From the IMG/VR virus record IMGVR_UViG_3300037343_000006, positions 1 through 60,681 of that record: DNA of 60,681 nucleotides; one strand, 5' to 3'. A model generated the notes under the pieces. That model was not told where the DNA came from and did no database searches. It saw nothing but the letters and a program-made list of their open reading frames with translations. The stretch comes from a virus (taxonomy: Duplodnaviria > Caudoviricetes). The position numbers and the translations under genes were made by a program. This document shows positions 1 to 60,681 of this stretch, piece by piece; position 1 is the first letter of the stretch, and each line of letters opens with the position of its first letter.

Positions 1-127
1 GTTGCTGGACCAGCTTGCTAATATCCAGACTGGCCTTGAAGGCCAGATCGGTGACGTAGAAGCGTCGCTTCTGGACCGTGTGCAGGAGCTAGAGGATGCT
101 GGCATCCAGCGGGACGACGCCCTTGGC
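1..127. repeat. Terminal direct overlap with 60555-60681 (circular assembly overlap)
   Basis: The first 127 nt are identical to the last 127 nt. The length is typical of an assembler k-mer, and the overlap falls inside a 207-bp coding tandem repeat. Confidence 0.9.
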
Positions 128-1060
128 GCTGCCTTGGGCGAGCTCGCTACGGAGCTTGGTGTCACTGAAGAAAGCCTGCTTCAGCAGATCGGGCAGACTG
201 AACAGTCGTTGCTGGACCAGATCGGCGGCCTTGAAACTCAAATCGGTAACGTCGAAGATGCGCTCTTTGCACGGGTGCAGGAGCTAGAAGACTCGGGCAT
301 TGCGCGGGATCAGGCACTGCAGAGCGCGCTTAGCGAGTTGGCAGGCCAACTCGGCGTTACTGAAACGACACTGCTTACCCAGATGGGGGAGACCGCACAG
401 TCCCTGCAAGATCAGCTTACTGGACTCGAAACTTCGACCCAGTCCGACCTAGATTTTATCTCGTCGCTCATTGGCAAACCTGCTCGTGATGTTACGCAGG
501 TTGACATTGACTTTGTGGCCGACCTAATCGCACAGCAAGAAGTTATCACGGACCTAAGTATGTCGCAGCGTCAATACGACGTGACGGGTGACGGTCAAAT
601 TACTCAGGACGACTTCGCCCTGCTTGAACAGGCATTGGCGGGCACCAATACTACCTTTGCTCCGGGGTCTATTTTTGGCCCCGCTACTGGGATATACGCA
701 CAGCAAGAGCAAAACCTCGCTACGCAGCTTGCCGCAGAGCAGCAAACGCAGCAGCAAATTGAACAGCAAACCCAGACCCAAACTCAGCTTGCGACACAAC
801 TACAAACCCAACTGCAGGCGCAGGACGAGGCAACACGGCGGCGCGCGTTTGGTGATTTTGTGCAGCAGCAAGAAGACGTGTACGGCCAGCGTGTAGACGT
901 GCGCACGCCTGATCCAACGCGGATTAACTACTTCTACGACTTCCAAAGCATGTTCGCTACGCCACAACAGGCGGCGCTGTTCCCCAGCCCCTATGCTGAG
1001 GGTGGACAAGTAGAGGGTACAACTGATAAGTTGTTACGTATAATCGGAGAGATGCAATGA
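2..1060 (+). CDS. C-terminal part of the giant (~2119 aa) putative internal virion/ejection protein that starts at 55255
   Basis: Position 2 corresponds to 60556, in frame with the ORF from 55255. It continues the 69-aa repeats, then has an EF-hand/dockerin-like loop (DVTGDGQITQDD) and a C-terminal YAEGG. Confidence 0.85.
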   Translation: MLDQLANIQTGLEGQIGDVEASLLDRVQELEDAGIQRDDALGAALGELATELGVTEESLLQQIGQTEQSLLDQIGGLETQIGNVEDALFARVQELEDSGIARDQALQSALSELAGQLGVTETTLLTQMGETAQSLQDQLTGLETSTQSDLDFISSLIGKPARDVTQVDIDFVADLIAQQEVITDLSMSQRQYDVTGDGQITQDDFALLEQALAGTNTTFAPGSIFGPATGIYAQQEQNLATQLAAEQQTQQQIEQQTQTQTQLATQLQTQLQAQDEATRRRAFGDFVQQQEDVYGQRVDVRTPDPTRINYFYDFQSMFATPQQAALFPSPYAEGGQVEGTTDKLLRIIGEMQ

Positions 1061-1839
1061 CGTTATGGTCTAAAGCTTTAGATGCTTTAACTAACGCTGC
1101 CAGCAACGTGGATATGGGTGCGCTGCTATCGCTCGTAGGCAGCTACGGTATAACTAATTCAGGTTCGGAGTTCTTTAGCGGCACTTCGCCCCAAGTAGGC
1201 TATCAAGGTGGCATCCCAAGCTACACGTTTGAGCGTGCAGAAGTACCCGGTGCGTTTGATCCTGACCGGCGTCCCGGAAGCTCTGGGCAGCGGTATATGT
1301 CCCAGCGGATGTTTACGCCAGAAGGGCAAGCAAGCGCCATGCCTGCACTGGAGCAAGAGGCTCAAGGGCTCGCTGCGCTCAACGCTGCCAATCCAATGCG
1401 GCAATCTCGTCCAGCAGCTCCACCGCCCCGCCAGCAAGAAGCGCAACAAGGCAATCGCTCCCCGATTGTATCTCGGGCCCCTGCACGGGTTATTGAGGAT
1501 CGTCCTGTTATGGAGACCTTAGAAGGACTAGCGGGTTATACCCCCCGGTACGCTGCAGGGGGCATTGCGTCTATACAACCAAGAAAAGGCTACTATCTTG
1601 GCGGCCCTACCGATGGTATGGCAGATCAAGTTCCGGCGCAGATCGACGGACGCCAGCCAGCGGCACTTAGCGATGGCGAGTTTGTCATCCCTGCAGATGT
1701 CGTTAGCCATCTTGGCAATGGAAATTCGGATGCCGGGGCAAATCAACTCCACGGCATGATGGACCGTATAAGGCAGGAGCGGACCGGAACAACGCAACAA
1801 GGCAAGCAGATTAACCCTGCTTCCTTCATGCCCACGTGA
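1057..1839 (+). CDS. Putative internal virion protein with tape-measure-type C-terminal module (GG..DG..D..PA.LSDGEFVIPA)
   Basis: 260 aa, ATGA overlap with the upstream gene. YAAGG...GPTDGMADQVPA...LSDGEFVIPADVV resembles the C-terminal motif of many tape-measure proteins. Confidence 0.7.
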   Translation: MTLWSKALDALTNAASNVDMGALLSLVGSYGITNSGSEFFSGTSPQVGYQGGIPSYTFERAEVPGAFDPDRRPGSSGQRYMSQRMFTPEGQASAMPALEQEAQGLAALNAANPMRQSRPAAPPPRQQEAQQGNRSPIVSRAPARVIEDRPVMETLEGLAGYTPRYAAGGIASIQPRKGYYLGGPTDGMADQVPAQIDGRQPAALSDGEFVIPADVVSHLGNGNSDAGANQLHGMMDRIRQERTGTTQQGKQINPASFMPT

Positions 1840-1847
1840 GGTAAACC

Positions 1848-2720
1848 ATGGCAGGCGAAACCACAAACCCTACGACCGGCACTACAAACGTAGACCCGAT
1901 GGCTGGGCAGCAGACTGGTACGGAATCCTCCCTCTCTAACTGGGCTGGCCCCTACGTCACCGACATGCTCGGGCGCGGTCAGGCCATGGCTAATCAGCCG
2001 TACCAAGCGTACATGGGGCCGCTCACCGCTGGACCCTCTGCTGCGGAATCGGCGGCGTTCCAAGGTATTGCGGGCTTGTCCATCCCTACGGACCAGATGG
2101 GCGCGTATGTACCCCAGCAGTTCACTGCGGAATCTGCGCAGCAGTACATGAACCCGTATCTGATGGCGTCACTGCAACCGCAGATCGACGAAGCTCGTCG
2201 CCAAGCCGAAATGCAGCGGGTGCAGGACGCTGGGCGACTGACGCAGGCTGGTGCTTTTGGGGGCTCTCGGCAGGCAGTTATGGAATCCGAAGGCAACCGC
2301 AACCTCTTGCAAAACCTCGCGGGGATCACCGGTACTGGGTACGCCAGCGCATACGACCGCGCCATGCAGCAGTTTAACACTGAGCAAGGTCGCCAGATGG
2401 AAGCGCAGACCGCGGCTAACACCTACGGCCTTGCTGGCCTAACAAAGCAGGCTGAACTCGGCGGTATCGAGCGGGGCATCGGCCAAGCAGGTATGGACGC
2501 AGACCGCATGCAGTTCGAAGAAGAGCGCGACTTCCCGTTCAAGCAGGTCCAGTACATGCAGTCACTCCTGCAGAACCTGCCGATCGCGGCGCAGTCCTAC
2601 TCGTACATGCAGCCCAGCCAGCTGTCGTCGGTGCTATCCGGCGCGGGGGGCATCCAAGAACTATTTGATATGCTTACGGGCGCTGCGTCAGCAACCCCCG
2701 CTACTGGCACAACTCCTTAA
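1848..2720 (+). CDS. Putative ejection/pilot protein
   Basis: 290 aa, GAGG RBS; Gln/Ala/Gly-rich with YMNPY and GAFGGSRQ motifs of the kind seen in podovirus internal proteins; lies in the ejection-protein cluster. Confidence 0.6.
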   Translation: MAGETTNPTTGTTNVDPMAGQQTGTESSLSNWAGPYVTDMLGRGQAMANQPYQAYMGPLTAGPSAAESAAFQGIAGLSIPTDQMGAYVPQQFTAESAQQYMNPYLMASLQPQIDEARRQAEMQRVQDAGRLTQAGAFGGSRQAVMESEGNRNLLQNLAGITGTGYASAYDRAMQQFNTEQGRQMEAQTAANTYGLAGLTKQAELGGIERGIGQAGMDADRMQFEEERDFPFKQVQYMQSLLQNLPIAAQSYSYMQPSQLSSVLSGAGGIQELFDMLTGAASATPATGTTP

Positions 2721-2731
2721 GAGGGTCTACG

Positions 2732-4663
2732 ATGGCAATCGACCAAGAAATTCAACGTAAAGTAGACGCCTATCGGGGCAATCCACAGCAGCTTATGCAG
2801 CGGTACCAGCAGAATCAACAGCTGATAGACCTCCTTGCGCTACAGAAGCTCAAGTCCGAGAAGGAAGCTGCGGCGCGCGATATGCAGATGAAGATGCAGC
2901 AGCAGCCGGGGACGATTGCGCAGCAGCGTGAAGCTGAGCTTCTTGATATGACAAAGCAAGAGATGATGCAGCAGACGCAAGGCGTCTTGCAGCAGCGTCA
3001 GGCGCAGCAGCAGCAGAATATGCAGCAGGTAGCTCAGCAGGGTCTCGGCGCACTTGCCAACCAGCGCCCTGCCGCTCCGCAGCCTGCCGCTCCGCAGCCT
3101 GCACCTCAAGGGGCTCCGCAAGGCCAGCCCATGCCACGTATGGCTCAAGGTGGGATCGTCGCGTTTGCGCCGGGTGGGTATGTCGGTGGGGTGACTCAAG
3201 AAGATATCGACGCGTATCGTGCGAATATTACAAAAAGTAGCGGGCAGAGCGGGCAGAGCTCTCGTAACACTTTTCATCGGCTTAGGCAGATGTCAGACGA
3301 AGCGATCGCACAGCGCATCGCAGCGTCACGCGAGCCAAGCTCGCGCCAGCGTAATAGGGCCGCTGCACGGCCGGGGTACCTAGATCGCATAATTAGCGGT
3401 AATTCCGCGGGCCCCACTGTGGGAGAACCCGGTGACAGTATCGGCACACTTTCGGGAGCTTCGCGGTCCGTAAGCGGCAAGGTGCCGCTCGAAACAGCCG
3501 CGCCTATTGCGCGGTTATTAGACCAAGAGGGTGGTCGGCCTGACCTCCTAGACCCAAGAAACCAAATTGTAGACCCGCGCCAACCGGGCACGTCTGACGC
3601 AGAAACCGCGCGTATGGGGCAAGCGCCAACTACGGGGGGCATCTCTACGCTAGGCCCTGACGACGGACTACGTGGCGGGCCTGCTCCTGCTACGGCGGGG
3701 ACACCTGATGCGGCTAGCTCTGGTATTGCGGGGCTTGGTGGCGGCCTACCCGGACTTGGCGGGGGCGGTGCAGATGCTGCGATGGAGCGTGGGTTCCAGA
3801 TTTCTGACCAATACACCGGACGCGCAGAAAAAGCTGGCCGCTACGAGGATATGGAATCCGAGATGCGGGCCCTCGATGCAGAGATCTACGACCCGCGCGA
3901 GGAGCGCCGGGATCAGCTCAAAGCGTTCTTGGCGGGCACTGCCAACACGACCAACTTCGGCTCAACCATGGCCGGTGGTACGTTGGCGTCGCTTAACATG
4001 CGGCAGAGCCAGAAGGCGGACCGTCGCAAGCGCCTGCAAGACGTCTTCGAGATGGCGGAGCGTGGTATGACACTTGACACTGCACTTGCTGAGGGTGGAC
4101 TGCGTCTTGGGCAGTCGATGTATTCTGAGGTTATGGCCAACCAGCGCGCTGCGCTTTCCGCCGCTGCGTCATTGCGGTCCTCAGAGCTACGAGCCGAGGT
4201 CGATCGCGCGAAGCTCGAGTATGATAAACTGAAGGACAACCGTAGCTTTGGCTTGCAAGAGCGTGAGCTTGAAATCGAGCAGGCTCGTAATGAAGCTACT
4301 CAGGCGCTGACCGCGGCGGAAAACGCCACGCGTACTTTTGCTGCTGTGTCCCTAGCCCTTGACCGTGTTCAGGATCAGGAAGCCGCGGTTCGCAAGTATG
4401 TGGTAGAAGCCTCTCAACTGCCAATCTTACAAGATCAGCTTATGCTGGCGACGGACGAAGAAGAAGCCGCAAACATACAGGAAGCAATAGCAGCTGAAGA
4501 GGTGGGTGTAGCTATTCGCGCGGAACAAATCTTTGACGCTATGCGCGGCGTAGAGACACGCGACCTGCTTGCTGCAGAATTGCTCTCGTTTACGGGCACC
4601 GGTGCGTCTATGCTATCCATGAAAGATATTGCGCGTATCGAGCAGCTTGACGGAGAAGAGTAA
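2732..4663 (+). CDS. Putative internal virion protein
   Basis: 643 aa; Gln-rich N-terminus, MAQGG/FAPGG motifs, coiled-coil-like C-terminus; gene context. Confidence 0.6.
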   Translation: MAIDQEIQRKVDAYRGNPQQLMQRYQQNQQLIDLLALQKLKSEKEAAARDMQMKMQQQPGTIAQQREAELLDMTKQEMMQQTQGVLQQRQAQQQQNMQQVAQQGLGALANQRPAAPQPAAPQPAPQGAPQGQPMPRMAQGGIVAFAPGGYVGGVTQEDIDAYRANITKSSGQSGQSSRNTFHRLRQMSDEAIAQRIAASREPSSRQRNRAAARPGYLDRIISGNSAGPTVGEPGDSIGTLSGASRSVSGKVPLETAAPIARLLDQEGGRPDLLDPRNQIVDPRQPGTSDAETARMGQAPTTGGISTLGPDDGLRGGPAPATAGTPDAASSGIAGLGGGLPGLGGGGADAAMERGFQISDQYTGRAEKAGRYEDMESEMRALDAEIYDPREERRDQLKAFLAGTANTTNFGSTMAGGTLASLNMRQSQKADRRKRLQDVFEMAERGMTLDTALAEGGLRLGQSMYSEVMANQRAALSAAASLRSSELRAEVDRAKLEYDKLKDNRSFGLQERELEIEQARNEATQALTAAENATRTFAAVSLALDRVQDQEAAVRKYVVEASQLPILQDQLMLATDEEEAANIQEAIAAEEVGVAIRAEQIFDAMRGVETRDLLAAELLSFTGTGASMLSMKDIARIEQLDGEE

Positions 4664-4666
4664 CAT

Positions 4667-7600
4667 ATGGCGCGGTATAATCTCACGCTTAAGGATGGCT
4701 CTGCGTTTGAAGTAGAGGCACCAGCAGGCGCTTCCCAAGCGGAAATCCTACGCCGCGCCAATCAACAGATGTCCGTCCGCGGGATGAACGAGCGTAGGGA
4801 CGCACGCACTGCAGAGCGCCAAACGCAACTTGCCGAATTGGACGCAATGCGGCCCCCGCCGCGGGAGCCAGAAACTGGCTTCCTCGGGGATTTAGTCGGG
4901 GGTTTCGGCGCGGGCGTCGTCAATATCGGCGAGACTGCAGCCCTCGGTGCCGCTACGCTGCTCGACGAGGAGCAAGAACTCGCAGCGCGTGAGCGCATCC
5001 AGAACGCGGCCAGCGCCATTCGGCCCAGTATGGGCGACGAGGAAGACCTCGCCTACAAAATCGGCTCTACCTTCGGCTCGATCGCCGGGTTTATCGGTGC
5101 AGCTGCCACCGTTACGTATGGTGCGGGCGCTCTCGGTCTTGGCGTTGCCGGTGCAGGTATCGCGGGCCTTGTCGGCGCGGGTACCCTTGGTGTTGGTGCA
5201 GCTACTGGTGAGGCAAGTGAGCGTGCTCGCGCCGCCGGAGCCACCCAAGAAGAACGCAACCGCGCAATTATGCAAGCCATCCCAGTCGGTGCTTCCGAAG
5301 TGCTTCCGCTTCGCCGTATTCTGGGCAAGCTAACCGGCGACCTCGGCGAAGAATTGGTTCAGACTTTCCGCCAGCGCGTAGTCAGCGCGTTGCGCACTGG
5401 TGGCGAAGAAGCCGCACAGGAAGCCGCAGCGGGCATCGCACAGAACCTTATCGAGCGTGGCTACAACATCGACCAAGCCGTCCTCGAGGGTGCGGGCGAA
5501 GCAGCTGCCTTGGGCGGCGGTGCCGGTGCGACCATTCAGGTACTCGTGGACTTGTTTGCTGGCCGCCGTGCGCGCGGTGCCACTCCACCACCAGAAGGTC
5601 CAGCGCAAGGTGAGTTGTTCCCCGGCGCTGATCTTGGCCAAGCGCCCACCCGTGTCATGGGTGACCAGCGTGAGATGTTCCCCGAGGAAGACTTGGGTAT
5701 GGCACCCGAGCGTCCGGACGAGCGCCAAGGCGAGTTGTTTAGCGCGCAGGATCAACAATCGGCAGCGTTTGCCCGCACCGCGCGCCGCGCGGATGAAGAG
5801 CGCGCCCGCCTTATGGAGCGCCCCATATCTGAGTTCGAGTCGGCAGGTGACCCGTTCTTAGAGCGTACCAAAGCCGAAAGAGATGCAGCTCGTGCGGGGA
5901 TAGCTGGGCTACAAAGGCCCGAGCAGCCGGAGCCTGAACAGCGGGATATGATCCGCGAACTCGAAGCGGCGACAATCCCCGAAGAAGAACAGCGTGCTCA
6001 GGCAGCCGCCCGTGAGCGTGAAGGACTTCGCGCCGCTGGACGTGGTGACGAAGCTGCATTTGAGCAGCCTGACTTGTTTGCACTGCAGCAAGAACAAGAG
6101 CGCCGTCGGCTTGGACCTGAAGAGCTGCGTCGGCCCGACCAGTTCATGGATGTGCCGGAAGCGGCGGAGACAGTTACGCCCGAGCAGCCCGATGCCATGG
6201 GTGATCTCGTGGATATGGCGGACCAGCGCCAGCGCACAGCGGCAGAAGATGCCGACATCGCAGACCAGCTCGCCGCTATCGACGCTGAAGAAGGCGCGCA
6301 GCAGCAACAAGCCGCGGCACTGCGCGCTGAGTCAGACATTGAGACCATCACCGGCCAGCAGGAAACGCAGCGGCAGCAAGCCACCGAGCAAGGTCGGCGT
6401 AGCATCCTACAAGATGTTATTAAGAAGACCCCGAGCCGCAACTACAACCGCGTGTCTCGGATGTACGAGGATGCGCTCACAAAGGCGGGTTATCAGGGCG
6501 ATAAAGCCAAGCCGACTGCGGCGGAAATCCAAACTATTCAGCGTGCTGTTAACGTACAGCGGGCCGAGCGCCCTGAGCCAGTGTCGCCTGTCGCAGAGCC
6601 GATTAAGCTGCCGCCTGAAGCTACGCAGCTGCAGGAGATGGAGTCGCGCATCCCTGAGCGCGCAGCGCAGCGCGAGCCAGAACAGCTTGGTATGCCCGGT
6701 ATCCGTCGCCGGATTCAAGAAGCACCCGCGCGTGAGGGCATGGCCCCAGAGGCGCAAGCCGCACCAGAAACTGTAACCGACGAGATGCTTGACCAGATGG
6801 GTATCGCTCCGCGGTCGCCCATTCGGCAGCGCCTACGTGGTAAGGACTTAAATGACCCTACAACGCGCGAAATCCTTACTTCTTTTGCGAATCAGCCACG
6901 TACTTCTCAGACTGCAGAGTTGGGTATTAGCCGCCGCCTTGAGGGGGTTCCCGAAGAGCAACCCGACCTCTTCGCACCTAGCGGAAGACGTAGCGCAGCT
7001 GCGCAGCCAGCTCCGCAACAAACACCTGCAGGCCCCGCAGCTCAGCCAGCACCTAGTGCGCAGCAGAACGCCCCGCAACAACTTGAACTTTTCCCAGAGA
7101 CCGCACAAGGGGTTACAGATGGCACTGCAGCACCTAACCAGCAAAGAGATCGAGCAAGCGTTCGCGGTGGTGGACGCGGCGTGGCAGGACCCGGAGGGGT
7201 CGGAGGTACGGGTGGAGGTGCCAGAACACCTACAGCACCTGAGCCCAGAGGACTGGGAGCACGTATCGCGAGCGCTGTACCTGCTGCAGCACCAAAAGCT
7301 GCAGAGCGTAGTACACTAGGGGAAGGCGGTACGCGTCGTAATGTTATGCCGACGCTGCCGCGGCGTCCGATAATCGACCCAAAAACTCTAAAGCCAATCC
7401 GCGAAGAGCGTGTCGGCCCGACGTCTCGTGCTCTTGCACCGCGCGAAAAGATTTCAGCAAAATCTGAACCCAAGGTCAGCGGTGACCAAGTCACCAAGCA
7501 GCTCGCGGACTGGTACGAGGCTAACGTCTCGGCACCGGCGAAGCGGTTTGTCAAAGAGCTCGGGATGTCGATCACAAGTCCGTTAACGATCGCCGACAAG

Positions 7601-10600
7601 GCCGCTATCTTAGCGCAGCTCAACACGAAGTCGACGAAGGAAAACAAGACCACCATCGGTGCGCTTAAGAAGTATCTCGGCAACTACCCTGACCCGGCCC
7701 TCGGCCTGCAGGATGCAATCGACGACGTAGTGGCGCAGAAGCCTAACTTCCGCCGTACAGAAGACATGACCGACGGAGAGTCGGAGTTTTTTGGGGCGAC
7801 CAAGGACGGTAAGACCCCCGCACGGGGTAAGAACGCAGCCCAGTACGTGCTTGATTGGGCCAGCAAGAATATGTCTGAAGCCACCAAACGGTGGACCGCT
7901 GGTAAAATCGTCGAGTCGAAGAACGCCATGCAGGCTATAGAGGCGTTTGAGTCTACTGACCTTGTCGCTACGCGGCGCGAACTAGAGAAAGCCTTCGAGG
8001 GTGGGTTCGACCCTACCAAGGATGCAGACAACAAGCGCCTCGCCGACGTGCTGGAGAAGCTGGGACTCGATGAGTCCGACCCGATGGTCCGCGGCATGCT
8101 CTATAAGGGGGGCATGTTTAACATGGCGGTGCCCCCGTCGCGCCACCCGCTGTCACAAGTCACTGTAGCGCTACTCCGTAAGGGCGATCTCGCAGGAGCG
8201 CTCCGCTCCGTCGCTGCATCCAGTGCCGATCCCGAAGTCGCTGCCGTGGCAGAGAAGCTAGCCAAGGTCGTTGGTGATACCAAAGTCGAGGTGGTTAAGT
8301 CAATCGCCCCCGGCGTACTTGGGCGGTTTACTGCGGCAACTAATACGATCTCGTTGGCCGAACCCACAAACAAATTGAAGCTCGATGGTGGCCTTAACAC
8401 CCACGTGCTCCTGCACGAGATGACGCACGCTGCCACGGCGTTCACACTTGTAAACAAGGGCCACCCGCTGACCCGCAAGCTGAAGAAAATCTTCGAAGAA
8501 ACCAAAGAGTTTATGCCCACTGCGTATGGCTCTACCAGTATCGAAGAGTTCGTGGCCGAAGCATTTTCAAACCCCGAGTTCCAGTCCATGCTGGCGGGGC
8601 TCAAGATTAAGGGCGACCCACTCACCCCGTTCGCAAAGATCAAAGCTGCGATCTCCAACTTCCTACGCTCGCTTGTCGGTAAACCTGTTAAGCCGGTTCA
8701 ATCGGCGTTGGAGCAAACCACCAGCATCATCGACAACATCCTCGCCCCCGCACCGGGTAACATCGGCACCGGTGAGTTCTTCATGCTGTCGCCAGTAGCT
8801 GCAGGTAAGCGCATCGCGGAAATGCTTGGGGACATACAAAAGCAGTCCAAGCCAGTGACTAAGGAGTTTGCGCAGAAATTTGCAGGCAATACCCGCGAGT
8901 TCTTGCGGGGCACCGCCACTGACAAAGCGAAGCGCGGCATGCTCGGCTTCCTACCATCGCAGGCGGTGGCAGACGTTGCTGAACGCAGCGGTATCAAAGG
9001 TGCCATGGACCTGCACAAGCTCATGGAAGAGCAGCGTGGCGCTATCAACAAGTCAGACCAAGCCGTTGAAGGCGTCCTAAAGTCTGTCGCCAACTGGGTG
9101 AAGTCACATCAAAACCAAGTCGATGCGTTGAACCGTGTGGTCTATAAGAGCACCATCGAGCAGGTTGACCCCTCGAAGCCGATATCAGCGTACGCCAACG
9201 ACCCAGAAAAAGCTAAGGCGTGGCGTGACATGCGCAACGACTGGCGCGCGCTGTCCTCTACGGGTGGCGACAAGGTGTACGCCCAGATGCGCGACACGTA
9301 CAAAAAACAGTACGAGAAGATGCGCGACGTAATCTACGGCAAGATCGACGAGACGATCACCGATGAAGCTGCGCGTAAGAAGCTGAAGAACGAGGTGTAC
9401 GCACGCCTGTTTGAGAGCGGCACCATCGAGCCTTACTTCCCACTGACACGTGCGGGTAACTACTGGCTGTCCTATGTTGCCGAGGGTGAGTTCACCGTCG
9501 AAGCATTTGAGACCATGGCAGAGCGGGACCGTGCGATAACTGACCTAAAGGCTGATACATCAGTTAAGGACGTCGAGAAGTTCGTCAACATAAACAACGC
9601 AAGCTACGCCAAAGCACCGCCGTCGTCGTTCGTGGGTCAGACACTGCAAACCCTTCGGGCAAATAGGGTGCCCGATGACGTGCAAGCTGAGATCATGCGG
9701 CTGTTCATCGAGACGCTGCCAGAGACGTCGTTTGCTAAATCGCTCCAGCGGCGTAAGGGCACCGCAGGGTACCAAGAAGATGCGATCTTCGCGCTCAAGA
9801 CCAAAGCCTTCGATCTTGGTCGGCAGGTGGAGCGCCTGCGGTACAGCGCCAAACTCCGCACCCTGCAGGATAGCATCAATGAGGATAACCGGCCCAACCT
9901 GACAGAAGAAAACAAGTACATCGTAGACGAGCTAAACCTGCGCGCCGACTTCGCACGTAACCCTCCGGGGGATGGGCTGGCCCAAGCTGCTAACCGAGCT
10001 GCGTTTGTCTTCACGATCGGCTTCAACGCTTCGTCCGCTGTGGTCAACCTCTCGCAGCTGCCTATGTTCGTCTACATGATGTTTGCTGGCAAGTATGGAT
10101 ACGGCGCTGCAGGCCGCGCCATCATGGATGCGTCTAAGCTCGTTACCAGCAGTGGGTTCAATCGTAAGAGCGACATGGTCGCCCCCTACGGCAATGAGAA
10201 GAACATCAAGGTCCGCGCGATGCCAAGCATCGACAACTACTTTGAGCTCGATGCCAACGGCGACTACGTCGTGCGCAAGGACTTGGACTTAGAGCCTGAA
10301 GTCATCGCTAAGGTTGAAGAGCTAAAGCCGCTTGTTGCGATGATGGCGGCTCGTGGCCAGCTAAACCGGTCGCTGTTTGCCGATAACCTTGGCATCGACA
10401 GCTCTGGCCGGGAGCGCGGTATTATCGACATGGCTACCGCGGCTTCGGCGTTCATGTTCCACAACGTAGAAGTCTTTAACCGGCAGGTCACAGCCATCTC
10501 GGCGTATCAGCTTAAGCTCGCGCGCCTTAAGAAAGCAGAGCCAACCCTGTCCACTACAGAGATGCAGACAAAGGCCGCAGAGCAGGCATTGGAGGATGCG

Positions 10601-11635
10601 CAAAGGACTAACGGCGGGTCGGTGCTTGAGACTGCGCCACGGCTCAGCCAGCAGGGGATCGGGCGCGTCGCGCTTATGTATAAGGCCTACGGCATCCAGA
10701 TGTACTACTCCATGTTTAAGACCGTCCGCGACGGTATGGAGGCGCACTTCGCCGGGGATAAAGACGCGCGCAATGAAGCACTTCGGCAGTTCGCTGGGGT
10801 GACTGGGGCGTCGTTCCTACTGGCAGGAGTCGTCGGTATGCCACTGGCGCGGGAACTCTTGCAGCTTATGAACCTGCTGTTCTTTGACGAAGAAGAAGAC
10901 ACCGCGGAGACACAGCTGCGCAAAGCGATCGGCGAAGGGTTCTACAAAGGCCCCGCAACTGCGCTTCTCGGCGTCGACTTGTCCAGCCGTATCGGTCTGT
11001 CGGGCCTCATCCTGCAGGCTAACCGGTTTAACCACGATGCCTCGCTCGAAGAGGACGTGTTCCACTATCTTGGGGGCCCTGCGTGGAGTATCATTTCTGG
11101 GTTTAATCGGGGTCGCCAAGACATTATGAACGGTGAGATCGAGCGTGGTGTTGAGGCCATGATCCCTGCCGGTATCCGCAACATGTATCAGGCTGCGTTC
11201 CGCTTCCCCAACGACGAAGGCATCTTGACCCGCCGCGGCGACCCGATCATGGACGACCTGTCCTTCGGCCAACTTGCTGCGAAGTTTGTCGGCTTCGCCC
11301 CTGCCGAGTACACCCGTACGCAGGAGATGAACCAGCAGACCAAGAACGTCGACCGGTCAGTAAACAGCGCACGGACTACGATACTGCGTCGTTACTATGT
11401 GGCTACCCGCATGGGTGACTCCGACGAGCGGCGTGCCATGATGCAGCGCATCAAGGACTTTAACCGTAGGCATCCCACGGCCCGTATCGACGCTGACTCC
11501 CTGCGTCGGTCTATGCGGCAGCACATGGAGACATCAGCTACGATGTATAACGGCATCTCGATCAGCCCGAACATGCGCCGTGCGTTGGATGAGAGCCGTG
11601 ACGAGTGGAACCAAGGGTTCCAACTCTTTGATTAA
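4667..11635 (+). CDS. Large polyvalent/ejection protein with zincin metallopeptidase and PLxRFG-type region
   Basis: 2322 aa. Gly/Ala hydrophobic N-terminal segments; LLHEMTH (HExxH) with downstream EEFVAEAFSNPEF; YFPLTRAG (PLxRFG-like); multiple QxxLF motifs. Confidence 0.8.
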   Translation: MARYNLTLKDGSAFEVEAPAGASQAEILRRANQQMSVRGMNERRDARTAERQTQLAELDAMRPPPREPETGFLGDLVGGFGAGVVNIGETAALGAATLLDEEQELAARERIQNAASAIRPSMGDEEDLAYKIGSTFGSIAGFIGAAATVTYGAGALGLGVAGAGIAGLVGAGTLGVGAATGEASERARAAGATQEERNRAIMQAIPVGASEVLPLRRILGKLTGDLGEELVQTFRQRVVSALRTGGEEAAQEAAAGIAQNLIERGYNIDQAVLEGAGEAAALGGGAGATIQVLVDLFAGRRARGATPPPEGPAQGELFPGADLGQAPTRVMGDQREMFPEEDLGMAPERPDERQGELFSAQDQQSAAFARTARRADEERARLMERPISEFESAGDPFLERTKAERDAARAGIAGLQRPEQPEPEQRDMIRELEAATIPEEEQRAQAAAREREGLRAAGRGDEAAFEQPDLFALQQEQERRRLGPEELRRPDQFMDVPEAAETVTPEQPDAMGDLVDMADQRQRTAAEDADIADQLAAIDAEEGAQQQQAAALRAESDIETITGQQETQRQQATEQGRRSILQDVIKKTPSRNYNRVSRMYEDALTKAGYQGDKAKPTAAEIQTIQRAVNVQRAERPEPVSPVAEPIKLPPEATQLQEMESRIPERAAQREPEQLGMPGIRRRIQEAPAREGMAPEAQAAPETVTDEMLDQMGIAPRSPIRQRLRGKDLNDPTTREILTSFANQPRTSQTAELGISRRLEGVPEEQPDLFAPSGRRSAAAQPAPQQTPAGPAAQPAPSAQQNAPQQLELFPETAQGVTDGTAAPNQQRDRASVRGGGRGVAGPGGVGGTGGGARTPTAPEPRGLGARIASAVPAAAPKAAERSTLGEGGTRRNVMPTLPRRPIIDPKTLKPIREERVGPTSRALAPREKISAKSEPKVSGDQVTKQLADWYEANVSAPAKRFVKELGMSITSPLTIADKAAILAQLNTKSTKENKTTIGALKKYLGNYPDPALGLQDAIDDVVAQKPNFRRTEDMTDGESEFFGATKDGKTPARGKNAAQYVLDWASKNMSEATKRWTAGKIVESKNAMQAIEAFESTDLVATRRELEKAFEGGFDPTKDADNKRLADVLEKLGLDESDPMVRGMLYKGGMFNMAVPPSRHPLSQVTVALLRKGDLAGALRSVAASSADPEVAAVAEKLAKVVGDTKVEVVKSIAPGVLGRFTAATNTISLAEPTNKLKLDGGLNTHVLLHEMTHAATAFTLVNKGHPLTRKLKKIFEETKEFMPTAYGSTSIEEFVAEAFSNPEFQSMLAGLKIKGDPLTPFAKIKAAISNFLRSLVGKPVKPVQSALEQTTSIIDNILAPAPGNIGTGEFFMLSPVAAGKRIAEMLGDIQKQSKPVTKEFAQKFAGNTREFLRGTATDKAKRGMLGFLPSQAVADVAERSGIKGAMDLHKLMEEQRGAINKSDQAVEGVLKSVANWVKSHQNQVDALNRVVYKSTIEQVDPSKPISAYANDPEKAKAWRDMRNDWRALSSTGGDKVYAQMRDTYKKQYEKMRDVIYGKIDETITDEAARKKLKNEVYARLFESGTIEPYFPLTRAGNYWLSYVAEGEFTVEAFETMAERDRAITDLKADTSVKDVEKFVNINNASYAKAPPSSFVGQTLQTLRANRVPDDVQAEIMRLFIETLPETSFAKSLQRRKGTAGYQEDAIFALKTKAFDLGRQVERLRYSAKLRTLQDSINEDNRPNLTEENKYIVDELNLRADFARNPPGDGLAQAANRAAFVFTIGFNASSAVVNLSQLPMFVYMMFAGKYGYGAAGRAIMDASKLVTSSGFNRKSDMVAPYGNEKNIKVRAMPSIDNYFELDANGDYVVRKDLDLEPEVIAKVEELKPLVAMMAARGQLNRSLFADNLGIDSSGRERGIIDMATAASAFMFHNVEVFNRQVTAISAYQLKLARLKKAEPTLSTTEMQTKAAEQALEDAQRTNGGSVLETAPRLSQQGIGRVALMYKAYGIQMYYSMFKTVRDGMEAHFAGDKDARNEALRQFAGVTGASFLLAGVVGMPLARELLQLMNLLFFDEEEDTAETQLRKAIGEGFYKGPATALLGVDLSSRIGLSGLILQANRFNHDASLEEDVFHYLGGPAWSIISGFNRGRQDIMNGEIERGVEAMIPAGIRNMYQAAFRFPNDEGILTRRGDPIMDDLSFGQLAAKFVGFAPAEYTRTQEMNQQTKNVDRSVNSARTTILRRYYVATRMGDSDERRAMMQRIKDFNRRHPTARIDADSLRRSMRQHMETSATMYNGISISPNMRRALDESRDEWNQGFQLFD
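7119..7319 (+). CDS. Putative nested small gene (66 aa) in the +1 frame of the polyvalent protein
   Basis: AAGGGG upstream of ATG 7119; natural-looking amphipathic product (MALQHLTSKEIEQAF...KLQSVVH), while the host frame is G/A/R/P low complexity here. Confidence 0.5.
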   Translation: MALQHLTSKEIEQAFAVVDAAWQDPEGSEVRVEVPEHLQHLSPEDWEHVSRALYLLQHQKLQSVVH

Positions 11636-11665
11636 AAAAGCCCCCCACGGTGAGGTGGGGGGCTA
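11634..11665. terminator. Intrinsic terminator at the convergence of the two arms
   Basis: AAAAAA-GCCCCCCAC-ggtgag-GTGGGGGGC: 9-bp GC stem with a U-tract on the minus strand. Confidence 0.8.
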
Positions 11666-11725
11666 GTCAGGGAGGAGGAGAACATACAGAAACCTAGCGG
11701 CTTCTCCATGAACAACTTCACTGTA

Positions 11726-11950
11726 TCACAACGTACGCCACACGCGTAGCCCAAATCGACCGTCCTCAATACGCTCCTGCACCTGCATAGAAATCTTACG
11801 CCGCGCAGCAATTTTGCTAAGCTGCTTCTCTGCGAGCGCGGTGTTAACGCAGGGTACGAACACTGACATGCCCACCTTCATACCGTCCCAAGGGATGATG
11901 ATCCGAACACCATCGGGATGCAGGTCGTCCAGTCTAGGTATCTGAACCAT
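11726..11950 (-). CDS. Hypothetical protein
   Basis: 74 aa, GAGG RBS, overlaps the end of the primase gene; IPWDGMKVGMSVFVPC...GLRVWR. Confidence 0.6.
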   Translation of the reverse strand: MVQIPRLDDLHPDGVRIIIPWDGMKVGMSVFVPCVNTALAEKQLSKIAARRKISMQVQERIEDGRFGLRVWRTL

Positions 11951-14756
11951 CGGCATCCTCTACATCCAACTCAAAATCGACCTCGATTACATCCACCGGC
12001 GGTAGGCGCAGGTTGGTGCCTTTGGTGATCCGCATCTTACGCTTCGTAGCGCCCTTGTTTTTCACGAGGTCGAGGATGCACGACGAGTAGTCGATCTGCT
12101 GCTCAAGGCACCATGTCTTAAACGGTTTCAGCAGGATAAAGGCTTTCTTGGTGTCGGACTCGTACCGCGCGACCAGCTTCGTACGCGGGTTTGCCTCTGG
12201 CATAATCAGGGCGTCTATGCCGTTGACGTCGCCGTTGCGCTTGATGATGAGTAGGTTGCCGTTATGCTCGGCAAAGAAGTCCGCCAAAATCTGGCTAGAA
12301 GATGTTGTCATGTCTTCGGTAACGCCTTGGTTATAGCGCACCAGCTCAATCGCAAACTTGAACATCGCTGCTGTATCGTAGTTCACAAGCCCGAGCTTCT
12401 TGGCAATGATGGCAGCGGTCATGGTCTTAGTGATGTACTCCGACCAGAAGCGATTCGACGAACCCAAGTTACACTTAATGTCGACGCGCTCACGCACCTT
12501 CTCTTCCAGTGCGTTTATGCCGTCCATGTTCTGCATGTAGTGCTGGACAAACACCACCCCAGCGTGGCCGTAGTGTAGCGGCACGTTCTTTGAGAAGTCG
12601 TCAGTCATCGCCTTGTCACCACTGCCGTCGAAGAACTTATCAACGCGCGCTTCCAGCACTCGCTGGGCCTCTGCTTTCGGCGCGGCTTTCGCCAATGTGA
12701 TCTTTTCCACGAGGCTCATGTTGCCGGTCGAGAGGGCTAGAAACTTCCACTCAAACCCACGGGTGCGCTCTTGATTCGCCCCGCCTTCCATGCGGCCCCG
12801 CTGCATGCCCTCGGTAATCGCGTAAGTCATGTCCGATGCAGCCAAGGGCCGCATGTTAGTGATCTCATCGGTAGCGAACAAGATGTTCTTGTACACCTCT
12901 GCACGGTTCATACGGTGGTTCATGGTGTCCCGCTCTTTCAGCAGCAGACCCATTGGGCGACCCCACACAGATAGTGCCATGAACATAGCCGTGGTCTTCC
13001 CAAGGCCGGAGTCCTTGCTAAACATGTGCAGGAGCCCGCCGTTCATCGGCGAGGAGTGCATCAGCGCGCTGCCGAAACTGGCGCACAGTGCGAATTGATA
13101 GAGCTCCATGCCCGGCTTGTTAAAGAACTCTGCGTTCTGTCTCCACCCGTCGAGGGTGCCGCGCGGGGTAAGCGCGTCGAACAAGCCTGCGGTCTTAATG
13201 GATGCAGGGTTAAAGTCTATTTTGTTTGGGAATATCTCCCTGTCGCCAAGGATAAACGAGCCGCAGTTATCATCAGCCCAGCCGAACTGTGCGCGCGCTA
13301 TGTCTGCTGCGCCTTGCTGCTGCAGCTCTTCGATCCAGCGGATAGTGTAGGCCATAAGTTCCTCCAGATTTTTACCGAAGGCGGTGACGCCCTTGGCCCC
13401 AATAGCTTTACGAAATTCGTCCTTAGACGTTACAGCGATCTGCGGGACGGTGAACTCACGCACCCCGTCCTTTGGTAGATGCAGCCGGAACACCAGCGCG
13501 TCGGCGTCGCCGTCAGTCACCCGCCGCACAATGTATAGGTCGTTATGGTATATGCACTTCTCAATGGTGTCGCCGTCAGCGTCTTCGCCTCGGACATAGA
13601 TGCCCCCGTTGGCCCCACGGAAGTAGGGCTTGGGGTATGTCGGTATAACATAAATCTCTGGCTGCGCAGCGGGCGCGGCTTTGGGGCTCGGTGCGACCTC
13701 AATCACGTTGTCTGCTTCAGTGGCCTCACGGGTTCGTGAGCCAAGGACAACCGGCGACTTGATCTTACCCCACAGCGGGCACCCGCTGCAGACGCCGTCG
13801 TTGTACTCGTCGAACGTTGTGCAGAGGTATGGGCCCTTGATGCGGTCCATCTTATTGAACATCTCGTCCGGCGTGAACTCAGGATGCCGCTGCGAAATCT
13901 TAGTAGCTGCGCTATCCCCATCGGCACAATGCTTGGCGATCGACAGCCCTGCCCGCCACAGCGGCTCCGACATAGTCTCTTGATTGCGGTAGATATAGGC
14001 CAGCTGCATGCAGCCTTTACCCTTCGCGGTCTTCAGCATGATGTCCTTGAAGTAATGCTCGCGGTTGCCCATGAGCGCGTCCATCACAGCGTTGCTACCG
14101 CTGACCGGCGTAAACTTCTTTGGAACTGGTATCGGGTCGTTGCCCATAAGCTCTGAAAATTTATCGAAAGATACAGGCGCTACCGCGTCCATACCTAAAA
14201 CCCTAACGCGTTTAGGTGGGTTGTCCTTATGGTTATGAGTGCCCGGCATGCGTAGGATACGCGCTGCATCAGACGTTACTGCGGGGTCAGCCTTGAAGCC
14301 ATGCTCCTTGCACTTTGCCTTGAGGCGCTCAGCCACAGGCACCCACTCGGCCAGCGTCACGTCTTCATTGAGCGGCCAGTAGACATGTATCCCTCGGCCC
14401 GAGTCTACCGTAATCGGCTTAGGCAACCGCATCACTTTGCAGAAGCGGCGGAGCTCTTGCAGTGCGGTTGCTTGGTCAGGAAACTTCTTGGGGTTATCTG
14501 CTTCGCAGTCGAGGTCGAGGTAGAACGCGCGCTTGCGCGCTATGTTGTCAGCTTCTCGGGAAGCATCGGTGCCGAAAGTGCCGACCGCATAGTAAGAATT
14601 GTAGCCGTTCTGGTCAAACGCCGTGTTGGCGTCCATGAGCTGATCTATCGAGTCGTAGAACTTTTGTTTACGGCGGCTCGTTTCCGCATGTATTGCAAGG
14701 ACGCAGTACCAGCCTCCGCGGGCCAGCACGCTCTGCAAAAATCTTTTTGTTTCCAT
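11934..14756 (-). CDS. AEP-type primase fused to a DUF927-type helicase/replication domain
   Basis: 940 aa; FYLDLD, DSGRGIHVYW, RILRMPGTHN (AEP motifs); Cys cluster (C..F....C..C); P-loop SGLGKTT and DEIT. Confidence 0.85.
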   Translation of the reverse strand: METKRFLQSVLARGGWYCVLAIHAETSRRKQKFYDSIDQLMDANTAFDQNGYNSYYAVGTFGTDASREADNIARKRAFYLDLDCEADNPKKFPDQATALQELRRFCKVMRLPKPITVDSGRGIHVYWPLNEDVTLAEWVPVAERLKAKCKEHGFKADPAVTSDAARILRMPGTHNHKDNPPKRVRVLGMDAVAPVSFDKFSELMGNDPIPVPKKFTPVSGSNAVMDALMGNREHYFKDIMLKTAKGKGCMQLAYIYRNQETMSEPLWRAGLSIAKHCADGDSAATKISQRHPEFTPDEMFNKMDRIKGPYLCTTFDEYNDGVCSGCPLWGKIKSPVVLGSRTREATEADNVIEVAPSPKAAPAAQPEIYVIPTYPKPYFRGANGGIYVRGEDADGDTIEKCIYHNDLYIVRRVTDGDADALVFRLHLPKDGVREFTVPQIAVTSKDEFRKAIGAKGVTAFGKNLEELMAYTIRWIEELQQQGAADIARAQFGWADDNCGSFILGDREIFPNKIDFNPASIKTAGLFDALTPRGTLDGWRQNAEFFNKPGMELYQFALCASFGSALMHSSPMNGGLLHMFSKDSGLGKTTAMFMALSVWGRPMGLLLKERDTMNHRMNRAEVYKNILFATDEITNMRPLAASDMTYAITEGMQRGRMEGGANQERTRGFEWKFLALSTGNMSLVEKITLAKAAPKAEAQRVLEARVDKFFDGSGDKAMTDDFSKNVPLHYGHAGVVFVQHYMQNMDGINALEEKVRERVDIKCNLGSSNRFWSEYITKTMTAAIIAKKLGLVNYDTAAMFKFAIELVRYNQGVTEDMTTSSSQILADFFAEHNGNLLIIKRNGDVNGIDALIMPEANPRTKLVARYESDTKKAFILLKPFKTWCLEQQIDYSSCILDLVKNKGATKRKMRITKGTNLRLPPVDVIEVDFELDVEDADGSDT

Positions 14757-14815
14757 TGCTCATGCCCACAGAAGAGGAGGCCGTGACCACTAGGTAGCCA
14801 CGGCCCGTTAAGTGA

Positions 14816-15715
14816 TTACTCGTCGTCGTCCCATGCTTCGACAAGATCACCGAGGTCATCGTCAGAGGCTTTTACTTCCTCTTTTTTCGACACCTTCTTT
14901 GGCTCTTCTACGGCTTCGCCTTCGTCCTCATCTGCAAGGACGTTGTTAGACTTCTTGGGCTCAGCCTTTTTCGGCTCAGCCTTCTCCAAAGCTTTCACGC
15001 CGTCTACTTTCGACACAGTCATAGTCAGTGCACGTGTGACGTCTTCGTGCTCACGCAGCTTGAGGACTTCTTTGAGGTCACCCTCATCCAGTGGGCGCGC
15101 TGCCTTAAAGAACAGCTTGGGTACATCGCTATCCTCGTCGAAGAGCAGGGTAGTGACGACTGCTTGGATCGGTGCGCCATGGGCCTTGAGGTAGCGGGCG
15201 TATGCCTGCATCGGCATGTTGCCGTTCTTGGCTTCGCCGAACACCGAGGTAGCCGACAGCTGGACTTGGTAGACCTTATCGTAGCTGTTCTCCAACGCCA
15301 CAGCGATACGCTGCGAGAAGCGGCAAGCACGTGTTTCACCTTGGCCGGAGCCGCGGACGTTCATTGCGCAGTCTGCGCAACGTGACGCTTGACGTTGATC
15401 CTCGGGCACGTCCGGTGCAGGACGCTCAGTATCGGCGGACCAGCATGTAGGCGGAGCCACTTTCTCAGGGTCGTAGACGCCAGCATAGTAGGTGCGAGAC
15501 ACCTTGGCAGCGTCGAGCACGACGACGTTCAGCGATCCGCTGCTGTTCACGCTGACTTGTTCGCCACCAACCAGCTCACGGAAACGTGAGCCCTTGAAGC
15601 TGATACGGCGCATCGAGCCGCCACCGCCAGCAAGGTTGTCGTTGGCCTGCAGCAGCAACTTGAACAGGTCACTGTTCACAAGGCTGTTGCCCTTAAAGAG
15701 TTCTAGGTCACTCAT
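14816..15715 (-). CDS. Putative ssDNA-binding protein
   Basis: 299 aa; replication cluster; Cys motifs (CWS, CADC, CRF); acidic C-terminal tail ending WDDDE. Confidence 0.6.
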   Translation of the reverse strand: MSDLELFKGNSLVNSDLFKLLLQANDNLAGGGGSMRRISFKGSRFRELVGGEQVSVNSSGSLNVVVLDAAKVSRTYYAGVYDPEKVAPPTCWSADTERPAPDVPEDQRQASRCADCAMNVRGSGQGETRACRFSQRIAVALENSYDKVYQVQLSATSVFGEAKNGNMPMQAYARYLKAHGAPIQAVVTTLLFDEDSDVPKLFFKAARPLDEGDLKEVLKLREHEDVTRALTMTVSKVDGVKALEKAEPKKAEPKKSNNVLADEDEGEAVEEPKKVSKKEEVKASDDDLGDLVEAWDDDE

Positions 15716-15726
15716 GTGCGTTCTCC

Positions 15727-16047
15727 TTACGCGTCTTCGTCAGCATCGAAATCAAATTCGAGCTGCACTTCATCAACCATGGGTTCACCCATGGACAGTA
15801 CGGAACCTTCGACGCCGGTAACAGCGACGGTGGTACTTTGTGTTTCACTTTCTTCCTTCTGCATTGCCATCAGAGCGGTCTGCACATCTGCACGGTTGAA
15901 GCGATATGTGTTGCCGAGTTTGATGTAGGTACTCTCAGGGATGTGACCCTGCCGCACCCACGCACGGATGGTAGAGACCGACACGCAGAAATACTGCGCG
16001 AGGCTCTCAATGGTTACGAACGGGCTTTTGTCTTGGGTCTCCGTCAT
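15727..16047 (-). CDS. Excisionase-like (HTH_17) DNA-binding protein
   Basis: VTIESLAQYFCVSVSTIRAWVRQGHIP...KLGNTYRF is a typical Xis/AlpA-like winged HTH. Confidence 0.75.
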   Translation of the reverse strand: MTETQDKSPFVTIESLAQYFCVSVSTIRAWVRQGHIPESTYIKLGNTYRFNRADVQTALMAMQKEESETQSTTVAVTGVEGSVLSMGEPMVDEVQLEFDFDADEDA

Positions 16048-16442
16048 TTTTTCCTCACAGAGATTGCGTACTCCGAGTCCACGTTAAGGCCCGGAGGTAC
16101 AGTGTCGGGGTTCTCGTCCAGAAACTGCTTAACAACAGTCTGGTTCAGACGCTTCTCAAAGAACTCTGGCACTGCATTTGTAAGAATAAACTTGTTCATG
16201 GAGTCCCAGTCACTGGTCCAGTAGCGCTTCTTTACACTGCGGTAGAACAAACCTTCCGAGGTACGAACGCTCTCGACGTTGTGTTCTTTGCAGTGGTCCA
16301 GCAACGCGCGCTTGACCTTGTCTTGCTGTGCTTTGAGGTGGTCGTCTTCTTGCTTGAATGTGGCCGACAGTTCCGCGCGCTTGTCTCTTATTTTTATATA
16401 GACGCGCGTCAGCTTCTCGACCGATACAGTGGTATCGCTCAT
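16044..16442 (-). CDS. Conserved phage replication-region hypothetical protein
   Basis: 132 aa, GGAG RBS; coiled-coil N-terminus and PPGLNV...ISVRK C-terminus. Confidence 0.7.
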   Translation of the reverse strand: MSDTTVSVEKLTRVYIKIRDKRAELSATFKQEDDHLKAQQDKVKRALLDHCKEHNVESVRTSEGLFYRSVKKRYWTSDWDSMNKFILTNAVPEFFEKRLNQTVVKQFLDENPDTVPPGLNVDSEYAISVRKK

Positions 16443-16488
16443 GGTGTTCTCCTTTAGCTAGAAGTCTTAGATACTACCTAATCTTACG

Positions 16489-18024
16489 CTAGTCAAGTAT
16501 CTGTTTGTATAAGTCGATAATTTTTGTGTGTACGTCAATTCTGTTATCAAGCAGCGCGTACACGTGTTTTTCTACAGCAGAGCCCTGCAGCTGCACGACA
16601 GTACATGGGTGCTTTTGTCCCGACCGGTGGACCCGCGCGTTAGCCTGTGCATAGGTCTCCAGTGAGGATGTTGGCCCCCACCATACGACAGTATTGGCTG
16701 CGGTTAAAGTCACACCATGTGCTGCTGACTGGGGCTGGATCACCAATATCTTGGGGTCAGGGGTCTCTTGGAAGCGTTTGAATATCTCGGTCCGCCGCGT
16801 TACAGGCACGTCGCCGCGAATCACCTCGGTGGTCACCCCGTCCTTGCGCAGCTTGTCCACAAGAATGTCGATCGTGTGCCGGAACGGTACAAACACCAGC
16901 ACCTTCTGGCTGCTTTCGTCGATGACTTCTTTCAGTACGTTGTACCGGTTCTTGATGTCGAACTCTAACGTCGAGCCGTCGTCGGTGTAGACCGCCCCTG
17001 CGCTGATCTGCAGTAGCTTGTTCATCACGATCGCTGCGTTGACCGCGGTGACTTCCTCGCCAGCCGCTTCCATGACGAGCTTGTTCTTCAGCTCGTTGTA
17101 GTACTTCTTCTGCTGGCGTGTTAACTCAACGACCCGCTTCACATAGGTCATGTCTGGCAAGTCTAGGCACTCGTCCTTGGTAAACCGGATAGCTGGCTGC
17201 AGTGCGTTGTAGACAGTCTCGGTGGCACCCGGCTTCTGCATCCACTTGAACTGCGTGATCTTCATCATCACTTGGTCGCGGAACGACCCGAAGTACCGCG
17301 GGACAGCGCTGGGGTTGACCAGCTTGGCTAAGCCAAACGCATCGAGCGGCGACTGCGCCGCTGGTGTACCCGTCATCATCCAGAGCCATGTGTCGTCAGT
17401 GATTAGTCGGTTTAGGCATTTCCACCGCTTGCTCTGTGAGTTCTTGTAGTGCGTCGCCTCGTCAACAATGATGAGGTCGAACTTGCCGTTGCGTATCTCT
17501 TCCTCGACGATCTCGACGCCATCGAAGTTAATGACGACGAACTCAGCGCCAGCGTTGATGATCTGTTTGCGCTTTTTGGCGTCGCCATGGGCCACGCTTA
17601 CCGTCCGGTGCATAGCCACCTCGAACAAGTCAGCGCGCCACGCGGAGTCCATAATAGACAGCGGGCAGATAACCAGTGCGCGACGTACCTTGCCTTGCTT
17701 CATCAGGAAATCTGCAGCCCAGATAGCCGATGCGGTCTTGCCAGTGCCCTGCTCGTTGAAGCAGAAGGACTTCCTATGCAGCGTGAGAAACTCGGCGGTT
17801 GTCCTCTGGTGGTCCATCGGCTTGTACCGGCCCGGCCAGTCGTATCGCCCAGAGATCGGTGAGGGTGCCTTGACCCCCAGACTGCGGAGGGTCTGCACCT
17901 CGTCGACGCCCCAGCTTACCGCTACTTCGTGCGGTCCGGTTGCCTTACTCTTAGGGATCGTTTCAGTGACACGTTTTGGATTGCGCAACTTAAGCAGCAG
18001 CGCCTTGCCGTTGATGATCTTCAT
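16489..18024 (-). CDS. SNF2-family (SF2) helicase
   Basis: 511 aa; EQGTGKT, IIVDEATH, MTGTP, QANARVHRSGQ. Confidence 0.9.
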   Translation of the reverse strand: MKIINGKALLLKLRNPKRVTETIPKSKATGPHEVAVSWGVDEVQTLRSLGVKAPSPISGRYDWPGRYKPMDHQRTTAEFLTLHRKSFCFNEQGTGKTASAIWAADFLMKQGKVRRALVICPLSIMDSAWRADLFEVAMHRTVSVAHGDAKKRKQIINAGAEFVVINFDGVEIVEEEIRNGKFDLIIVDEATHYKNSQSKRWKCLNRLITDDTWLWMMTGTPAAQSPLDAFGLAKLVNPSAVPRYFGSFRDQVMMKITQFKWMQKPGATETVYNALQPAIRFTKDECLDLPDMTYVKRVVELTRQQKKYYNELKNKLVMEAAGEEVTAVNAAIVMNKLLQISAGAVYTDDGSTLEFDIKNRYNVLKEVIDESSQKVLVFVPFRHTIDILVDKLRKDGVTTEVIRGDVPVTRRTEIFKRFQETPDPKILVIQPQSAAHGVTLTAANTVVWWGPTSSLETYAQANARVHRSGQKHPCTVVQLQGSAVEKHVYALLDNRIDVHTKIIDLYKQILD

Positions 18025-18048
18025 GTTCTCTCCAGTGTTAGTGAGGCA

Positions 18049-18333
18049 CTAACGTTTTTTGGGGCTGCTCAGTGCACCGCCTGCAGCTCTGTTTTTACTC
18101 TGGCTTTGCACGGTGTACCCGTCCTTGTTCGTGCCGCCTTTAGAGAGCGGCTTCTTATGCGCGATGTCTTTACCCTCACGCTTATCGGCTTTACCGTTAC
18201 CGTTGGCATCCTTGCCGGTCTTGTCCATGGCGCGGCGGGCGCGTTGCCGCTCCATTCGATCAGTATGCTCGCCGCGGGACTTCTGCTGTTCGTACTCTTT
18301 CTTGTACGGACGGGGCTTCTTTGTATATGGCAT
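18049..18333 (-). CDS. Small HNH-like protein
   Basis: 94 aa from MPYTKK; KDIAHKKPLSKGGTN...KNRA is an HNH-like signature; TGATG coupling to the upstream nuclease. Confidence 0.6.
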   Translation of the reverse strand: MPYTKKPRPYKKEYEQQKSRGEHTDRMERQRARRAMDKTGKDANGNGKADKREGKDIAHKKPLSKGGTNKDGYTVQSQSKNRAAGGALSSPKKR

Positions 18334-18998
18334 CAGTTTGCTCCGTTGTGTGGACACTCTAAAACCGGGCAGTGTTTGCGGCACAGGCCGCTCGGCCTCG
18401 GGTTCCATACATCTACATCAAAAGCCTTCTTCATGGCAGCGTGTTTTGCTAGCCACTTGCGCCACAGCTCTTCCTTATTGAACTCAGTGTAGTTTGCTTT
18501 GACAAGGTCGTTGGCTACCACAAACAGCAACCCTGCACGGATGCGCTTAACCTGCGGGAAGTGTGCGAACACTGTCAGTGCCATCAACTCCAACTGGCCC
18601 TTGTCTGCGTACCGCGCGGACTTCCCAGTCTTGTAGTCAATGATCCATGCAAGGTCGCCATCAAGGATGATGAGGTCGGCGATACCACGGAACCAAACGT
18701 CTTTATCAAAGAACCCACACGGAGTTAGGTTTTCAGTAAGTCCCATCTTACGCTCACACAACTTCTCACCTGTGCGGGCTTTGAGTGAGTCGAGCACCTT
18801 GGTCACAAAACTGAACTTCGGCGGGATCGGCTTGTCGTCCCGCATGAACTCCTCGGCAGCTTTGTGGAACTCGGAGCCGTAGCGGATTGCTTCGGTCTCC
18901 GCGAACGGGAACTGCTTGAGGACGTTCACATGGTAGAACTGCTTGGGGCAGGTCTCGAAAGACTTCAGTTTACTGTAGGACCAAGGCGCTGCGCTCAT
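18333..18998 (-). CDS. PD-(D/E)xK nuclease, Cas4/RecB-like
   Basis: SYSKLKSFETCPKQF, GSEFH, GIADL, IIDYKTGK, QLELMA, and a C-terminal Cys cluster. Confidence 0.85.
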   Translation of the reverse strand: MSAAPWSYSKLKSFETCPKQFYHVNVLKQFPFAETEAIRYGSEFHKAAEEFMRDDKPIPPKFSFVTKVLDSLKARTGEKLCERKMGLTENLTPCGFFDKDVWFRGIADLIILDGDLAWIIDYKTGKSARYADKGQLELMALTVFAHFPQVKRIRAGLLFVVANDLVKANYTEFNKEELWRKWLAKHAAMKKAFDVDVWNPRPSGLCRKHCPVLECPHNGAN

Positions 18999-20824
18999 TC
19001 ACATTCTCCGTAGCTTTTTGCTGTTCCTGCTTCGCAGTCCACGGGTAGGCCAGCGGCCCAGTCCGGAACCCAACGCATTGAGTCTTCGATGTATGCCTTG
19101 GCCGCGTCAGTTTCGGCGTCGGGTACGCAGCATACGATAGAGTCATGCACAGTCAACACTACTTTGTATCTCTTGGCAATACGTAACATCTGCTCACCAA
19201 TGATACAGCGTGCTATGGCTTGGCAGACGTTCTCTACCACCTTGCCGCCGTAGATTTTATTGTCTCCCCTGCGTACCTTATAGTAATACTGCGGGCCTTT
19301 TTCTTCCTCGACTGCGAACAGTCCGCTGTAGTACATAGGCAACCCGCTCGGCATAATGAGTGCCTTATTGGCGGGGTCCACTCCGATCACACCAGATTTG
19401 CCGAAGGTCACCTTGTCCCCCTGCGCCATGTAACGCAGCATGACCTGCGCTTCTTTCCACAGGTTGCTGATGTTCCAGTTAGCGTTGCGGTAGATGTTGA
19501 TGACCCGCCGTGCTTCGTCGAAGGGCATGTCAAACCCGAACGTCTTTAGCTGCGCTTGGAACTTGACCGCACCCATGCCGTAGCCCGCACCGAGGATTGT
19601 GGTCTTACCAACAAAGCGCTGGTCCTTGGTCACGTCGTCTACCGCTACACCGTAGATTGTTGACGCCATCTTCTTGTAGACGTCTTCTCTGTTAGTGAAC
19701 GCACTAACAAGGTCTTCCTGCCCAGCCAGCCATGCAAGCACCCGTGCCTCGATCTGTGCGGAGTCGGCCTCAATAACCGTATGCCCTTGGGGCGCGATGA
19801 TCGCCTTCTTCAACGACTTGGCGTTGGGCCCCCTGCTCGGCAGGTTCTGCAGGTTGATCTTATCGTCGCCACCCCAGCGCCCAGTATGCGCAGCATAGTA
19901 ACGCACAGGGACAGGTAGCTTGCCGCGCTCGGCGATGCCGATGAACCGCTGCGTCCTTGTCTCTTCTAGCGTGGACTTGGTGCCCATCCGCGCAGACACG
20001 AGTGCTTGCACCCGATCGTCATCGTGCTCTAGAAGCGCCTTAAACTCTTCGTCATTCTTGGCAAAGGCGAAGGTCTCCTTGCCCGTCGTGGGGCTTACCT
20101 TCATGGGCGGAGCGACGCCTAGCATGTTCAGCAGGAGCGCAAACTTCGGGTTCGACATGAGGTCGCTCTTGTCCTCGATGCCTGCATCGACGAGCAGCTT
20201 CTCCTTGCGTTCCTGCACCGCTACGAGGTGCGCTTCTAGCTGTGACTTGTTTAGCTCTAGCGTCGGCTCAGTAAACATGCGCAGGGTCAGGTCGATCAGG
20301 CGAAGCTCCTTCATCGGGAACTTCTTGGCCATGATCTGAAACAGGCTGTAAGTCAGCTCCACATCGTTGATGCAGTAGTCCCCGTAGGTGCTGAGTTCTT
20401 CTGGTAAGAAGTCCAGACGTCGCTTGCCCATGGCCCGCACTACCTCGGTGCCCTTGACGCCTACGCCATAGCGGTCGGCCACAGCCTTGAGGGATGCAGA
20501 GGCTTCGACCCCGTGCAGTGCACGCGCCATGTGCATCGTGTCGGCTAGCGCCTTGGGGTGAACGTCGAAGTGCCACGACGCTATGGCACCGTCGAACATG
20601 GTGTTGTGCGCCAGCATCATGCTGTTAGCCCAGTCAAACCGCTGCAGATACTTCTTGATCTGCCCCATGGTCCCGCTGGCCCATTCGGGCTCACCGTTGT
20701 TGACCTTAACGCTGACGCCAACGACTTCGAACCGCTCGTCGCGGATATACTCTTCGGTCGTCATCTTCGATAGGGAGTAGTCCTTGTCGTAGTAGGTCTC
20801 CATGTCAAATGTAATCAGGTCCAT
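18995..20824 (-). CDS. polA: Family A DNA polymerase with 3'-5' exonuclease
   Basis: 609 aa from MDLITFDMET; AHNTMFD, HTGRWGG, NLQNLP, DSAQIEARV (motif A), KTTILGAGYG (motif B), TVHDS (motif C). Confidence 0.92.
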   Translation of the reverse strand: MDLITFDMETYYDKDYSLSKMTTEEYIRDERFEVVGVSVKVNNGEPEWASGTMGQIKKYLQRFDWANSMMLAHNTMFDGAIASWHFDVHPKALADTMHMARALHGVEASASLKAVADRYGVGVKGTEVVRAMGKRRLDFLPEELSTYGDYCINDVELTYSLFQIMAKKFPMKELRLIDLTLRMFTEPTLELNKSQLEAHLVAVQERKEKLLVDAGIEDKSDLMSNPKFALLLNMLGVAPPMKVSPTTGKETFAFAKNDEEFKALLEHDDDRVQALVSARMGTKSTLEETRTQRFIGIAERGKLPVPVRYYAAHTGRWGGDDKINLQNLPSRGPNAKSLKKAIIAPQGHTVIEADSAQIEARVLAWLAGQEDLVSAFTNREDVYKKMASTIYGVAVDDVTKDQRFVGKTTILGAGYGMGAVKFQAQLKTFGFDMPFDEARRVINIYRNANWNISNLWKEAQVMLRYMAQGDKVTFGKSGVIGVDPANKALIMPSGLPMYYSGLFAVEEEKGPQYYYKVRRGDNKIYGGKVVENVCQAIARCIIGEQMLRIAKRYKVVLTVHDSIVCCVPDAETDAAKAYIEDSMRWVPDWAAGLPVDCEAGTAKSYGECE

Positions 20825-21038
20825 TTGTGTTCTCCATATACCGCTGCAGTGAGTGCAGGGTTTTCTTTGCTTGATAGTCGTTGGGCTTCGACGAGTTGTT
20901 GCCGATGCAAACAACCCGCCGTCCGTTGTGATGCAGGAAGTAGTGATCGCGCTTCTTCACTACTTCCCACCCGTCATCCAGCTGCTTAATCGTTTCTCGT
21001 ATTAGCGGGTGGACTTGCTTCGGTATTGGGTCGGCCAT
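20805..21038 (-). CDS. Hypothetical protein (weak HicA-like pattern)
   Basis: 77 aa with AAGGAG RBS; GWEVVKKRDHYFL resembles a HicA fold only weakly. Confidence 0.5.
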   Translation of the reverse strand: MADPIPKQVHPLIRETIKQLDDGWEVVKKRDHYFLHHNGRRVVCIGNNSSKPNDYQAKKTLHSLQRYMENTNGPDYI

Positions 21039-21456
21039 CTGCTTCTCCTTGCATCTCAATCAGCCGCTGCAGGTGGTGCACAGCTTTCTGTATGTCCTGC
21101 ATCCCGCCTTTGCTTCGCTCACGTGCGAGGTAGGCGATCGCTACACCCTTGTGGTATCCGCGGTACTCTTCTGGTGTGAGCCATGCTTCCATAGCTTCCC
21201 AAGGCTGCACAGCCATGTCCTTATAATGCGCGCCACCGACTTGGTTGTCTAACGCACTCGGTGTTTTGTTAGTGTGCACACTAACCTCCTCTCTCCAGTT
21301 GGGCGACGAGATACGGGCCATCGTTTGCTCTGCAAACTCCTCGCTAACGTCACAATTAATTCCTACGTCGTACGCCGTGGCCTGCCGGTTCTTCAGCAGG
21401 TATGCCCATACTCTTTCTTCTGTCAGGTTATAGGCCACGTTGTTTTCTCTGCGCAT
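20986..21456 (-). CDS. DUF3310 (SaV / T7 gp1.7-like) domain protein, copy 1
   Basis: QVGGAHYK...QPWE...GVAIAYLAR...KGG.QDIQKAVHHL; start codon uncertain. Confidence 0.75.
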   Translation of the reverse strand: MRRENNVAYNLTEERVWAYLLKNRQATAYDVGINCDVSEEFAEQTMARISSPNWREEVSVHTNKTPSALDNQVGGAHYKDMAVQPWEAMEAWLTPEEYRGYHKGVAIAYLARERSKGGMQDIQKAVHHLQRLIEMQGEADGRPNTEASPPANTRND

Positions 21457-21557
21457 ACCAAATTCCAAATTTCCATAGTAGTTTATAGGGTGACCACTTC
21501 GGGGCCATGACCAACGCCATGTGGCACCACATCTCAACTTCAAAATACTTCTGTGAT

Positions 21558-21866
21558 TTACTCGATGCCATCTGGCACCGCCTTTGTTAGTGTATCCCTA
21601 ACATGTTTCATGTTGTCCTCATTGACTACTAACGCCACCCCGCCGGTTTCGGCGATGTGCTTAAGGTTCTTTTCTTGCAAGGGTGTCGGCTTGTTCTTGC
21701 CTGCCTTGCACTCAATCCCGAAGAACGTTCCTCGATAACAGCCCACGATGTCGGGTACGCCGCCGGCACCATAGCCTCCAGTCACGGGGTAGAAGTAGTA
21801 AGCACCCATGTCCTTAAGCTGCTGCACCACGACCTTTTTAACTTTAGCTTCCGGCGTCATTGCCAT
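21558..21866 (-). CDS. VRR-NUC nuclease / Holliday junction resolvase-like protein
   Basis: TPEAKVK, GVPDIVGC, FFGIECKAGKNKPTPLQ. Confidence 0.85.
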   Translation of the reverse strand: MAMTPEAKVKKVVVQQLKDMGAYYFYPVTGGYGAGGVPDIVGCYRGTFFGIECKAGKNKPTPLQEKNLKHIAETGGVALVVNEDNMKHVRDTLTKAVPDGIE

Positions 21867-22218
21867 TCGCGGCCCCCTCTGCATGTGCGTCGCGCACCAC
21901 TTCCGTGATGTATTCGGCCACTGATGCGCAGCCGATTTTGTCCGCCTCAACCGCCAGCCAGTCCAGCTGGTCCGGTGTTAGCCCAAGCAGGATGTCGCTC
22001 ATAAACCCCAACTTAATCTTACGGTTGGCAAACAGGTATTTTACCCGCTGTCGCGGTGTTGATTTATTCTTGCGTGGCGGGACCATGCCCGCCTTGCGCG
22101 CATCGACGACAGCCCTGACGACCTTGGTATACCCGAAGCCGGTGGCTAGTTGTATCGCAGCGTGGCTGTGACCTGCCATGTGCAGTTCAGCAACGCGTCT
22201 CGTGTCATCACCCATCAT
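21844..22218 (-). CDS. Hypothetical protein, possible HTH
   Basis: 124 aa from MMGDD; ATGA overlap; ELHMAGHSHAAIQLATG is an HTH-like segment. Confidence 0.55.
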   Translation of the reverse strand: MMGDDTRRVAELHMAGHSHAAIQLATGFGYTKVVRAVVDARKAGMVPPRKNKSTPRQRVKYLFANRKIKLGFMSDILLGLTPDQLDWLAVEADKIGCASVAEYITEVVRDAHAEGAANGNDAGS

Positions 22219-22406
22219 GGCCGTGCAACCGGACGCAGGAACGGCACGCCTGTATCGCGGCAGTATGCGTCCACCTGTTGGCCCCAAAGCGCCTCCAATG
22301 CTTCGACCATCGCAGGCATCTGGTCGCACACTGCAACCGTTTTGCCCGTGATGTGGCCGACTTCCATGCTGCCGATTGCGAAGATGATTAGGTAAATGCT
22401 GGTCAT
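22215..22406 (-). CDS. Small hypothetical protein with hydrophobic N-terminus
   Basis: 63 aa (MTSIYLIIFAIG...), AGGAG RBS, ATGA overlap. Confidence 0.55.
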   Translation of the reverse strand: MTSIYLIIFAIGSMEVGHITGKTVAVCDQMPAMVEALEALWGQQVDAYCRDTGVPFLRPVARP

Positions 22407-22780
22407 TGGTTTTCTCCTTTCATAGAGTCTGCCATCTCCACAAGGCGTTGCAGGTGGTGGATGGCCTTCTCGATATCCTCTAGGCCGCCCTTGTCCCGCT
22501 CTCGTGCGAGGTAGGCGATGGCCACGCCCTTGTGGTACCCACGGTACTCGTCTGGTGTGAGCCATGCTTCCATGGCCTGCCATGGCTGGATGCCCATGTC
22601 CTTGTAGTGGTTGCCGCCAACCTGTGTGGCCAGTGTAGATGTAGTCATAGCTTTCTCCGCTGCTTCTCTAATAAATACTTCTCGTGGTGTGCCGACCCTG
22701 TCGAGCAGGCTCTGCGCAAACTGTTCAGTCACACCACAAACATCGGCGGCCTCTGCCTGCTTCTTAGATAAATCCTGCAT
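22403..22780 (-). CDS. DUF3310 domain protein, copy 2
   Basis: QVGGNHYK...QPWQAMEAWLTPDEYRGYHKGVAIAYLARERDKGG; TGATG coupling. Confidence 0.75.
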   Translation of the reverse strand: MQDLSKKQAEAADVCGVTEQFAQSLLDRVGTPREVFIREAAEKAMTTSTLATQVGGNHYKDMGIQPWQAMEAWLTPDEYRGYHKGVAIAYLARERDKGGLEDIEKAIHHLQRLVEMADSMKGENQ

Positions 22781-23313
22781 CACAACACCCGCGCGTTGCT
22801 GGCATAGTCGACCGCGATCAGGTGCAGCGCCTGTGACTTTGCGTCGTCCAGCGCGTTGTGATGTGTGCCTGCGCGCTCCATCTTCACCTCGGGATATAGG
22901 CCCTTCACGGTGCGGTAGCACTTGTCCTTCCAGAACTCCCACATCGGCACACCGCAGCGCTTGCCAGACTCGTGCATAATCACGTTGTCGAACGTGGCCC
23001 CGTTACCCCAGACGCCTTTGAGGTTGTCGCCGTAAGAGCAGACGAACTGCATGAAGTGCCGCAGGCCTTCTTCAAGACCAACGGCATCATCTTGCCTGTC
23101 GGTCAGCGCGTCCTGCGCGATTTTGTCTTGCCCCAGCCACCACATGACAGTGGATGGGTCGATCACGGCACCGGAGCGCACAGCGCTGTGCAGGGACACC
23201 GTGCAATAGAACTCTCGGTCAATCCCTTTGGCGTCGAACGCCACGGCGCCGATGCTGACGATTGGCGCATCTGCGCGGGTGCCCATGGTTTCTAAGTCGA
23301 TCATGATGTGCAT
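22780..23313 (-). CDS. DEDDh 3'-5' exo(ribo)nuclease (Rv2179c/exoVIII-like)
   Basis: HIMIDLET, VWGNGATFD, HHNALDDA; AGGAG RBS. Confidence 0.85.
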   Translation of the reverse strand: MHIMIDLETMGTRADAPIVSIGAVAFDAKGIDREFYCTVSLHSAVRSGAVIDPSTVMWWLGQDKIAQDALTDRQDDAVGLEEGLRHFMQFVCSYGDNLKGVWGNGATFDNVIMHESGKRCGVPMWEFWKDKCYRTVKGLYPEVKMERAGTHHNALDDAKSQALHLIAVDYASNARVL

Positions 23314-23359
23314 TTTGGTTCTCCTTTGTTATGTCTCAGGCATAATGCCGACCGCTTAT

Positions 23360-23524
23360 TCAGTCTCTCCCAAGAAACTCATTGTGTCCTTGGCCCACAT
23401 GCAGAACGTTCGCCAGCTTGGCCTCCAGTTCCTCGATGCGGTCGGCTTGTGCTAGCATCACTCTCCGCACGTCCGTGATGCCATCAGCCAGACGCTCAAC
23501 GCTCATTCGGTCAATGCTGGTCAT
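23360..23524 (-). CDS. Small hypothetical protein (54 aa, not in the ORF track)
   Basis: MTSIDRMSVERLADG...ADRIEELEAKLA; ATGA overlap with the upstream stop. Confidence 0.45.
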   Translation of the reverse strand: MTSIDRMSVERLADGITDVRRVMLAQADRIEELEAKLANVLHVGQGHNEFLGRD

Positions 23525-23712
23525 GTCTCTAATCTCCATTCCATGTTTCTGTTTCTGATCTCCTCCAGCAGTTCATCCGCCTTCGGGTTGTCGTGGCGCA
23601 GGCAGGTCTTGTAGCAGTTGAGCAGGTACTCATCGCCCAACGTATCAATCCAGACGGGCCCATCGTGGCTGAACCACTGACCTCGGCCCACACGTTCTTG
23701 TGGGTCACTCAT
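23521..23712 (-). CDS. Hypothetical protein
   Basis: 63 aa from MSDPQ; GGAGG RBS; TAATG coupling. Confidence 0.55.
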   Translation of the reverse strand: MSDPQERVGRGQWFSHDGPVWIDTLGDEYLLNCYKTCLRHDNPKADELLEEIRNRNMEWRLET

Positions 23713-23948
23713 TACATCCCTCCCAACTCTACGATTAATATACCTGCCAAAAAGACGCAGAATATAACGTATGCCCACACATGCAGCGCGTCGATGGGTG
23801 CCTCGGCCCGCCTAATCTGGCGACGCTTACGGGACTGCGCTCGCAGCATGCGCTCTTTCTCGGGGCGGGACGTAGCCGCCCATCCGGGCCCTTGGTACGG
23901 ACTTATCATCTTGTTCAATCGTTCGAGGTCGTGTGGGTCTTTCTTCAT
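23712..23948 (-). CDS. Small membrane-anchored protein
   Basis: 78 aa from MKKDP; GGAG RBS; C-terminal transmembrane-like segment VWAYVIFCVFLAGILIV. Confidence 0.55.
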   Translation of the reverse strand: MKKDPHDLERLNKMISPYQGPGWAATSRPEKERMLRAQSRKRRQIRRAEAPIDALHVWAYVIFCVFLAGILIVELGGM

Positions 23949-24012
23949 GGCGCTCTCCGCGGTAACTGGTTTCGGTTTGTGGGTGGGGGCCGAAGCCCCT
24001 GTTAGTGTCGCA

Positions 24013-24393
24013 CTAACAAAACACCCAATATGTTTCGTCGTTGATACGCCGACCCACACCCTCGACAGGTTCAGTCGGTGGGGTACAGCTCAGCATACTG
24101 AGTAAGGTAATCTTCTCTCGCATCCAGTCCGGAAGCGATTCGATACCATCGTAGTTACCATCTACTATCGCGTCAACACTTTCTAGGCCAATACATGCTA
24201 CACGAACATGTCCGATCACACCGTCTACAGTAACACGGTATATGTTATCATCAGGTGGTAGCTTCTCGGTATCGCCGACCCAATACGCCGCGCGCTGGCT
24301 ACACCTGTACCAGCCATGTGCTTGGACTAGGTCGCGGTATTTTATAAACTTCATACCTCTGTAGTCAGCGAAATCTTTTTCACCTAGCCACAT
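24013..24393 (-). CDS. Hypothetical protein
   Basis: C-terminal LPDWMREKITLLSML...VEGVG resembles the C-terminus of the neighbouring 288-aa ORF (LPEHILGRLAVMSMV...VPGVG); start uncertain. Confidence 0.6.
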   Translation of the reverse strand: MWLGEKDFADYRGMKFIKYRDLVQAHGWYRCSQRAAYWVGDTEKLPPDDNIYRVTVDGVIGHVRVACIGLESVDAIVDGNYDGIESLPDWMREKITLLSMLSCTPPTEPVEGVGRRINDETYWVFC

Positions 24394-25246
24394 AAAACAT
24401 CCCCTCTGTGTGTTTGAAGCCCACGCCGGGCACGAACGCGCCGTCCTCCACCATACTCATCACTGCCAACCGACCAAGTATATGCTCGGGCAAGTCGTCA
24501 TAGTATGTCTCGATCTCACCCATCATGGGCCAGTGGTTCTCGGCTTTGTCCACGGGCACAACATCGAACCGCTGCTTACCCCCACCCTGCGTGATCGAGA
24601 CAAACAGCATGTTGTAGGGCTGCTGTGCGTTATCATTCTCGGCCCCCAGTGCGAAATACTCGGTGAGCCTGTCGGTCAGTGTCGTGTCGAAAAACGTATG
24701 CTCGCTTGTTATGAGGCGCTTGAGTTCTACTAGCACAGGGGCGTCCTTCCTGTTATAGAGGCCTGCACCAAATAGTCTGACCTCTTCGCTCGTCATCACC
24801 TCGCGCGCTGACTTCCGCATCTGGCTGATGGCATCACGGACGTGTGAGTACGTGTGCTCCACCAACTCCTTCGGCGATAGCCTGCGCAGAAACTTCTTGG
24901 CGCTCTTCACGGCGACACTACATTTAGAACTCATCACCATGGTATGCTGCGTGGAGCCGCTGCTGTATTTACCGTTCACAATGTTGCGAGCACGCACGGC
25001 GTAGACGTTGCCGCCCTTGCCGTTCTGGCTGAAGTTACCGAACCCTATGGCACCCATGGCGATGTGGTCCTCTGGCATATAGACCCAAGCCCAGTTGTTA
25101 TTACGTAGTGTCGTGCGGCATCCGGGGATCGCCGCCTCTACATCTCGGCGAAAGTCACGCAGCACAGCGTTATACGGGACTTGCTCCTCCCGCTTGTCGT
25201 GCTCTTCCAATAGCTGGCGTACGTATGCTGCTTCCATCTTACTCAT
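24380..25246 (-). CDS. Hypothetical early protein
   Basis: 288-aa ORF in the leftward operon. Confidence 0.65.
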   Translation of the reverse strand: MSKMEAAYVRQLLEEHDKREEQVPYNAVLRDFRRDVEAAIPGCRTTLRNNNWAWVYMPEDHIAMGAIGFGNFSQNGKGGNVYAVRARNIVNGKYSSGSTQHTMVMSSKCSVAVKSAKKFLRRLSPKELVEHTYSHVRDAISQMRKSAREVMTSEEVRLFGAGLYNRKDAPVLVELKRLITSEHTFFDTTLTDRLTEYFALGAENDNAQQPYNMLFVSITQGGGKQRFDVVPVDKAENHWPMMGEIETYYDDLPEHILGRLAVMSMVEDGAFVPGVGFKHTEGMFYVAR

Positions 25247-25250
25247 CGCT

Positions 25251-26300
25251 TCATCCCTTCACTTCTTTTACCAAGCCAAGCTGCTTGTTGACCCAGCGGT
25301 TAAACGCTGCCTTGACCTGCTTCACGTCGTCCTCGTCCAAGCATGGCGTAAGAAGTTCAGACTGCTTCACAGCCACATAGGCTAGCTGCAACCGCATCGG
25401 GTGCGCTTCATCCGCCATGATCTGACGTGATAGTTTTGGTTCGAGCATATTCGCTAGGCTCCATGTGTTGCTAACCTCAGTGCCTGTCTCCTTACCCCAA
25501 TCGGCTAAGCCGTCACGCAAGCTACGCTCATATTGGTAGTCACGCGTCGGCATGAGCGGGCCAACAGCTAGTACCCAGTCACGGAACGCTTCGACGTGCG
25601 GCTTTAACTTGGCCTTGGTCTTGAGGTCCACACGCTTCTTCGGAGGCACAGGGACTGGCTTGCCACCACTGACAAACTCCCACAGATAGCCACGCCCTCC
25701 CATTATGTCAGTGCGCTTGAACGTGAGCGACGCCCCGTCGTCCTTGACTCGCTGCCATTCGAGCCATTTGGGGGTATTGCCACCACGCACCGTAGCGAGT
25801 TCTTTTTGTGTGTTCTCCCACACCACGCGCGGCACTGTTTTACCCTTAGCGAGATAGTATGTGCCGCCTGCAGCCTCGATGAAGTGCTTGCCGTTGCGGT
25901 TACGGAACCACACGCCTGCTGGTGTATGTCTATATAAGAACGCATACCGCATGTTGTGGGCACCATTGCCTGCCCCGTTACGGATTGTGACCGTCTCGGT
26001 GCCGTCCTTGTGCTTGCGCCACACGATCGGTGCGTAGAACGCCATGTCTTTGAGTGTCGGCGTGTATGCGACATCCCCCCTGTAGAGCCACTTGCCGAAG
26101 TACTCGTCGCCATATTGGAAGCCATCAGACAGCGCGTAGCAGTTGTCACTGACCTTGGCGATGCGCTCCCACTTGCGCCCACGATCACCGATTGGTCGTA
26201 TGTCTTTACCTGCGTTGGCTGCACCGCCCAGTGGCTTGGTGCGCTCATACCACGATTCGACGTCAGCGAACGTGTTGAAGCTAGAGTAAGTAAGTGCCAT
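25251..26300 (-). CDS. Hypothetical early protein
   Basis: 349 aa; AAGGAG RBS directly after a palindrome. Confidence 0.7.
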   Translation of the reverse strand: MALTYSSFNTFADVESWYERTKPLGGAANAGKDIRPIGDRGRKWERIAKVSDNCYALSDGFQYGDEYFGKWLYRGDVAYTPTLKDMAFYAPIVWRKHKDGTETVTIRNGAGNGAHNMRYAFLYRHTPAGVWFRNRNGKHFIEAAGGTYYLAKGKTVPRVVWENTQKELATVRGGNTPKWLEWQRVKDDGASLTFKRTDIMGGRGYLWEFVSGGKPVPVPPKKRVDLKTKAKLKPHVEAFRDWVLAVGPLMPTRDYQYERSLRDGLADWGKETGTEVSNTWSLANMLEPKLSRQIMADEAHPMRLQLAYVAVKQSELLTPCLDEDDVKQVKAAFNRWVNKQLGLVKEVKG

Positions 26301-26330
26301 GTTATCTCTCCTTGGTTTGTTAGTGTCGCA

Positions 26331-26741
26331 CTAACCGAAGTTGTGTGTGAGGCGGCGCTCGATGCCGCACATGTCGAATAAGAAACTCATCATCTCCCCG
26401 CTGGGATCAGCCTTCTTCTCAGTGGTTTCGATGTCGCTGAGTTCCTCGCCGATGCGATAGTATAGTGAAGCGAACGGATGCCCACGTTCCTGTGCGAAGT
26501 TAGACGCCACGTCGATCAGGTGCTCGATACCCTGCACGTCGTCGTCGTTGTCATACCACTTGACATCTTCGGCTGCGTAATACAGCACGGGGTATTCACC
26601 CGCGTCGTAGTTCTTCCACCTCGCAGGTGCGAGGTTGTTGTCCGTCACACGCTGGTCCATCACATAGACTGCCAACACCTCGTCGCGTTGTGCCTTGTTC
26701 TTGAACGCCACAGCGATCAACACGTCACTTCTGTATCCCAT
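26331..26741 (-). CDS. Hypothetical early protein (MGYRSDV family)
   Basis: 136 aa; GGAG RBS; DVKWY and RIGEE..DIE motifs. Confidence 0.7.
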   Translation of the reverse strand: MGYRSDVLIAVAFKNKAQRDEVLAVYVMDQRVTDNNLAPARWKNYDAGEYPVLYYAAEDVKWYDNDDDVQGIEHLIDVASNFAQERGHPFASLYYRIGEELSDIETTEKKADPSGEMMSFLFDMCGIERRLTHNFG

Positions 26742-26848
26742 GTTTCTTCTCCATATCTTTTTCTGTTTCGGTGTTAAGTGGTCTGGTGGGCTGCTTGCTA
26801 CCCACCGAGCCACACTTGTTATTACGACTAGGCCTACCTGCCGCCACT

Positions 26849-28078
26849 TCACATATCCCTCGATTCAATGTGCACGGTCTTGCCCACGTCAGGGCTGGCC
26901 CGCTCGTTGTCCAACACAGTCCACAGCACAGGGTGGTGCCACTCACCCCAGCCACCGAACAGATAGCCGTCGGTCAGCACGATCACTGCCTGCGCCTTGA
27001 TCTGTTTGTCTGCGATGTATTGTGGCACACAGCGCACGTCGGTGCCGCCGCCGCCCTTGGGCTTGGTAGACTGCACGATGTTGTCCGCTTCGGCCCCTTC
27101 ATACCGCTCGTCACCTGCCACGCGCGTGTCCCAATACAGGATGCGAATAGCCTCGGGGTGCACCGTGTCCGCCACCGATTTGATTTCGGCGAGGAAGGCA
27201 CCTAGTTCACGCGCACCGATGCTGCCTGACGTGTCGATAGCCACCACGATCTCACCGATACTCTCGCTGATACCACTCGGCAGGTAGATACCCGCGCCGA
27301 TGTAACGACGGTTGGGCCTGCGCCATGTCGAGTAGTCATTGCCCTGACAAGTTGTTTGCACGAAGTCACGCAGCACCTCGCGCCAGTCCACTTGTGGCTG
27401 CAACAGTTCAACCATGTCGCGGTCAGCACCACTGCCCAGCTTGCCAGCAGCCAGCGCACCTTGCCGCACAGCCTCGTCGATCTCACGCGCCAAGTCCCGC
27501 TGTTCTTCTGCGGTCATGTCGGACGCATCATCCCAGCCGTGCTCATCGAAGCCAGTTCCCGTGTTAGTGCCGCCACTAACACCACTGCCCTGCCCCTGCC
27601 CCTGCCCCTGCGGGGGCGGGTTCTTCTTGAGGTCGTTGAACACCTGCGCGCTGTCCCACCCACGATACTTGTCGTCGTAGCACCCGATGCTCAGCTTGCC
27701 GTCCATGGTGGCGAACAGGTCAGCGTTGTCGTCGACCAGCTTACCGTTGATGACGTAGTCACAGGCCATGTTGGCCAGCTGCGCGTTCTCCTTATAGAGA
27801 TGTTGCCACGTGGTGAGGTGGCGATAGAGTTTGTGATACACCTCGTGCAGCACAAGGAAGCGCAGCTGTCTGTCGTTGAGGTCGGCGATGAAGTCAGCGC
27901 CATACACCTCGTCCTTGCCGTTGGTATATGCAGTCGGACAACGCCACGCGTCATGCTCGACACGTCGTGCTCCGATCATCAGCACACCTACCAGCGCCCT
28001 GTATTTGAGGTTAGCCATGATGTCGATCACAGCCTTCTGCACCCTCTGGTCTGGCGTTAAGTTACCCATCATCAGCAT
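26849..28078 (-). CDS. Metallopeptidase-vWA fusion (DUF2201-like)
   Basis: PTAYTNG, LHEVYH (HExxH), ANMACDYVIN; MIDAS motif IDTSGS, GGGGTD, VLTDGY. Confidence 0.85.
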   Translation of the reverse strand: MLMMGNLTPDQRVQKAVIDIMANLKYRALVGVLMIGARRVEHDAWRCPTAYTNGKDEVYGADFIADLNDRQLRFLVLHEVYHKLYRHLTTWQHLYKENAQLANMACDYVINGKLVDDNADLFATMDGKLSIGCYDDKYRGWDSAQVFNDLKKNPPPQGQGQGQGSGVSGGTNTGTGFDEHGWDDASDMTAEEQRDLAREIDEAVRQGALAAGKLGSGADRDMVELLQPQVDWREVLRDFVQTTCQGNDYSTWRRPNRRYIGAGIYLPSGISESIGEIVVAIDTSGSIGARELGAFLAEIKSVADTVHPEAIRILYWDTRVAGDERYEGAEADNIVQSTKPKGGGGTDVRCVPQYIADKQIKAQAVIVLTDGYLFGGWGEWHHPVLWTVLDNERASPDVGKTVHIESRDM

Positions 28079-28079
28079 G

Positions 28080-28400
28080 TTATTGTGCTCCCATATCTGA
28101 CCCGCCGAACAAGCGGGTCCACCAGCGTTTTAATGTCGACGTGGTAGTATCACTAACCACGTGTTTAGTTGCGTCCTCACTTGTTAGTGGCACACTAACA
28201 GTCTCGTATCTTTTCGGCTGCTTGTGCAGGCCCGTGACGTAGATGCGCTGCTGCACCGCGCCTCTCGAGCGGTTAAGTGCTTTGGCAATATCCCACGTGT
28301 CAAACCCTGCATGATACATGGTAAGCAATGTGTCAGTGTGCTCGTCCGTCCATGCTGTGCCGGTGTTACTCGGCGTCTTGCGCTTGTATCTCTTAGCCAT
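28080..28400 (-). CDS. GcrA/Myb-like HTH protein
   Basis: WTDEHTDTLLTMYHAG...IAKALNRSRGAVQQRI resembles the GcrA N-terminal HTH; GAGGAG RBS. Confidence 0.55.
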   Translation of the reverse strand: MAKRYKRKTPSNTGTAWTDEHTDTLLTMYHAGFDTWDIAKALNRSRGAVQQRIYVTGLHKQPKRYETVSVPLTSEDATKHVVSDTTTSTLKRWWTRLFGGSDMGAQ

Positions 28401-28411
28401 TGTTTCTCTCC

Positions 28412-29503
28412 TCACTTCTTATCTGCTGCAAACAGGTAGTTGTTCTGCATGGCCCACGCCGTGAACTTCTTGTTGGTCATCACCATAGCCTGCTTGGAAT
28501 ACTTGGGAGCACGCACACCATTGGCGAACATACCCTGCGCTTCCTTGTCGAGCCGCTGCATATATTCCATCCACGCATCGAGCCAGTCACGCTCCAATGA
28601 TGCAAGTGTCCGATACACCACCATACAAATAGCTGCGGCAGAGGCAGGCACTAGTGCATTGAGCGGGTCTTTCTTGATGCTCTCCAGCGAGGGCAGCTGG
28701 TCAGCCAGACTGACAAAGGCCATCAGGTCCATCGCCGCACGGTCACCGATCGTGCCCATGAGCGCCGCCGTTGTAGTCTGCTGGTCGATCAGGTGGCGTT
28801 CCTTGAGAACATCCGAGGCAGCTTCGAGCGAGCGAGGTGTGACGAACGCTGCACGCTGTGCCTTGGGGTGGTAAATATATGGGTTCTCCTCGGGGTCTTT
28901 GATGTCCTCGAAGCCAAGGAACAGCTGCGGGTTGTCCTTGCACCAGCCCAACAGGGTGTGGTCCACGCCGTTGTTGATGCCCCACTCGATCCACTCCATG
29001 TTGCTCGGCTTGCGCGCAGTCACCACGGTGATGCGGTTACGTGCATGAGGTGGCAACAAGTCACCGACACCCTCGGCACCGAGGTTAGTGGTGGCGAACA
29101 CAACGCTGTCAGGATGCAGCTCGTAGCTACCGATCTTGCGCTCCAGCATGAGACGTAACAGTGCGTTCTTCACGGCGGGATTAGCCTTGCCATACTCGTC
29201 GATCATCAGGATAATTGGCCCGCCATGGTGCGCACCCAACTCCTCGTTGGTGGCATAGGTCACGTATCCTTTCCCGCTCGTCTTCATTATCTCAGGCAGC
29301 GTGATGTCACCCAAGTCCTTGGTGGTGCAGTCGAAGTAACACGCGGTGTGTTGTGGTAGATCGTTGGCGAGCGTGCGCAGCAGGCTGCTCTTGCCTGTGC
29401 CCATGTGGCCTTGCACCAGTGTGGTGCGCTTGTGACCCGTCGCCTTGATGAGTGCTGCGATCTGGTCGAGGTTGATGTGATACATCTGTTGTGCGGTAGT
29501 CAT
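28412..29503 (-). CDS. MoxR-type AAA+ ATPase
   Basis: GHMGTGKS (Walker A), LMIDEYGKA (Walker B), FATTN, RNR, TPRS. Confidence 0.85.
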   Translation of the reverse strand: MTTAQQMYHINLDQIAALIKATGHKRTTLVQGHMGTGKSSLLRTLANDLPQHTACYFDCTTKDLGDITLPEIMKTSGKGYVTYATNEELGAHHGGPIILMIDEYGKANPAVKNALLRLMLERKIGSYELHPDSVVFATTNLGAEGVGDLLPPHARNRITVVTARKPSNMEWIEWGINNGVDHTLLGWCKDNPQLFLGFEDIKDPEENPYIYHPKAQRAAFVTPRSLEAASDVLKERHLIDQQTTTAALMGTIGDRAAMDLMAFVSLADQLPSLESIKKDPLNALVPASAAAICMVVYRTLASLERDWLDAWMEYMQRLDKEAQGMFANGVRAPKYSKQAMVMTNKKFTAWAMQNNYLFAADKK

Positions 29504-29576
29504 GTGTAGTTCTCCTTGGTTGTGTTAGTGGCGGCACTAACGCCGCCTGTTTTGTTATGGTTCACTAGCCGACATC

Positions 29577-30458
29577 TTAGATGTCGAGCGAGGGCAGGGC
29601 CTTGATCGCTTTGTCCACGTTGCGCTTAGTCTCGCGGCGCAGCCACTCGTCCTCACGCAGTGCATCGGGTGTCACACCACGCATGGCTTCTTCGAGGTTG
29701 TCTGCCATGGCAGCCATCTGCATGTCGTTGGCCACGTTACACACACGCATCAGGTCGATCATCTCGGCCACGTTCTCCACGAGTGTGTCACGAAACACCT
29801 TCTTCTGTTCGTGGTCGGCGTAGTCGAGCCGCTCGCTCATGCGGGACAGCGCGTCGTATGTCCGCTTCCACACGTCCTTCATGGCGACACCCAACTGTGT
29901 GGTGTAGTAGTTCTGGTAGTGCGCGCGCAGTTCCTCGGCTGCGTCGTTGGCAATGTCGATGCGGAAGTCACCTGCATCGGGCAGCGGGATGTAAGTCAGC
30001 CTGAAGCTAAACTTGTTATGCAGGCTCTCGGTCGTGGGGTAGTCGGCGCGGATGAACAGGTCGCCCAGCTTTGTCTGTGCCTGCATGATCTCCCAGTCGT
30101 ATGCGTTCAGGAACAGCGCCACGAGCCGCCCGTATTCTGCCTGCAACGCGGTCATCTGCGCGTGATACTTGAAATACTGCGCTGTAGGCAGCAGGCGCAG
30201 CCCCGTGTCGGACCACGGCATGGTCATGGAATAGTGTGCGTTTCGCAGGTTGGCTGTGAATTTCTGCACTGCGCTCAATTCGGCGCAGTCGCCCAGCAGC
30301 TTCTTGTTCACGTTAGCTACGCCGTCAGCCGCGTAGTTCTGCGCTGTGATGTCCTTGGATGCGCGCTTGTCCAGCTTGCGTCCAGTCCACGTTGAGATGC
30401 TGAGTTCGACCAGCATGGATGACGACGAGATCGTCGGGGTATTAAAATCATTAGGCAT
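29577..30458 (-). CDS. DUF3150-like protein
   Basis: 293 aa; LVELSISTWTGRKLD, KKLL, TMPWSDTGLRLLP, DYPT...KFSF; upstream of the AAA/vWA genes. Confidence 0.65.
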   Translation of the reverse strand: MPNDFNTPTISSSSMLVELSISTWTGRKLDKRASKDITAQNYAADGVANVNKKLLGDCAELSAVQKFTANLRNAHYSMTMPWSDTGLRLLPTAQYFKYHAQMTALQAEYGRLVALFLNAYDWEIMQAQTKLGDLFIRADYPTTESLHNKFSFRLTYIPLPDAGDFRIDIANDAAEELRAHYQNYYTTQLGVAMKDVWKRTYDALSRMSERLDYADHEQKKVFRDTLVENVAEMIDLMRVCNVANDMQMAAMADNLEEAMRGVTPDALREDEWLRRETKRNVDKAIKALPSLDI

Positions 30459-30537
30459 CGTGTTCTCTCTCCAGTGTTAGTGCCGCCACTAACAAGTGAC
30501 GGCTGGTTTGTTGTAGTGTGTTTTTGTGGTATATCTT

Positions 30538-30566
30538 ACTATACCACAACGTCGTCCTTATCGCAA
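30538..30566 (-). promoter_or_regulatory. Sigma70-like leftward promoter overlapped by a GTGGTAT-N8-ATACCAC inverted repeat
   Basis: TTGCGA-N17-TATAGT with an extended TG on the minus strand; inverted repeat at 30526-30547. Confidence 0.6.
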
Positions 30567-30808
30567 ATTTGGTGGACCCTGCACTGATCGTGCAGCGTGA
30601 GGTGTATGTCTGCCCGCTCGGCTTTCATGATTACGCGCTCGGTATCCCTGCACCACCAACTCTCGGTCCGCCCGCCCGCCTCGTAGACCGCGAGAAAAGG
30701 CGCGAATGGGTCAAACGTATCTTCCCATATATCCAACGGGCCCGCCTGCCCACGAAACACAAGGGGCCATAGGTTTGTCTCGGCGCGCACGTTCCATCGC
30801 GGCGTCAT
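30539..30808 (-). CDS. Hypothetical early protein
   Basis: 89 aa, AAGG RBS, in the leftward operon. Confidence 0.5.
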   Translation of the reverse strand: MTPRWNVRAETNLWPLVFRGQAGPLDIWEDTFDPFAPFLAVYEAGGRTESWWCRDTERVIMKAERADIHLTLHDQCRVHQICDKDDVVV

Positions 30809-30809
30809 G

Positions 30810-31013
30810 TTATCGCACCTTCTGGTTAAGTTGTTTCAGTTCGGCTTTCTTGTTCACCCGCGTGTAGCCCTGCTTTGGCAGGGGGACGATGCACCATGAG
30901 GTGCGCATCGCGATAGCGGCTTCCTCGCCGCATGGCAGACAGGTCTGGTAGCCCAGCGCGCGCCGCGCAGCGGGATAGGTGTCACCGCAGGTGAGGCAAT
31001 AACAATCAAGCAT
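30810..31013 (-). CDS. C4 zinc-finger protein, DksA/TraR-like finger
   Basis: 67 aa; CLTCGDTYPAARRALGYQTCLPC; AAGGAG RBS. Confidence 0.6.
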   Translation of the reverse strand: MLDCYCLTCGDTYPAARRALGYQTCLPCGEEAAIAMRTSWCIVPLPKQGYTRVNKKAELKQLNQKVR

Positions 31014-31212
31014 CTTCTTTCTCCTTGTTAGTGGCGGCACTAACAGCCTCGTCGAAGCTGAAACCCGCATGCACGTCGCACCCGATGCCGTAGGCCTGAT
31101 CGACCTTGATGTTGGCACGGTAGAGTGCAGTGAGTTGCTCGTCGGTGAGCGGGCAGGTGGTGAACCCATAGAACGCGAAGTCGCGCATGATAGTTGCGAT
31201 ATACCATTTCAT
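31006..31212 (-). CDS. Hypothetical early protein
   Basis: 68 aa, TAAGGAG RBS. Confidence 0.55.
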   Translation of the reverse strand: MKWYIATIMRDFAFYGFTTCPLTDEQLTALYRANIKVDQAYGIGCDVHAGFSFDEAVSAATNKEKEDA

Positions 31213-31222
31213 CTTCTTCTCC

Positions 31223-31504
31223 TTACTTGTTCTCGCTGTATGACCAGCGTTCTCGTGTTAGTGGGTTGGTCTTGTTAAATGCACCGAAGGTGCGGGACTC
31301 GGCCTCGTCGCGGTTCCACTCTTTGTGCTTGGCACGGGGGGCTGTCTTGACGCCTGCTTTGGCCCGCAGGATGAACGCTTTGCCTTGGGCTTCTCGGGCG
31401 ACAGCGGCACGATAGTGGGTGGCGCACAGGGTGCGCAGCTCTTCTTTTGTCAGGCCCGCGAGGGGTCGCTGGTTCTTGTCTTGTGATAACATCTTTTCAC
31501 ACAT
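31223..31504 (-). CDS. Hypothetical early protein
   Basis: 93 aa; first ORF downstream of the 31581-31609 promoter. Confidence 0.5.
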   Translation of the reverse strand: MCEKMLSQDKNQRPLAGLTKEELRTLCATHYRAAVAREAQGKAFILRAKAGVKTAPRAKHKEWNRDEAESRTFGAFNKTNPLTRERWSYSENK

Positions 31505-31580
31505 CGGGTGGTGTTCCTTGTTAGTGCGTCACTAACAGTGGCGCGGGGTGTTGCAGGGGAGTATTTGGTGGTATGATTTA

Positions 31581-31609
31581 ACTATACCACGCCTATCAGG
31601 CTATGTCAA
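31581..31609 (-). promoter_or_regulatory. Near-consensus sigma70-like early promoter overlapped by a GTGGTAT-N9-ATACCAC inverted repeat
   Basis: TTGACA-N17-TATAGT with an extended TG; inverted repeat at 31568-31590. Confidence 0.75.
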
Positions 31610-31776
31610 ATGATGGTGAATGGTGGTGAATAGAGGTAAGGGGACGTATGTTCTTGGATGTTCTCACTTCTAATAGGTCGCGAACGCGCAGTGCCTTGAT
31701 TTCATTGAAATGTTCGGATGTTCGTTTTTTAGTTAAAATAGTATATACCTATTAAAAACCCTTCTTGGATTCAGCG

Positions 31777-31960
31777 ATTTGCGAACATGCGGGGGGACAG
31801 CTGCGCTGGGATGTATTAACTGCATTCTCGACAATTTGCGAACATTTGTTTGTTTTCAATGACTTACAAAAAACCATTTGCGAACATTTGTTTGTTTTCA
31901 ATGGGTTACAAAAAGGCCATTTTGCGAACATAGAGAACATTGTGGAATATCAATGGGTTA
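31777..31960. repeat. Iteron-like repeats (TTTGCGAACAT x4, ~42-bp period) with IHF-like boxes
   Basis: Copies near 31777, 31834, 31876 and 31920; TTTCAATgacTTA, TTTCAATgggTTA, and TATCAATgggTTA (31948-31960) resemble WATCAANNNNTTR; AT-rich. Confidence 0.65.
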
Positions 31961-32006
31961 CGCGGACACGCACCATCAGATGATACTTTACGATAGGCGC
32001 TTTTTT

Positions 32007-32291
32007 GGCTTGACAACCAGAAGAAAAACCTCCATACACTACGTGTATGGAGTCCAGCACGCCACTCAACCCCCAGCTGTGACACTCGACGCTCCCCTAA
32101 GAACTGGTTTCGGTATGTTAGTGTCACACTAACAAAATAGGGGCTTGACAACCGCAGGTAAAAGTTCGATACACGGAGTGTATCGAATCCTACAGCACAC
32201 TCAACCACGCCGCGAACGACTTATCGCGCGGTGCTGCGGCTCGACGCTCCTCTAAGAACTGGTCTCAATTTGTTAGTGTGACACTAACAAA
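32007..32291 (+). repeat. Two degenerate cassettes: GGCTTGACAACC - 10-bp hairpin - CTCGACGCTCC.CTAAGAACTGGT - palindrome
   Basis: Units 32007-32136 and 32142-32291; hairpins at 32030-32052 and 32165-32187. Confidence 0.75.
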
Positions 32292-32294
32292 GAT

Positions 32295-32450
32295 GGCGTA
32301 ACGGCAGGCACAAAAAAAGGCCCGCCCGCCGAAGCGGATGGGCCAGTGTCACGGGGTCATAAGTAGGAAGGCGTAACGGCAGGCACAAAAAAAGGCCCGC
32401 CCGCCGAAGCGGATGGGCCAGTGTCACGGGGTCATAAGTAGGAAGGCGTA
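32295..32450 (-). terminator. 75-bp tandem duplication, each copy containing an intrinsic terminator
   Basis: Minus strand reads GGCCCATCCGC-TTCG-GCGGGCGGGCC-TTTTTTT twice (period 75). Confidence 0.85.
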
Positions 32451-32498
32451 GGTGATGGCGAAGATCGCCACCACCCCGAAGATGTCAGACAGTTTCAC
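32424..32498 (-). CDS. Putative 24-aa hydrophobic membrane peptide
   Basis: GTGA overlap with the stop of 32495-33013; MKLSDIFGVVAIFAITYAFLLMTP; ends just before the terminator. Confidence 0.4.
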   Translation of the reverse strand: MKLSDIFGVVAIFAITYAFLLMTP

Positions 32499-33013
32499 TT
32501 GACCATCTTGTTCAGATCGCGAAGCGCCTTAAGAAAGTCGGCCGCGTCGAATGTCAGATCTTCCGCGCCTTGAACCAGCTTTTCGATGCTCTCTATCATC
32601 GCGCGGATCTTGTCCTCTGCCGACTTAGGCTGCTGTGGTGCACGATCATCCGCCTTGCCTTCACGCTTTTCAAGGCCGCGCTTGAAGTCGTTACGGCGCG
32701 CACCGATCTGCTGCTGCGCATAGCGCTTCTCCGCCTTGTCCGCCTCGGGCAGCGCCTTTGTTGGTGCTGCTAGAAGCTTTTGCGTGCGGGCCGTGAACCC
32801 CGCCACGATCGCCGCGTTTATCGCTTCGAATTGCTCAGGCGATGCAGTCGATCCGCCGTCTTTAGACTTGGGCGATACGAAGTCAGATGATCGCATGCCC
32901 GCCGCGACTAGCGCGTCGATGCTAGACTGCATCTTGCGTGATGCGCCTTCTACGGCAGACACGGCGGTAGTGATCGCGGCAGCGGCAGCAGTTGTGAGTG
33001 TAATGTTAGACAT
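32495..33013 (-). CDS. Hypothetical protein, first gene of the leftward arm
   Basis: 172 aa, GAGG RBS, Ala/Lys-rich and helical-looking; followed by terminators. Confidence 0.75.
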   Translation of the reverse strand: MSNITLTTAAAAAITTAVSAVEGASRKMQSSIDALVAAGMRSSDFVSPKSKDGGSTASPEQFEAINAAIVAGFTARTQKLLAAPTKALPEADKAEKRYAQQQIGARRNDFKRGLEKREGKADDRAPQQPKSAEDKIRAMIESIEKLVQGAEDLTFDAADFLKALRDLNKMVK

Positions 33014-33113
33014 GGGGTTTCCTCTCGGGTTATATCGGTCTTAATTGTTTGCCGATATCTAATAGGTAACACGTTATGACATGACACGGCAAGAGATAAC
33101 GCCGAACGGTAAC

Positions 33114-33268
33114 GCCTGCTAGGCGTAGCGCATCACGTCTTGGCTTGTTAGGGCAGCACTAACAAAACAGCCAGATCGCGACCCTACCCGCCTGCTAAGC
33201 GTAGCGCATCACGTCTTGGCTTGTTAGGGCAGCACTAACAAAACAGCCAGATCGCGACCCTACCCGCC
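33114..33268. repeat. 76-bp tandem duplication containing a GTTAGGG-cag-CACTAAC palindrome
   Basis: Period 76, one mismatch (CTAGG vs CTAAG). Confidence 0.85.
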
Positions 33269-33496
33269 CCCTACCCCCCGCAATAGGATTTAGAGTCCCA
33301 CCACTTCCTATGTATTACTAATCCAGAAGAATAAATCCGCACCCCCCACGTCACTCAGAAAACGACCATAAAAAATTTTTTATTATCAACGGGTTAGCGT
33401 TTAGCTACCCAGCGGGCTCGGCGCGCTCAGGGAAACACCCCCCGTCATGGGACCCACGGGCCCCTCGGTGCAGAAATATCGCTACGCTACGGAGTC

Positions 33497-33525
33497 TTGC
33501 GAAATTGTACCTAAACATCTATACT
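33497..33525 (+). promoter_or_regulatory. Putative rightward sigma70-like promoter for the packaging/structural arm
   Basis: TTGCGA-N17-TATACT. Confidence 0.5.
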
Positions 33526-33556
33526 TGCGACATCGGCCAACAGCCTGCGATGTATA

Positions 33557-34159
33557 ATGACTCTACAACTCACACCCGAATCCGGGGTGCCTCTTAGTAA
33601 ACGCGCACCCAAACTGGACTTGAAGGACCGCGCCGCTGCGTGCGCGAAGACCATTGAGTTGTTATCACAACACGGGCTGGACACCTCCACTACCGCGGAG
33701 GATAGGGATACCGCAGCTGCATTAGCCGTGGCATACGCGCAGAACCCGGAAAAGACGTCTAAGGCTACGACCACTGCCCGCACCGCGCAGCTCACCCCCG
33801 CAGTTATCAAAGAGACGCACAAGATTCTCGACGAGTTCGGGCGTCAGGTGGTGGACTCGGCGATAACCGTACGGCACCTTGTCACTAACAAGCTGATCTT
33901 GGAGACCGAGAACCCGGACCCAAGGGTGCGTATCAAGGCGCTGGAGCTGCTTGGTAAGATGTCAGACGTTGGGCTCTTCACAGAGAAGAGCGAGGTGACG
34001 ATCACGCACCAGACGACAGATGATCTAAAGGAGAAGCTGCGGAGGAAGCTGCAGAGACTGACAGCCCCGCAACCGGTAGAGCCAGACATAGAAGATGCCA
34101 TCATCATAGATGGCGACGCTGTCGACGTAGACGCCGAGCTTGGGTTCGACGATGAATAA
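33557..34159 (+). CDS. Putative terminase small subunit
   Basis: 200 aa directly upstream of TerL; RIKALELLGKMSDVGLFTEKSEVTI motif. Confidence 0.65.
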   Translation: MTLQLTPESGVPLSKRAPKLDLKDRAAACAKTIELLSQHGLDTSTTAEDRDTAAALAVAYAQNPEKTSKATTTARTAQLTPAVIKETHKILDEFGRQVVDSAITVRHLVTNKLILETENPDPRVRIKALELLGKMSDVGLFTEKSEVTITHQTTDDLKEKLRRKLQRLTAPQPVEPDIEDAIIIDGDAVDVDAELGFDDE

Positions 34160-35702
34160 GCTGCTGGACCTCGGCGATGTCGAGATAGAAGCACTGCTGG
34201 AGAATCTGGACGGGATGAGCCCCGAGGAGCTGGCTGAGATCGACCTGATGGTTGACGAGCTGGCTAACCGTAAAACAAATCAGGATGCGTATGACGACCT
34301 GCTAGCGTTCTGCAAGAAGATGGACCCGAACTATCTTGTGGGGCGGCACCACCGCATCCTTGCCAACATGCTGACAGCCATTGAGCGTGGGGATAAAGAC
34401 CGTATCTGCGTGAACATGCCACCACGCCACGGTAAATCGCAGCTCGTGTCTATATTCTATCCTGCGTGGTTCCTTGGGCGGAACCCGGACAAGAAGGTTA
34501 TGATGGTGTCTCACACCACGGACCTCGCCGTGGACTTCGGGCGCAAGGTGCGTAACCTCATCGCGACAGATACGTACAAGTCTATATTCCCCACAGTCTC
34601 GCTCGCTACCGACTCTAAGTCTGCAGGGCGGTGGAACACTAACATGAAGGGCGAGTATTTTGCCTGCGGCATCGGTAGCTCGATCGCGGGCCGCGGTGCT
34701 GACCTTTTGCTCGTGGACGACCCCCACTCAGAGCAGGACGTGCTGAATGGTAACTTCAGTGCCTTTGAGCGAGCCTATGAGTGGTTCACATTCGGCGCGC
34801 GTACCCGCCTGATGCCGGGCGGACGGGTAGCTATTGTACAGACGCGCTGGCACCTTGACGACCTTACAGGCCGTGTAACACGTGACATGGGGAAGAACGC
34901 TGAGGCCGACCAGTATGAGGTGGTGGAGTTCCCCGCGATCCTCGACGTCGAGGACCCCAAAACAAAGAAGATTATACAAAAGCCGCTCTGGCCAGAGTTC
35001 TTTGATCTGGCAGCGCTAGCGCGCACCAAGGCATCCATGCCGGTGTTTCAGTGGAACGCGCAGTACCAGCAGCAGCCCACCGCCGAAGAGGCTGCGCTCA
35101 TCAAGCGGGATTGGTGGCAGCAGTGGGAGAAGGACGACGCGCCCAGCTGTGAGTATATAATCATGTCGCTCGACGCTGCAGCCGAGAAACACAACCGTGC
35201 CGACTTCACCGCACTAACAACTTGGGGTGTGTTCCTCAACGAAGAGACTAACGCGCACAACATCATATTGTTAAATAGCATAAAGCAGCGTATGGAGTTC
35301 CCTGAGCTTAAACAGATGGCGATGGAGGCGTACCGTGAATGGGAGCCTGACTCGTTTATTGTTGAGAAGAAGAGTTCGGGCACTGCACTGTATCAGGAGA
35401 TGCGTCGGATGGGGCTGCCAGTCTCAGAATATACACCGCACCGCGGGTCAGGTGACAAGCTGGCGCGACTAAATTCAGTTGCAGACATCGTGGCATCGGG
35501 TATCTGCTGGGTTCCACAGACACGCTGGGCCGAAGAAGTGGTCGAAGAGATTGCTGGATTTCCATTTATGTCGCATGATGACTTGGTGGACTCTACAGTT
35601 ATGGCCCTCATGCGGTTCCGGAGCGGAGGGTTTATCCGCCTGCCGACCGACGAGGAAGACGAGCAGAGATACTTCAAACAACGCCGGGGCGGCTTCTACT
35701 GA
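34152..35702 (+). CDS. terL: Terminase large subunit
   Basis: MPPRHGKS (Walker A), GRGADLLLVDDP, TRWHLDD, QYQQQP, HDDLVDS nuclease motif. Confidence 0.95.
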   Translation: MNKLLDLGDVEIEALLENLDGMSPEELAEIDLMVDELANRKTNQDAYDDLLAFCKKMDPNYLVGRHHRILANMLTAIERGDKDRICVNMPPRHGKSQLVSIFYPAWFLGRNPDKKVMMVSHTTDLAVDFGRKVRNLIATDTYKSIFPTVSLATDSKSAGRWNTNMKGEYFACGIGSSIAGRGADLLLVDDPHSEQDVLNGNFSAFERAYEWFTFGARTRLMPGGRVAIVQTRWHLDDLTGRVTRDMGKNAEADQYEVVEFPAILDVEDPKTKKIIQKPLWPEFFDLAALARTKASMPVFQWNAQYQQQPTAEEAALIKRDWWQQWEKDDAPSCEYIIMSLDAAAEKHNRADFTALTTWGVFLNEETNAHNIILLNSIKQRMEFPELKQMAMEAYREWEPDSFIVEKKSSGTALYQEMRRMGLPVSEYTPHRGSGDKLARLNSVADIVASGICWVPQTRWAEEVVEEIAGFPFMSHDDLVDSTVMALMRFRSGGFIRLPTDEEDEQRYFKQRRGGFY

Positions 35703-35712
35703 GGGATAAGAC

Positions 35713-38181
35713 ATGGCTATCGAAAAAGGCATTTACAGCGCCCCAATGGGCATTGACGACGATGAGATGGAGGGCATGGACCTCGAATCTGATCTGGAGA
35801 TTCAGATCGTCGACCCAGAGGCGGTTATTCTGGACGACGGCAGCATGGAGGTGATCCTGTTTCCGGACGCCGAACCCGTGGATGAGGCCGAATTTGACGC
35901 AAACCTAGCGGATTTCATGGAAGATGGGGACCTGCGGGACCTGTCTAGCGACCTCGTGGGGCTGATCGAGGCCGACATGCAGAGCCGGAAGGAGTGGGTT
36001 GAGTCCTACGTCGAGGGTCTGGACGTGCTGGGATTCAAGTACGAGGAGCGGACGCAGCCTTGGGAGGGTGCCTGTGGGGTGTTTTCTACGATTCTGGCTG
36101 AAGCAGCCATCCGGTTCCAAGCTGAGACTATGTCTGAGACTTTCCCAGCCGCTGGGCCGGTAAAGGTCAAGGTGCTTGGCGAGGAGAGCAAGGAGAAGCT
36201 GGAGGCCGCGGAGCGCGTCAAGGCCGACATGAACTACGAGATCACCGAGCGGATGGTCGAGTACCGGTCCGAGCACGAGCGGATGCTCTATTCTCTGGGT
36301 CTGGCGGGCTCTGCGTTCAAGAAAGTGTACTTCGACCCGAACTTTGGGCGTCAAGTGGCGCTCTATATACCAGCAGAAGACGTTATCGTGCCTTACAGCG
36401 CGAGTCACATCGAGACGGCAGAGCGCGTTACGCATGTGATGCGTAAAACCAAGAACGAGATGAAGAAGCTGCAGGCTGCAGGCTTCTATCGGGACATCGA
36501 GCTGGGCGAGCCGGTGCCGTACCACTCCGACGTTGAGGAGAAAAAGGCCGAGGATGGCGGGTTCAGCCTGACTGACGACAACCGCTACGCACTCTATGAG
36601 TGCCATGTAGAGATGTGCGTCCCCGGAGTGGACGACGAGGATGACATGCCGGTGCCGTACGTCGTCACTATCGAGCGGGGCTCAGGTGAGGTGCTGGCGG
36701 TACGCCGCAACTACGAAGAAGACGCCGAAATCCCCCTGAAAAATCAGTTTTTTGTCCATTACCCCTACGTTCCGGGGTTTGGGTTCTACGGACTGGGGCT
36801 GATTCACATCATCGGGGGCTATTCACGCGCAGGAACGTCGCTGATTCGCCAGTTGGTCGACGCTGGCACGCTATCTAACCTGCCGGGGGGCCTGAAAACT
36901 CGCGGCCTGCGTATTAAGGGCGACGATAGCCCGATCGAGCCAGGCGAGTTCAAGGATGTAGACGTCCCGTCGGGCTCTATCCGCGATAATATCATGCCGC
37001 TGCCCTATAAAGAGCCGTCGCAGACGCTCCTACAGCTCTTGGACCGCATCACACAGGAAGGCCGCCGCCTCGGGGCTATCAGTGATCTAAATATCTCCGA
37101 CATGTCAGCAAACGCACCGGTGGGTACGACGCTGGCGCTGCTTGAGCGCACCCTGAAGCCAATGGCTGCGGTGCAGTCGCGTGTGCACTACGCGATGAAG
37201 CAAGAGTTCAAGATGCTCAAGGCGATCATCGCCGAGCATGCCCCAGAAGAGTACTCCTACCAGCCCACTCGTGGTGAGGTGGGCGCACGCCGGTCGGACT
37301 ATATGATGGTGGACGTGATCCCCGTCAGTGATCCTAACAGCTCGACCATGGCGCAGCGCGTTGTGCAGTATCAGGCTGTGCTGCAGATGTCCCAGCAGGC
37401 CCCGCAGATTTACAACCTGCCAGTCCTCCACCGCGAGATGATGGAGGTGCTGGGTATCAAGAACGCGGACAAGATCGTGCCGACAAAGGCCGATGCCAAG
37501 CCGACTGACCCGGTCAGCGAGAACATGGACGCGCTGATTGGCAAGCCGATGCGGTCGTTTATCTATCAGGACCACCAAGCGCATATTGCGACCCACATGT
37601 CGTTTATGCAGGACCCGATGATTGCACAGATGATCGGCCAGAACCCGCAGGCGCAGCAGATCATGACGTCGTTGCAGGCACACATCGCCGAGCACCTTGG
37701 GTTCCAGTACCGGCAGCAGATCGAGGAGAAGCTCGGGGCACCGCTGCCTGATCCCAACGCAGAGCTGCCGCAGGAAGTCGAAGTCCAGCTGTCCCGCCTC
37801 GTCGCCGATGCCGGTCGCCAGCTCACGCAGGCTAACCAGCAGCAGCAAGCTCAGCAGCAAGCCCAGCAGCAGCAGCAAGACCCCATGTTCCAGCTCCAGC
37901 AGGCTGAGGTCCAGATCAAGGCGCAGGAGGTCCAGCGCAAGGCCGCGAAGGATCAGGCTGATGCCCAGTACAAGGGTGAACAGCTTAAGCTGCAGACAGC
38001 TAAGAGCATGACGGACGCGATGCTCAAGGCCGAGGAGCTGAAAGTCGACAAGACCCAGCTGGCGATCGACGCTGAAGTAAAGGGCGTCGAGATGAGCCGG
38101 GCCCGCCGCGAAGCTCAGGATAAGACTGCTATCGAGGTCGCTAAGCTCATGCAGCAGAACAAGCCAAGAGGAGATAAATAA
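35713..38181 (+). CDS. Portal protein
   Basis: 822 aa after TerL; AIRFQAE, GSAFKKVYFD, GFYGLGL; Gln-rich coiled-coil C-terminus reminiscent of P22-like portals. Confidence 0.85.
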   Translation: MAIEKGIYSAPMGIDDDEMEGMDLESDLEIQIVDPEAVILDDGSMEVILFPDAEPVDEAEFDANLADFMEDGDLRDLSSDLVGLIEADMQSRKEWVESYVEGLDVLGFKYEERTQPWEGACGVFSTILAEAAIRFQAETMSETFPAAGPVKVKVLGEESKEKLEAAERVKADMNYEITERMVEYRSEHERMLYSLGLAGSAFKKVYFDPNFGRQVALYIPAEDVIVPYSASHIETAERVTHVMRKTKNEMKKLQAAGFYRDIELGEPVPYHSDVEEKKAEDGGFSLTDDNRYALYECHVEMCVPGVDDEDDMPVPYVVTIERGSGEVLAVRRNYEEDAEIPLKNQFFVHYPYVPGFGFYGLGLIHIIGGYSRAGTSLIRQLVDAGTLSNLPGGLKTRGLRIKGDDSPIEPGEFKDVDVPSGSIRDNIMPLPYKEPSQTLLQLLDRITQEGRRLGAISDLNISDMSANAPVGTTLALLERTLKPMAAVQSRVHYAMKQEFKMLKAIIAEHAPEEYSYQPTRGEVGARRSDYMMVDVIPVSDPNSSTMAQRVVQYQAVLQMSQQAPQIYNLPVLHREMMEVLGIKNADKIVPTKADAKPTDPVSENMDALIGKPMRSFIYQDHQAHIATHMSFMQDPMIAQMIGQNPQAQQIMTSLQAHIAEHLGFQYRQQIEEKLGAPLPDPNAELPQEVEVQLSRLVADAGRQLTQANQQQQAQQQAQQQQQDPMFQLQQAEVQIKAQEVQRKAAKDQADAQYKGEQLKLQTAKSMTDAMLKAEELKVDKTQLAIDAEVKGVEMSRARREAQDKTAIEVAKLMQQNKPRGDK

Positions 38182-38184
38182 CCT

Positions 38185-38382
38185 ATGGCAAAGACCGTCT
38201 TTGACGTGCTCACAGATAAGATCGACGAGCAAATCTCGTCTGCAACGCAATTCCTAGCCGGGGGGTCTCCCAAGGACTACGCCGCGTATAGGGAAGTTGT
38301 TGGATTAATTCGGGGTCTCGAATCCAGCAAATCGTACATTGAAGACCTCTCGCGTAACTATATGGACAACGATGATGACTGA
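38185..38382 (+). CDS. Small conserved head-region protein
   Basis: 65 aa; G..KDYAAYREVVGLIRGL; between portal and GroES-like genes. Confidence 0.7.
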   Translation: MAKTVFDVLTDKIDEQISSATQFLAGGSPKDYAAYREVVGLIRGLESSKSYIEDLSRNYMDNDDD

Positions 38383-38749
38383 AGCAGCAGTTAAGATTAA
38401 CGAACAGGAGTTTGAGGCACAGCTGCCCAAACCAGTGGGGTACCGCGTACTCATTGCGCTCCCGCAAGTCTCAGAGACCTACGAGGGTACAAGCATTATC
38501 AAGACGGATAAGGAGCGCGACCGCGACCATATCATGTCGATCATTGGGCTTGTTGTTGACGTTGGCGAGCAGGCGTACTCTGACGCAGACCGGTTTCCTA
38601 CCGGCGCATGGTGCGAACCCGGCGACTACGTCATGTTCCGCATGAACTCGGGCACGCGTTTCCGTATGGGCGATACTGAATATCGCCTGATGAATGATGA
38701 CTCGATTGAAGCGGTGGTTGCTGACCCCCGCGGCATCCAGCGCGCGTAA
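38372..38749 (+). CDS. GroES/Cpn10-like co-chaperonin
   Basis: PVGYRVLI...GLVVDVG...GDYVMF...GT...EYRLMNDDSIEAVV matches the Cpn10 pattern. Confidence 0.85.
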   Translation: MMTEAAVKINEQEFEAQLPKPVGYRVLIALPQVSETYEGTSIIKTDKERDRDHIMSIIGLVVDVGEQAYSDADRFPTGAWCEPGDYVMFRMNSGTRFRMGDTEYRLMNDDSIEAVVADPRGIQRA

Positions 38750-38760
38750 GGAGCTAGACT

Positions 38761-39762
38761 ATGCCTTTTCAAAAAGTAGAGTTTGGGTTTCCAAACGACG
38801 ACGATGAGACAGTAGAAATCGACATCGAGTCTTCTTCCGCGGAGCCAATGGTAAAGACGGGCAAGGCGAAGGGAGAGATTGAGGTAGTTGTCGAGGACGA
38901 CATAGCAGTAGAGGTTGTCGACGATACGCCCCCTGCCGACCGTAACCGCAAACCGTCTGATCCCCCAGAGGATGTAACCGACGAAGAGCTCGAAGAGTAT
39001 TCCGACAAAGTCCGGAAGCGTATCAAGCACTTTAGTAAAGGTTACCACGACGAGCGGCGGGCTAAAGAAGAGGCCCTGCGTGCGCGCGAGGAGCTTGAGC
39101 GCCTTACGCAGCAGCTGTTTGATGAAAATCAGAAGCTGAAGACCTCCAGCACCAAGAGCCAAGCGGCCCTTATCGAGCAGGCCAAGCGCAGCGCAGCGAT
39201 GGATATGGAGTCCGCGAAGGCTGGGTACAAAGTTGCGTATGACTCTGGCGATGCGGATTCTGTGCTTAATGCACAGGAGAAGCTAACCACTGCTAGGCTT
39301 AAGCTCGAAAAGATAAACAACCTCAAGGTACCAACTTTACAGGAGCGCGAAACACCTGTACAAGTTAAGGCAGAACCCGCCCCGGCACCTAAAGTCGACC
39401 AGCGGGCCTTGGATTGGAAGAACGACAATTCTTGGTTCCAAAGCGATGATGAGATGACGAGTTTTGCGCTGGGGTTGCACAATAAACTCGTCAAAGAGGG
39501 CGTAAGCCCGCAAAGCGATGACTACTACGAGCGGATTAACACTCGTATGCGCCAAGTGTTCCCCGATCAGTTCGAGGACACGAAACAAAGGGCTCCAGAG
39601 CCGAAGCGGAAGACCTCGGTCGTGGCCGCGGCAACGCGCAGTACTGCGCCGAACCGGGTGACACTGACCAAAACACAGGTCCAGATCGCGAAGAGGTTGG
39701 GACTTACCCCGGAACAATACGCCAAACAGGTTGCTATAGATATGAGGAAACAAAATGGCTGA
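38761..39762 (+). CDS. Putative capsid scaffolding protein
   Basis: 333 aa; acidic N-terminus, coiled coil, C-terminal IAKRLGLTPEQYAK; upstream of the capsid gene. Confidence 0.65.
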   Translation: MPFQKVEFGFPNDDDETVEIDIESSSAEPMVKTGKAKGEIEVVVEDDIAVEVVDDTPPADRNRKPSDPPEDVTDEELEEYSDKVRKRIKHFSKGYHDERRAKEEALRAREELERLTQQLFDENQKLKTSSTKSQAALIEQAKRSAAMDMESAKAGYKVAYDSGDADSVLNAQEKLTTARLKLEKINNLKVPTLQERETPVQVKAEPAPAPKVDQRALDWKNDNSWFQSDDEMTSFALGLHNKLVKEGVSPQSDDYYERINTRMRQVFPDQFEDTKQRAPEPKRKTSVVAAATRSTAPNRVTLTKTQVQIAKRLGLTPEQYAKQVAIDMRKQNG

Positions 39763-40204
39763 GAATCGCATAGACCGCGAGCTCGACACCCGTGAAAAGA
39801 CCACGCGTAAACGGACTTGGCAGCGCCCGGAAGTTCTTCCGTCGCCGAATCCCGAGGCAGGTTATGACTATCACTGGGTGCGCATAAGCACGCAAGGGCA
39901 AGTCGACGCCACGAATGTTTCTTCGAAATTGCGTGAAGGTTGGGAACCCGTGAAAGCGGTGGATCACCCAGAGATTACCATGGTCACCGTTGAGAATGAA
40001 CGGTTTGCAGAAAACGTGGTAATTGGTGGATTGATGCTCTGCAAAGCACCTAAAGAGTTGGTCGAGGAGCGTAATGAATATTACACTACCCAGACTAAGT
40101 CTCAGATGCGTTCGGTAGACAACAACTTCATGCGTGAGAACGATCCGCGTATGCCGCTTTTTAACGAGCGGAAGACACGGGTTACCTTTGGTAATGGAAC
40201 TTAA
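39755..40204 (+). CDS. Conserved head-region protein
   Basis: 149 aa; YHWVR, REGWEPV, GGLMLCK. Confidence 0.7.
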   Translation: MAENRIDRELDTREKTTRKRTWQRPEVLPSPNPEAGYDYHWVRISTQGQVDATNVSSKLREGWEPVKAVDHPEITMVTVENERFAENVVIGGLMLCKAPKELVEERNEYYTTQTKSQMRSVDNNFMRENDPRMPLFNERKTRVTFGNGT

Positions 40205-40216
40205 CAGGAGCTAGAT

Positions 40217-40816
40217 ATGGCATATCCTACCGTTGACGCCCCATACGGGCTGAAGCCGATCAATTTGATCGGTGGTCAGGTGTTCGCTGGTGCTACGCGC
40301 CAGATTCCTATTGCTTCGGGCTATGCAACGAACCTGCTGAATGGCGACGTTGTTAAGCTCGTAAGTGACGGTACTCTGGAGAAAGACACCGGAACTACGA
40401 CCGCAACCCCCGTGGGTATTTTTCTTGGCTGCAGATACACGGACCCAAGTCTGGGTTACGAGCTGTATAGCCAGTATTTCCCCGCAAACACCGTAGCATC
40501 CGACATTGTCGCGTATGTTGCGGATGATCCCGACCAGCTGTTTAAGGTCGCCGTCGTGTCTGGCACGACTGTGATTGCAGGCGTTGGCCGCACCGTCGTT
40601 GGTAACAACGTGGCGCTGGTACAAAACGCTGGGACGACCACTACTGGAAACTCGAAAGTCGCCGTGCTTTCGACTTCTGCAGCCACCACGAACACTCTGC
40701 CGATTCGCGTCATCGACGTTATTCCGGATACCAAGACTGGTTCCGATACGTTTGTTGAGCTGGTCGTCAAGTGGAATTGGGGCATGCACCAGTATCAAAA
40801 TGCAACCGGCGTATAA
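40217..40816 (+). CDS. Putative capsid decoration/minor head protein
   Basis: 199 aa, beta-rich; APYGLKP, DDPDQLF; immediately upstream of the major capsid gene. Confidence 0.6.
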   Translation: MAYPTVDAPYGLKPINLIGGQVFAGATRQIPIASGYATNLLNGDVVKLVSDGTLEKDTGTTTATPVGIFLGCRYTDPSLGYELYSQYFPANTVASDIVAYVADDPDQLFKVAVVSGTTVIAGVGRTVVGNNVALVQNAGTTTTGNSKVAVLSTSAATTNTLPIRVIDVIPDTKTGSDTFVELVVKWNWGMHQYQNATGV

Positions 40817-40829
40817 GGAGTAATGTAAC

Positions 40830-41738
40830 ATGGCAATTTCACGCGCCCAGCTACTCAAAGAACTCCTTCCGGGGCTGAACGCTCTGTTCGGTTTGGAGTA
40901 CGCCAAGTATGGTGAAGAGCACGCTGAAATCTTCGAGACCGAGACATCTGATCGCTCGTTTGAAGAAGAAACTAAGCTGTCTGGCTTTTCTGCAGCACCC
41001 GTCAAAAACGAAGGCTCCGCCATCTCGTATGACAATGCTCAGGAAGCATGGACTGCTCGCTACACCCACGAGACCATCGCTATGGGCTTCGCCATCACGG
41101 AGGAAGCCATCGAAGATAACCTGTACGACTCTCTGTCGTCTCGTTATACCAAGGCGTTGGCCCGTGCTATGGCGTACAGCAAGCAGGTAAAGGCAGCGGC
41201 GATCCTCAACAACGCGTTTGACGCAGGCACCACCTACGGTGACGGCCAGACGCTTTGTTCCACTGCCCACCCGTTGGTTTCGGGTGGCACTAACTCCAAC
41301 CGTCCTTCGGTTGCTGCTGACCTCAACGAGACTTCGCTTGAGGCTGCAGTTATCCAGATCGCGGCTTGGACTGACGAACGCGGGATGCTCATTGCATCCC
41401 AGCCACGCAAGCTGGTTATCCCGCCTGCGCTGCAGTTCGTTGCTACTCGTCTACTGGAGACTGAAGGCCGTGTCGGTACCGCCGATAACGACCTGAACGC
41501 TATCCGGAACAACGGGGCGATCCCTGAAGGCTACACGATCAACCACTATCTGACGGACACCAACGCTTGGTTCCTGATGACGGATGTTCCAAACGGCCTG
41601 AAGCACTTCGTCCGTGCACCGATGTCGACGTCCATGGATGCTGACTTCGACACAGGTAACTCGCGCTACAAGGCACGTGAACGTTATTCGTTCGGTGTCT
41701 CGGACCCGCTGGGTATCTTCGGTTCGCCCGGCGCTTAA
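40830..41738 (+). CDS. Major capsid protein
   Basis: 302 aa; MAISRAQLLKELLPGLNALFG...KARERYSFG; TAAGGAG RBS; followed by a terminator. Confidence 0.9.
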   Translation: MAISRAQLLKELLPGLNALFGLEYAKYGEEHAEIFETETSDRSFEEETKLSGFSAAPVKNEGSAISYDNAQEAWTARYTHETIAMGFAITEEAIEDNLYDSLSSRYTKALARAMAYSKQVKAAAILNNAFDAGTTYGDGQTLCSTAHPLVSGGTNSNRPSVAADLNETSLEAAVIQIAAWTDERGMLIASQPRKLVIPPALQFVATRLLETEGRVGTADNDLNAIRNNGAIPEGYTINHYLTDTNAWFLMTDVPNGLKHFVRAPMSTSMDADFDTGNSRYKARERYSFGVSDPLGIFGSPGA

Positions 41739-41758
41739 TCGCACCGGCACCGTTAGGG

Positions 41759-41788
41759 AGGGGCTGCTTCGGTGGCCCCTTTCTTTTT
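41759..41788 (+). terminator. Intrinsic terminator after the capsid gene
   Basis: AGGGGCTGC-TTCG-GTGGCCCCT-TTCTTTTT. Confidence 0.85.
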
Positions 41789-41866
41789 GTTTTGTTATCG
41801 TGTATTCTACCTACATTCCTGACAGCCGCATAGTGTGGCTGACTTGACCCACGACAGGAGATACAC

Positions 41867-42115
41867 ATGGGTACTACAACGTTTAGCGGACCGGTAGTTT
41901 CGACTAACGGCTTTGTTGGCTCCATCACAGGCGATGTTGTTGGCGCAATCAAACTCCCCACATACACCGTTGCGAACGCCCCATCGGCGGCTACAGCAGG
42001 CGCGGGCACTATCATCTATGTGTCCAATGGCGCAGCGGGTTCCCCGATTCTCGCGTTCTCTAATGGCACTGACTGGAAGCGGTCGGATACCGGCGCTACC
42101 ATCGCAGCAACGTGA
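41867..42115 (+). CDS. Small structural/decoration-like protein
   Basis: 82 aa; TTFSGPVVSTNGF; AGGAG RBS. Confidence 0.7.
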   Translation: MGTTTFSGPVVSTNGFVGSITGDVVGAIKLPTYTVANAPSAATAGAGTIIYVSNGAAGSPILAFSNGTDWKRSDTGATIAAT

Positions 42116-42123
42116 GGTGAGCT

Positions 42124-42237
42124 ATGACAATTAAATGGACACTCCCGACACCGGAAGAACTCGCAGCGCGCGGGCTCGACGCGGATGGAAACCCGATCAA
42201 AGCTCCAAAAGTGGCCCCCAAAAAGAAGGAGGGCTAA
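42124..42237 (+). CDS. Small hypothetical protein (37 aa)
   Basis: GAGGTG RBS; MTIKWTLPTPEELAARG...KKKEG; fills the intergenic gap. Confidence 0.5.
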   Translation: MTIKWTLPTPEELAARGLDADGNPIKAPKVAPKKKEG

Positions 42238-42240
42238 CGT

Positions 42241-42519
42241 ATGTCTAGCTCCGATCTTCGGACAAAACGCGTCACCGCAGCGGGGTCGCTAGCTGTAGGC
42301 CCAGCTCGCATCCGGCAGGTTCAGGTTTTGACCACTGCAGGCGGTGCCGGTCGGCTGACCGTGACTGATGGTGACGGGGGCCCACTGGTTCTCGACATCG
42401 ACTTTATTCCGTCTGACTCGCACTCGATCAACATTCCAGACTACGGGATTCGTTGCTCTTCCGATGTCTTTATCACGGCGCTTACAAACATTAGCGCCAT
42501 GACCGTGTTCTACAGCTAA
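42241..42519 (+). CDS. Small beta-rich structural protein
   Basis: 92 aa, GGAGG RBS. Confidence 0.65.
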   Translation: MSSSDLRTKRVTAAGSLAVGPARIRQVQVLTTAGGAGRLTVTDGDGGPLVLDIDFIPSDSHSINIPDYGIRCSSDVFITALTNISAMTVFYS

Positions 42520-42527
42520 GGTGCAGT

Positions 42528-42791
42528 ATGGCGAAGTCTCCAGCATGGCAGCGTAAGGAAGGCAAGAACCCAAAAGGTGGGCTCAATGCCAAAGGCCGCG
42601 CGTCTGCAAAAAAGCAGGGGATGAACCTAAAGCCCCCGGCCCCCAAGGCCAAGGCTGGCACAAAGGACGGCAACCGCCGTAAGAGCTTCTGTGCCCGGAT
42701 GTCTGGCATGAAGAAAAAGCTGACAAGTGAGAAGACAAAGAACGACCCGGATTCTCGGATCAATAAAAGCCTTCGGGCGTGGAACTGCTAA
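42528..42791 (+). CDS. Small basic protein
   Basis: 87 aa, Lys/Arg-rich; GGLNAKGRAS, RRKSFCARM, SLRAWNC. Confidence 0.75.
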   Translation: MAKSPAWQRKEGKNPKGGLNAKGRASAKKQGMNLKPPAPKAKAGTKDGNRRKSFCARMSGMKKKLTSEKTKNDPDSRINKSLRAWNC

Positions 42792-42834
42792 TGCCACCGA
42801 AGTCGGGGCACCGCAAAGCGTAGGAGATAAACTC

Positions 42835-43206
42835 ATGATGAAGAAATACCAGAACGGCGGCATGGCATCGTCTGACCGCCCGAAAATGCGCCCAAAGGCG
42901 CGTCCAGATGACCTTATGGAAGGTAGGAGCTCGGCTGCACCGGCTCGGTCGATCCGCCCCCGCAAGCGCCCCCAAGAAATTGAAGACATGATGTCCTCCG
43001 ACACGGCTGTAGGCCGCGGCAACCGCGCGTCGATGCGGGAAGCCATGGAGATGCCTGAAGGCATGATGGCTGGCGGTAAAGTCGGCATGCACAAAATGCC
43101 TGACGGCACCATGATGAAGGATTCCGCACATAAAATGAAGGCTGGCGGTAAAGTACGGGGTGCGGGTATGGCGTCTAAGGGCGTCCGCGCCTGCAAGATG
43201 ATGTAA
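42835..43206 (+). CDS. Small basic Met-rich protein with three xxxGG motifs
   Basis: 123 aa from ATG 42835 (AGGAG RBS); YQNGG, MMAGG, MKAGG. Confidence 0.7.
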   Translation: MMKKYQNGGMASSDRPKMRPKARPDDLMEGRSSAAPARSIRPRKRPQEIEDMMSSDTAVGRGNRASMREAMEMPEGMMAGGKVGMHKMPDGTMMKDSAHKMKAGGKVRGAGMASKGVRACKMM

Positions 43207-43364
43207 TGCGCAAGCGCTACAAGAAAGGTGGGGCGGTCAAAGACGACTGCTATAGCAAGGTAAAATCTCGCTATAAGGTCTTTCCGTCCGCCTATGCTTC
43301 TGGGGCTATTGCCAAGTGCCGCAAGGTCGGGGCAAAGAACTGGGGCAACAAAGGGTCGAAGTGA
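43206..43364 (+). CDS. Small basic protein (52 aa, not in the ORF track)
   Basis: TAATG coupling; MRKRYKKGGAVKDDCYSKVKSRYKVFPSAYASGAIAKCRK... Confidence 0.7.
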   Translation: MRKRYKKGGAVKDDCYSKVKSRYKVFPSAYASGAIAKCRKVGAKNWGNKGSK

Positions 43365-43642
43365 TGGCGGTTCGCAAGACGGAGAAAGGTGCGGCACTGA
43401 AGCGCTGGTTCAAAGAGGACTGGAAAGACGTGCGCACTGGTAAGGCTTGCGGACGCCAAGAGGGCGAAAGTCGGGGTACTCCGTATTGCAGACCAAGCAA
43501 GCGGGTGTCTGGCAAGACCCCTAAGACTAGCGGTGAAATGAGCTCTTCAGAGAAGAGCAAGAAGGTCGCTGAGAAGAAACGACTAGGGCAACCAGCGGGT
43601 AAACCTCGTAGGGTGTCAGCAGCAAAACGGGGTAGCAAGTGA
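43364..43642 (+). CDS. Small basic protein
   Basis: 92 aa from MAVRK (TGATG coupling); LKRWFKEDWKDV, CGR, PYCRP. Confidence 0.7.
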   Translation: MAVRKTEKGAALKRWFKEDWKDVRTGKACGRQEGESRGTPYCRPSKRVSGKTPKTSGEMSSSEKSKKVAEKKRLGQPAGKPRRVSAAKRGSK

Positions 43643-44322
43643 CCACATCCGGTACCACAGCGTTTAACATGGACTTCACGGAGATCGCCGAGGAAGCATG
43701 GGAACGTGCGGGCCGCGAGATGCGGTCTGGCTATGACCTTCGCACTGCGCGGCGGTCTATGAACTTGATGACGATCGAGTGGCAGAACCGCGGCATCAAC
43801 ATGTGGACCATCGACGAGGGGGTTCTAAGCCTTTCGCAAGGTGTAGCACAGTACGCCCTACCTGCGGACACCATCGACCTACTTGAGCAGGTTATTCGCA
43901 CAGGGGCAGGCAGCAGGCAGCAAGACCTTAATATCTCGCGTATTAGCGTTAGCACCTACTCCACGATTCCTAACAAGACCAACACCGGTAGGCCGATTCA
44001 GGTGTGGATTGAGCGTCTCCGTGACGCCCCACGGATTAATGTCTGGCCGGTGCCGGACTCTAACAACTATACGTTTGTTTACTGGCGCATGCGCCGCGTC
44101 CAAGACGCAGGCTCCGGGGTTCAAACTGCGGATATGAACTTCCGCTTTCTCCCCTGTCTGGTAGCGGGGCTGGCGTACTACATCGCGATGAAGGTGCCCG
44201 AGCTCATCGACCGTATCCCGCTCCTTAAGGCCGAATACGAGGATCAATTCCGGCTTGCTGCCGAAGAAGACCGTGAGAAGGCTCCAATACGGTTCGTACC
44301 TAGCGTGAGGATGGTCCGGTGA
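43639..44322 (+). CDS. Putative head-tail adaptor / tail tubular protein
   Basis: 227 aa; ARRSMNL..EWQNRG.N.W, GRP.Q, WPVPD, GLAYY; gene context. Confidence 0.65.
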   Translation: MTTSGTTAFNMDFTEIAEEAWERAGREMRSGYDLRTARRSMNLMTIEWQNRGINMWTIDEGVLSLSQGVAQYALPADTIDLLEQVIRTGAGSRQQDLNISRISVSTYSTIPNKTNTGRPIQVWIERLRDAPRINVWPVPDSNNYTFVYWRMRRVQDAGSGVQTADMNFRFLPCLVAGLAYYIAMKVPELIDRIPLLKAEYEDQFRLAAEEDREKAPIRFVPSVRMVR

Positions 44323-44630
44323 GTAATCGGTTTGCCTCAAGCCAAAAAGCGATCGGCATATGCGATATATGCGGGTTTCAATACCCGCTACGTAAGCTAC
44401 GCACTACCTTCGTTAAGGGTCGCAAGACAAACTTATTATCTTGCTCAACATGCTGGGACCCGGATCACCCCCAGCTTAAGTTAGGCGAGTTTCCGGTGGA
44501 GGACCCGCAGGCCCTCCGTAACCCACGCCCCGATAGCTCTGAATACGCTCAAAGCCGTGCACAGATCATCCCAGTACGGCAGATAGTTGGCACTGGGTTT
44601 ATCGGGCAAGTCACAGTAATAACTTCATAG
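44319..44630 (+). CDS. Zinc-ribbon protein
   Basis: CDICG...CSTCWDPDHPQ, DPQALRNPRPD. Confidence 0.7.
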   Translation: MSNRFASSQKAIGICDICGFQYPLRKLRTTFVKGRKTNLLSCSTCWDPDHPQLKLGEFPVEDPQALRNPRPDSSEYAQSRAQIIPVRQIVGTGFIGQVTVITS

Positions 44631-44641
44631 GAGATACACTC

Positions 44642-44797
44642 ATGCCTAGCTGCGGAACCAAGAAGATGATGTCTGGTGGTAAAGTCAAAAGCCAGACGAA
44701 GAAGATGAAGAAGCCCGCCAAGAAATCTGGCGGCACGAAGGTCCGTGGCACCGGTGCAGCCACTAAAGGTATCATGGCCCGCGGGCCAATGGGGTAA
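44642..44797 (+). CDS. Small basic protein (51 aa, not in the ORF track)
   Basis: AGGAG RBS; MPSCGTKKMMSGGKVK...KVRGTGAATKGIMARGPMG. Confidence 0.7.
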   Translation: MPSCGTKKMMSGGKVKSQTKKMKKPAKKSGGTKVRGTGAATKGIMARGPMG

Positions 44798-44800
44798 GGT

Positions 44801-45430
44801 ATGGATTACGCCGAGCTGAAAGCAAACATCGAAGATATCTGTGAAACGTCGTTCACCGACGACCAGCTTGCCATGTTTGTTAAACAGGCGGAGCAGAAAA
44901 TATACAATACGGTCCAGATTCCGGAACTCCGCAAGAACGTGACGGGTACGGTAACCTCTGGGAACAAGTACCTTTCTATGCCCGAAGATTTCCTGTACTC
45001 TTTCAGTATGGCGGTTGTAGAGGAGTCCGGTAATTATTCGTACTTGCTTAACAAGGACGTAAATTTTATCCGGGAAGCCTACCCTGCGCCGGGGGGTATT
45101 GGCGTACCCAAACACTACGCGTTTTTTGACGGTAACGCATTTATTTTGGGCCCTACACCCAATGCGGACTACACCGTAGAACTGCATTACGGATACTACC
45201 CGGAGTCCATCGTTACCGCAGGTACGACGTGGCTAGGGAACGAGTTTGATTCAGCGCTACTAAACGGTGCGCTGGTTGAAGCTATCCGCTTCTTGAAAGG
45301 CGAGCAGGACGTCGTCAACATGTACAATCAACTGTATGTGCTTGCGATCGGGCTGCTCAAGAATCTCGGGGATGGCAAAATGCGTCAGGACACATACCGT
45401 TCTGGCCAAGTACGCACTGCCGTGAGCTAA
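44801..45430 (+). CDS. Putative tail adaptor/tubular protein
   Basis: 209 aa; GVPKHYA, LGPTP, LLNGALVEA..FLKG. Confidence 0.65.
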   Translation: MDYAELKANIEDICETSFTDDQLAMFVKQAEQKIYNTVQIPELRKNVTGTVTSGNKYLSMPEDFLYSFSMAVVEESGNYSYLLNKDVNFIREAYPAPGGIGVPKHYAFFDGNAFILGPTPNADYTVELHYGYYPESIVTAGTTWLGNEFDSALLNGALVEAIRFLKGEQDVVNMYNQLYVLAIGLLKNLGDGKMRQDTYRSGQVRTAVS

Positions 45431-45441
45431 GGAGATAAGAC

Positions 45442-45861
45442 ATGGCTATCACACAAGCGATGTGCACAAGTTTCAAGACTGAGCTTCTTGGCGGCGTGCA
45501 CGACCTCGACACTGACACGATTAAAATTGCGCTGTTTACTAGCTCGGCGACCCTCGGGGCGACGACTACAGCGTATGCTACAACAAATGAGGTTGCCGGT
45601 ACCGGGTACACCGCTGGGGGCAACACCCTAACTGGGGCAACGATTAGCTCCAGCGGTACAACCGCGATTGTGGACTTTGACAATACTACGTGGGCGTCTT
45701 CGACGATCACTGCGCGCGGTGCGATGCTATACAACGCATCTAAGGCCAATCGAGCTATTGCGATCCTTGATTTTGGGGCTGACAAGACCTCTACTGACGG
45801 CGACTTCACCATCCAGTTCCCGGTAGCGGACGCATCGAACGCTATCCTCCGCATCGCGTAA
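45442..45861 (+). CDS. Conserved virion structural protein
   Basis: 139 aa; [23 protein letters not shown]; TAAGGAG RBS. Confidence 0.7.
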
Positions 45862-45871
45862 GGACATAAAA

Positions 45872-46486
45872 ATGGTCACTCTCGTAAACAGAGCCAAAGT
45901 TGCTACCGCCACGACTGGCACTGGTACAATCACGCTTGGCTCTGCTGAGAGTGGCTACCAGACCTTTGCTGATGCTGGTGTGGTCGATGCTAATGTGGTC
46001 CGCTACGTCATTGAAGATGGCACAGCTTGGGAGATTGGTTCAGGCACCTATACGGCCACTGGGACTACGTTGTCACGCACGTTAGGGGAAAGCTCGACAG
46101 GCGCTCTGTTGGACCTCTCAGGTACTGCTGTGGTGTATGTGTCGGTAGCGGCGGATGATCTACAGAGTGCCATAGGGTTTTCCGACAGCCAGACTGCCAC
46201 TACGTCTAGCACTGCGTCTACAGTCATCGCTACCTACGCCACAACCACGTATAACGCAGCTAAGATTGTTGTTGTGGCTGACAACGGCACAGACCGCACG
46301 GTAAGCGAGCTGCTCGTTACGTGGAAGGGGGCCACGGCCTATGCGACTGAGTATGCCGTCGTAAATACGGGTACGGCTTCTTTGGCAAGTTATGACGTAG
46401 ATGTATCCGGTGGGAACTTCCGTATCGTTGTCACTGCAGCTTCTTCTACATCGACCAACTACACGGTAAAGGCGATCGTGCTATAA
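45872..46486 (+). CDS. Tail fibre-related protein
   Basis: 204 aa, Thr-rich; [18 protein letters not shown]-terminal module. Confidence 0.6.
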
Positions 46487-46513
46487 CCAGCCTAACTAGG
46501 GGAGAGTGAACCT

Positions 46514-48430
46514 ATGGCTAACGACAAAGATTTTCGTATCAAGAACGGCTTGCAGCTGGGCGGCAGCTTGGTGGAAGCCGTTGGAACGATCACAGGCACA
46601 ACTCTTGACCTGACTTCTGGTAACGTGTTCAGCTACACACCTACGGCGGAAACTACGTTTGTGTTTAGCAACCCCCCTACGACGGGTACTGCCCTCGGAT
46701 TTACGCTTGAACTCAATGGTGAATTTATTGATGGCGGCTATGACCTAGCTAATGCAGAGCCACCTGCTTATGGGTACTTCTCTGTATCTGCTCAAGACAC
46801 AAATCCAAACGGAGTGTTCTTCAAACCAGACGGCACAAAGATGTACGTTATTGGGTCTACTGGAGATGATGTAAACGAATATGATCTAAGCACAGCTTGG
46901 GATGTTTCTACTGCATCTTACCTTCAGAACTTCAGTGTTTCCGCTCAAGAAAGCCAGCCACAAGGTATCTTCTTTAAACCCGATGGCACAAAGATGTATG
47001 TTATTGGTCGTCTTGGAGACAATGTTAATGAGTATGATCTGAGTACAGCTTGGGATGTAACGTCGGCCAGTTACTTACAGAACTTCAGTGTCGCTGCCCA
47101 AGAACTAGAACCAACCGGTATCTTCTTCAAACCTGATGGCACTAAGATGTACGTTATTGGGTTCAGTGGAGATGATGTTAATGAGTATGACCTAAGCACA
47201 GCTTGGGATGTAACTTCAGCTTCTTACCTTCAGAACTTCAGTGTTGCTACTCAAGAAACAACTCCAACCGGTATCTTCTTCAAACCCGATGGCACAAAGA
47301 TGTACGTTATTGGGTCTACTGGAGATGATGTAAACGAATATGATCTAAGCACAGCTTGGGATGTTTCTACTGCATCTTACCTTCAGAACTTCAGTGTTTC
47401 CGCTCAAGAAAGCCAGCCACAAGGTATCTTCTTTAAACCCGATGGCACAAGGATGTATGTTATTGGGGCTTCTGGAGCTGCAGTCTTTTCCTACACCCTA
47501 AGCACAGCTTGGGACCTAAGCGCTGCCGGCACTGAAGGGTACTTCAGTGTTGCTGCTCAAGAAACAACTCCCAGCGGCATTTTCTTCAAACCAGACGGCA
47601 CTAAGATGTACGTTATTGGGTTCAGTGGAGATGATGTTAATGAGTATGACCTAAGCACGGCTTGGAATGTTTCTACTGCATCTTACCTTCAGAACTTCAG
47701 TGTTGCTGCTCAAGAAACAGCTCCAGCCGGCATCTTCTTCAAACCTGATGGCACTAAGATGTATGTTCTTGGGCAAGCTGGAGACGATGTTAATGAGTAT
47801 GACCTAAGCACAGCTTGGGATGTATCTTCAGCTAGTTACCTTCAGAACTTCAGTGTTGCTGCTCAAGAAACAACTCCGACCGGTATCTTCTTCAAGCCCG
47901 ATGGCACTAAGATGTATGTTATTGGGTCTACTGGGGATTATGTTAATGAGTACGACCTAAGCACAGCTTGGGATGTTTCTTCAGCTAGTTACCTTCAGAA
48001 CTTCAGTGTTGCTACTCAAGAAACAACTCCAACCGGTATCTTCTTCAAACCCGATGGCACAAAGATGTACGTTATTGGGCAAGCTGGAGACGATGTTAAT
48101 GAGTATGACCTAAGCACAGCTTGGGATGTTTCTTCAGCTAGTTACCTTCAGAACTTCAGTGTTGCTGCTCAAGAAACAACTCCACAAAGCATTTTCTTCA
48201 AGCCCGATGGCACTAAGATGTATGTTATTGGGTTCAGTGGAAATGCAGTATGGCAATACTCAACAGGCTTTGTCGGAGATGCGACCTTCACATACCCTGC
48301 GTCTGTCGAGTGGCCAGCAGGTACACCCCCTACCTCCCCTGCTGACGGTGAGACAGACCTACTGACATTCCTCACGCAAGATGGTGGCACAACTTACTAC
48401 GGACGCTTGATAGGCGACAACTTCAGCTAA
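46514..48430 (+). CDS. Tail fibre / receptor-binding protein with ten 51-aa beta-propeller repeats
   Basis: FFKPDGT.MYV.G blade repeat x10; directly followed by a fibre-assembly chaperone. Confidence 0.75.
   Translation: MANDKDFRIKNGLQLGGSLVEAVGTITGTTLDLTSGNVFSYTPTAETTFVFSNPPTTGTALGFTLELNGEFIDGGYDLANAEPPAYGYFSVSAQDTNPNGVFFKPDGTKMYVIGSTGDDVNEYDLSTAWDVSTASYLQNFSVSAQESQPQGIFFKPDGTKMYVIGRLGDNVNEYDLSTAWDVTSASYLQNFSVAAQELEPTGIFFKPDGTKMYVIGFSGDDVNEYDLSTAWDVTSASYLQNFSVATQETTPTGIFFKPDGTKMYVIGSTGDDVNEYDLSTAWDVSTASYLQNFSVSAQESQPQGIFFKPDGTRMYVIGASGAAVFSYTLSTAWDLSAAGTEGYFSVAAQETTPSGIFFKPDGTKMYVIGFSGDDVNEYDLSTAWNVSTASYLQNFSVAAQETAPAGIFFKPDGTKMYVLGQAGDDVNEYDLSTAWDVSSASYLQNFSVAAQETTPTGIFFKPDGTKMYVIGSTGDYVNEYDLSTAWDVSSASYLQNFSVATQETTPTGIFFKPDGTKMYVIGQAGDDVNEYDLSTAWDVSSASYLQNFSVAAQETTPQSIFFKPDGTKMYVIGFSGNAVWQYSTGFVGDATFTYPASVEWPAGTPPTSPADGETDLLTFLTQDGGTTYYGRLIGDNFS
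46778..48261 (+). repeat. 153-bp coding tandem repeat, 10 copies (last one partial)
   Basis: Units start at 46778, 46931 and so on; high nucleotide identity between units. Confidence 0.9.
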
Positions 48431-48443
48431 ATAGGATCTCCAA

Positions 48444-48959
48444 ATGCACGTTAAGATCACAAACGACCAGCCCGTAGAATTTCCCTACACAATCGGGCAA
48501 TTTCGTCGTGACCACCCTGAGACTAGCTTTCCTCGCATCATTCCTGACACGATGCTGAAGCGCCATCTGGTGCATCCAGTGATTGAACTGTCTAAGCCAG
48601 CCCATGAGCCGTTGGTACAAAATTTAGTAATGGGCGATATGCCTCACAAAGAGGTGATCCGTCTGAAGACAGAAAACGACGCCACAAACCATATCACAGG
48701 CGAGGTAGACCAGTCTCAGGTAGGTCAGCCTATTCACGGTAATCGCTGGTTCATTGGCTACACGGTCGTCAATAGGCCACAAGATCAGGCGGAGGCAGCG
48801 GTTCGCAACCATCGTGACCAACTCCTGCAAGCAACAGACTGGCAAGCGTTAAGCGACAACACCATGAGCGAGGCAATGACAACCTACCGTCAAGCCCTGC
48901 GCGATGTGCCAGATCAGGATGGGTTCCCGTATAGCGTGACTTGGCCCACCAAACCTTGA
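48444..48959 (+). CDS. Tail fibre assembly chaperone
   Basis: RNHRDQLLQATDW...YRQALRDVP..GFP..VTWPTKP. Confidence 0.8.
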   Translation: MHVKITNDQPVEFPYTIGQFRRDHPETSFPRIIPDTMLKRHLVHPVIELSKPAHEPLVQNLVMGDMPHKEVIRLKTENDATNHITGEVDQSQVGQPIHGNRWFIGYTVVNRPQDQAEAAVRNHRDQLLQATDWQALSDNTMSEAMTTYRQALRDVPDQDGFPYSVTWPTKP

Positions 48960-48970
48960 GGTAAGCCCCC

Positions 48971-49594
48971 ATGCTCGGTTTCTCCCCACTAGCGTCTACG
49001 CCCCTCGCTGCGCTCCCTGAGGGCGCAATAACCGTTTCTGGGGTGTTGGCTACTGGGCAGGTTGGGTCGGTCATTGTTAGCCTTCCTATAGACGTACTGG
49101 TAACTGGTGTTGCGGCGGCGGGAGCGCTAGGCTCAGTAACTGTATTTGGCACCTCCATAGTAACGCCAGCTGGCGTTGTAGCTACTGGCGCGGTGGGTAA
49201 TGTCGCCTCCTCCGCAAACTCTACGATCCTGCTTACTGGGGTTGTAGGTACAGGGCAGACGGGAACCGCGACTGTGTCCATCGCGGTAGACGCAAACGTT
49301 TTCGGGGTGTTCGCCCAGTCAGCGGTAGGAACCACAGCGCAAACTGGCGGGGCTAGCGTAGCCCCAGCCGGAGTATTTGCGGACGCAGGGCTAGGCACTG
49401 CGATAGCGTCGATACCGGTTACGTTCTCGGTTATCGGCAACAGCGCCAACGGGCTTGTTGGAGACGTCACTTATGTGTATAACCAGATAGTGAACGTCAC
49501 CGGCGTGCAGGGCACGGGGTTGGTCGGCAAGATCAACATCTGGGACGAAATAAACGATTCACAAACGCCCTTCTGGGTAGAAATTCCTACGTAG
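48971..49594 (+). CDS. Virion structural protein with VTGV-type repeats
   Basis: 207 aa; MLGFSPLAS.P.A start; Val/Gly/Thr/Ala repeats. Confidence 0.6.
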   Translation: MLGFSPLASTPLAALPEGAITVSGVLATGQVGSVIVSLPIDVLVTGVAAAGALGSVTVFGTSIVTPAGVVATGAVGNVASSANSTILLTGVVGTGQTGTATVSIAVDANVFGVFAQSAVGTTAQTGGASVAPAGVFADAGLGTAIASIPVTFSVIGNSANGLVGDVTYVYNQIVNVTGVQGTGLVGKINIWDEINDSQTPFWVEIPT

Positions 49595-49603
49595 AGGTCC
49601 CTG

Positions 49604-51001
49604 ATGGCAAGCACATTCTCTAACCTCAAGATCGAACTCATAGGTGACGGCGAACAAGTTAGTGTGTGGGGGGCCACCACTAACAACAACTTAGAAGCTA
49701 TTGAGCAGGCAGTCGGTGGGTACGCGGACGTAGATTTTGCGACCGACGCGGACAAAACATTAACCTACGTGGACAGTAACGCTGCACAGCCGTTCCGGGC
49801 CCTATACTTTAACGTGACATCTACCGGATCGCTTACAGCTACACGCAAGCTAATTCTGCCCGCAGTGCAGAAGATGTATATTGTAAAGAACGCCACGACC
49901 GGCGGGCAGACTATTACAGTAGAAATTAGCGGGGGTACGGGTGTCGATATCCCCAACGGTGAAACCTACATCATCTACGCTGACGGCACTGACGTTGTCT
50001 ACGCCGCGCCGGGGCTGTTCTACTTCGATGAGATCAAAGTTCTATCCGCACCCAACGCCACGGTGCCGGTCATTGCGTTGAAGGCAGAAGGCGCGGAAAC
50101 CAACATAGATGTGGCAATCGTACCCAAAGGCGCCGGTGCCCTGACGGCTGATGTGGCTGACAATACCTCTGCGGGGGGCAACAAACGCGGCGCTGGCGCG
50201 GTGGATTTGCAAACTTCTCGGGTGGCTGCGTCTGACGTCGCCGCGGCACCAGCATCAACGATCTCCGGAGGTTCCGATAACTCCGTCTCCGCGACCGCTA
50301 ATAGTGCCGTTGTTGCGGGTGGCGCGACGAACCAAGCCAACGCCGTCGCTTCTGTGGTATCAGGAGGTAGCACAAACAACGTTGCCGCTACTGCGCTGTA
50401 CAGCGCCGTCTCGGGCGGTAGAGATAACAGTACGCAAGCACAGTACACCGTCGTGGGTGGGGGGCGCGATAATGCGATCGAGGCTAACGCCGACTATTCT
50501 ATTGTGTCGGGTGGGTACCGGGCTGTAGCTGCGCGGTACGGGCAGGAGGTTATCGCCTCCGGTGCGTTTGCCACCGCTGACGGGACGGCCCAACTCTCCC
50601 GCCAAGTGCTCCGTGCAGAAACATCTGGCAACGCTATTACCCGCCTTACTTCTGATGGATCGGGAACCGCTAACGCCTACAACGTGGTAAACCTACCCGC
50701 CAACGCCTTGTATGCCGTGCACGCTATTCTCGGGGCTAAAGATACAAACCCAGCGGTTGCCGATTCCCGCATGTGGGAAATTAAAGCGCTACTTAAGCGG
50801 GGTACGCTCGCGTCGTCTACTGAACTTGTGGGCACAGCAACCATTACCAACATTGCCGAAGATGCCGGTGCGTCCGGGTGGGTCGTAGCCGTAACCGCCG
50901 ACACCACGAACGGGGCTGTGTCCATAACAGTTACCGGGGCGGTAGCCACGACAATTCGTTGGGTTTGCAGCGTGTCTACTACTGAACTGGGTAATGGGTG
51001 A
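49604..51001 (+). CDS. Tail fibre/spike protein
   Basis: 465 aa; GEQ...WG.TTN.NL N-terminal anchor; SGG..N beta-roll repeats. Confidence 0.7.
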   Translation: MASTFSNLKIELIGDGEQVSVWGATTNNNLEAIEQAVGGYADVDFATDADKTLTYVDSNAAQPFRALYFNVTSTGSLTATRKLILPAVQKMYIVKNATTGGQTITVEISGGTGVDIPNGETYIIYADGTDVVYAAPGLFYFDEIKVLSAPNATVPVIALKAEGAETNIDVAIVPKGAGALTADVADNTSAGGNKRGAGAVDLQTSRVAASDVAAAPASTISGGSDNSVSATANSAVVAGGATNQANAVASVVSGGSTNNVAATALYSAVSGGRDNSTQAQYTVVGGGRDNAIEANADYSIVSGGYRAVAARYGQEVIASGAFATADGTAQLSRQVLRAETSGNAITRLTSDGSGTANAYNVVNLPANALYAVHAILGAKDTNPAVADSRMWEIKALLKRGTLASSTELVGTATITNIAEDAGASGWVVAVTADTTNGAVSITVTGAVATTIRWVCSVSTTELGNG

Positions 51002-51279
51002 TTACAGTGACCGACGACGCGCGCTTGGAGAGAATGGAAAAGAAGTTGGACACGCTGTCTGAGGCGGTTGTGTCGCTGGCGCGCATGGAAGAGCGTATGA
51101 TTACGCTGTTCAAGCGCATGGATAAATACGATGATGCGCAGACCCGGGTGGTCGACCGGGTCGAGAAAGTAGAGAAGATTACCGTGCAGCGCGGGGTCGT
51201 CTTCCACATGCTAGACAAGTTATTCTGGGTCGTTGTTGGTGCAGGCGTGGCCCTCATAGTAAAGCTAGGGGGGCAGTGA
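50998..51279 (+). CDS. Putative holin-like protein (coiled coil plus one TM)
   Basis: 93 aa; C-terminal LFWVVVGAGVALIV; immediately upstream of the endolysin. Confidence 0.5.
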   Translation: MITVTDDARLERMEKKLDTLSEAVVSLARMEERMITLFKRMDKYDDAQTRVVDRVEKVEKITVQRGVVFHMLDKLFWVVVGAGVALIVKLGGQ

Positions 51280-51944
51280 TGCGCGAGATAGACGAGATCA
51301 TCATCCACTGCACCGCTACCCGCCCCGAGTGGTGGAAAACCAGAACCACTAACCAGAAAGTCGCCGAGGTGCGTCGCTGGCATGTCGAAGAAAACGGTTG
51401 GGCAGATATTGGCTACGCCACCCTTATTGACCGGAACGGCACCCGTGCCGCGGGGCGCGACCTCAACAACGATGGAGATACCTTCGATGACATCGGAGCG
51501 CACACCAAGGGCCGCAACTCGCGGTCTATCGGCATTGCACTGTTTGGTGGGCATGGTTCGGCGGCCAACGGCAAGTTTGAGGACAACTTTACTCCAGAGC
51601 AGGATGCCGAGCTACGCAAGCTGATCGCGGAGCTGAAAGAACGGTTCCCGACGATCAAGAAGGTATCCGGCCACAACGAATACGCCAACAAAGCGTGCCC
51701 CGGGTTTAACGTAAAGCACTGGCTAGAGCAGGCCCCAGAGCGGGAGTCGCTGGCGGAATCGCGCACGATTCAGATGTCGCAGGTAGCAAAAGCTGCTGCC
51801 ACCGCCGGGCCCGTTGTAGGATACTTCGCGGATATGCCGTGGCAAAACCTGCTAATCTTGTCTGCTTTAACCCTCGTTGTCCTTATGGCAACAGGAGTAA
51901 TCGACGTTGAGCGCGTCCGGAAATGGCGGCGTGGTGTTCGGTAA
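51279..51944 (+). CDS. Endolysin, N-acetylmuramoyl-L-alanine amidase (Amidase_2 / T7 lysozyme-like)
   Basis: IIIHCTAT, GWADIGY, GAHTKG.N..SIGI, GHNE...KACPGF. Confidence 0.9.
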   Translation: MREIDEIIIHCTATRPEWWKTRTTNQKVAEVRRWHVEENGWADIGYATLIDRNGTRAAGRDLNNDGDTFDDIGAHTKGRNSRSIGIALFGGHGSAANGKFEDNFTPEQDAELRKLIAELKERFPTIKKVSGHNEYANKACPGFNVKHWLEQAPERESLAESRTIQMSQVAKAAATAGPVVGYFADMPWQNLLILSALTLVVLMATGVIDVERVRKWRRGVR

Positions 51945-52167
51945 GCTACGCATATGGGCTGTGGCCGCAGCAGTGGCCCTAGCTGTAGTAGCAGCCGCCT
52001 ATTTTCGCGGACGTAGTGAGGCAAACTCTGATGCGCAGGTAAAGGGCTACCAGAACACGATAGACAAGATGCGAACTGCTAGGGAGGTTGACCGTGAAAT
52101 CGAGATTCTGGACGATACCGGCCTCGCTGATCGTGCTTCTAAGTGGCTGCGCGACGCTGGTAAATGA
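51934..52167 (+). CDS. Putative i-spanin (Rz-like)
   Basis: N-terminal TM (IWAVAAAVALAVVAAAYF) plus short helical domain, after the endolysin. Confidence 0.6.
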   Translation: MFGKLRIWAVAAAVALAVVAAAYFRGRSEANSDAQVKGYQNTIDKMRTAREVDREIEILDDTGLADRASKWLRDAGK

Positions 52168-52300
52168 CACATACTGCGACCTAACAGAACTGCATTTATT
52201 TGCTGACGCGCATGTTGTAGAGTGGTTGCTAAGAAATGACCGCGAGCTGCTGCAAAGCATCGTTGCGGCTAACGAGAAGTATGACCGCCTATGCCCCTGA
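52094..52300 (+). CDS. Putative o-spanin lipoprotein (Rz1-like)
   Basis: GGAGG RBS, GTG start, signal peptide with lipobox LLSG-C; overlaps the i-spanin. Confidence 0.7.
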   Translation: MKSRFWTIPASLIVLLSGCATLVNDTYCDLTELHLFADAHVVEWLLRNDRELLQSIVAANEKYDRLCP

Positions 52301-54147
52301 AGAAGCTCGTATTCAAGCCCGGCATCAACCGCGAACGCACGGACTACACCAACGAGGGTGGGTGGTTCGACTGTGACAAGGTGCGTTTTCGGCAGGGGTT
52401 TCCGGAAAAGATCGGCGGCTGGCGGCGTATTTCTACGGCGGCGTTCCAAGGTGTGTGCCGGTCACTTCTGAAGTGGGTAACGCTAAACGGGGTGAGCCAT
52501 ATAGGCGTCGGCACGAACTTAAAGTTCTATATCGAGGGTGGCGGTGTCTACAACGACGTGACCCCAATCCGCGCTACGACCAGCCTGACTAACCCCATAA
52601 ATACCACCAGCGGGTCGGCGGCGATCGAGATTCTAGACGCAGCTGGCGGCTTCGTTACTGGCGACTTCGTCACTCTTTCTGGTGCTTCGGACGTAGGCGG
52701 CATCCCTGCGGCGGCGATCAACAAAGAACACCAGCTCACGGTCACAGGCACGAACACATACTCGGTTGATGTGGGTGTGGCAGCTACGTCTACCGTTACC
52801 GGGGGCGGCGGGTCAATCACCGCTGCGTACCAGATAAACGTCGGGGCTGAGTTTTCTATACCACTCGTCGGGTGGAGCGCAGGTAGTTGGGGTCAGGGGG
52901 CGTGGGGTGTAGGTGTATCGACGGCAAACCCAATCCGGTTGTGGAGTCAAGCTAACTTCGGCGAGGACCTTATCTTCGGTCCGCGGGGTGGCGGCATCTA
53001 TTATTGGGATGCTTCAAACGGGGTGGGTACGCGCGCAGTAGTCTTAACATCCCTCCCCGGTGCGTCAAACGTCCCGACAATTCATAACTTTACCCTCGTG
53101 TCTGACATTAGCCGGTTTGTATTCGCTTTCGGGTGCAACGATCTGGGCAGCTCGACGCAAGACCCCCTGCTGATTCGGTGGTCAGACCAAGAAAACGCAG
53201 CGGAGTGGACTCCCTCGGCAACAAACCAAGCTGGAGGACTACCCCTGTCTCGGGGAACTGCGATCATAACGGCCATCCAGTCACGTCAGGAAATTCTCGT
53301 TTGGACAGACTCCTCACTATATTCCCTGCAGTATATCGGCGGGGAAGAGGGTTGGGGCGCGCAGCTCGTCGGGGACAACATTTCAATCGCATCCCAGAAC
53401 GCAGTGGCGTACGCTAATGGCGTAGCTTACTGGATGGGGCGTGATAAGTTCTATATGTACGATGGTCGGACGCTCCCGCTCCCGTGCGATGTCCGGCGGT
53501 TTATATTCACCGACTTTAATGACAAGCAGTATGCACAAGTATTTGGGGGCACAAACGAGGCGTACCACGAAATCTGGTGGTTCTATTGCTCTGCAAATCA
53601 GCTAGAGATCGACCGCTACGTCGTCTACAACTACCTCGAAAACACGTGGTACTACGGCACCATGGGTCGCACGGCATGGTTGGATACTGGCCTGCAAGAG
53701 AACCCGATCGCTGCTACCTACCAGCGCAACCTTGTGAACCACGAGGTCGGGGTCGACGAGGATATCGACGGTGTGAACCAGCCGATTGAGGCGTACATCA
53801 CGTCTACTCAATTCGATATTGAGGACGGCGATAGGTTTTCGTTTATCTGGCGCGTCCTACCGGATATTACGTTCCGTGGGTCTACTTCAGCTAATCCCGC
53901 CGCGCAGCTCACCATAATCCCTATGAACAACTCAGGCTCGGGCCATAACAACCCGCAGTCTGTTGGGGGTAGCAGCACTGGCACTATCGCGCGTACCGCG
54001 GTCCTTCCAGTGCAAGCGTTTACACAGCAGCTCGACATTCGTGTCCGCGGTCGGCAGCTCGTCCTCAAGCTGGAGTCCAACGAGCTTGGCGTGCAGTGGC
54101 AGCTCGGCTCTCCGCGCATTGACCTGCGCCCTGACGGGAGGCGCTAA
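52291..54147 (+). CDS. Putative tail nozzle / DNA-stabilisation protein
   Basis: 618 aa, beta-rich; KVRFR.G.PEKIGGW, IRWSDQE, D.RPDGRR; precedes the ejection proteins. Confidence 0.65.
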   Translation: MPLKKLVFKPGINRERTDYTNEGGWFDCDKVRFRQGFPEKIGGWRRISTAAFQGVCRSLLKWVTLNGVSHIGVGTNLKFYIEGGGVYNDVTPIRATTSLTNPINTTSGSAAIEILDAAGGFVTGDFVTLSGASDVGGIPAAAINKEHQLTVTGTNTYSVDVGVAATSTVTGGGGSITAAYQINVGAEFSIPLVGWSAGSWGQGAWGVGVSTANPIRLWSQANFGEDLIFGPRGGGIYYWDASNGVGTRAVVLTSLPGASNVPTIHNFTLVSDISRFVFAFGCNDLGSSTQDPLLIRWSDQENAAEWTPSATNQAGGLPLSRGTAIITAIQSRQEILVWTDSSLYSLQYIGGEEGWGAQLVGDNISIASQNAVAYANGVAYWMGRDKFYMYDGRTLPLPCDVRRFIFTDFNDKQYAQVFGGTNEAYHEIWWFYCSANQLEIDRYVVYNYLENTWYYGTMGRTAWLDTGLQENPIAATYQRNLVNHEVGVDEDIDGVNQPIEAYITSTQFDIEDGDRFSFIWRVLPDITFRGSTSANPAAQLTIIPMNNSGSGHNNPQSVGGSSTGTIARTAVLPVQAFTQQLDIRVRGRQLVLKLESNELGVQWQLGSPRIDLRPDGRR

Positions 54148-54770
54148 TGTCTAACCGCATCGAACGCCCACAACCTCCCGCGCTTCCTCAGCCGCCTGCT
54201 GGGTACGACCGCCGCTATACCGACCAGCTCAACAACGTGTTGCGGCTGTTCTTTCGGCGGCTCACCGCCACAGTGAACGAGTTGCTTAGCACTGAAGACG
54301 GCGGGCGGTACCTGTACATGCCTCGTGGCTTGTTCTACAGCACTGCCGACCAGACTGCCGCGGCTACAAACACTGGATACCCCGTTGAGTTAGAAACTAC
54401 CTACCTTGGAAACGGGGTTAGTATCGGCGGCACCAACGACACGCGCGTCACCGTATCTGCGGATGGTGTGTATAACTTCCAGTTTTCTCTGCAGTTAGAG
54501 CATTCGGGCGGGAGTGCGTGTGCGTTGTGGGTGTGGATTAACAAGAACGGCACTGATGTGCCGTACGGGGCCCACCGCTATACGATCAAGGGAAATGATT
54601 ACTTTGCGGTTAATTGGAACTTCTCTATAGACTTAACCGCAGGGCAGTACGTCGAGATGTACTGGGCCGCGGACGACACAGGACTTACAATCCACTCTGA
54701 GGCTCCGACAGCCCCACATCCGGGTGTTCCCGCTGCGGTTATGGCGGTTAGCTTCGTCAGTAATTTATAG
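54147..54770 (+). CDS. Virion protein with beta-sandwich (C1q/BclA-like) C-terminus
   Basis: 207 aa; GVYNFQFSLQL, WINKNG.DV, YVEMYW. Confidence 0.6.
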   Translation: MSNRIERPQPPALPQPPAGYDRRYTDQLNNVLRLFFRRLTATVNELLSTEDGGRYLYMPRGLFYSTADQTAAATNTGYPVELETTYLGNGVSIGGTNDTRVTVSADGVYNFQFSLQLEHSGGSACALWVWINKNGTDVPYGAHRYTIKGNDYFAVNWNFSIDLTAGQYVEMYWAADDTGLTIHSEAPTAPHPGVPAAVMAVSFVSNL

Positions 54771-54781
54771 GAGTTCGTTTG

Positions 54782-55255
54782 ATGGCGACCGTTACAGACA
54801 GCAAAAAGCAGTTTTTGTCTGCTCCCGAGATCATTATGCGCTTTGCGCAGGAGCTAGACGAATCCGGGTACCCCTTGCAGAATGTGCTCGCAGCCATTGC
54901 GGAAGAACTTAACCTACCAAACACCGATCAAGTGCAGATCGGCAACACCGTGTTCATTGGGCATACCGGTAAGGGTAAGCACAAGAACGTCATGGAGGGT
55001 CGCGCTCTCAACGTAGATACCGCGAATAATTTTCTGCGGGCCGGGCTCAAGTACCTAGCCTATCTGCAAAACAAGGGCATCCGGTACTACCGTACCGACT
55101 TTAAGACTGACCAGTACGTATCGGCGTTTAAGTTCTGGTATAAGAAGGTCGAAGGTTCGGACACCGAGATTGACGTCGTGCAGCTGGATACCGGTATGTA
55201 CCGCGCTTACATTTACATTGGGGACGAGTCCCTCAAAGAGTTCTGGAGAGCCTAA
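54782..55255 (+). CDS. Hypothetical protein
   Basis: 157 aa, AGGAG RBS; its stop overlaps the ATG of the giant ORF. Confidence 0.65.
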   Translation: MATVTDSKKQFLSAPEIIMRFAQELDESGYPLQNVLAAIAEELNLPNTDQVQIGNTVFIGHTGKGKHKNVMEGRALNVDTANNFLRAGLKYLAYLQNKGIRYYRTDFKTDQYVSAFKFWYKKVEGSDTEIDVVQLDTGMYRAYIYIGDESLKEFWRA

Positions 55256-58200
55256 TGCCACCTCTTTTTATCGCCGCAGCTGTTGGGGCCGCCGCAGGAG
55301 CTGGCGCTGTCGCGCTTGGAGCTGGCGCTGTCGCTGCTACCGTTGTGGGGGTAGGCGCAGGTGTTATCGCCCATAAGTCAGGTGCGGCTGACTGGGTGTT
55401 TGATAAGATTGTGAAGCCGGTGGGAAACGCGGTTAAGAACGTATTAACGTCCGATATTGGCCAGTTTGTCCTTAAAGCTGCGGCGACGCTGTCCGGCAAC
55501 GCTTGGGCTATACCTCTAATCGACGGGGCCGCGACATTAGCAAACGGTGGTGATTTCGGCGACGCGCTGAAGTCTGCGGCTATCTCGTACGTCGGCGGCA
55601 AAGTGGGTCAGCTTGGCGGAGAACTGGCATCGCAGGCATTGGTTAATGCTGGGGCGTCAGAGTTTGCTACGCAGGTTATTAGTTCCGCGGCTGGCTCTGG
55701 CTCAGGCAGTGCGTCGGTCGCACTCATTATGGGGCAAGACCCGGTAAAGGCGTTTATTCAAGGCGGTTTATCTGGCGGGCTTAGCGCTGCAGCCGGATGG
55801 TTGGAGACCAACACTGAGGGTGCGTTTTCGAAACTACCCGATGCGGCTCGCAACGTAATCACCTCGGGGCTTTCCGCCGCGCTTACTGGTAAAGAAATTA
55901 CTTCAGACCTCGTCTGGAACGCCCTGCTCACAAGCGAGGGTGTAACAAAGACCATAAACAACTTCCTCGGGGAGAACGTCGGGCTTAAAGATAGCCTTAC
56001 AGAGAATCAGATCAGCGCGCTTACACTCGGCATCCAGCGTACTACCGCCACGGCGTTTAGCGGCGGTGACGTACCTGCGGCTATTCTCAACCAGCTTAGC
56101 CAGTACGGCGAAAAAGAGTTTGGCGAGTGGCTGGATAACAGCAAGTTCGGCGATACGGTAAACAATTCCCTAGACAAAATAACTGGGGATTATCAACGTA
56201 CCGAAGCCCAAGCCAAAAAGATGGATGGGGTTGTACAACAACACTCTAGTGCAGTCGCTAACTACGACAGCACGGTTCAGCAGATCAATGCAGGTGTGAC
56301 CGAGCAAGAGCGCCTGCGCACTGTTTATGATCGGGCGCTGCAGAACTTCCAAGCCAACGAGAACCAGACAAACGCCGATGCGTTGACTACCGCGGTTAGA
56401 AATTTAAACAATTACGCAGCTGATTTCGACACGCGCTACACAAACACGCTCATACCCAATCTCAACCGCTACGAGCAGCAGGCCGCAGACTTAGCGGCGC
56501 AGTTTGATGTAGAGACGAAAAACTATAATACGCTAGTCACAGACTTGTCGGTTTCCGCGGACCGCGTCGCCGAAGACCTTAAGCCCGTATATTCTGAGCT
56601 TGATCGGCAGTTTGTTAAGTTTATGGACCCGAACTTTAATGAGTCTGAGTACCGGCAGATCGCTGGGCTCGACGCTGACGACGATGCCTATCTGCACTGG
56701 CTGAGTGTGGGTAAGGAAGAAGGCCTGCCAAGCAACATGGCGGCGTACAAAGAAGAGTACGGGTCGTATCGGCAAAACATTATTAACTCCGTGCTGGATC
56801 GCGCGGGCCTGTCGCTCACAGATATGACTCAATTCGAGCGTGCGGCGTTTCTTGCGGATATCGACGAGCGGTATCCAACACTGCAAGACCTGCGCAACGC
56901 CCCAACACAGACGCTAGCCGACGAACTCCTCACCAACCAATCTATATCCGACCGGGCAACTGCGAAAAAGTACACCGCCGGATCGACACAGATCACACCA
57001 GAGATTAACGATGCATTGGCTCGCGCCGGGCTCGAACGGGGTATGGTCGGCGAGTACCTAACTCAAGACGATGTTCGCGCGTTGACTACGCCTCCAGTGC
57101 AGACGCGCGAAGAGGTTGTTCGCCCCACGGACGTCACCGATACAGATATCGCCAATGGTTCGGCGTCGTTATTCGTGAACAACGATGGCCTGCTTGAGTG
57201 GGGCAACATAGATATGAACATTCCATACTGGGATTCAAACCTCAAAAGGCTCGTGCGGAGAACCCCCCATATCGTAGGTACTGAATTACACGGCGGGTAC
57301 GGCATAGTAGACGCTTTCACTGGGGAACGCGTTGATAACGTGCTTCGGTTTTACATCACTAAGAACTTAGGAGACTTACGGGAGGACAACCCCAGCCTGT
57401 TTATTCAGGCTGTAGGGGGCCTCAGTGAAGCTGCCGGTGCGATTATTGACACGCAGGTTGGGCAGGCTGTGTCTGAGTTTGCTCGGAACGTTGTAAAATA
57501 TACTCAGACTCAGATGTCGCCTACTGAGATAGACACGTCTGATATGTCTCCTGAAGCCGCCGCGATTGCTGAACATCTTGTGAATAAAAATAACGCGTAC
57601 AAAGAGAATATACTCAACGGTGCTGGGTTAGCGGCACAAATGGGTGGCGACATACTGAGCGGGTTTAACGGCCTTTTTATATACGCCAACATCGACCCAA
57701 AAACCACGCCGTTTGCAGGGTGGGCAGACGACCTCATCACCGTGTCTACCCAGTTAAAAACTCCAGAGTGGCAAGAGGCGTTCAACCGCGCAGACATGCG
57801 CCGTAGGGGCATTGACCCAGCTACTGGGCAGCCCATCGAGCGCGAGTTTAGCCGCCTCAACGCACTGACCGATTTTGCGGGGGCGATTGAAGAAGCGCCT
57901 GTGCAGTTTGTTGTTGAGGCTATTGGGGTTGAAATAGGTCAGGAAGTTATTTCGTGGTTTCTCGGTGGCGCGGTCACAAAGGTAGCGAAACTAAGCGCGC
58001 GGGGGATGGGGAGAGAGATAGGCGAGCAAATGGCTCGGCGGATAACCGCGAGTAATGTCTTTGCTTTAGATATCGCCGAGTCTGCGGGGGGCGCTGCCGG
58101 TAGCGCGTATGACGAGTCGCTAAGCGCTGCGCTTAACTCTGGTATGAGCCAGAGTGAAGCAGAAACCTACGCCGCTGACATAGCTAAAACCGCTGGGATT

Positions 58201-60681
58201 ATAGCCGCCACGCTAACGATTGCGTCTGCGGGTATCGGCGGTAACGACTTTGAGCGGCTTATGCTCGGGGTCGACGAGCCCGGCGCTGTGGCTAACGCGT
58301 TTGATTTCTTAGTAGACAGGATCGCGACCGGTGCCTCCGTAACGATAAAAGAAGGTATTCAGGAGGCCTTCGAAGAAGGGCTGCCCTCACTGTACGTTGA
58401 AACGAGTTTGGCGCAAATTGACCCGAACCGCGGAGACATCCTCGATTCCGTAGCGCGTGACGCCCTGTTCGGTGCGTTTGTTGGTGCAGGTACGGCGGGG
58501 TCGATGTACACAGGCAATGTCGCTGCCGACGTATTGTTCCGCACAAACGCTGCAGTGCGTGACGCCATCGCTAATGGTGGGTCAGACCCAGAAGGCACGA
58601 AGGCCGCGTTGACGCGCTTAGGGTTAGACGACGAAGTCGCGCAGAACAACCTGCTCAGCACCGTTAACGATGAATACCACAGCAACGGAGATGTATCCCG
58701 TGCGTTCTCGGCAAACCCTGACTTCCGCGTAACTAACGCAGACATCCTAAACGGCGTGTTGAACTCCACAGGACAAGACGTCGCCACGTACGTGAACACC
58801 TACGTCGACCAGCGCTACGTCGATATCGCTGAGGTAAAGGCAGCTGCAGCTGCCGAAGGCGTCACGCTCACTGACGCGCAGGCGCAGGATATGGTCACAC
58901 AGACCGCTGACCCCGAAGCTACGCAAGCTGCGCTGTATTCGATCCAGCAGAAATACGACCCGGATGCAGTCAACGAGCAGGAAGCGCGCGAGGCGTTTCA
59001 AGCGCAGGGCTTTGACCCATCTGCTGAACAGGTTGCGCAGTTCGTGCGGGAAGGCGCTGAGGACAGTACCCTCCAAGAGCTGTCACAGTTTGTCGACGTT
59101 AATCAGGTTACTGAAGAAGAGGCCCGCCAATACTTTGCGGACATCGGCTACGATGCGACTGACGAAGAAGTCGCGCAGTTCGTGCGGCAACAAGCTGAAT
59201 CCGAAGTACAGAACGAAGTCGGTGCGTACACAGACCTCCGCATGGTGGACGTCGATGAAGTCCGTTCCGCATACGAAGCACTTGGGCTGTCTCGCCCAAC
59301 ACAGGCAGATTTAAATAAACTTATAGGTCAATACGCCGAAACAGACCTCGCGGGCCGCGCAGAAGAGAACCTGCCGAAAGCACAATTTAACTCGCTGCAG
59401 GCACAGCTCGAAGAGTTCCGGCAGGCCCTCGAGAATGGGGGGGTGCCATCAGATCAGATTGAACAGCGTATTGAAGAAGCTAGTACGGCGGTTCGCGCAG
59501 AGCTTGAGGCGCTGGGCTACACGCTTGACGAAGATATTGGCGAGCTGCGCGACGATGTTGCAGCCTCCGAACAGCGGTTGCTGGACCAGATCACAGCAAA
59601 CGAAGAAGCGGGCATGACCCGCGATGAGGCCATTCAAACTGCCGTTAACGAGCTAGCTACCGAGTTTGGTGTAGCACAAGAGGACATCTTTAGGCGCATT
59701 GGGGAGACAGAGCAGTCTCTCAACGACCGTATTTCCGGCGTCGAAACCGCCGTAGAAGACCTCGGCACCCAGCTTGGTGAAGTAGAAGCCTCGCTTCTTG
59801 ACCGTGTGCAGGAGCTAGAAGATGCTGGCATCCAACGCGACGACGCTATCCAGTCTGCTGTAGACGACCTTGCCGCGGAGCTTGGCACTACCCGCGAAGA
59901 ACTTCTCGCGGAAATCGGAGCTACGGAAGAAACGCTCCTGCAGACCGTTGCCGATACGCAAGCAGCGCTTGAGACACGGATTACCGGCGTCGAAACTGCC
60001 GTCCTTGACCGTGTGCAGGAGCTAGAGGATGCTGGCATCCAGCGGGACGACGCCCTTGGCACTGCCTTGGGCGAGCTCGCTACGGAGCTTGGTGTCACTG
60101 AAGAAAGCCTACTTCAGCAGATCGGGCAGACTGAACAGTCGTTGCTGGACCAGCTTGCTAATATCCAGACTGGCCTTGAAGGCCAGATCGGTGACGTAGA
60201 AGCGTCGCTTCTGGACCGTGTGCAGGAGCTAGAGGATGCTGGCATCCAGCGGGACGACGCCCTCGGCACTGCCTTGGGCGAGCTCGCTACGGAGCTTGGT
60301 GTCACTGAAGAAAGCCTACTTCAGCAGATCGGGCAGACTGAACAGTCGTTGCTGGACCAGCTTGCTAATATCCAGACTGGACTTGAAGGCCAGATCGGTG
60401 ACGTAGAAGCGTCGCTTTTGGACCGTGTGCAGGAGCTAGAGGATGCTGGCATCCAGCGGGACGACGCCCTCGGCACTGCCTTGGGCGAGCTCGCTACGGA
60501 GCTTGGTGTCACTGAAGAAAGCCTGCTTCAGCAGATCGGGCAGACTGAACAGTCGTTGCTGGACCAGCTTGCTAATATCCAGACTGGCCTTGAAGGCCAG
60601 ATCGGTGACGTAGAAGCGTCGCTTCTGGACCGTGTGCAGGAGCTAGAGGATGCTGGCATCCAGCGGGACGACGCCCTTGGC
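55255..60681 (+). CDS. Giant putative internal virion/ejection protein, N-terminal part (continues through the circular join to 1060; ~2119 aa)
   Basis: ATG 55255 (TAATG coupling), MPPLFIAAAVGAAAGAG...; the frame is open to the contig end, so it is absent from the ORF track; in frame with 2..1060. Confidence 0.85.
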   Translation, partial: MPPLFIAAAVGAAAGAGAVALGAGAVAATVVGVGAGVIAHKSGAADWVFDKIVKPVGNAVKNVLTSDIGQFVLKAAATLSGNAWAIPLIDGAATLANGGDFGDALKSAAISYVGGKVGQLGGELASQALVNAGASEFATQVISSAAGSGSGSASVALIMGQDPVKAFIQGGLSGGLSAAAGWLETNTEGAFSKLPDAARNVITSGLSAALTGKEITSDLVWNALLTSEGVTKTINNFLGENVGLKDSLTENQISALTLGIQRTTATAFSGGDVPAAILNQLSQYGEKEFGEWLDNSKFGDTVNNSLDKITGDYQRTEAQAKKMDGVVQQHSSAVANYDSTVQQINAGVTEQERLRTVYDRALQNFQANENQTNADALTTAVRNLNNYAADFDTRYTNTLIPNLNRYEQQAADLAAQFDVETKNYNTLVTDLSVSADRVAEDLKPVYSELDRQFVKFMDPNFNESEYRQIAGLDADDDAYLHWLSVGKEEGLPSNMAAYKEEYGSYRQNIINSVLDRAGLSLTDMTQFERAAFLADIDERYPTLQDLRNAPTQTLADELLTNQSISDRATAKKYTAGSTQITPEINDALARAGLERGMVGEYLTQDDVRALTTPPVQTREEVVRPTDVTDTDIANGSASLFVNNDGLLEWGNIDMNIPYWDSNLKRLVRRTPHIVGTELHGGYGIVDAFTGERVDNVLRFYITKNLGDLREDNPSLFIQAVGGLSEAAGAIIDTQVGQAVSEFARNVVKYTQTQMSPTEIDTSDMSPEAAAIAEHLVNKNNAYKENILNGAGLAAQMGGDILSGFNGLFIYANIDPKTTPFAGWADDLITVSTQLKTPEWQEAFNRADMRRRGIDPATGQPIEREFSRLNALTDFAGAIEEAPVQFVVEAIGVEIGQEVISWFLGGAVTKVAKLSARGMGREIGEQMARRITASNVFALDIAESAGGAAGSAYDESLSAALNSGMSQSEAETYAADIAKTAGIIAATLTIASAGIGGNDFERLMLGVDEPGAVANAFDFLVDRIATGASVTIKEGIQEAFEEGLPSLYVETSLAQIDPNRGDILDSVARDALFGAFVGAGTAGSMYTGNVAADVLFRTNAAVRDAIANGGSDPEGTKAALTRLGLDDEVAQNNLLSTVNDEYHSNGDVSRAFSANPDFRVTNADILNGVLNSTGQDVATYVNTYVDQRYVDIAEVKAAAAAEGVTLTDAQAQDMVTQTADPEATQAALYSIQQKYDPDAVNEQEAREAFQAQGFDPSAEQVAQFVREGAEDSTLQELSQFVDVNQVTEEEARQYFADIGYDATDEEVAQFVRQQAESEVQNEVGAYTDLRMVDVDEVRSAYEALGLSRPTQADLNKLIGQYAETDLAGRAEENLPKAQFNSLQAQLEEFRQALENGGVPSDQIEQRIEEASTAVRAELEALGYTLDEDIGELRDDVAASEQRLLDQITANEEAGMTRDEAIQTAVNELATEFGVAQEDIFRRIGETEQSLNDRISGVETAVEDLGTQLGEVEASLLDRVQELEDAGIQRDDAIQSAVDDLAAELGTTREELLAEIGATEETLLQTVADTQAALETRITGVETAVLDRVQELEDAGIQRDDALGTALGELATELGVTEESLLQQIGQTEQSLLDQLANIQTGLEGQIGDVEASLLDRVQELEDAGIQRDDALGTALGELATELGVTEESLLQQIGQTEQSLLDQLANIQTGLEGQIGDVEASLLDRVQELEDAGIQRDDALGTALGELATELGVTEESLLQQIGQTEQSLLDQLANIQTGLEGQIGDVEASLLDRVQELEDAGIQRDDALG
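59580..60681 (+). repeat. 207-bp (69-aa) coding tandem repeat
   Basis: Near-identical units at about 60004, 60211, 60418 and 60625 (continuing at 71); diverged units near 59580, 59797 and 268. Confidence 0.9.

Follow-up and report, generated by a model that had tools for sequence, protein, structure and literature searches.

Unrelated proteins inside the head of phage T4 share a short capsid-targeting peptide, which occurs at the N-terminus only and is removed by a known prohead protease. Phage lambda, which is long-tailed, cuts its 853-aa tail-lumen ruler gpH into gpH* and gpHC; the accessible text of PMC12617516 places this cut, unmapped and of unknown agent, in a Gly-rich region that virion structures do not resolve, and reports no known enzymatic activity for gpH. 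In T5, a cut after R1127 divides pb2 into pb2* and the 92-aa pb2C, described as the carrier of a metallopeptidase motif, reportedly muralytic, that the cut separates from the remaining pb2 (PMC10038345, accessible text); within the accessible sources this is the sole tape-measure cut that is mapped. For JBD30, a cut at R1066 is the prediction of its authors (PMC11445458, accessible text). Iyer et al. (2017) proposed that zincin-type peptidases process polyvalent proteins, releasing modules, and the accessible part of that paper names no cleavage motif (PMC5512222).

Here we analyse a window of 60,681 nucleotides (IMG/VR record IMGVR_UViG_3300037343_000006, whole stretch) from a marine podophage of the HTVC023P/Pag-Yong1 type. 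Judged by sequence comparison, the motif [FYM]-x-x-G-G is a real conserved element common to probable ejection or internal proteins and to small basic proteins, with the consensus bulky residue, Ala or Lys, any, Gly, Gly, any, Val or Ile. A short peptide shared by unrelated proteins is what it has in common with the T4 peptide and with cleavage motifs in the ejection proteins of giant phages, although the T4 and window sequences differ. A point of contact with the systems of Iyer et al. is a polyvalent-type protein with an LPD39 domain, which adjoins the motif-bearing genes (Table 1), but this 2,322-aa protein contains zero [FYM]xxGG sites. We found no published description of the motif in the literature and, in the accessible sources, no virion proteomics for this phage group.

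Table 1 Genes, motif sites and modules in the window; motif sites were located by translation
Feature	Position	Strand	Remark
Giant coiled-coil protein, C-terminal 352 aa	2..1060	+	from translation
YAEGG	992	+	giant coiled-coil protein, C-terminal part; YAEGG-Q-V spans 992-1012
260-aa ejection-type protein	1057..1839	+	four parts
Junction motif pair YAAGG-I-A and YYLGG	1549..1605	+	directly upstream of GEFV core
YAAGG	1549	+	260-aa protein
YYLGG	1591	+	260-aa protein
GEFV core P-T-D-G-M-A-D ... L-S-D-G-E-F-V-I-P-A-D-V-V-S-H-L-G-N-G-N-S ...	1606..1836	+	
290-aa protein	1848..2720	+	phrog_4287, E 0.0089
643-aa Gln-rich, Gly-rich protein	2732..4663	+	tandem junction motif MAQGG-IVA-FAPGG-YV, 3140-3184
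MAQGG	3140	+	643-aa protein
FAPGG	3164	+	643-aa protein
2,322-aa polyvalent-type protein	4667..11635	+	LPD39 domain, DarB-like C-terminal region
92-aa protein	42241..42519		family control
DUF6321 small basic protein	42528..42791	+	window copy without motif
~124-aa Lys/Met-rich protein	42835..43206	+	three motifs
YQNGG	42847	+	~124-aa protein
MMAGG	43063	+	~124-aa protein
MKAGG	43135	+	~124-aa protein
52-aa protein	43206..43364	+	motif in leader
YKKGG	43218	+	52-aa protein
92-aa protein, DUF5872 C-terminal half match	43364..43642	+	without motif; control
51-aa Lys-rich protein	44642..44797	+	MMSGG-K-V
MMSGG	44666	+	51-aa protein
Giant coiled-coil protein, N-terminal 1,809 aa	55255..60681	+	reading frame open at window end

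Motif-bearing proteins of the window

Translation placed all ten sites of the original prediction exactly where it had listed them, and a hydrophobic residue lies within two positions past GG at nine of them, YYLGG-PT being the exception. The GEFV string attributed to the 260-aa protein is present and reads TDGMADQVPAQIDGRQPAALSDGEFVIPA, of which the predicted pattern was a compressed form. That the carriers are six otherwise dissimilar proteins held only in part: the ~124-aa and 51-aa proteins have in common the C-terminal motif G-G-K-V-R-G-x-G-x-A-x-K-G (G-G-K-V-R-G-A-G-M-A-S-K-G in the former, V-R-G-T-G-A-A-T-K-G in the latter). Inspection by eye also indicates that in some relatives a single polypeptide combines the giant protein's C-terminal element with the modules of the 260-aa protein.

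The giant coiled-coil reading frame is still open at the window end, inside a tandem repeat of 207 bp, and probably resumes at the window start, where YAEGG-Q-V lies 20 aa ahead of its stop; Y-A-[EK]-G-G-Q-V is kept in 3/7 distinct orthologue reading frames, the three closest. Four parts make up the 260-aa protein: a hydrophobic helix at the N-terminus, then a small conserved domain (G-Y-Q-G-G-I-P ... R-R-P-G-S-x-G-x-R-Y), then a linker, and at the C-terminus the junction motifs together with the GEFV module, whose core precedes a helix at residues 225-243. Ten of 12 distinct orthologues of the 643-aa protein keep a tandem or single motif. In the 2,322-aa protein, an H-E-M-T-H segment is matched weakly by two zincin-like families, neither of which reaches its Pfam cut-off (SprT-like, E 0.0029; lethal-factor family, E 0.019).

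The genes for the small Lys-rich proteins lie between the capsid and adaptor genes, and their motifs are N-terminal and in repeats. The 52-aa protein joins a leader, M-R-K-R-Y-K-K-G-G-A-V, to the mini-domain P-S-A-Y-A-S-G-A-I-A-K-C-R-K, and a comparable M-R-x-Y-Y-K-K-G-G-x-V opens 25 of the 31 distinct orthologues of the DUF6321 protein. Motif arrays in the basic proteins are spaced 8-12 aa apart and would yield tiny peptides if every site were cut.

Motif frequency in the window and in relatives

We compared motif counts with 2,000 per-protein shuffles of the 76 called proteins (19,299 aa). The whole proteome contains 19 sites versus 11.2 expected (P=0.018), an excess that resides in the late genes of the + strand (16 versus 8.3, P=0.01) and not in the early genes of the - strand (3 versus 2.9). 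Tyr ahead of x-x-G-G is enriched genome-wide (9 versus 4.3), whereas Met is not (4 versus 4.2). The six named proteins hold 10 sites versus 1.4 expected, a set chosen post hoc after the sites had been seen; in 18% of shuffles the six richest proteins also hold 10 sites or more (P=0.18), and the remaining 70 proteins hold 9 sites versus 9.7 expected. With so modest an excess and six proteins chosen post hoc, the window alone is only suggestive. Across whole proteomes, HTVC023P (18 versus 15.9), CRP-901 (15 versus 12.3 in 50,000 of 53,013 bases) and Pag-Yong1 (8 versus 10.3, with a poor gene call) show no raised count.

It is the comparative data from relatives that lift the motif above chance, so that the claim of a non-random motif conserved in orthologues holds mainly through them. 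Among distinct orthologue sequences, which are not independent events, the motif exceeds shuffle expectation 3-12 times in the small basic proteins: 102 versus 10.3 for the ~124-aa protein (32/34 sequences carrying it), 31 versus 2.5 for the 52-aa protein (29/29), 25 versus 1.6 for the DUF6321 protein (25/31) and 33 versus 7.0 for the 51-aa protein, where 24/58 carry it and 34/58 do not. Orthologues of five neighbouring structural gene families, taken as controls, gave no such excess (adaptor A, 0 versus 4.9; adaptor B, 0 versus 7.7; Zn-finger protein, 2 versus 3.2; the upstream 92-aa protein, 0 versus 1.7; DUF5872 half, 1 versus 0.8). The preferences are position-specific: of 246 GG sites across 148 sequences of small proteins, 181 have F/Y/M three residues ahead of GG, Tyr at 15 times its composition, and 117 have Val two residues past GG, at 10 times its composition.

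Two relatives with the same gene order carry the motif in corresponding sets, namely the GEFV protein, a 533-aa protein and basic proteins of Pag-Yong1, and gp43, gp79, gp82 and gp83 of HTVC023P. Long polyvalent-type proteins bearing DUF6321 (n=120), found with ART-PolyVal, LPD23 and tail-lysozyme domains, hold 152 motifs versus 45.8 expected, mostly Y/F-A-x-G-G; at the DUF6321 boundary the motif is optional, lying at most 120 aa upstream in 25/79 long proteins.

The GEFV module and its flanks

The GEFV segment is a C-terminal module of ~95 aa that is very widespread (9,773 cluster representatives), and its core is flanked by the motif in hundreds of representatives. The motif co-occurs with the core, both sides of which it flanks in three sequence subfamilies. 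Among window-type representatives the proximal motif begins with F/Y/M in 122/150 and the distal one in 96/150, the rest having L (17), A (17), other residues (10) or none (10); in the type of Caulobacter phage RW, F/Y/M stands upstream in 82/120 and a terminal Y-x-x-G-G in 116/120. Many relatives have the counterpart of the 290-aa protein fused downstream of the module, with junction motifs between both parts. These fused forms carry the motif ~46 aa past the core in 101/115, and 139/150 unfused forms terminate where fused forms carry it, so the motif falls exactly on the module boundary. The window's own split genes are without the inter-gene motif pair.

The module is predicted to be disordered as a monomer and within natural fusions; in a fused relative the counterpart of the 290-aa protein was modelled as long helices, the window copy not being folded. 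No Pfam or PHROG family, PDB sequence or fold matched the module. D186, D190, E208, D214, H218, N221 and N223 are invariant or nearly so in the window type, whereas across the window type, RW type, HTVC023P, Pag-Yong1 and lambda (by eye) only G-E-[FY]-V, the following acidic residue and Gly are constant, leaving no conserved catalytic set among the compared types.

The link to tape-measure C-termini drawn by the original prediction holds for lambda gpH and JBD30. Like the window, gpH shows motif, core and motif in that order (FATGG 733, GEFV 753, YATGG 778), all within its unresolved Gly-rich region that contains the cut, while in the window, from a short-tailed phage, the same layout is borne by a protein of 260 aa whose N-terminal part is variable; similarity between lambda and the module is weak and not significant (hhalign probability 41.6%, blastp E 0.016, and an HMM score of 1.8 bits, inside the shuffle range). 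JBD30 follows the order of the RW and window types (FASGG, G-T-G-T-S-D-S-I-P, D-E-F-M, HATGG), with a marginal HMM score of 7.2 bits that lies above all 900 shuffles; its predicted cut falls between its two motifs, not at a motif (PMC11445458, accessible text). The T5 cut (PMC10038345, accessible text) reads R|A-E-G-G, one of only five x-x-x-G-G sites in 1,219 aa, with Arg instead of F/Y/M at the bulky position, and pb2C bears no similarity to the module (hhalign probability 0.4%). If cut likewise, the window protein would release 95 aa and gpH 120 aa, against 92 aa in T5. On sequence, then, the motif appears to resemble the place at which tape measures of long-tailed phages are cut.

Discussion

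We consider it the best explanation, with a probability of about 0.45, that the motif is a selected short linear mark at the termini and joints of probable ejected proteins, where these are cut or hinged, and that the GEFV segment is the counterpart of a tape-measure C-terminus. The motif-bearing proteins would be virion-internal, and most likely they are packed in the particle and ejected. The motif, probably a module-junction mark serving a maturation cut or a hinge, would act as a joint during assembly or ejection. It lies near the C-end of the giant protein, brackets the GEFV segment of the ejection protein, which is membrane-anchored, stands twice in tandem in the 643-aa protein, and occurs both N-terminally and within repeats in the small Lys-rich proteins. 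If T5 pb2 is a guide, cleavage would take place between the bulky residue and Ala; that any motif site is cut, by which agent, and what the GEFV segment binds are inferences. The GEFV segment would then be no separate enzyme but the counterpart of pb2C and gpHC, and may take on structure only upon binding, whether within the exit channel or to a partner. The suggested parallel to the adenovirus and ASFV proteases does not carry over, since the motif is out of register, its bulky residue lying five before the post-GG position, and the T5 cut falls before Ala, not after Gly-Gly (PMC10038345, accessible text). A prohead protease was not recognised by Pfam or PHROGs, as the original prediction had also noted none.

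An uncut docking or packaging tag, bound by portal, scaffold, core or exit channel and loading or bundling unrelated cargo much as the T4 internal-protein peptide would without its removal, seems unlikely to us. It would suit several motif copies, terminal positions in small proteins as well as in large ejection-type ones, confinement to the late, probably internal set, absence from adaptors and other controls, a leader common to two different mini-domains, and predicted disorder of motif regions, as is frequent in binding peptides. Yet no partner was identified, the DUF6321 protein of the window has lost the leader, and the inter-module motif pair is dropped from both products when modules become separate genes. 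We think it rather improbable that the motif is a by-product, Gly-rich flexible linkers or turn and helix-cap elements shared through descent and low complexity with no shared recognition. The modest, window-only excess with its post hoc six, Met at expectation and the unraised counts in three relatives are all compatible with this, and a helix-like x-V-E-D-A-L-R-L-A stretch often follows the motif in polyvalent-type proteins (25/151), so that the motif could be a structural cap. Against it stand the position-specific preferences for Tyr and Val, Ala at the second position in 71/140, recurrence at equivalent boundaries in subfamilies too distant to align, and a motif type that is kept while copy number and position vary among orthologues.

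Two further readings give the module an activity of its own. That flanking motifs merely delimit a GEFV segment of metallopeptidase type is argued from T5, where the cut separates such a motif (PMC10038345, accessible text), and from the D, E, H, N and S residues that are invariant or nearly so in the window type; we regard it as very unlikely, as the profile comparison with pb2C showed no similarity, conservation of H218 and most polar residues does not extend to the RW type, HTVC023P or lambda, gpH is described as lacking known enzymatic activity (PMC12617516, accessible text), and the segment is predicted disordered with no peptidase family matched. Least probable of all is the original proposal, in which the module works in trans as the protease or reader of tags on other proteins. 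Tag and module do co-occur in the window, Pag-Yong1 and HTVC023P, a scan of 50,000 of the 53,013 bases of CRP-901, where the motif count is at expectation, found no module, and no agent is known for the gpH cut (PMC12617516, accessible text). However, with no conserved catalytic set nothing marks the module as a protease or reader; it matches no family or fold, is predicted disordered and always has its own motifs in cis, and the gene block offers another candidate peptidase, the H-E-x-x-H segment of the polyvalent protein.

Genome organization

The window reads as a phage genome in three blocks defined by strand, with podophage-type gene content that includes SU10-type adaptors; no tail tube or sheath gene was recognised in it. 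Its portal shares 39–43% identity with those of Pelagibacter phages HTVC023P and HTVC027P, Planktothrix phage Pag-Yong1, Synechococcus phage MinM2 and Roseobacter phage CRP-901, and 31.5% with Caulobacter phages of the RW group. Podophage internal and ejection proteins are usually encoded in a block downstream of the tail genes, and from this position we infer that the post-tail proteins of the window are internal or ejection proteins. Two small proteins match Pfam families well above the gathering scores, DUF6321 (78.2 bits, cut-off 28.5) and DUF5872 (53.9 bits, cut-off 27.5).

Coordinates of the features discussed, in window positions
Feature	Position	Strand	Content
Block 1	2..11635	+	Motif-bearing genes downstream of tail genes
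Block 2, early/replication	11726..33013	-	Family A DNA polymerase, SNF2 helicase, DUF927 primase-helicase type, PD-(D/E)XK nuclease
Block 3	33557..60681	+	Terminase, 822-aa portal, GroES-like, 302-aa capsid, two SU10-type adaptors, fibre, lysis, 618-aa virion protein
Giant coiled-coil protein	55255..60681		In post-tail block; probably continued in 2..1060; block also holds 260-aa, 290-aa, 643-aa and 2,322-aa LPD39 polyvalent-type proteins
260-aa protein	1057..1839	+	GEFV module in C-terminal ~95 aa
Second conserved element of 260-aa protein	1204-1416		G-Y-Q-G-G-I-P-x-Y ... R-R-P-G-S-x-G-x-R-Y-F
Segment of 2,322-aa protein	8318-8500		H-E-M-T-H ... E-E-F-V-A-E-A-F
Early-block gene group	26849-29503	-	DUF2201 putative metallopeptidase plus VWA protein, GcrA-like protein, AAA ATPase, consecutive
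Direct repeats	32295-32450 and 33113-33268		75 and 76 bp, 2.1 copies each
ORF between direct repeats	32495..33013		
92-aa protein (control)	42241..42519		
Small Lys-rich gene cluster	42528..43642 and 44642..44797		Between capsid and adaptor genes
Met/His-rich cassette	43072-43131		In 124-aa protein
52-aa protein	43206-43364		
92-aa DUF5872 protein	43364-43642		
Adaptor paralogues, SU10 type	43639-44322 and 44801-45430		Zn-finger-like 103-aa and 51-aa basic proteins between
638-aa protein	46514..48430		9.5 copies of 153-bp unit (79% matches) at 46788-48245
207-bp tandem repeat	60007-60681		98% matches, 3.3 copies, 69-aa units; similar units at 2-about 420

Distribution of the motif in the window and in orthologues

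The original prediction described [FYM]-x-x-G-G as a cleavage or loading tag shared by six proteins (the giant coiled-coil protein and the 260-aa, 643-aa, 124-aa, 52-aa and 51-aa proteins). In translation, all ten of its sites were found where it had placed them, and a hydrophobic residue follows the Gly-Gly within two positions at nine of the ten. Compared with shuffled sequences, the whole window proteome contains 19 motifs against 11.2 expected (P = 0.018), and the anticipated late enrichment was observed: late-strand genes hold 16 against 8.3 expected, early genes 3 against 2.9. In the six named proteins there are 10 motifs where 1.4 are expected, and in all others 9 against 9.7. These six were picked after the sites were known; in 18% of shuffles the six highest-scoring proteins also attain 10 motifs, so that the window on its own is no more than suggestive. 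Met as the first residue shows no genome-wide enrichment (4 against 4.2 expected).

We extended the counts to distinct orthologue sequences of the small proteins from 80 loci selected via the adaptor gene.

Motif counts in distinct orthologue sequences, with expectations from shuffles; these and all other comparative counts come from related sequences, so the events are not independent
Protein	Motifs	Expected	Carried by
124-aa protein	102	10.3	32/34
52-aa protein	31	2.5	29/29
51-aa protein	33	7.0	24/58
DUF6321 protein	25	1.6	25/31
Adaptor A (control)	0	4.9	0/66
Adaptor B (control)	0	7.7	0/65
Zn-finger protein (control)	2	3.2	2/68
92-aa protein at 42241..42519 (control)	0	1.7	0/32
DUF5872 half (control)	1	0.8	1/29

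Copy number and position of the motif vary among the small-protein orthologues and its type is constant. The 148 distinct sequences of small proteins have 246 Gly-Gly sites, of which 181 show F/Y/M three residues ahead of the Gly-Gly, with Tyr at 15 times its compositional frequency, and 117 show Val two residues past it (10 times composition). The leader M-R-x-Y-Y-K-K-G-G-x-V opens all 52-aa and most DUF6321 orthologues; the DUF6321 protein of the window begins right after the would-be end of this leader. Among orthologues of the 643-aa protein, which reach down to 25–37% identity, M-A-x-G-G-I-[VI]-x-[YF]-x-x-G-G or one copy of the motif is kept in 10 of 12 distinct ORFs, one of the two motif-less ORFs being a 32-aa fragment. 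The giant protein retains Y-A-[EK]-G-G-Q-V in three of seven distinct orthologue ORFs, namely the three closest.

Several further elements were observed in these proteins. The 52-aa protein matched PHROG families only (phrog_727 and others), and its 92-aa neighbour matches DUF5872 profile positions 48–111 of 116; the two may form one DUF5872-type protein over two frames, of which the 52-aa half has no DUF5872 match. The 52-aa ORF is retained as its own gene in the relatives examined. For the 124-aa protein, the ESM Atlas returned only unnamed viral clusters, under 0.9. Its Met/His-rich cassette (M-H-x-M-P-D-G-x-x-M-K-D-S-A-H-K), which may bind metal, recurs in small proteins of relatives (loci L044 and L046). 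A Dockerin/EF-hand-like loop, D-x-T-G-D-G-x-[IV]-T-Q-x-D, lies at residues 167–212 of the giant protein part encoded at 2-1060 (Dockerin_1, E 0.0022, below cut-off), and a loop of this kind recurs in a cassette P-D-L-T-G-D-G-K-V-T-Q-A-D-V-L-K-G-R-G in basic proteins of relatives (L040, L043, L090, L112 and others).

The GEFV module and its boundaries

Relatives of the 260-aa protein are encoded at 35 IMG/VR loci; their N-terminal parts vary greatly in length and sequence, and the last ~95 residues are nearly constant. We searched with residues 157–260 by phmmer in a full scan of 1.84 billion cluster representatives (50% identity) and found this GEFV module in 9,773 representatives at E up to 0.001 and in 6,279 at E up to 1e-10. 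The match is nearly always C-terminal, in carriers of 123–1,442 aa with unrelated N-terminal parts. The expected co-occurrence of motif and module was borne out, with the motif flanking the GEFV core. Among the best 150 of the 9,773 representatives, 122 have F/Y/M three residues ahead of the Gly-Gly that lies nearest to the core; for the next Gly-Gly upstream, 96 have F/Y/M at this position, and the remainder have L (17), A (17), another residue (10) or none (10). In the subfamily of Caulobacter phage RW, which aligns with the window family at an hhalign probability of 95.7%, the F/Y/M motif lies upstream in 82 of 120 and Y-x-x-G-G at the extreme end in 116 of 120.

Fused genes locate the motif more precisely. 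In many relatives the 260-aa and 290-aa proteins are joined, and 101 of 115 such fusions carry a motif, often a tandem pair, beginning ~46 aa past the core. Unfused proteins terminate ~46 aa past the core (139 of 150 have nothing beyond), and the motif is therefore placed on the module boundary. When separate genes encode the two modules, which is the case in the window, the inter-module motif is dropped.

The module itself matches no Pfam family even at E up to 1 and no PHROG family, and its carriers are named 'hypothetical protein' in all sources. A profile search of PDB sequences gave low-complexity noise only, and Foldseek of the GEFV protein against the PDB gave no match at E up to 0.001. 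AlphaFold2 predicts a small N-terminal domain (pLDDT above 90) and a helix at 225–243 (about 81) in the 260-aa protein, with residues 140–220 under 50; in a natural fusion of GEFV and 290-aa type (P0075) the GEFV region is again under 50 and the 290-aa-type domain forms long helices. A complex prediction with three copies of residues 150–260 scored 0.00, which speaks neither for nor against binding. Thirty-one columns are invariant in an alignment of 64 sequences; by eye, what stays constant between the window type, the RW type, HTVC023P, Pag-Yong1 and lambda comes down to G-E-[FY]-V, an acidic residue after it and a Gly. Judged from sequence and predicted structure, the segment looks like a conserved stretch for binding or processing rather than an enzyme, and it might contain a small metal site. 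The second conserved element of the 260-aa protein is predicted with pLDDT above 90 and gave no family or fold match.

Comparison with tape measure proteins

The composite order of motif, G-x-G-x-x-D-x-I-P type stretch, G/D-E-[FY]-[VM] core and second motif is common to the window, the RW type and the tape measures of lambda and JBD30. Lambda gpH has FATGG at 733, GEFV at 753 and YATGG at 778; JBD30 has FASGG, G-T-G-T-S-D-S-I-P, D-E-F-M and HATGG. According to the accessible part of PMC12617516, site and catalyst of the gpH cut are unknown, residues of about 690–817 are unresolved and residues 818–849 bind gpI. The JBD30 cut at R1066 is, in the accessible part of PMC11445458, the authors' proposal only. 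T5 pb2, the only tape measure among those compared with a mapped cut, is cleaved after R1127 (accessible part of PMC10038345); in the T5 record the cut reads F-V-P-R|A-E-G-G-M-M, and the 1,219-aa protein has five x-x-x-G-G sites including this one.

Statistical homology of the GEFV module to these proteins is weak at the sequence level. Lambda gpH gave an hhalign probability of 41.6% (E 2.7e-4), a blastp E of 0.016 and 1.8 bits with the GEFV HMM, JBD30 gave 7.2 bits, where 900 shuffles did not exceed 6.0, and T5 pb2C gave an hhalign probability of 0.4%. With a joint HMM of window-type and RW-type modules, neither lambda gpH nor T5 pb2 rose above shuffles. The likeness is one of layout and motif, and membership in a tape measure family is not established. 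A tape measure is a long helical protein that fills the tail tube and sets its length; the 260-aa carrier is not of this build and is no tail ruler.

The motif in distant phages and polyvalent-type proteins

Distant phages that share the gene order bear the motif in the same gene classes. In Pag-Yong1 it occurs in the GEFV protein, a 533-aa protein and two basic proteins, as judged from the CDS coordinates of the record for 12 late genes only; in HTVC023P it occurs in gp43 (DUF6321 type), gp79 (a divergent GEFV module, HMM E 0.016), gp82 and the end of gp83. Proteome-wide counts are not raised in HTVC023P (18 against 15.9 expected), in Pag-Yong1 (8 against 10.3, with a poor gene call) or in the 50,000 of 53,013 bases of CRP-901 (15 against 12.3), where the GEFV module was not found either.

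DUF6321 was found in 7,882 longer proteins (154–2,000 aa) among 8,000 candidates scored, many of which also have ART-PolyVal, LPD23, DUF4214 or tail-lysozyme domains. The best 120 contain 152 motifs against 45.8 expected, chiefly Y/F-A-[DEKQS]-G-G, with Val two residues after the Gly-Gly in 55 of 140 distinct contexts. A short x-V-E-D-A-L-R-L-A type stretch follows 25 of 151 occurrences. Of the 79 proteins with enough room, 25 have the motif in the 120 aa that precede the DUF6321 core, so it is frequent there and not obligatory; 18 of these 25 cluster 49–66 aa before an S-F-C-A-R landmark.

Interpretation of the motif

The motif lies on module boundaries, is dispensable when the modules are separate genes and coincides with the sole mapped tape measure cut. 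We consider it a selected junction element with a probability of roughly 85%, and it would mark junctions in proteins that exit the particle. That it is cleaved is a tentative proposition, to which we give somewhat less than even odds. In the window phage the motif would be cut or act as a hinge, and the 95 residues from A166 would be a fragment like pb2C or gpHC that docks in the exit channel.

The late-strand enrichment would also suit a loading tag that stays uncut, which we regard as unlikely. The T4-type capsid-targeting peptide is N-terminal and removed by a prohead protease, whereas the tags of the window are also internal and C-terminal, and neither the interval from portal to capsid gene nor any other part of the window gave a recognisable prohead protease. 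A structural or compositional by-product would fit the unraised proteome-wide counts of the distant phages; we consider this origin rather improbable. For the GEFV segment, the original prediction proposed a protease or reader acting in trans. No peptidase fold or family was recognised in the module, no catalytic residues are conserved across its family, and its core is predicted with pLDDT under 50; the protease role is not supported, and we find a trans-acting protease or reader hardly credible. Its invariant columns might also belong to a small muralytic enzyme, a reading that we regard as very improbable. Adenain/ASFV-type processing uses a Clan CE cysteine protease whose cut follows Gly-Gly, at sites that have a hydrophobic residue four positions upstream of the cut. 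The bulky residue of the window motif is one position farther from the Gly-Gly and T5 cuts before Ala, and cleavage in the adenovirus register was rejected; Pfam scans of 65 window ORFs (eleven under 66 aa left out) revealed no Clan CE-type peptidase.

A bolder extension of the junction reading, unlikely in our estimate, takes 'bulky residue | Ala-x-Gly-Gly-x-Val/Ile' as a general maturation-cleavage code for lambda gpH, T5 pb2, podophage ejection proteins, polyvalent proteins and small basic head proteins, read by one shared agent, with the GEFV segment as a released plug fragment. Its substrates would be the proteins that exit the particle before the DNA. The agent reading it could be a protease of the host or else a zincin carried in the virion, for which the polyvalent protein next door offers a candidate in its H-E-x-x-H segment. 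That segment is a candidate zincin peptidase only, from weak matches to SprT-like (E 0.0029) and lethal-factor (E 0.019) families, both under Pfam cut-offs; zincin-like peptidases have been proposed to release polyvalent-protein modules (Iyer et al., accessible part of PMC5512222). If the general code is true, lambda gpH would be cut at F733|A734 or Y778|A779.

As a junction element found at module boundaries from lambda to marine podophages, the motif is concrete and cheaply testable. It bears on where and how lambda gpH is cut, a question left open in the accessible part of PMC12617516, and on how podophages and polyvalent proteins sort and release injected modules; if it is a hinge only, it still helps to mark boundaries when ejection proteins are parsed. 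Since the GEFV module is very common and has no Pfam family, a family definition would give an annotation to thousands of phage proteins now called 'hypothetical'. Keyword searches of the literature gave no description of the motif or the GEFV module and no paper for DUF6321, and a search by phage name, at the level of search results, returned no virion proteomics for the Pag-Yong1, MinM2 or DSL-LC04 group, HTVC023P or CRP-901.

Additional features of the genome

The 207-bp repeat runs off the window end and similar units open the window, which puts the boundary inside the repeats of the giant coiled-coil protein; across the two ends, the reading frames are off by one base, and repeat number and closure may therefore be assembly-dependent. 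The 638-aa protein has beta-propeller/lactonase-like repeat matches and a tail-fibre-like C-terminal end. The two near-perfect direct repeats differ from each other and lie on either side of an ORF in the region from which early and late blocks diverge, possibly serving in regulation or as origin elements.

Follow-up and report, generated by a model that had tools for sequence, protein, structure and literature searches.

Within the linker of a giant phage protein, P0001, we find six short peptides of the form Qx[DE][LM]F. On balance we favor the interpretation that these are functional linear motifs, which together would form a multivalent docking array for the bacterial sliding clamp, DnaN, on a PLxRFG polyvalent protein delivered by the virion. 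The sliding clamp, a drug target, is the hub at which the enzymes of bacterial replication and repair converge, and the sequence of P0001 suggests a protein that would latch onto the host replication machinery. The window, that is, the whole stretch of 60,681 nucleotides analyzed here, is a complete 60.7-kb record of an uncultured phage with direct terminal repeats, a G+C content of 56% and no tRNA genes.

The motif array and the protein that carries it

Translation and a regular-expression (regex) scan of P0001 gave the peptides QGELF, QREMF, QGELF, QPDLF, QPDLF and QLELF (Table 1). Their coordinates agree exactly with those in an earlier note on this DNA, as does the spacing of the first three, which lie exactly 20 amino acids apart. 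A seventh match to the regex, QLPMF at aa 1797, falls outside the array; it belongs to the folded C-terminal domain, where the surrounding residues are hydrophobic.

Table 1. Features of P0001 and their positions in the window
Feature	Residues (aa)	Coordinates	Strand	Basis and remarks
Giant ORF P0001, 2322 aa		4667..11635	+	ORF list and translation
N-terminal helical domain, conserved	1-296	4667..5554	+	many invariant columns in alignment A2
Tandem cassette, motifs 1-3, 20-aa period	310-360	5594..5746	+	regex scan and unit alignment
Motif 1, QGELF	314	5606-5620	+	regex scan
Motif 2, QREMF	334	5666-5680	+	regex scan
Motif 3, QGELF	354	5726-5740	+	regex scan
Motif-4 block, the most conserved of the linker	440-490	5984..6136	+	alignment A1; FEQPDLF at center
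Motif 4, QPDLF	467	6065-6079	+	regex scan
Motif 5, QPDLF, in VPEEQPDLFAP	765-769	6959-6973	+	regex scan
Motif 6, QLELF	805-809	7079-7093	+	regex scan; island inside a Pro/Ala/Gln-rich, otherwise unconserved stretch
Zincin-like metallopeptidase signature	HEMTH 1250-1254; EEFVAEAFSNP helix 1293-1303	8414..8575	+	alignment A3, AF2
LPD39 domain	1449-1576	9011..9394	+	PF18858, E=2.4e-13, 50.7 bits against a cut-off of 27
PLxRFG ('tail-700') domain	1589-2304; PLTRAG 1592-1597	9431..11578	+	NCBIfam NF032893, phrog_10089

The number of motifs in the linker is far beyond chance. From the composition of aa 296-900 we would expect 0.017 matches to Q.[DE][LM]F and 0.10 to the looser Q..[LM]F, compared with the six observed, and none of 5000 shuffles reached six motifs (maximum two); these figures are to be read with the pattern having been defined post hoc, from data already seen, and with the three tandem copies being descendants of a duplication and hence not independent. 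Half of the Phe residues in aa 300-900 (6/12) lie inside motifs. The 69 other phage ORFs contain four Q..[LM]F peptides across 15,875 aa.

The earlier note had described the region as charged and probably disordered, and both parts of this description are supported. Residues 296-900 are 29% D/E/K/R and 17% hydrophobic, compared with 31% hydrophobic beyond aa 1100. An AF2 model of aa 1-560, built on a 12-row alignment and of low confidence overall (mean pLDDT 52.5), places aa 298-352, with motifs 1 and 2, in coil at a pLDDT of about 28-38. The linker is thus probably disordered, and a coil of such very low confidence fits accessible linear motifs. Motif 3 begins a weakly predicted helix. Motif 4 lies in a break between helices, inside a conserved block of ~45 aa and not in bare linker.

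The linker is preceded by a domain for which AF2 predicts a beta-hairpin and helices, with a pLDDT of 82-87 for aa 1-50 and lower beyond; Gly/Ala-rich hydrophobic helices lie at about aa 128-189. It matched no Pfam family (SseC at E=3.1 is noise), and its neighbors in the Atlas were only viral hypothetical clusters. In the C-terminal part, the H, E and H of the zincin signature and two downstream E residues are invariant in all 15 rows of alignment A3, and the predicted structure has three strands, the HExxH-bearing helix and a later helix, a topology that fits a zincin-like metallopeptidase (MPTase). Matches of this region to known families are below threshold: Pfam SprT-like at E=0.0056 and 17 bits (cut-off 25.6), and in Foldseek M34 zincins at a best E=0.045 and a TM of 0.24, with none at E<=0.001; there were no sequence matches in the PDB. 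The PLxRFG match is strong (366.4 bits, where the cut-off is 100) and spans positions 2-680 of the 681 in the model. This region is common to P0001 and the 'DarB-like' giant proteins of ~60-kb phages. tblastn gave matches in 33 phage records, and among the 30 matches listed none starts before aa 1226. No payload enzyme (methylase, helicase, polymerase or other) was recognized in P0001 by Pfam.

The gene for P0001 is the last of the late/virion block on the plus strand, a block that continues across the terminal repeat, and the same strand has matches to terminase, portal, capsid, tail-fiber and virion proteins. P0001 is probably carried in the phage particle; its gene position and its PLxRFG/LPD39/zincin architecture are the two grounds on which we infer packaging and injection with the DNA. 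The clamp families PF00712, PF02767, PF02768 and PF02916 gave no match in the complete record (0 each), in agreement with the earlier note, which had recognized no phage-encoded clamp. Since the phage lacks a clamp of its own, any clamp partner would be that of the host. We considered whether the replisome of the phage itself might ride on the host clamp, and dropped the idea; there is no motif in the family A polymerase, the primase-helicase or the SNF2 helicase. As to the host, a search of 185,579 species genomes found no relative of P0001, and no cultured phage was a near match at the DNA level. The closest terminases, at 45-48% identity, come from Pelagibacter phages and one uncultured gammaproteobacterial phage, which is insufficient to fix the host for a phage with 56% G+C.

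Conservation of the motifs among relatives

In 38 non-duplicate family sequences, a set biased by retrieval with the linker itself as the query for the P-series and with motif 2 as one of six peptide patterns for the loci, there are 92 Qx[DE][LM]F peptides before the zincin region, compared with one for the reversed-pattern control. At least one strict motif is present in 31 of the 38. The seven sequences without one comprise four that read QPDLL (L011, L012, L014 and L015), two with no counterpart (L013 and L018) and one that is without the region (L006). The peptides are conserved in relatives down to about 30-45% identity. Synonymous codon changes occur within them across relatives, motifs 4 and 5 included, and this indicates selection on the peptide.

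Individual motifs differ in their histories. At the position of motif 3 the family has QLNLF (L004, L007, L009 and L010), QLSLF (L005), nine instances of QLDLF in the representatives, and also QMDLF, QFDLF, QGDLF and QGELF. Motif 4 is found as [FE/FA]QPDLF in 17 of 19 rows of alignment A1, and as QPDLL at distant loci. Motif 5 is kept in eight of the nine closer sequences (seven exactly, with QADLPLF in L007), and L010 has a gap there. Motif 6 is kept in L003, L005 and L008, is QLNLF in P0003, and is deleted in L004, L009 and L019. The flanks of both motifs 5 and 6 are variable, with conservation scores of 1-2 of 9 around motif 6. Gln at position 1 and Leu/Met-Phe at positions 4-5 hold in all six P0001 motifs, in the 92 family instances and in the alignment columns. 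Position 2 is freer: across the 92 it is P 32, G 28, L 15, R 7, A 5 and others 5 times, and in P0001 itself Pro twice, Gly twice, Arg once and Leu in just one of six, whereas clamp clients prefer an aliphatic residue.

A 20-aa unit was clearly duplicated to give motifs 1-3. The consensus of 40 tandem units in the family is Q[GRA]E[LM]FPx[ED]DLGxAP, ~14 residues, and 20 of the 46 motif spacings of <=40 aa are exactly 20 aa. The duplication is old; the 60-nt units of P0001 share only 32/60, 28/60 and 26/60 bases and TRF reports no DNA tandem repeat at the motifs (5400-7400), finding only a 6-bp microrepeat at 6223-6245. The conserved FPx[ED]DLGxAP residues downstream of the pentapeptide are unexplained by clamp binding, and may point to another or an additional partner. 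In six of 19 aligned relatives (L008, L003, P0003, P0012, P0020 and P0021) the cassette has been swapped for an unrelated one, even among close relatives of about 70-79% identity.

From the alignments the motifs appear as conserved islands in an otherwise variable linker. The earlier note had named absence of the motifs from orthologous linkers as one outcome that would speak against its reading. For the most part they are present, although cassette 1-3 is missing from those six relatives and the most distant orthologues have QPDLL or nothing.

Candidate partners and consequences

The consensus of bacterial clamp motifs is QL[SD]LF, and the motif of UmuC is QLNLF (PMC3716654). According to a preprint (bioRxiv 10.64898/2026.05.27.728225), the E. 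coli clamp is bound by QLDLF at about 0.1 μM; positions 1, 4 and 5 of the peptide are critical, whereas position 3 can be dispensed with. An Ala at position 2 makes binding to this clamp weaker but does not abolish it, and QLELF, the peptide of B. subtilis Pol I, bound both clamps. In PMC12867686, QPDLF is the C-terminal clamp motif of the phage Mu protein MuC, where an L-to-A change abolished interaction with DnaN, and the Mor/C family has the consensus Qx[D/E][L/M]F. All six P0001 motifs match the latter, and three (QPDLF twice, and QLELF) are letter-identical to these experimental DnaN binders, so that the peptides are indeed clamp-like in spelling, as had been noted. Judged by their spellings, the family members appear to converge on the canonical clamp motif while keeping clamp-critical positions 1, 4 and 5. 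A complex model of two E. coli DnaN chains (Swiss-Prot reference), as a stand-in for the host clamp, with aa 305-480 and a 19-row alignment gave 0.36, 0.35 and 0.27, against 0.48 for one unrelated-protein control, scores that speak neither for nor against binding.

If the six peptides do form a DnaN-docking array, P0001 would be made late and packaged by means of its C-terminal zincin, LPD39 and PLxRFG part, and would enter the cell with the DNA, after which its N-terminal third would expose the flexible linker. Each Qx[DE][LM]F would place Leu/Met-Phe in subsite I and Gln in subsite II of the common client cleft of the clamp. With four to six of these peptides in one linker, and two or three at 20-aa intervals, the protein would bind clamps with avidity. 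The most likely consequence would be that P0001, together with anything it holds, becomes tethered to DNA-loaded clamps, and that P0001 competes locally with host clamp clients. The earlier note had proposed that capture of DnaN blocks host replication or brings the zincin domain to replisomes, and both must be regarded as speculation. A few injected copies are unlikely to sequester clamps in bulk, and a replication block is stoichiometrically doubtful for a protein that would be delivered in small numbers.

Binding to a different partner would account for several of the observations. One candidate is a protein of phage assembly (the portal, the scaffold or the interior of the capsid), with the peptides serving to direct packaging or targeting; the other is a host hub different from DnaN. 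The likeness to clamp motifs would then be coincidental or partial. The ~14 conserved residues of each tandem unit exceed what a clamp pentapeptide needs, position 2 is mostly Gly, Pro or Arg and not aliphatic, motif 4 is embedded in its ~45-aa conserved block, and the linker family is confined to the protein family of P0001 (21 matches among 1.84 billion representatives), as for a phage-internal interaction. Yet the drift at motif 3 keeps the clamp-critical positions and passes through the textbook consensus, and exchange of the cassette among relatives of ~70-79% identity is unlike the behavior of an essential assembly signal. No other known partner for the Qx[DE][LM]F pattern was found, and we consider this explanation rather unlikely. 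Less probable still is a role as processing sites, at which the zincin of P0001 or another protease would cut Qx[DE]|[LM]F and so split the polyvalent protein into pieces, either before its injection or afterwards. A hydrophobic residue directly following the cleaved bond is favored by many zincins, and the conserved HExxH...E signature is on the same polypeptide; nothing, however, ties this zincin to the motif sequence, convergence on QL[SDN]LF is not predicted by cleavage, and no prohead protease was recognized among the nine phage proteins scanned against Pfam. Autoproteolysis of polyvalent proteins by such peptidases has been proposed by Iyer et al. (PMC5512222), but in the same source the best-studied protein with a comparable C-terminal region, the N4 vRNAP, is packaged unprocessed.

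It is very improbable that the peptides are functionless leftovers of repeat duplication within low-complexity sequence, and we disfavor this. Motifs 1-3 do derive from a duplicated 20-aa unit, and the pattern was picked after the data were seen. On the other hand, motifs 4-6 lie outside the repeat, the units share merely 26-32 of 60 bases, conservation persists in the more distant relatives with synonymous codon turnover, and the forward and reversed motif counts are 92 and 1.

A bolder form of the DnaN-docking interpretation is possible, though we put it forward tentatively and with less belief than the array itself. The clamp-binding cassettes might be portable, exchangeable 'clamp hooks' on virion-delivered giant proteins, whereby the ejected protein would grip DNA-loaded host clamps with several motifs at once during genome entry, either tethering the genome and its escort protein to the replisome or jamming the client cleft. 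With the cleft jammed, host replication, repair and DnaA inactivation would stall before phage gene expression, and, if the hooks are real, phage ejection proteins would in general have the sliding clamp as a first-minute target.

Phage use of the clamp through clamp-binding motifs has been shown only recently, for the small transcription factor MuC (PMC12867686). Docking of P0001 on DnaN, if true, would extend it to proteins delivered with the DNA, before phage gene expression, and would give a first function to the N-terminal third of a PLxRFG polyvalent protein, a part that otherwise has no annotation. Our literature search returned no paper pairing 'clamp-binding' with 'polyvalent protein', and nothing relevant for ejection or internal virion proteins.

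Comparison with known systems

The PLxRFG giants of cultured ~60-kb phages (Klebsiella SopranoGao, Ochrobactrum POI1126, Serratia Parlo and others) share the C-terminal domain with P0001 at 23-31% identity over aa 1410-2309, while their N-terminal parts are unrelated. Q..[LM]F is absent from the giants of SopranoGao (4369 aa) and POI1126 (4841 aa), 9,210 aa in all, and a motif array as a general property of PLxRFG giants is thereby ruled out.

P0001 resembles the polyvalent proteins surveyed in PMC5512222, such as P1 DarB and N4 vRNAP gp50, in its giant size, its virion-gene neighbors, an HExxH region followed by a large C-terminal domain, and LPD39. The survey describes the phage-type members as predicted to be packaged and injected, and the C-terminal 1,400 aa of N4 gp50, peptidase domain included, as needed for encapsidation. 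P0001 differs in having no recognized payload enzyme. The word 'clamp' does not occur in the main text of the survey.

Mu MuC/Mor (PMC12867686) is alike in that the phage has no clamp and the protein has more than one near-consensus motif (QHDLF and QPDLF in MuC). MuC is a small DNA-binding transcription factor made in the cell, and its binding and function have been shown experimentally, whereas P0001 has a six-motif array in the linker of a 2322-aa PLxRFG/zincin virion-block protein known from sequence alone.

The cellular clamp clients (Pol II/III/IV/V, B. subtilis Pol I, MutS and Hda) similarly present Gln at position 1 and Leu/Met-Phe at positions 4-5 in a flexible region, and some spellings are identical to theirs: QLELF in P0001, and QLNLF, QLSLF and QLDLF in its relatives. 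These clients usually have one or two motifs, with position 2 mostly aliphatic. In contrast, the number in P0001 and its family reaches six, position 2 is mostly Gly, Pro or Arg, and the tandem copies have a conserved FPxxDLGxAP tail.

Occurrence of the motif array

A regular-expression scan of P0001, the 2322-aa giant protein, recovered all six QxxLF-type peptides described in the earlier note, the first three lying exactly 20 aa apart as it had read them. Matches to Q.[DE][LM]F in the linker (aa 296-900) number six, against 0.017 expected from composition, and none of 5000 shuffles of this segment reached six (maximum two). The motifs contain half (6/12) of all the Phe residues of aa 300-900. 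Elsewhere in the phage the looser Q..[LM]F occurs four times in the 15,875 aa of the other 69 ORFs, and the polymerase, primase-helicase and SNF2 helicase are free of it. The region is indeed charged (29% charged residues). Residues 1-560 were modelled with AF2 from a 12-row alignment, at low confidence overall (mean pLDDT 52.5); in the model aa 298-352 are coil (pLDDT 28-38), a weak helix begins at motif 3, and motif 4 falls in a break between helices. The tandem copies (motifs 1-3) go back to an old duplication, and their 60-nt units have 26-32 of 60 bases in common; TRF found no DNA repeat there.

Three further peptides were seen. QLPMF, a seventh match in P0001, lies in a hydrophobic PLxRFG segment, SSAxVNLSQxPxF, and 17 of the 20 sequences listed preserve it as Q[LIV]P[LM]F; it resembles a buried or membrane-like element rather than a linear motif. 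QDPMF, in a Gln-rich C-terminal stretch of the portal protein, may be a chance match. At the end of the block's first ORF stands IFATPQQAALFPSPY; most orthologues preserve its Q-A-x-L-F core, as QASLF, QSSLF, QAGMF, QAQLF, QESLF or QEELF, but the most distant have lost it. This could be another clamp-like peptide or just belong to a folded C-terminus.

Location of features (window nucleotides unless a relative is named)
Feature	Location	P0001 residues	Strand	Basis or content
Giant ORF (P0001)	4667-11635		+	
Motifs 1-3	5606, 5666, 5726			QGELF, QREMF, QGELF
Motifs 4-6	6065, 6959, 7079			QPDLF, QPDLF, QLELF
Hydrophobic helices	5048-5233	128-189		Gly/Ala-rich
Gly/Arg-rich stretch	7178-7246	838-860		RGGGRGVAGPGGVGGTGGGAR
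Zincin-like signature		1250-1254; 1293-1303	+	sequence: HEMTH; EEFVAEAFSNP
LPD39		1449-1576	+	family match
PLxRFG 'tail-700' domain		1589-2304	+	366 bits (cut-off 100)
QLPMF	10055-10069	1797-1801		
Portal QDPMF	37876-37890			aa 722-726 of ORF 35713-38181
First-ORF Q-A-x-L-F core	968-982			aa 323-327 of ORF 2-1060
Replication genes	11.9 to 33 kb		minus	DUF927 primase-helicase, SNF2 helicase, family A DNA polymerase, separate exonuclease, HNH endonuclease
Virion/packaging genes	from 33.5 kb		plus	terminase, portal, capsid protein, tail fibre, amidase, virion structural protein
Alternative cassette	L008:8001-14912; L003:8001-14855			about residues 305-400 of these orthologous ORFs
Split giant gene	L002:8001-14975			longest ORF 8231-14023

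Conservation in relatives

Scanning viral contigs gave 19 loci (L-series) at 33-98% identity. With aa 296-520 as query, an exhaustive phmmer search found 21 protein representatives (P-series) among 1.84 billion, nine of them query-like (2067-2508 aa) and twelve shorter (95-1426 aa). All 12 representatives retrieved carry the family's conserved N-terminal domain, and as far as examined (12 of 21) the linker appears restricted to this family. No relative was found in the species-genome collection. In one locus, L002, 98% identical, the giant gene is split into frames, probably an artefact of sequencing or assembly and not a biological break.

Removal of the near-duplicates L001, L002 and L017 left 38 family sequences. 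The strict motif Qx[DE][LM]F occurs in them 92 times before the zincin region, against one match to the reversed pattern, and at least once in 31 of the 38, with retrieval favouring motif-bearing sequences, as the P-series came via the linker query and motif 2 was one of six contig-scan patterns. The seven lacking it are L006, where the region is absent, L011, L012, L014 and L015, whose motif-4 position reads QPDLL, and L013 and L018, with none. QPDLF (30) is the most frequent spelling, followed by QGELF (24), QLDLF (9) and QREMF (7).

The motif conservation in homologues that the earlier note named as a check mostly held. Motif 4 reads [FE/FA]QPDLF in 17 of the 19 rows of our alignment, in the best conserved block of the entire linker, and motifs 5 and 6 stand out as islands from surroundings that otherwise score 1-3 of 9 for conservation. 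The cassette of motifs 1-3 is present in 13 of the 19 rows; close relatives can dispense with it. In L008, L003, P0003, P0012, P0020 and P0021 it is replaced, at the same place, by a conserved alternative, APEGIAGL..DQR...DERGGVSLEEMQ..V.QTQ[IV]PLPELE.., so that the linker is modular and takes at least two alternative inserts. Within the second cassette, Q[IV]PLPEL resembles the hexapeptide clamp motif Q-phi-x-L-x-L, yet does not fit it.

The giant protein and its phage

P0001 belongs to the PLxRFG and phage-type polyvalent protein families, and it also matches phrog_10089 ('DarB-like') over that family's C-terminal part. A tblastn search against cultured phages matched 33 records, with identities of 23-31% among the matches listed and no match beginning before aa 1226 in the 30 of 33 rows listed. 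All 15 orthologous rows keep the zincin-like signature unchanged, and the predicted fold (mean pLDDT 70) has three strands, the HExxH-bearing helix and a later helix, in agreement with the MPTase core as described by Iyer et al. (PMC5512222). Profile and fold support are weak, with 17 bits for Pfam SprT-like (cut-off 25.6), a best Foldseek hit to M34 zincins at E=0.045 and TM 0.24 (none at E<=0.001), and no PDB sequence match for the region. Encapsidation of N4 vRNAP needs its C-terminal 1,400 aa, peptidase domain included (PMC5512222); by analogy, we infer that aa 1150-2322 of P0001 would be the packaging/ejection part and the N-terminal 1100 aa the payload. In the conserved N-terminal domain, hydrophobic helices have the look of possible membrane segments, as would suit an envelope-inserting ejection protein; their sole database echo is SseC, insignificant at E=3.1. 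A Gly/Arg-rich stretch after motif 6 is partly conserved in relatives.

The record is complete (60,681 bp, direct terminal repeats, G+C about 56%), and its plus-strand block runs over the record ends through four ORFs without family matches to the giant ORF. The nearest terminases, at 45-48% identity, come from two Pelagibacter phages (HTVC027P, HTVC023P) and from an uncultured gammaproteobacterial phage; at the DNA level no cultured phage is a near match, and no tRNA genes were found. The earlier note had recognised no phage-encoded clamp, and searching the complete record with three DnaN domain models and a T4 gp45 model bears this out, giving no matches.

Likeness to clamp-binding motifs

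The clamp-motif consensus is QL[SD]LF, with QLNLF as the UmuC version (PMC3716654). In the window the motif-3 position is QGELF; in relatives it is QLNLF (L004, L007, L009 and L010), QLSLF (L005), QLDLF (P0006, P0007, P0008, P0009, P0013, P0014, P0016 twice, and P0022) or, in others, QMDLF, QFDLF or QGDLF. The E. coli clamp binds QLDLF at about 0.1 μM, with positions 1, 4 and 5 critical, 2 contributing and 3 dispensable (bioRxiv 10.64898/2026.05.27.728225), and the pattern of constraint across the family's motifs appears to be the same. The word 'clamp' is absent from the main text of Iyer et al. 2017 (PMC5512222), no paper in the literature searched has both 'clamp-binding' and 'polyvalent protein', and the literature searched on ejection and internal virion proteins yielded nothing relevant.

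We lean towards the six peptides docking P0001 on the cleft of host DnaN. The proposal of clamp capture is supported in part: spelling, conservation and the lack of a phage clamp speak for it, while the extended tandem unit and the loss of the cassette do not fit. FPx[ED]DLGxAP is conserved downstream of the pentapeptide in 40 tandem units, which clamp binding leaves unaccounted for and which favours the possible, though less probable, alternative that the peptides serve another partner. Further points that fit poorly are that motif 4 sits within a conserved block of about 45 aa, that position 2 is not aliphatic in five of the six window motifs, and that no such motif occurs in the 9,210 aa of two other PLxRFG giants, SopranoGao and POI1126. 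That the peptides are processing sites for the zincin seems unlikely. Synonymous codon variation among loci inside motifs 2, 4, 5 and 6 shows selection on the peptide, and it is very improbable that the motifs are functionless repeat remnants.

If the peptides do dock on DnaN, four to six motifs would be predicted to act jointly on clamps through avidity, tethering P0001 to DNA-loaded clamps and competing locally with clamp clients. This is more plausible than bulk sequestration, given the few copies per virion. During late synthesis, abundant P0001 could titrate clamps, like overproduced MuC. P0001 is a candidate clamp client only, as membership of that class hinges on binding.

Motif 6 is letter-identical to QLELF of B. 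subtilis Pol I, a peptide that bound both clamps (bioRxiv 10.64898/2026.05.27.728225). Motifs 4 and 5 are the QPDLF of phage Mu MuC, where it is the C-terminal motif, and L-to-A substitution in either MuC motif abolished both the two-hybrid interaction with DnaN and lethality (PMC12867686). The Mor/C family consensus, Qx[D/E][L/M]F (PMC12867686), fits all six window motifs. The mode of action proposed for P0001 would be like that of MuC and of cellular clamp clients.

Follow-up and report, generated by a model that had tools for sequence, protein, structure and literature searches.

The early arm of the phage genome carries sixteen copies of one palindrome, GTTAGTG-N3/4-CACTAAC, which on balance are probably operator-type double-stranded DNA sites for a phage-encoded, symmetric, dimeric, sequence-specific protein whose specificity has co-diversified with its sites throughout a large clade of uncultured phages. 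These sites are restricted to one arm and syntenic in relatives, they fall into lineage-specific types, and a segment of one phage protein changes together with the type. Sequence comparison points to an undescribed phage regulator that may be evolving together with its many putative binding sites. The window analysed was the whole IMG/VR record of an uncultured salt-lake phage, a complete virus record of 60.7 kb with 127 bp repeated at its ends.

A search of the window with GTTAGTG-N{3,4}-CACTAAC returned 13 exact matches, all at positions reported in the initial annotation, and 0 exact matches were found in 100 of 100 shuffled sequences. Allowing up to two mismatches added just the copies at 21586, 33147 and 33223, each with a single mismatch, against shuffle expectations of 0.19 (N3) and 0.12 (N4), so the count of 13 perfect and three single-mismatch palindromes was reproduced exactly. 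At the same tolerance, no copy was found in the window outside 18037-33239, in agreement with the earlier statement that the structural arm holds no full copy, and 8 of the 16 sites lie within 29524-33239, the part described as densest. The palindromes are indeed restricted to the early arm, as annotated, but occupy just part of it. The leftward gene arm extends to 11726 and its final 6.3 kb (SNF2 helicase to primase) carry no palindrome; thus the palindromes span just two thirds of it. The spacer is N4 in 6 of the 16 sites, and GCGG and CCGC were each seen in both orientations, as annotated.

Table 1. Positions of the palindromes, neighbouring elements and candidate reader gene in the window.
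Feature	Position	Strand	Context
Palindrome	18037..18053	.	Perfect, N3; contains TAG stop of ORF 18408-18049; 12 nt before SNF2 helicase start
Palindrome	19691..19708	.	Perfect, N4; within PolA, translated V-S-A-F-T-N
Palindrome	21268..21285	.	Perfect, N4; within ORF 21543-20986 (DUF3310)
Palindrome	21586..21602	.	One mismatch, N3; close to end of VRR-NUC-like ORF 21950-21558
Palindrome	24001..24017	.	Perfect, N3; contains TAG stop of ORF 24393-24013; followed by GC hairpin and second element 23973-23965
Palindrome	26319..26335	.	Perfect, N3; contains TAG stop of ORF 26852-26331; next start 18 nt on
Palindrome	27563..27580	.	Perfect, N4; in Gly/Gln-rich linker of vWA/DUF2201 gene
Palindrome	28183..28199	.	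Perfect, N3; within GcrA-like ORF 28415-28080
Palindrome	29524..29541	.	Perfect, N4; between DUF3150 stop and AAA ATPase RBS, 20 nt before start
Palindrome	30476..30493	.	Perfect, N4; in A/C-rich leader, 17 nt before DUF3150 start
Palindrome	31027..31044	.	Perfect, N4; 13 nt before start of 67-aa zinc-finger ORF (31013-30810)
Palindrome	31520..31536	.	Perfect, N3; 15 nt before start of ORF 31504-31223
Palindrome	32117..32133	.	Perfect, N3; immediately 5' of second element 32111-32103
Palindrome	32272..32288	.	Perfect, N3; past tandem terminators, immediately 5' of second element 32266-32258
Palindrome	33147..33163	.	One mismatch; in divergent control region, with a second, identically flanked copy 76 bp away
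Palindrome	33223..33239	.	One mismatch; in divergent control region, as the second unit of the 76-bp repeat
Second conserved element	23965..23973	-	Past site 24017-24001 and GC hairpin
Second conserved element	32103..32111	-	5 nt past site 32133-32117; followed by terminator-like hairpin at 32052-32030
Second conserved element (G-A-G-A-CCAGT...)	32258..32266	-	5 nt past site 32288-32272; followed by terminator-like hairpin at 32187-32165
Two intrinsic-terminator-like hairpins, 75 bp apart	32321..32413	-	Between first early gene and first downstream palindrome
First early gene, 172 aa, candidate palindrome reader	32495..33013	-	Type-specific segment at residues 96-110

The gene context of the sites agreed with the initial annotation. 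All six sites described as lying just 5' of a ribosome-binding site (18037, 26319, 29524, 30476, 31027 and 31520) end 12-20 nt ahead of the next start codon, three contribute the TAG that terminates the preceding ORF (at 18049, 24013 and 26331), and seven lie entirely within ORFs, among them the copies in PolA (19691) and in the vWA/DUF2201 gene (27563). The seven intragenic sites all use the sole stop-free frame (GTT AGT G..). The PolA-internal copy arose through amino-acid changes; it was present in 10 of 41 PolA rows, every one of type A, and its nucleotides are identical across the 10 lineages apart from the spacer. Palindrome copies also lie just upstream of each of the three second conserved elements, which share the form G-A-N-N-CCAGTT.

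Several positions are maintained in relatives. The 18037 site has syntenic copies in L015, L042, L061, L074, L102, L125, L127 and L128, the 24001 site is syntenic in nearly all relatives covering that position, and the 29524 site is syntenic in every lineage seen, each with its own palindrome. The 30476 and 31520 sites lie ~45 nt downstream of sigma-70-like matches, that of 31520 being the best. In other relatives, the counterpart of the 30476 site sits 6-8 codons into the DUF3150 gene, and many relatives have a syntenic site 6-8 codons (18-24 nt) past a start codon with a strong SD. The palindrome is unlikely to be a promoter for the next gene, because some palindromes sit within genes; given the syntenic sites past start codons, it would appear to be neither promoter nor processing site for that gene.

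These positions also bear on a more specific promoter model, in which the palindromes would be hairpin-form promoters for an unrecognised phage RNA polymerase. The hairpin promoters of the phage N4 virion RNA polymerase have a short stem and a 3-nt loop and lie upstream of early genes, and the 7-bp stem with a 3-4 nt loop seen here resembles the N4 early promoter shape. Many copies lie just 5' of ribosome-binding sites, the palindromes differ by lineage, as is typical of phage polymerase promoters, and the phage encodes two giant virion proteins (2322 and 2119 aa) with no function assigned. However, no RNA polymerase domain was detected in any scanned ORF, the giant proteins contain neither a DxDGD motif nor a PDB sequence match, syntenic sites occur past start codons and mid-gene, and two sites have sigma-70-like promoters upstream. 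In contrast to N4, the copies are far more numerous, some lie in coding sequence, and the half-sites vary independently. We therefore regard such promoters as very improbable.

To describe the conservation of the motif, related genomes and loci were compared. All five complete relatives (5/5) hold 7-10 copies, which are clustered in one arm, spanning 8.5-22.8 kb of genomes of 62-67 kb, and at least three exact copies occur in 20 IMG/VR stretches with a G+C content of 41 to 55%. In syntenic copies, the arms are retained although flanks and spacers diverge; selection acts on the palindrome nucleotides. Among 81 related loci around the vWA gene, of which six were weakly typed, the same gene junctions carry palindromes of 15-19 bp that fall into at least 11 types (A, 43; E, 9; A3 and C, 6 each; A2, B, D and J, 3 each; G, 2; F, H and I, 1 each). 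Between L159 and L170, the printed alignment revealed a precise swap of a 16-17 bp site within flanks that are largely base-for-base identical. Each of the six gene trees comes close to resolving the types as monophyletic, requiring 10-12 changes against a minimum of 8. A Rhizobium phage whose PolA is 36% identical carries a palindrome family of its own, with ~20 copies in the early arm, and no such family was found in the 44 of 64 kb scanned of Pseudomonas phage KPP25.

The change of motif between closely related phages, with positions kept, favours a reader that would be encoded by the phage rather than the host. A phage protein had already been suggested as the reader, and a phage protein family does vary alongside the motif. 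Borrowed sites of a host regulator, CtrA or another conserved factor, would be the opposite case. A hint of an alphaproteobacterial host is the GcrA-like ORF, which attains the Pfam gathering score (E 7e-6), and the N3 form had been noted to differ from the CtrA box GTTAA-N7-TTAAC by one base per half-site. This likeness did not withstand comparison: the quoted CtrA half-site is present in 0 of 16 sites, the spacing is wrong (N4) in 6 of 16, the same exact motif is found across relatives of 39-59% G+C, and relatives with mostly 84-92% protein identity have entirely different palindromes. Host-regulator sites consequently have hardly any probability.

Four observations make a double-stranded DNA site recognized by a symmetric dimer more likely than an RNA hairpin: arm sequences do not change while spacers change freely, spacers occur in either orientation with respect to transcription, variation in one half-site is independent of that in the other, and the mismatched pairs show no G·U excess. 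Free, flipping spacers and invariant arms thus support the DNA-level site proposed earlier. Half-site centres are spaced 10-11 bp apart. Among 433 non-redundant sites, 149 mismatched pairs were counted, comprising 13 G·T/T·G (sense strand) versus 23 A·C/C·A. In types D, E, I and J, the symmetry often continues inward until 0-2 nt are left, into a zone in which a hairpin is unable to pair, symmetry to the centre being just partial in some lineages. This property and the independent half-sites argue against the extrudable hairpins also suggested in the initial annotation. A spacer that differs by 1 bp is unusual for rigid dimers and counts against the dimer reading. Recombination or cassette-shuffling sites, another early suggestion, were not supported, since in relatives the sites are syntenic between conserved core genes and away from indel breakpoints. 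Nor did the analysis yield evidence that the sites serve to coat or protect the DNA or to pace its entry.

The RNA reading holds that hairpins in early polycistronic transcripts are recognized by a lineage-specific phage RNA-binding protein, with N/boxB-like antitermination before terminator-like hairpins, translational control at ribosome-binding sites or protection of the ends of processed mRNA as possible roles. The sites have RNA folding energies of -5 to -13.3 kcal/mol, so hairpins are expected to form in transcripts regardless. The distance of 12-20 nt from 6 of 16 site ends to a start codon, the relatives' sites beginning 18-24 nt past the start, and the GC-rich hairpin that directly follows site 24001 and its syntenic copies are consistent with such a signal, as is the candidate reader being the first early gene followed by two terminators, a layout that recalls lambda N. 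However, an invariant stem with a freely flipping loop is the reverse of most hairpin-protein recognition, G·U pairs are not in excess, six of the eight L146 sites lack complementarity at position 6, and a complementary pair is conserved beside a 1-2 nt centre in several types. None of the 16 sites has a T-run after its hairpin on the coding strand, and the sole terminator-like match over a site lies on the opposite strand (29522-29547). We consider an RNA signal rather unlikely.

In line with the ideas of the initial annotation, the sites may also be DNA sites with a role other than transcription, serving for example in loading, nicking, priming or recombination or in pacing the entry of DNA, which would require a certain site density along the first part of the genome. 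Site placement follows coding permissiveness with no fixed distance to starts, and the site created inside PolA fills an otherwise 3.2-kb gap. The Rhizobium phage palindrome lacks a stop in two of the three frames, roughly half of its ~20 sites are intragenic, and these are 0.3-2.4 kb apart. PD-(D/E)XK and VRR-NUC nucleases are conserved in the early arm, and a DarB-like giant virion protein (4667-11635) is strongly diverged in the L159/L170 pair. On the other side, no nuclease, primase or giant protein is tied to motif type, the palindromes carry no orientation, unlike usual priming or translocation signals, and the densest copies lie in the control region and beside promoter-like elements. 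Such a role is improbable.

For the preferred DNA operator, the most likely reader is, tentatively, the 172-aa protein encoded by the first early gene, the one preferred by our comparisons among the candidates named previously. It gave zero Pfam, PHROG or PDB sequence matches and no recognisable DNA-binding fold; by these searches, it would represent a new family. The first early gene encodes a member of this family in types A, A2/B (hhalign probability 82%, E 1e-5), C, E, H and J, and weakly in D. Residues 100-110 are the best-conserved window within type A (0.90 versus 0.59 protein-wide, 19 distinct rows), and just 25% of them is retained in five non-A rows. Among 28 family loci, Q-Q-Q-[I/V]-[G/N]-A-[R/K] is retained in 22 of 22 with the half-site GTTAGTG, and the segment differs in every other type or sub-type. 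This association could reflect plain phylogeny, the types being nearly monophyletic. L159 and L170 are the closest pair that differ in type, and the stretch expected to hold the gene is not covered in L159. A homodimer was predicted with a score of 0.82 (best control 0.00). In the calibration of the tool, 20 of 30 homodimers and 1 of 23 monomers of solved structure attain its cut-off. In the model, the partner pLDDT does not fall below 84, separate runs share at least 91% of contacts, and residues 96-105 lie outside the predicted interface.

Binding, the identity of the reader and the direction of its effect on transcription are what we infer from these patterns. In the proposed mechanism, the first early gene would be transcribed first, with two terminators separating it from the remaining arm. 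As the reader accumulates, it would bind promoter-proximal, intergenic and intragenic copies, the promoter-proximal ones being those in the control region, those upstream of the three G-A-N-N-CCAGTT elements, and those in leaders past sigma-70-like promoters. The bound reader would probably gate or shut off transcription by the host RNA polymerase, limited to the early and middle arm, acting as a repressor with many stoperator-like roadblock sites. If so, each lineage having its own palindrome, the regulator would act solely on its own kind of phage genome.

Comparable arrangements exist. KorB operators of IncP plasmids, like those of other ParB-family proteins, are about a dozen short palindromes at varied promoter distances, some of them intragenic, read by a dimer able to act at a distance. 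The present sites differ in their location in a phage early arm and their lineage-specific specificities, and no ParB-like domain was found in any scanned ORF. Stoperators of Cluster A mycobacteriophages (L5 gp71 type) are described as tens of copies of one short site per genome, few in promoters and most between or within genes, where bound repressor blocks elongation; their consensus is lineage-specific and co-varies with the repressor (PMC6550527, PMC9283540). The 16 syntenic sites, at least 11 lineage-specific types and the protein segment changing alongside are similar. However, stoperators are 13-bp, asymmetric, transcription-oriented sites found in both arms of temperate phages, whose repressor reads them as a monomer, whereas the present sites are 15-19 bp palindromes in one arm, and the candidate reader belongs to an unrelated family with no fold assigned. 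No integrase or classical repressor was found in the scanned ORFs, so the analogy lacks a lysogenic setting. In Cluster K mycobacteriophages, start-associated sequences (SAS) and extended start-associated sequences (ESAS) precede a subset of genes and are kept across subclusters, and their function and reader are not known (PMC3203893). The asymmetric 13-bp SAS is linked to the ribosome-binding site, and ESAS has imperfect 17-bp inverted arms with variable spacers of 4-13 bp. The present repeats are likewise conserved ahead of some genes and inverted with a variable spacer, but there is no asymmetric partner motif, the arms are exact and 6-8 bp long, and many copies are intragenic. The present analysis catalogues the palindrome types, weighs the DNA reading against the RNA reading and proposes a candidate reader.

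Two other proteins named in the initial annotation are less favoured as readers: the HTH protein at 16047 shows no link to motif type, and the GcrA-like protein at 28400 is not universal. The product of ORF 24393-24013 is a second candidate reader; its model gave no informative fold match, and identity within its family falls from 75.1% (n=70) to 52.8% (n=5) between types. Between L159 and L170, divergence is seen in the block 26300-24013, in the primase and in the giant virion protein.

The window carried 13 exact and 3 one-mismatch copies of the palindrome GTTAGTG-N3/4-CACTAAC, all inside 18037-33239, and shuffled sequences were expected to hold about 0. No further copy was detected in the rest of the record even at two or fewer mismatches, which bore out the claim of the initial annotation that the palindromes are confined to the early/replication (leftward) arm. 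A complete IMG/VR virus record, the window spans 60,681 bp and repeats 127 bp at its two ends; its two gene arms point away from each other at about 33.3 kb and meet at about 11.7 kb. No copy lay in the final 6.3 kb of the leftward arm, and copies were densest within the control region and immediately upstream of a second conserved element. The site contexts listed by the initial annotation proved correct, namely the adjacency to ribosome-binding sites, three TAG stop codons supplied by palindromes, copies inside PolA and the vWA gene, and a GCGG/CCGC spacer in two orientations. Seven of the 16 copies were intragenic, all in the sole frame that brings neither of the motif's internal stop codons, TAG and TAA, into register. 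About 45 nt upstream of the copies at 31536 and 30493 lay the arm's best sigma-70-like matches.

Features of the phage record, with positions and strands
Feature	Position	Strand	Description
Leftward arm	33013 to 11726	minus	In gene order: small early genes (33013 on); DUF3150 / AAA ATPase / vWA-peptidase trio; several unknown genes; VRR-NUC-like nuclease; DUF3310 proteins; PolA; PD-(D/E)XK nuclease; SNF2 helicase; HTH_17 protein; DUF927 primase-helicase
Rightward arm	33557 on, across record ends to 11635		Large terminase, portal, major head protein; also tail-fibre-like proteins, amidase, two giant proteins
First giant protein	55255-60681 joined to 128-1060	plus	2119 aa, repeat-rich; ORF runs off the record end and continues in frame
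Second giant protein			2322 aa, DarB-like
Mu-gpT-DE RNA (Rfam)	41817-41869	plus	68.9 bits against a gathering score of 49; just 3' of major head gene
Divergent control region	33130-33300		76-bp tandem repeat
First early gene	33013-32495	minus	172 aa; candidate reader of the palindromes
Tandem duplication (75 bp)	32321-32480		Gives two identical intrinsic-terminator-like hairpins directly after first early gene
Two tandem units	32288-32025	minus	No ORF start
Terminator-like hairpins of the units	32187-32165, 32052-32030		One in each unit
Second element, G-A-N-N-CCAGTT	32266-32258, 32111-32103, 23973-23965	minus	Also in L131-L210 (related loci)
Trio	29577-28412-26849 region		Universal in the clade
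GcrA-like ORF	28080-28415	minus	111 aa; meets the Pfam gathering threshold for GcrA cell-cycle regulator (E 7e-6); its slot between AAA and vWA genes is variable
Swapped or diverged block	26300-25251, 25246-24380, 24393-24013		Three ORFs, swapped or diverged between otherwise close relatives
HTH_17 ORF	16047-15727		Rejected as reader

Profile searches with 82 ORF queries (several ORFs searched against both Pfam and PHROGs) returned no RNA polymerase, integrase or known repressor family in Pfam or PHROGs, and the 2119-aa giant protein had no family or PDB match. DNA of the phage was present in salt-lake metagenome runs; none of the runs listed for 23400-33350 was of RNA. A megablast of the arm gave no match to cultured phages, and no cultured phage exceeded 33% identity to the vWA protein. 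The GcrA-like ORF hints, from its sequence, at an alphaproteobacterial host.

Relatives of the phage were collected with a single gene, that of the vWA protein, which yielded a clade of 323 IMG/VR relatives; 80 of these were used for typing, and 81 loci entered the counts. In an exact-pattern scan of IMG/VR, at least 118 stretches carried the palindrome; among the matches listed, 20 held 3-9 copies, and these 20 encoded relatives of the arm's proteins at a G+C of 41 to 55%. The sites were conserved in relatives and clustered rather than evenly spread: all five complete relatives (62-67 kb) held 7-10 copies each, confined to a single stretch of 8.5-22.8 kb. Syntenic copies were located before the SNF2 gene, at the stop of the homologue of ORF 24393-24013, before the AAA gene and at the 5' end of the DUF3150 gene, and their flanks and spacers had diverged. 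De novo palindrome counts in the 81 loci revealed that the same junctions are occupied by different palindromes in different lineages. We distinguished at least 11 types, every one 15-19 bp long and several one step apart: type A (GTTAGTG, the palindrome of the window) in 43 loci, GTTAG[T/G]C types in 9, GTTAGG(C) in 3, TTTAGGG in 6, TTTACG[C/G] in 3, GTAGTG(A) in 9 and five others in 1-3 loci each, with 6 loci weakly typed. The related loci L159 and L170, which differ in type, shared 84-92% identity for most proteins; at one junction both flanks were largely base-for-base identical in the printed alignment, and a 16-17 bp site was swapped for the other type. The distant cultured Rhizobium phage RHph_TM3_14A carried its own palindrome, GTTAC[C/T]-N5-7-[G/A]GTAAC, in about 20 copies in the early arm, about half of them intragenic. 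With the looser pattern GTTAC-N6-10-GTAAC, 41.9 kb of this phage (MN988472.1 11621-53537) gave 23 matches, of which about 20 fell in the early arm; several of its palindromes include the Shine-Dalgarno sequence of the next gene or sit 1-2 codons past a start. No repeated palindrome was found in the 44 of 64 kb scanned of Pseudomonas phage KPP25. The palindromes are a real, strongly selected, clade-wide feature. Readings as Chi-like sites, restriction sites or mobile elements were dropped, because the halves lie at fixed spacing, the sites show enrichment rather than avoidance, and a site is exchanged in place instead of being simply present or missing. The literature searched held no description of the palindromes of this clade; supplements, which lay outside the search, may cover the Rhizobium phages.

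The position of the copies relative to genes was then considered. In many relatives a syntenic copy lies 6-8 codons 3' of a start codon with a strong Shine-Dalgarno sequence and is read as V-S-x-x-L-T. The PolA copy was present in 10 of 41 aligned PolA rows, all of type A; it arose through the amino-acid changes T-Q-A-F-A-N to V-S-A-F-T-N and displayed zero synonymous variation except in the spacer. In the Rhizobium phage, two frames run through the palindrome without a stop, and a larger share of its copies is intragenic. On this sequence evidence the palindrome appears not to be a promoter for the next gene, and its placement appears to follow coding tolerance. Since copies lie past start codons, the PolA copy came by amino-acid changes and intragenic copies are more numerous in the Rhizobium phage, the arm seems to call for copies at a certain density, placed where coding permits. 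Hairpin promoters of the N4 type use a virion or phage-encoded single-subunit RNA polymerase and stand upstream of the transcribed gene. No polymerase family was found in any ORF scan, and the giant proteins carried no DxDGD motif or PDB match; the syntenic copies past starts and in mid-gene also do not occupy the position of such a promoter.

The predicted RNA folding of the copies ranged from -5 to -13.3 kcal/mol, so hairpins will exist in transcripts. A hairpin kept for its pairing would be expected to carry a wobble or compensatory signature, which was absent: of the 149 mismatched pairs in 433 sites, 13 were G·T/T·G when read on the sense strand, compared with 23 that were A·C/C·A, and pair 6 was broken in the L146 lineage, where the half-sites were unlike at position 6 in 6 of 8 sites. 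Fully complementary sites numbered 303 of the 433 (non-redundant, 81 loci), and the changes of both arms seen between lineages are equally compatible with a site read by a dimer. The arms of the palindrome are fixed and the spacer sequence is free and occurs in both orientations relative to transcription; the half-site centres are spaced 10-11 bp apart, and in several types the complementarity continues to a centre of 0-2 nt, beyond hairpin pairing. Because of these fixed arms, free and flipping spacers, half-site spacing, symmetry to the centre, L146 position 6 and mismatch counts, the conservation pattern reads as that of a dyad-symmetric DNA site, despite the transcript hairpins. The preference of the initial annotation for a DNA-level site over a strand-specific RNA loop was therefore upheld by flipping spacers, independent half-sites and the lack of a G·T excess. 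In an intrinsic terminator, the hairpin leads into a T-run on the transcribed strand; a coding-strand T-run followed the palindrome at 0 of 16 sites. One terminator-like match overlapped site 29524 on the opposite strand.

The palindromes are somewhat likely to be DNA operators. They most likely constitute a regulon of multiple operators with co-evolving specificity, for which a new family of regulators is the candidate. The initial annotation had pointed to a likeness to the CtrA box, in which TTAA half-sites lie exactly 7 bases apart. This likeness failed: the half-site quoted for it occurred in 0 of 16 copies, one extra base separated the halves in 6 of 16, and the motif differs between related phages. 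By analogy, the nearest functional counterpart is the stoperators of Cluster A mycobacteriophages, which, in the portions of PMC6550527 and PMC9283540 available, comprise 20-30 copies of one short site per genome, mostly outside promoters, with a consensus that varies by lineage and co-varies with its reader, the temperate-phage immunity repressor. Like the stoperators as described there, the palindromes occur in many copies (16 in the window, 7-10 in the 5/5 complete relatives), with 7/16 intragenic. Unlike those stoperators, which are asymmetric, oriented and found in both arms, the sites here are palindromic, have spacers both ways and are restricted to a single arm; and unlike a system with a temperate repressor, this phage yielded no integrase or known repressor family by profile search. 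The Cluster K SAS/ESAS elements, in the available part of PMC3203893, are gene-start-associated repeats of unassigned function, with a 13-bp asymmetric repeat at the ribosome-binding site and 17-bp imperfect inverted repeats upstream; the palindromes here differ from them in having exact arms of 6-8 bp, and the ribosome-binding sites carry no asymmetric repeat. KorB-type operators and N4 hairpin promoters are further analogies, and their proteins were not found in the ORF scans.

Among the candidate readers named by the initial annotation, the protein at 33013 stood as the strongest lead, with a segment that follows palindrome type, and those at 16047 and 28400 fell away, the former because it showed no type association, the latter because it is not universal. 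We tentatively propose the 172-aa product of ORF 33013-32495 as a possible reader of the palindromes. The gene at the head of the early arm encodes a homologue of it in types A, A2/B (hhalign probability 82%, E 1e-5), C, E, H (E 3e-6), J (E 0.004) and, weakly, D (E 0.05). Within type A, the most conserved 11-residue window was residues 100-110, with an identity of 0.90 against 0.59 protein-wide (19 distinct rows), and only 25% of it was kept in five non-A rows. The segment Q-Q-Q-[I/V]-[G/N]-A-[R/K] was kept in 22/22 loci of the candidate-reader family with the GTTAGTG half-site (28 loci in all), and a different segment was found in each of the relaxed-seventh-position lineage, both type E sub-forms and types C, A2/B, H, J and D. 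This correlation between segment and palindrome may reflect phylogeny, and gene trees did not separate the candidate readers. The homodimer prediction for the 172-aa protein passed with a score of 0.82 against 0.00 for the best of three controls, on a scale whose mark was reached by 20 of 30 solved homodimers and 1 of 23 monomers; the predicted dimer had a pLDDT of at least 84 and a contact agreement of at least 91%, with residues 96-105 outside the predicted interface. No sequence match to any family or solved structure was found for it in Pfam, PHROGs or PDB.

Other proteins were weighed as readers. The HTH_17 protein was rejected because its identity was 57.3 within the same type and 60.0 between different types, and the GcrA-like ORF because it occurred in only 19 loci, in a variable slot, and is not universal. 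DUF3150 exhibited the largest drop between same and different type (67.0 vs 50.6, at a vWA identity of 55-70%); its type-specific signal was not localised, its model (pLDDT 74) gave no informative fold match, and it was rejected as reader, being 86% identical in L159 and L170, a pair of unlike type. In the closest different-type pairs the diverged part was the block 26300-24013. Within it, the family of ORF 24393-24013 fell from 75.1% identity (n = 70) in the same type to 52.8% (n = 5) in different types, which makes its product, on sequence comparison, a second candidate reader; its model had a core pLDDT above 85 and gave no fold match at E below 0.4. The slot between this ORF and VRR-NUC was often empty and was rejected. 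The adjacent minus-strand ORFs 25246-24380 and 24393-24013 have a common C-terminal motif, L-P-x-W/E..K-x-A-V-L-x-M .. V-G-x-R .. Y/F-W/Y-V. No meaningful match came from PDB profile searches of A2-A6, and ESM Atlas searches with DUF3150 and ORF 26300-25251 returned only unnamed viral clusters.

If the first early protein is the reader, it would accumulate and dimerise, and the dimer would bind the palindromes in duplex DNA. At promoter-proximal copies the bound dimer would occlude or modulate initiation, and between and within genes it would act as a roadblock. Together these effects, by repression or by activation/antitermination, would set the timing of early- and middle-arm transcription or bring it to an end; the late arm, which has no copies, would be unaffected. 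A wider proposal, which we consider doubtful, is that the first early proteins form an undescribed family of phage master regulators, helical homodimers without a detectable HTH whose short Gln/Arg-rich segment co-diversified with 10-20 operators per genome, giving rise to at least 11 specificities that exclude one another in a single, apparently lytic clade. If so, lytic phages would have an equivalent of immunity groups, and the early programme of each lineage would respond to no regulator but its own, and this could settle how co-infection between relatives turns out. If the operator reading holds, a large uncultured clade controls early and middle gene expression by means of an operator network that is dense and evolves fast; to our knowledge, such networks have so far been described chiefly in temperate actinobacteriophages. 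The natural pairs of palindrome and protein segment would form a specificity series, in which types A, A2, B, C and D differ stepwise, usable to study the joint change of a DNA-binding specificity and all its sites, and as orthogonal regulator/operator parts. It would also make testable the role of the repeated gene-junction palindromes found in many phage genomes. The catalogue of palindrome types, the DNA-versus-RNA tests and the candidate reader are new here.

The second element, G-A-N-N-CCAGTT, was identical across all palindrome types. It lies 2-15 nt downstream of 1-4 palindromes per genome and often continues as CTTAGAG..GCG..CGCC; in 81 loci, the early-gene strand had 158 non-redundant matches and the opposite strand 49. 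The element may act as a promoter or a processing signal, or form the 5' part of a small RNA. Each of the two tandem units consists of a palindrome, the second element, 60-85 nt and a terminator-like hairpin, followed by the repeated TTGTCAAGCC; the units, possibly genes for small RNAs, gave no Rfam or tRNA match. Each 76-bp unit of the divergent control region bears a variant palindrome, after which AAAAC-N11-GACCCTACCCGCC stands on the plus strand, and this flank also adjoins the control-region palindrome in the related loci L009, L020, L055, L084 and L095.
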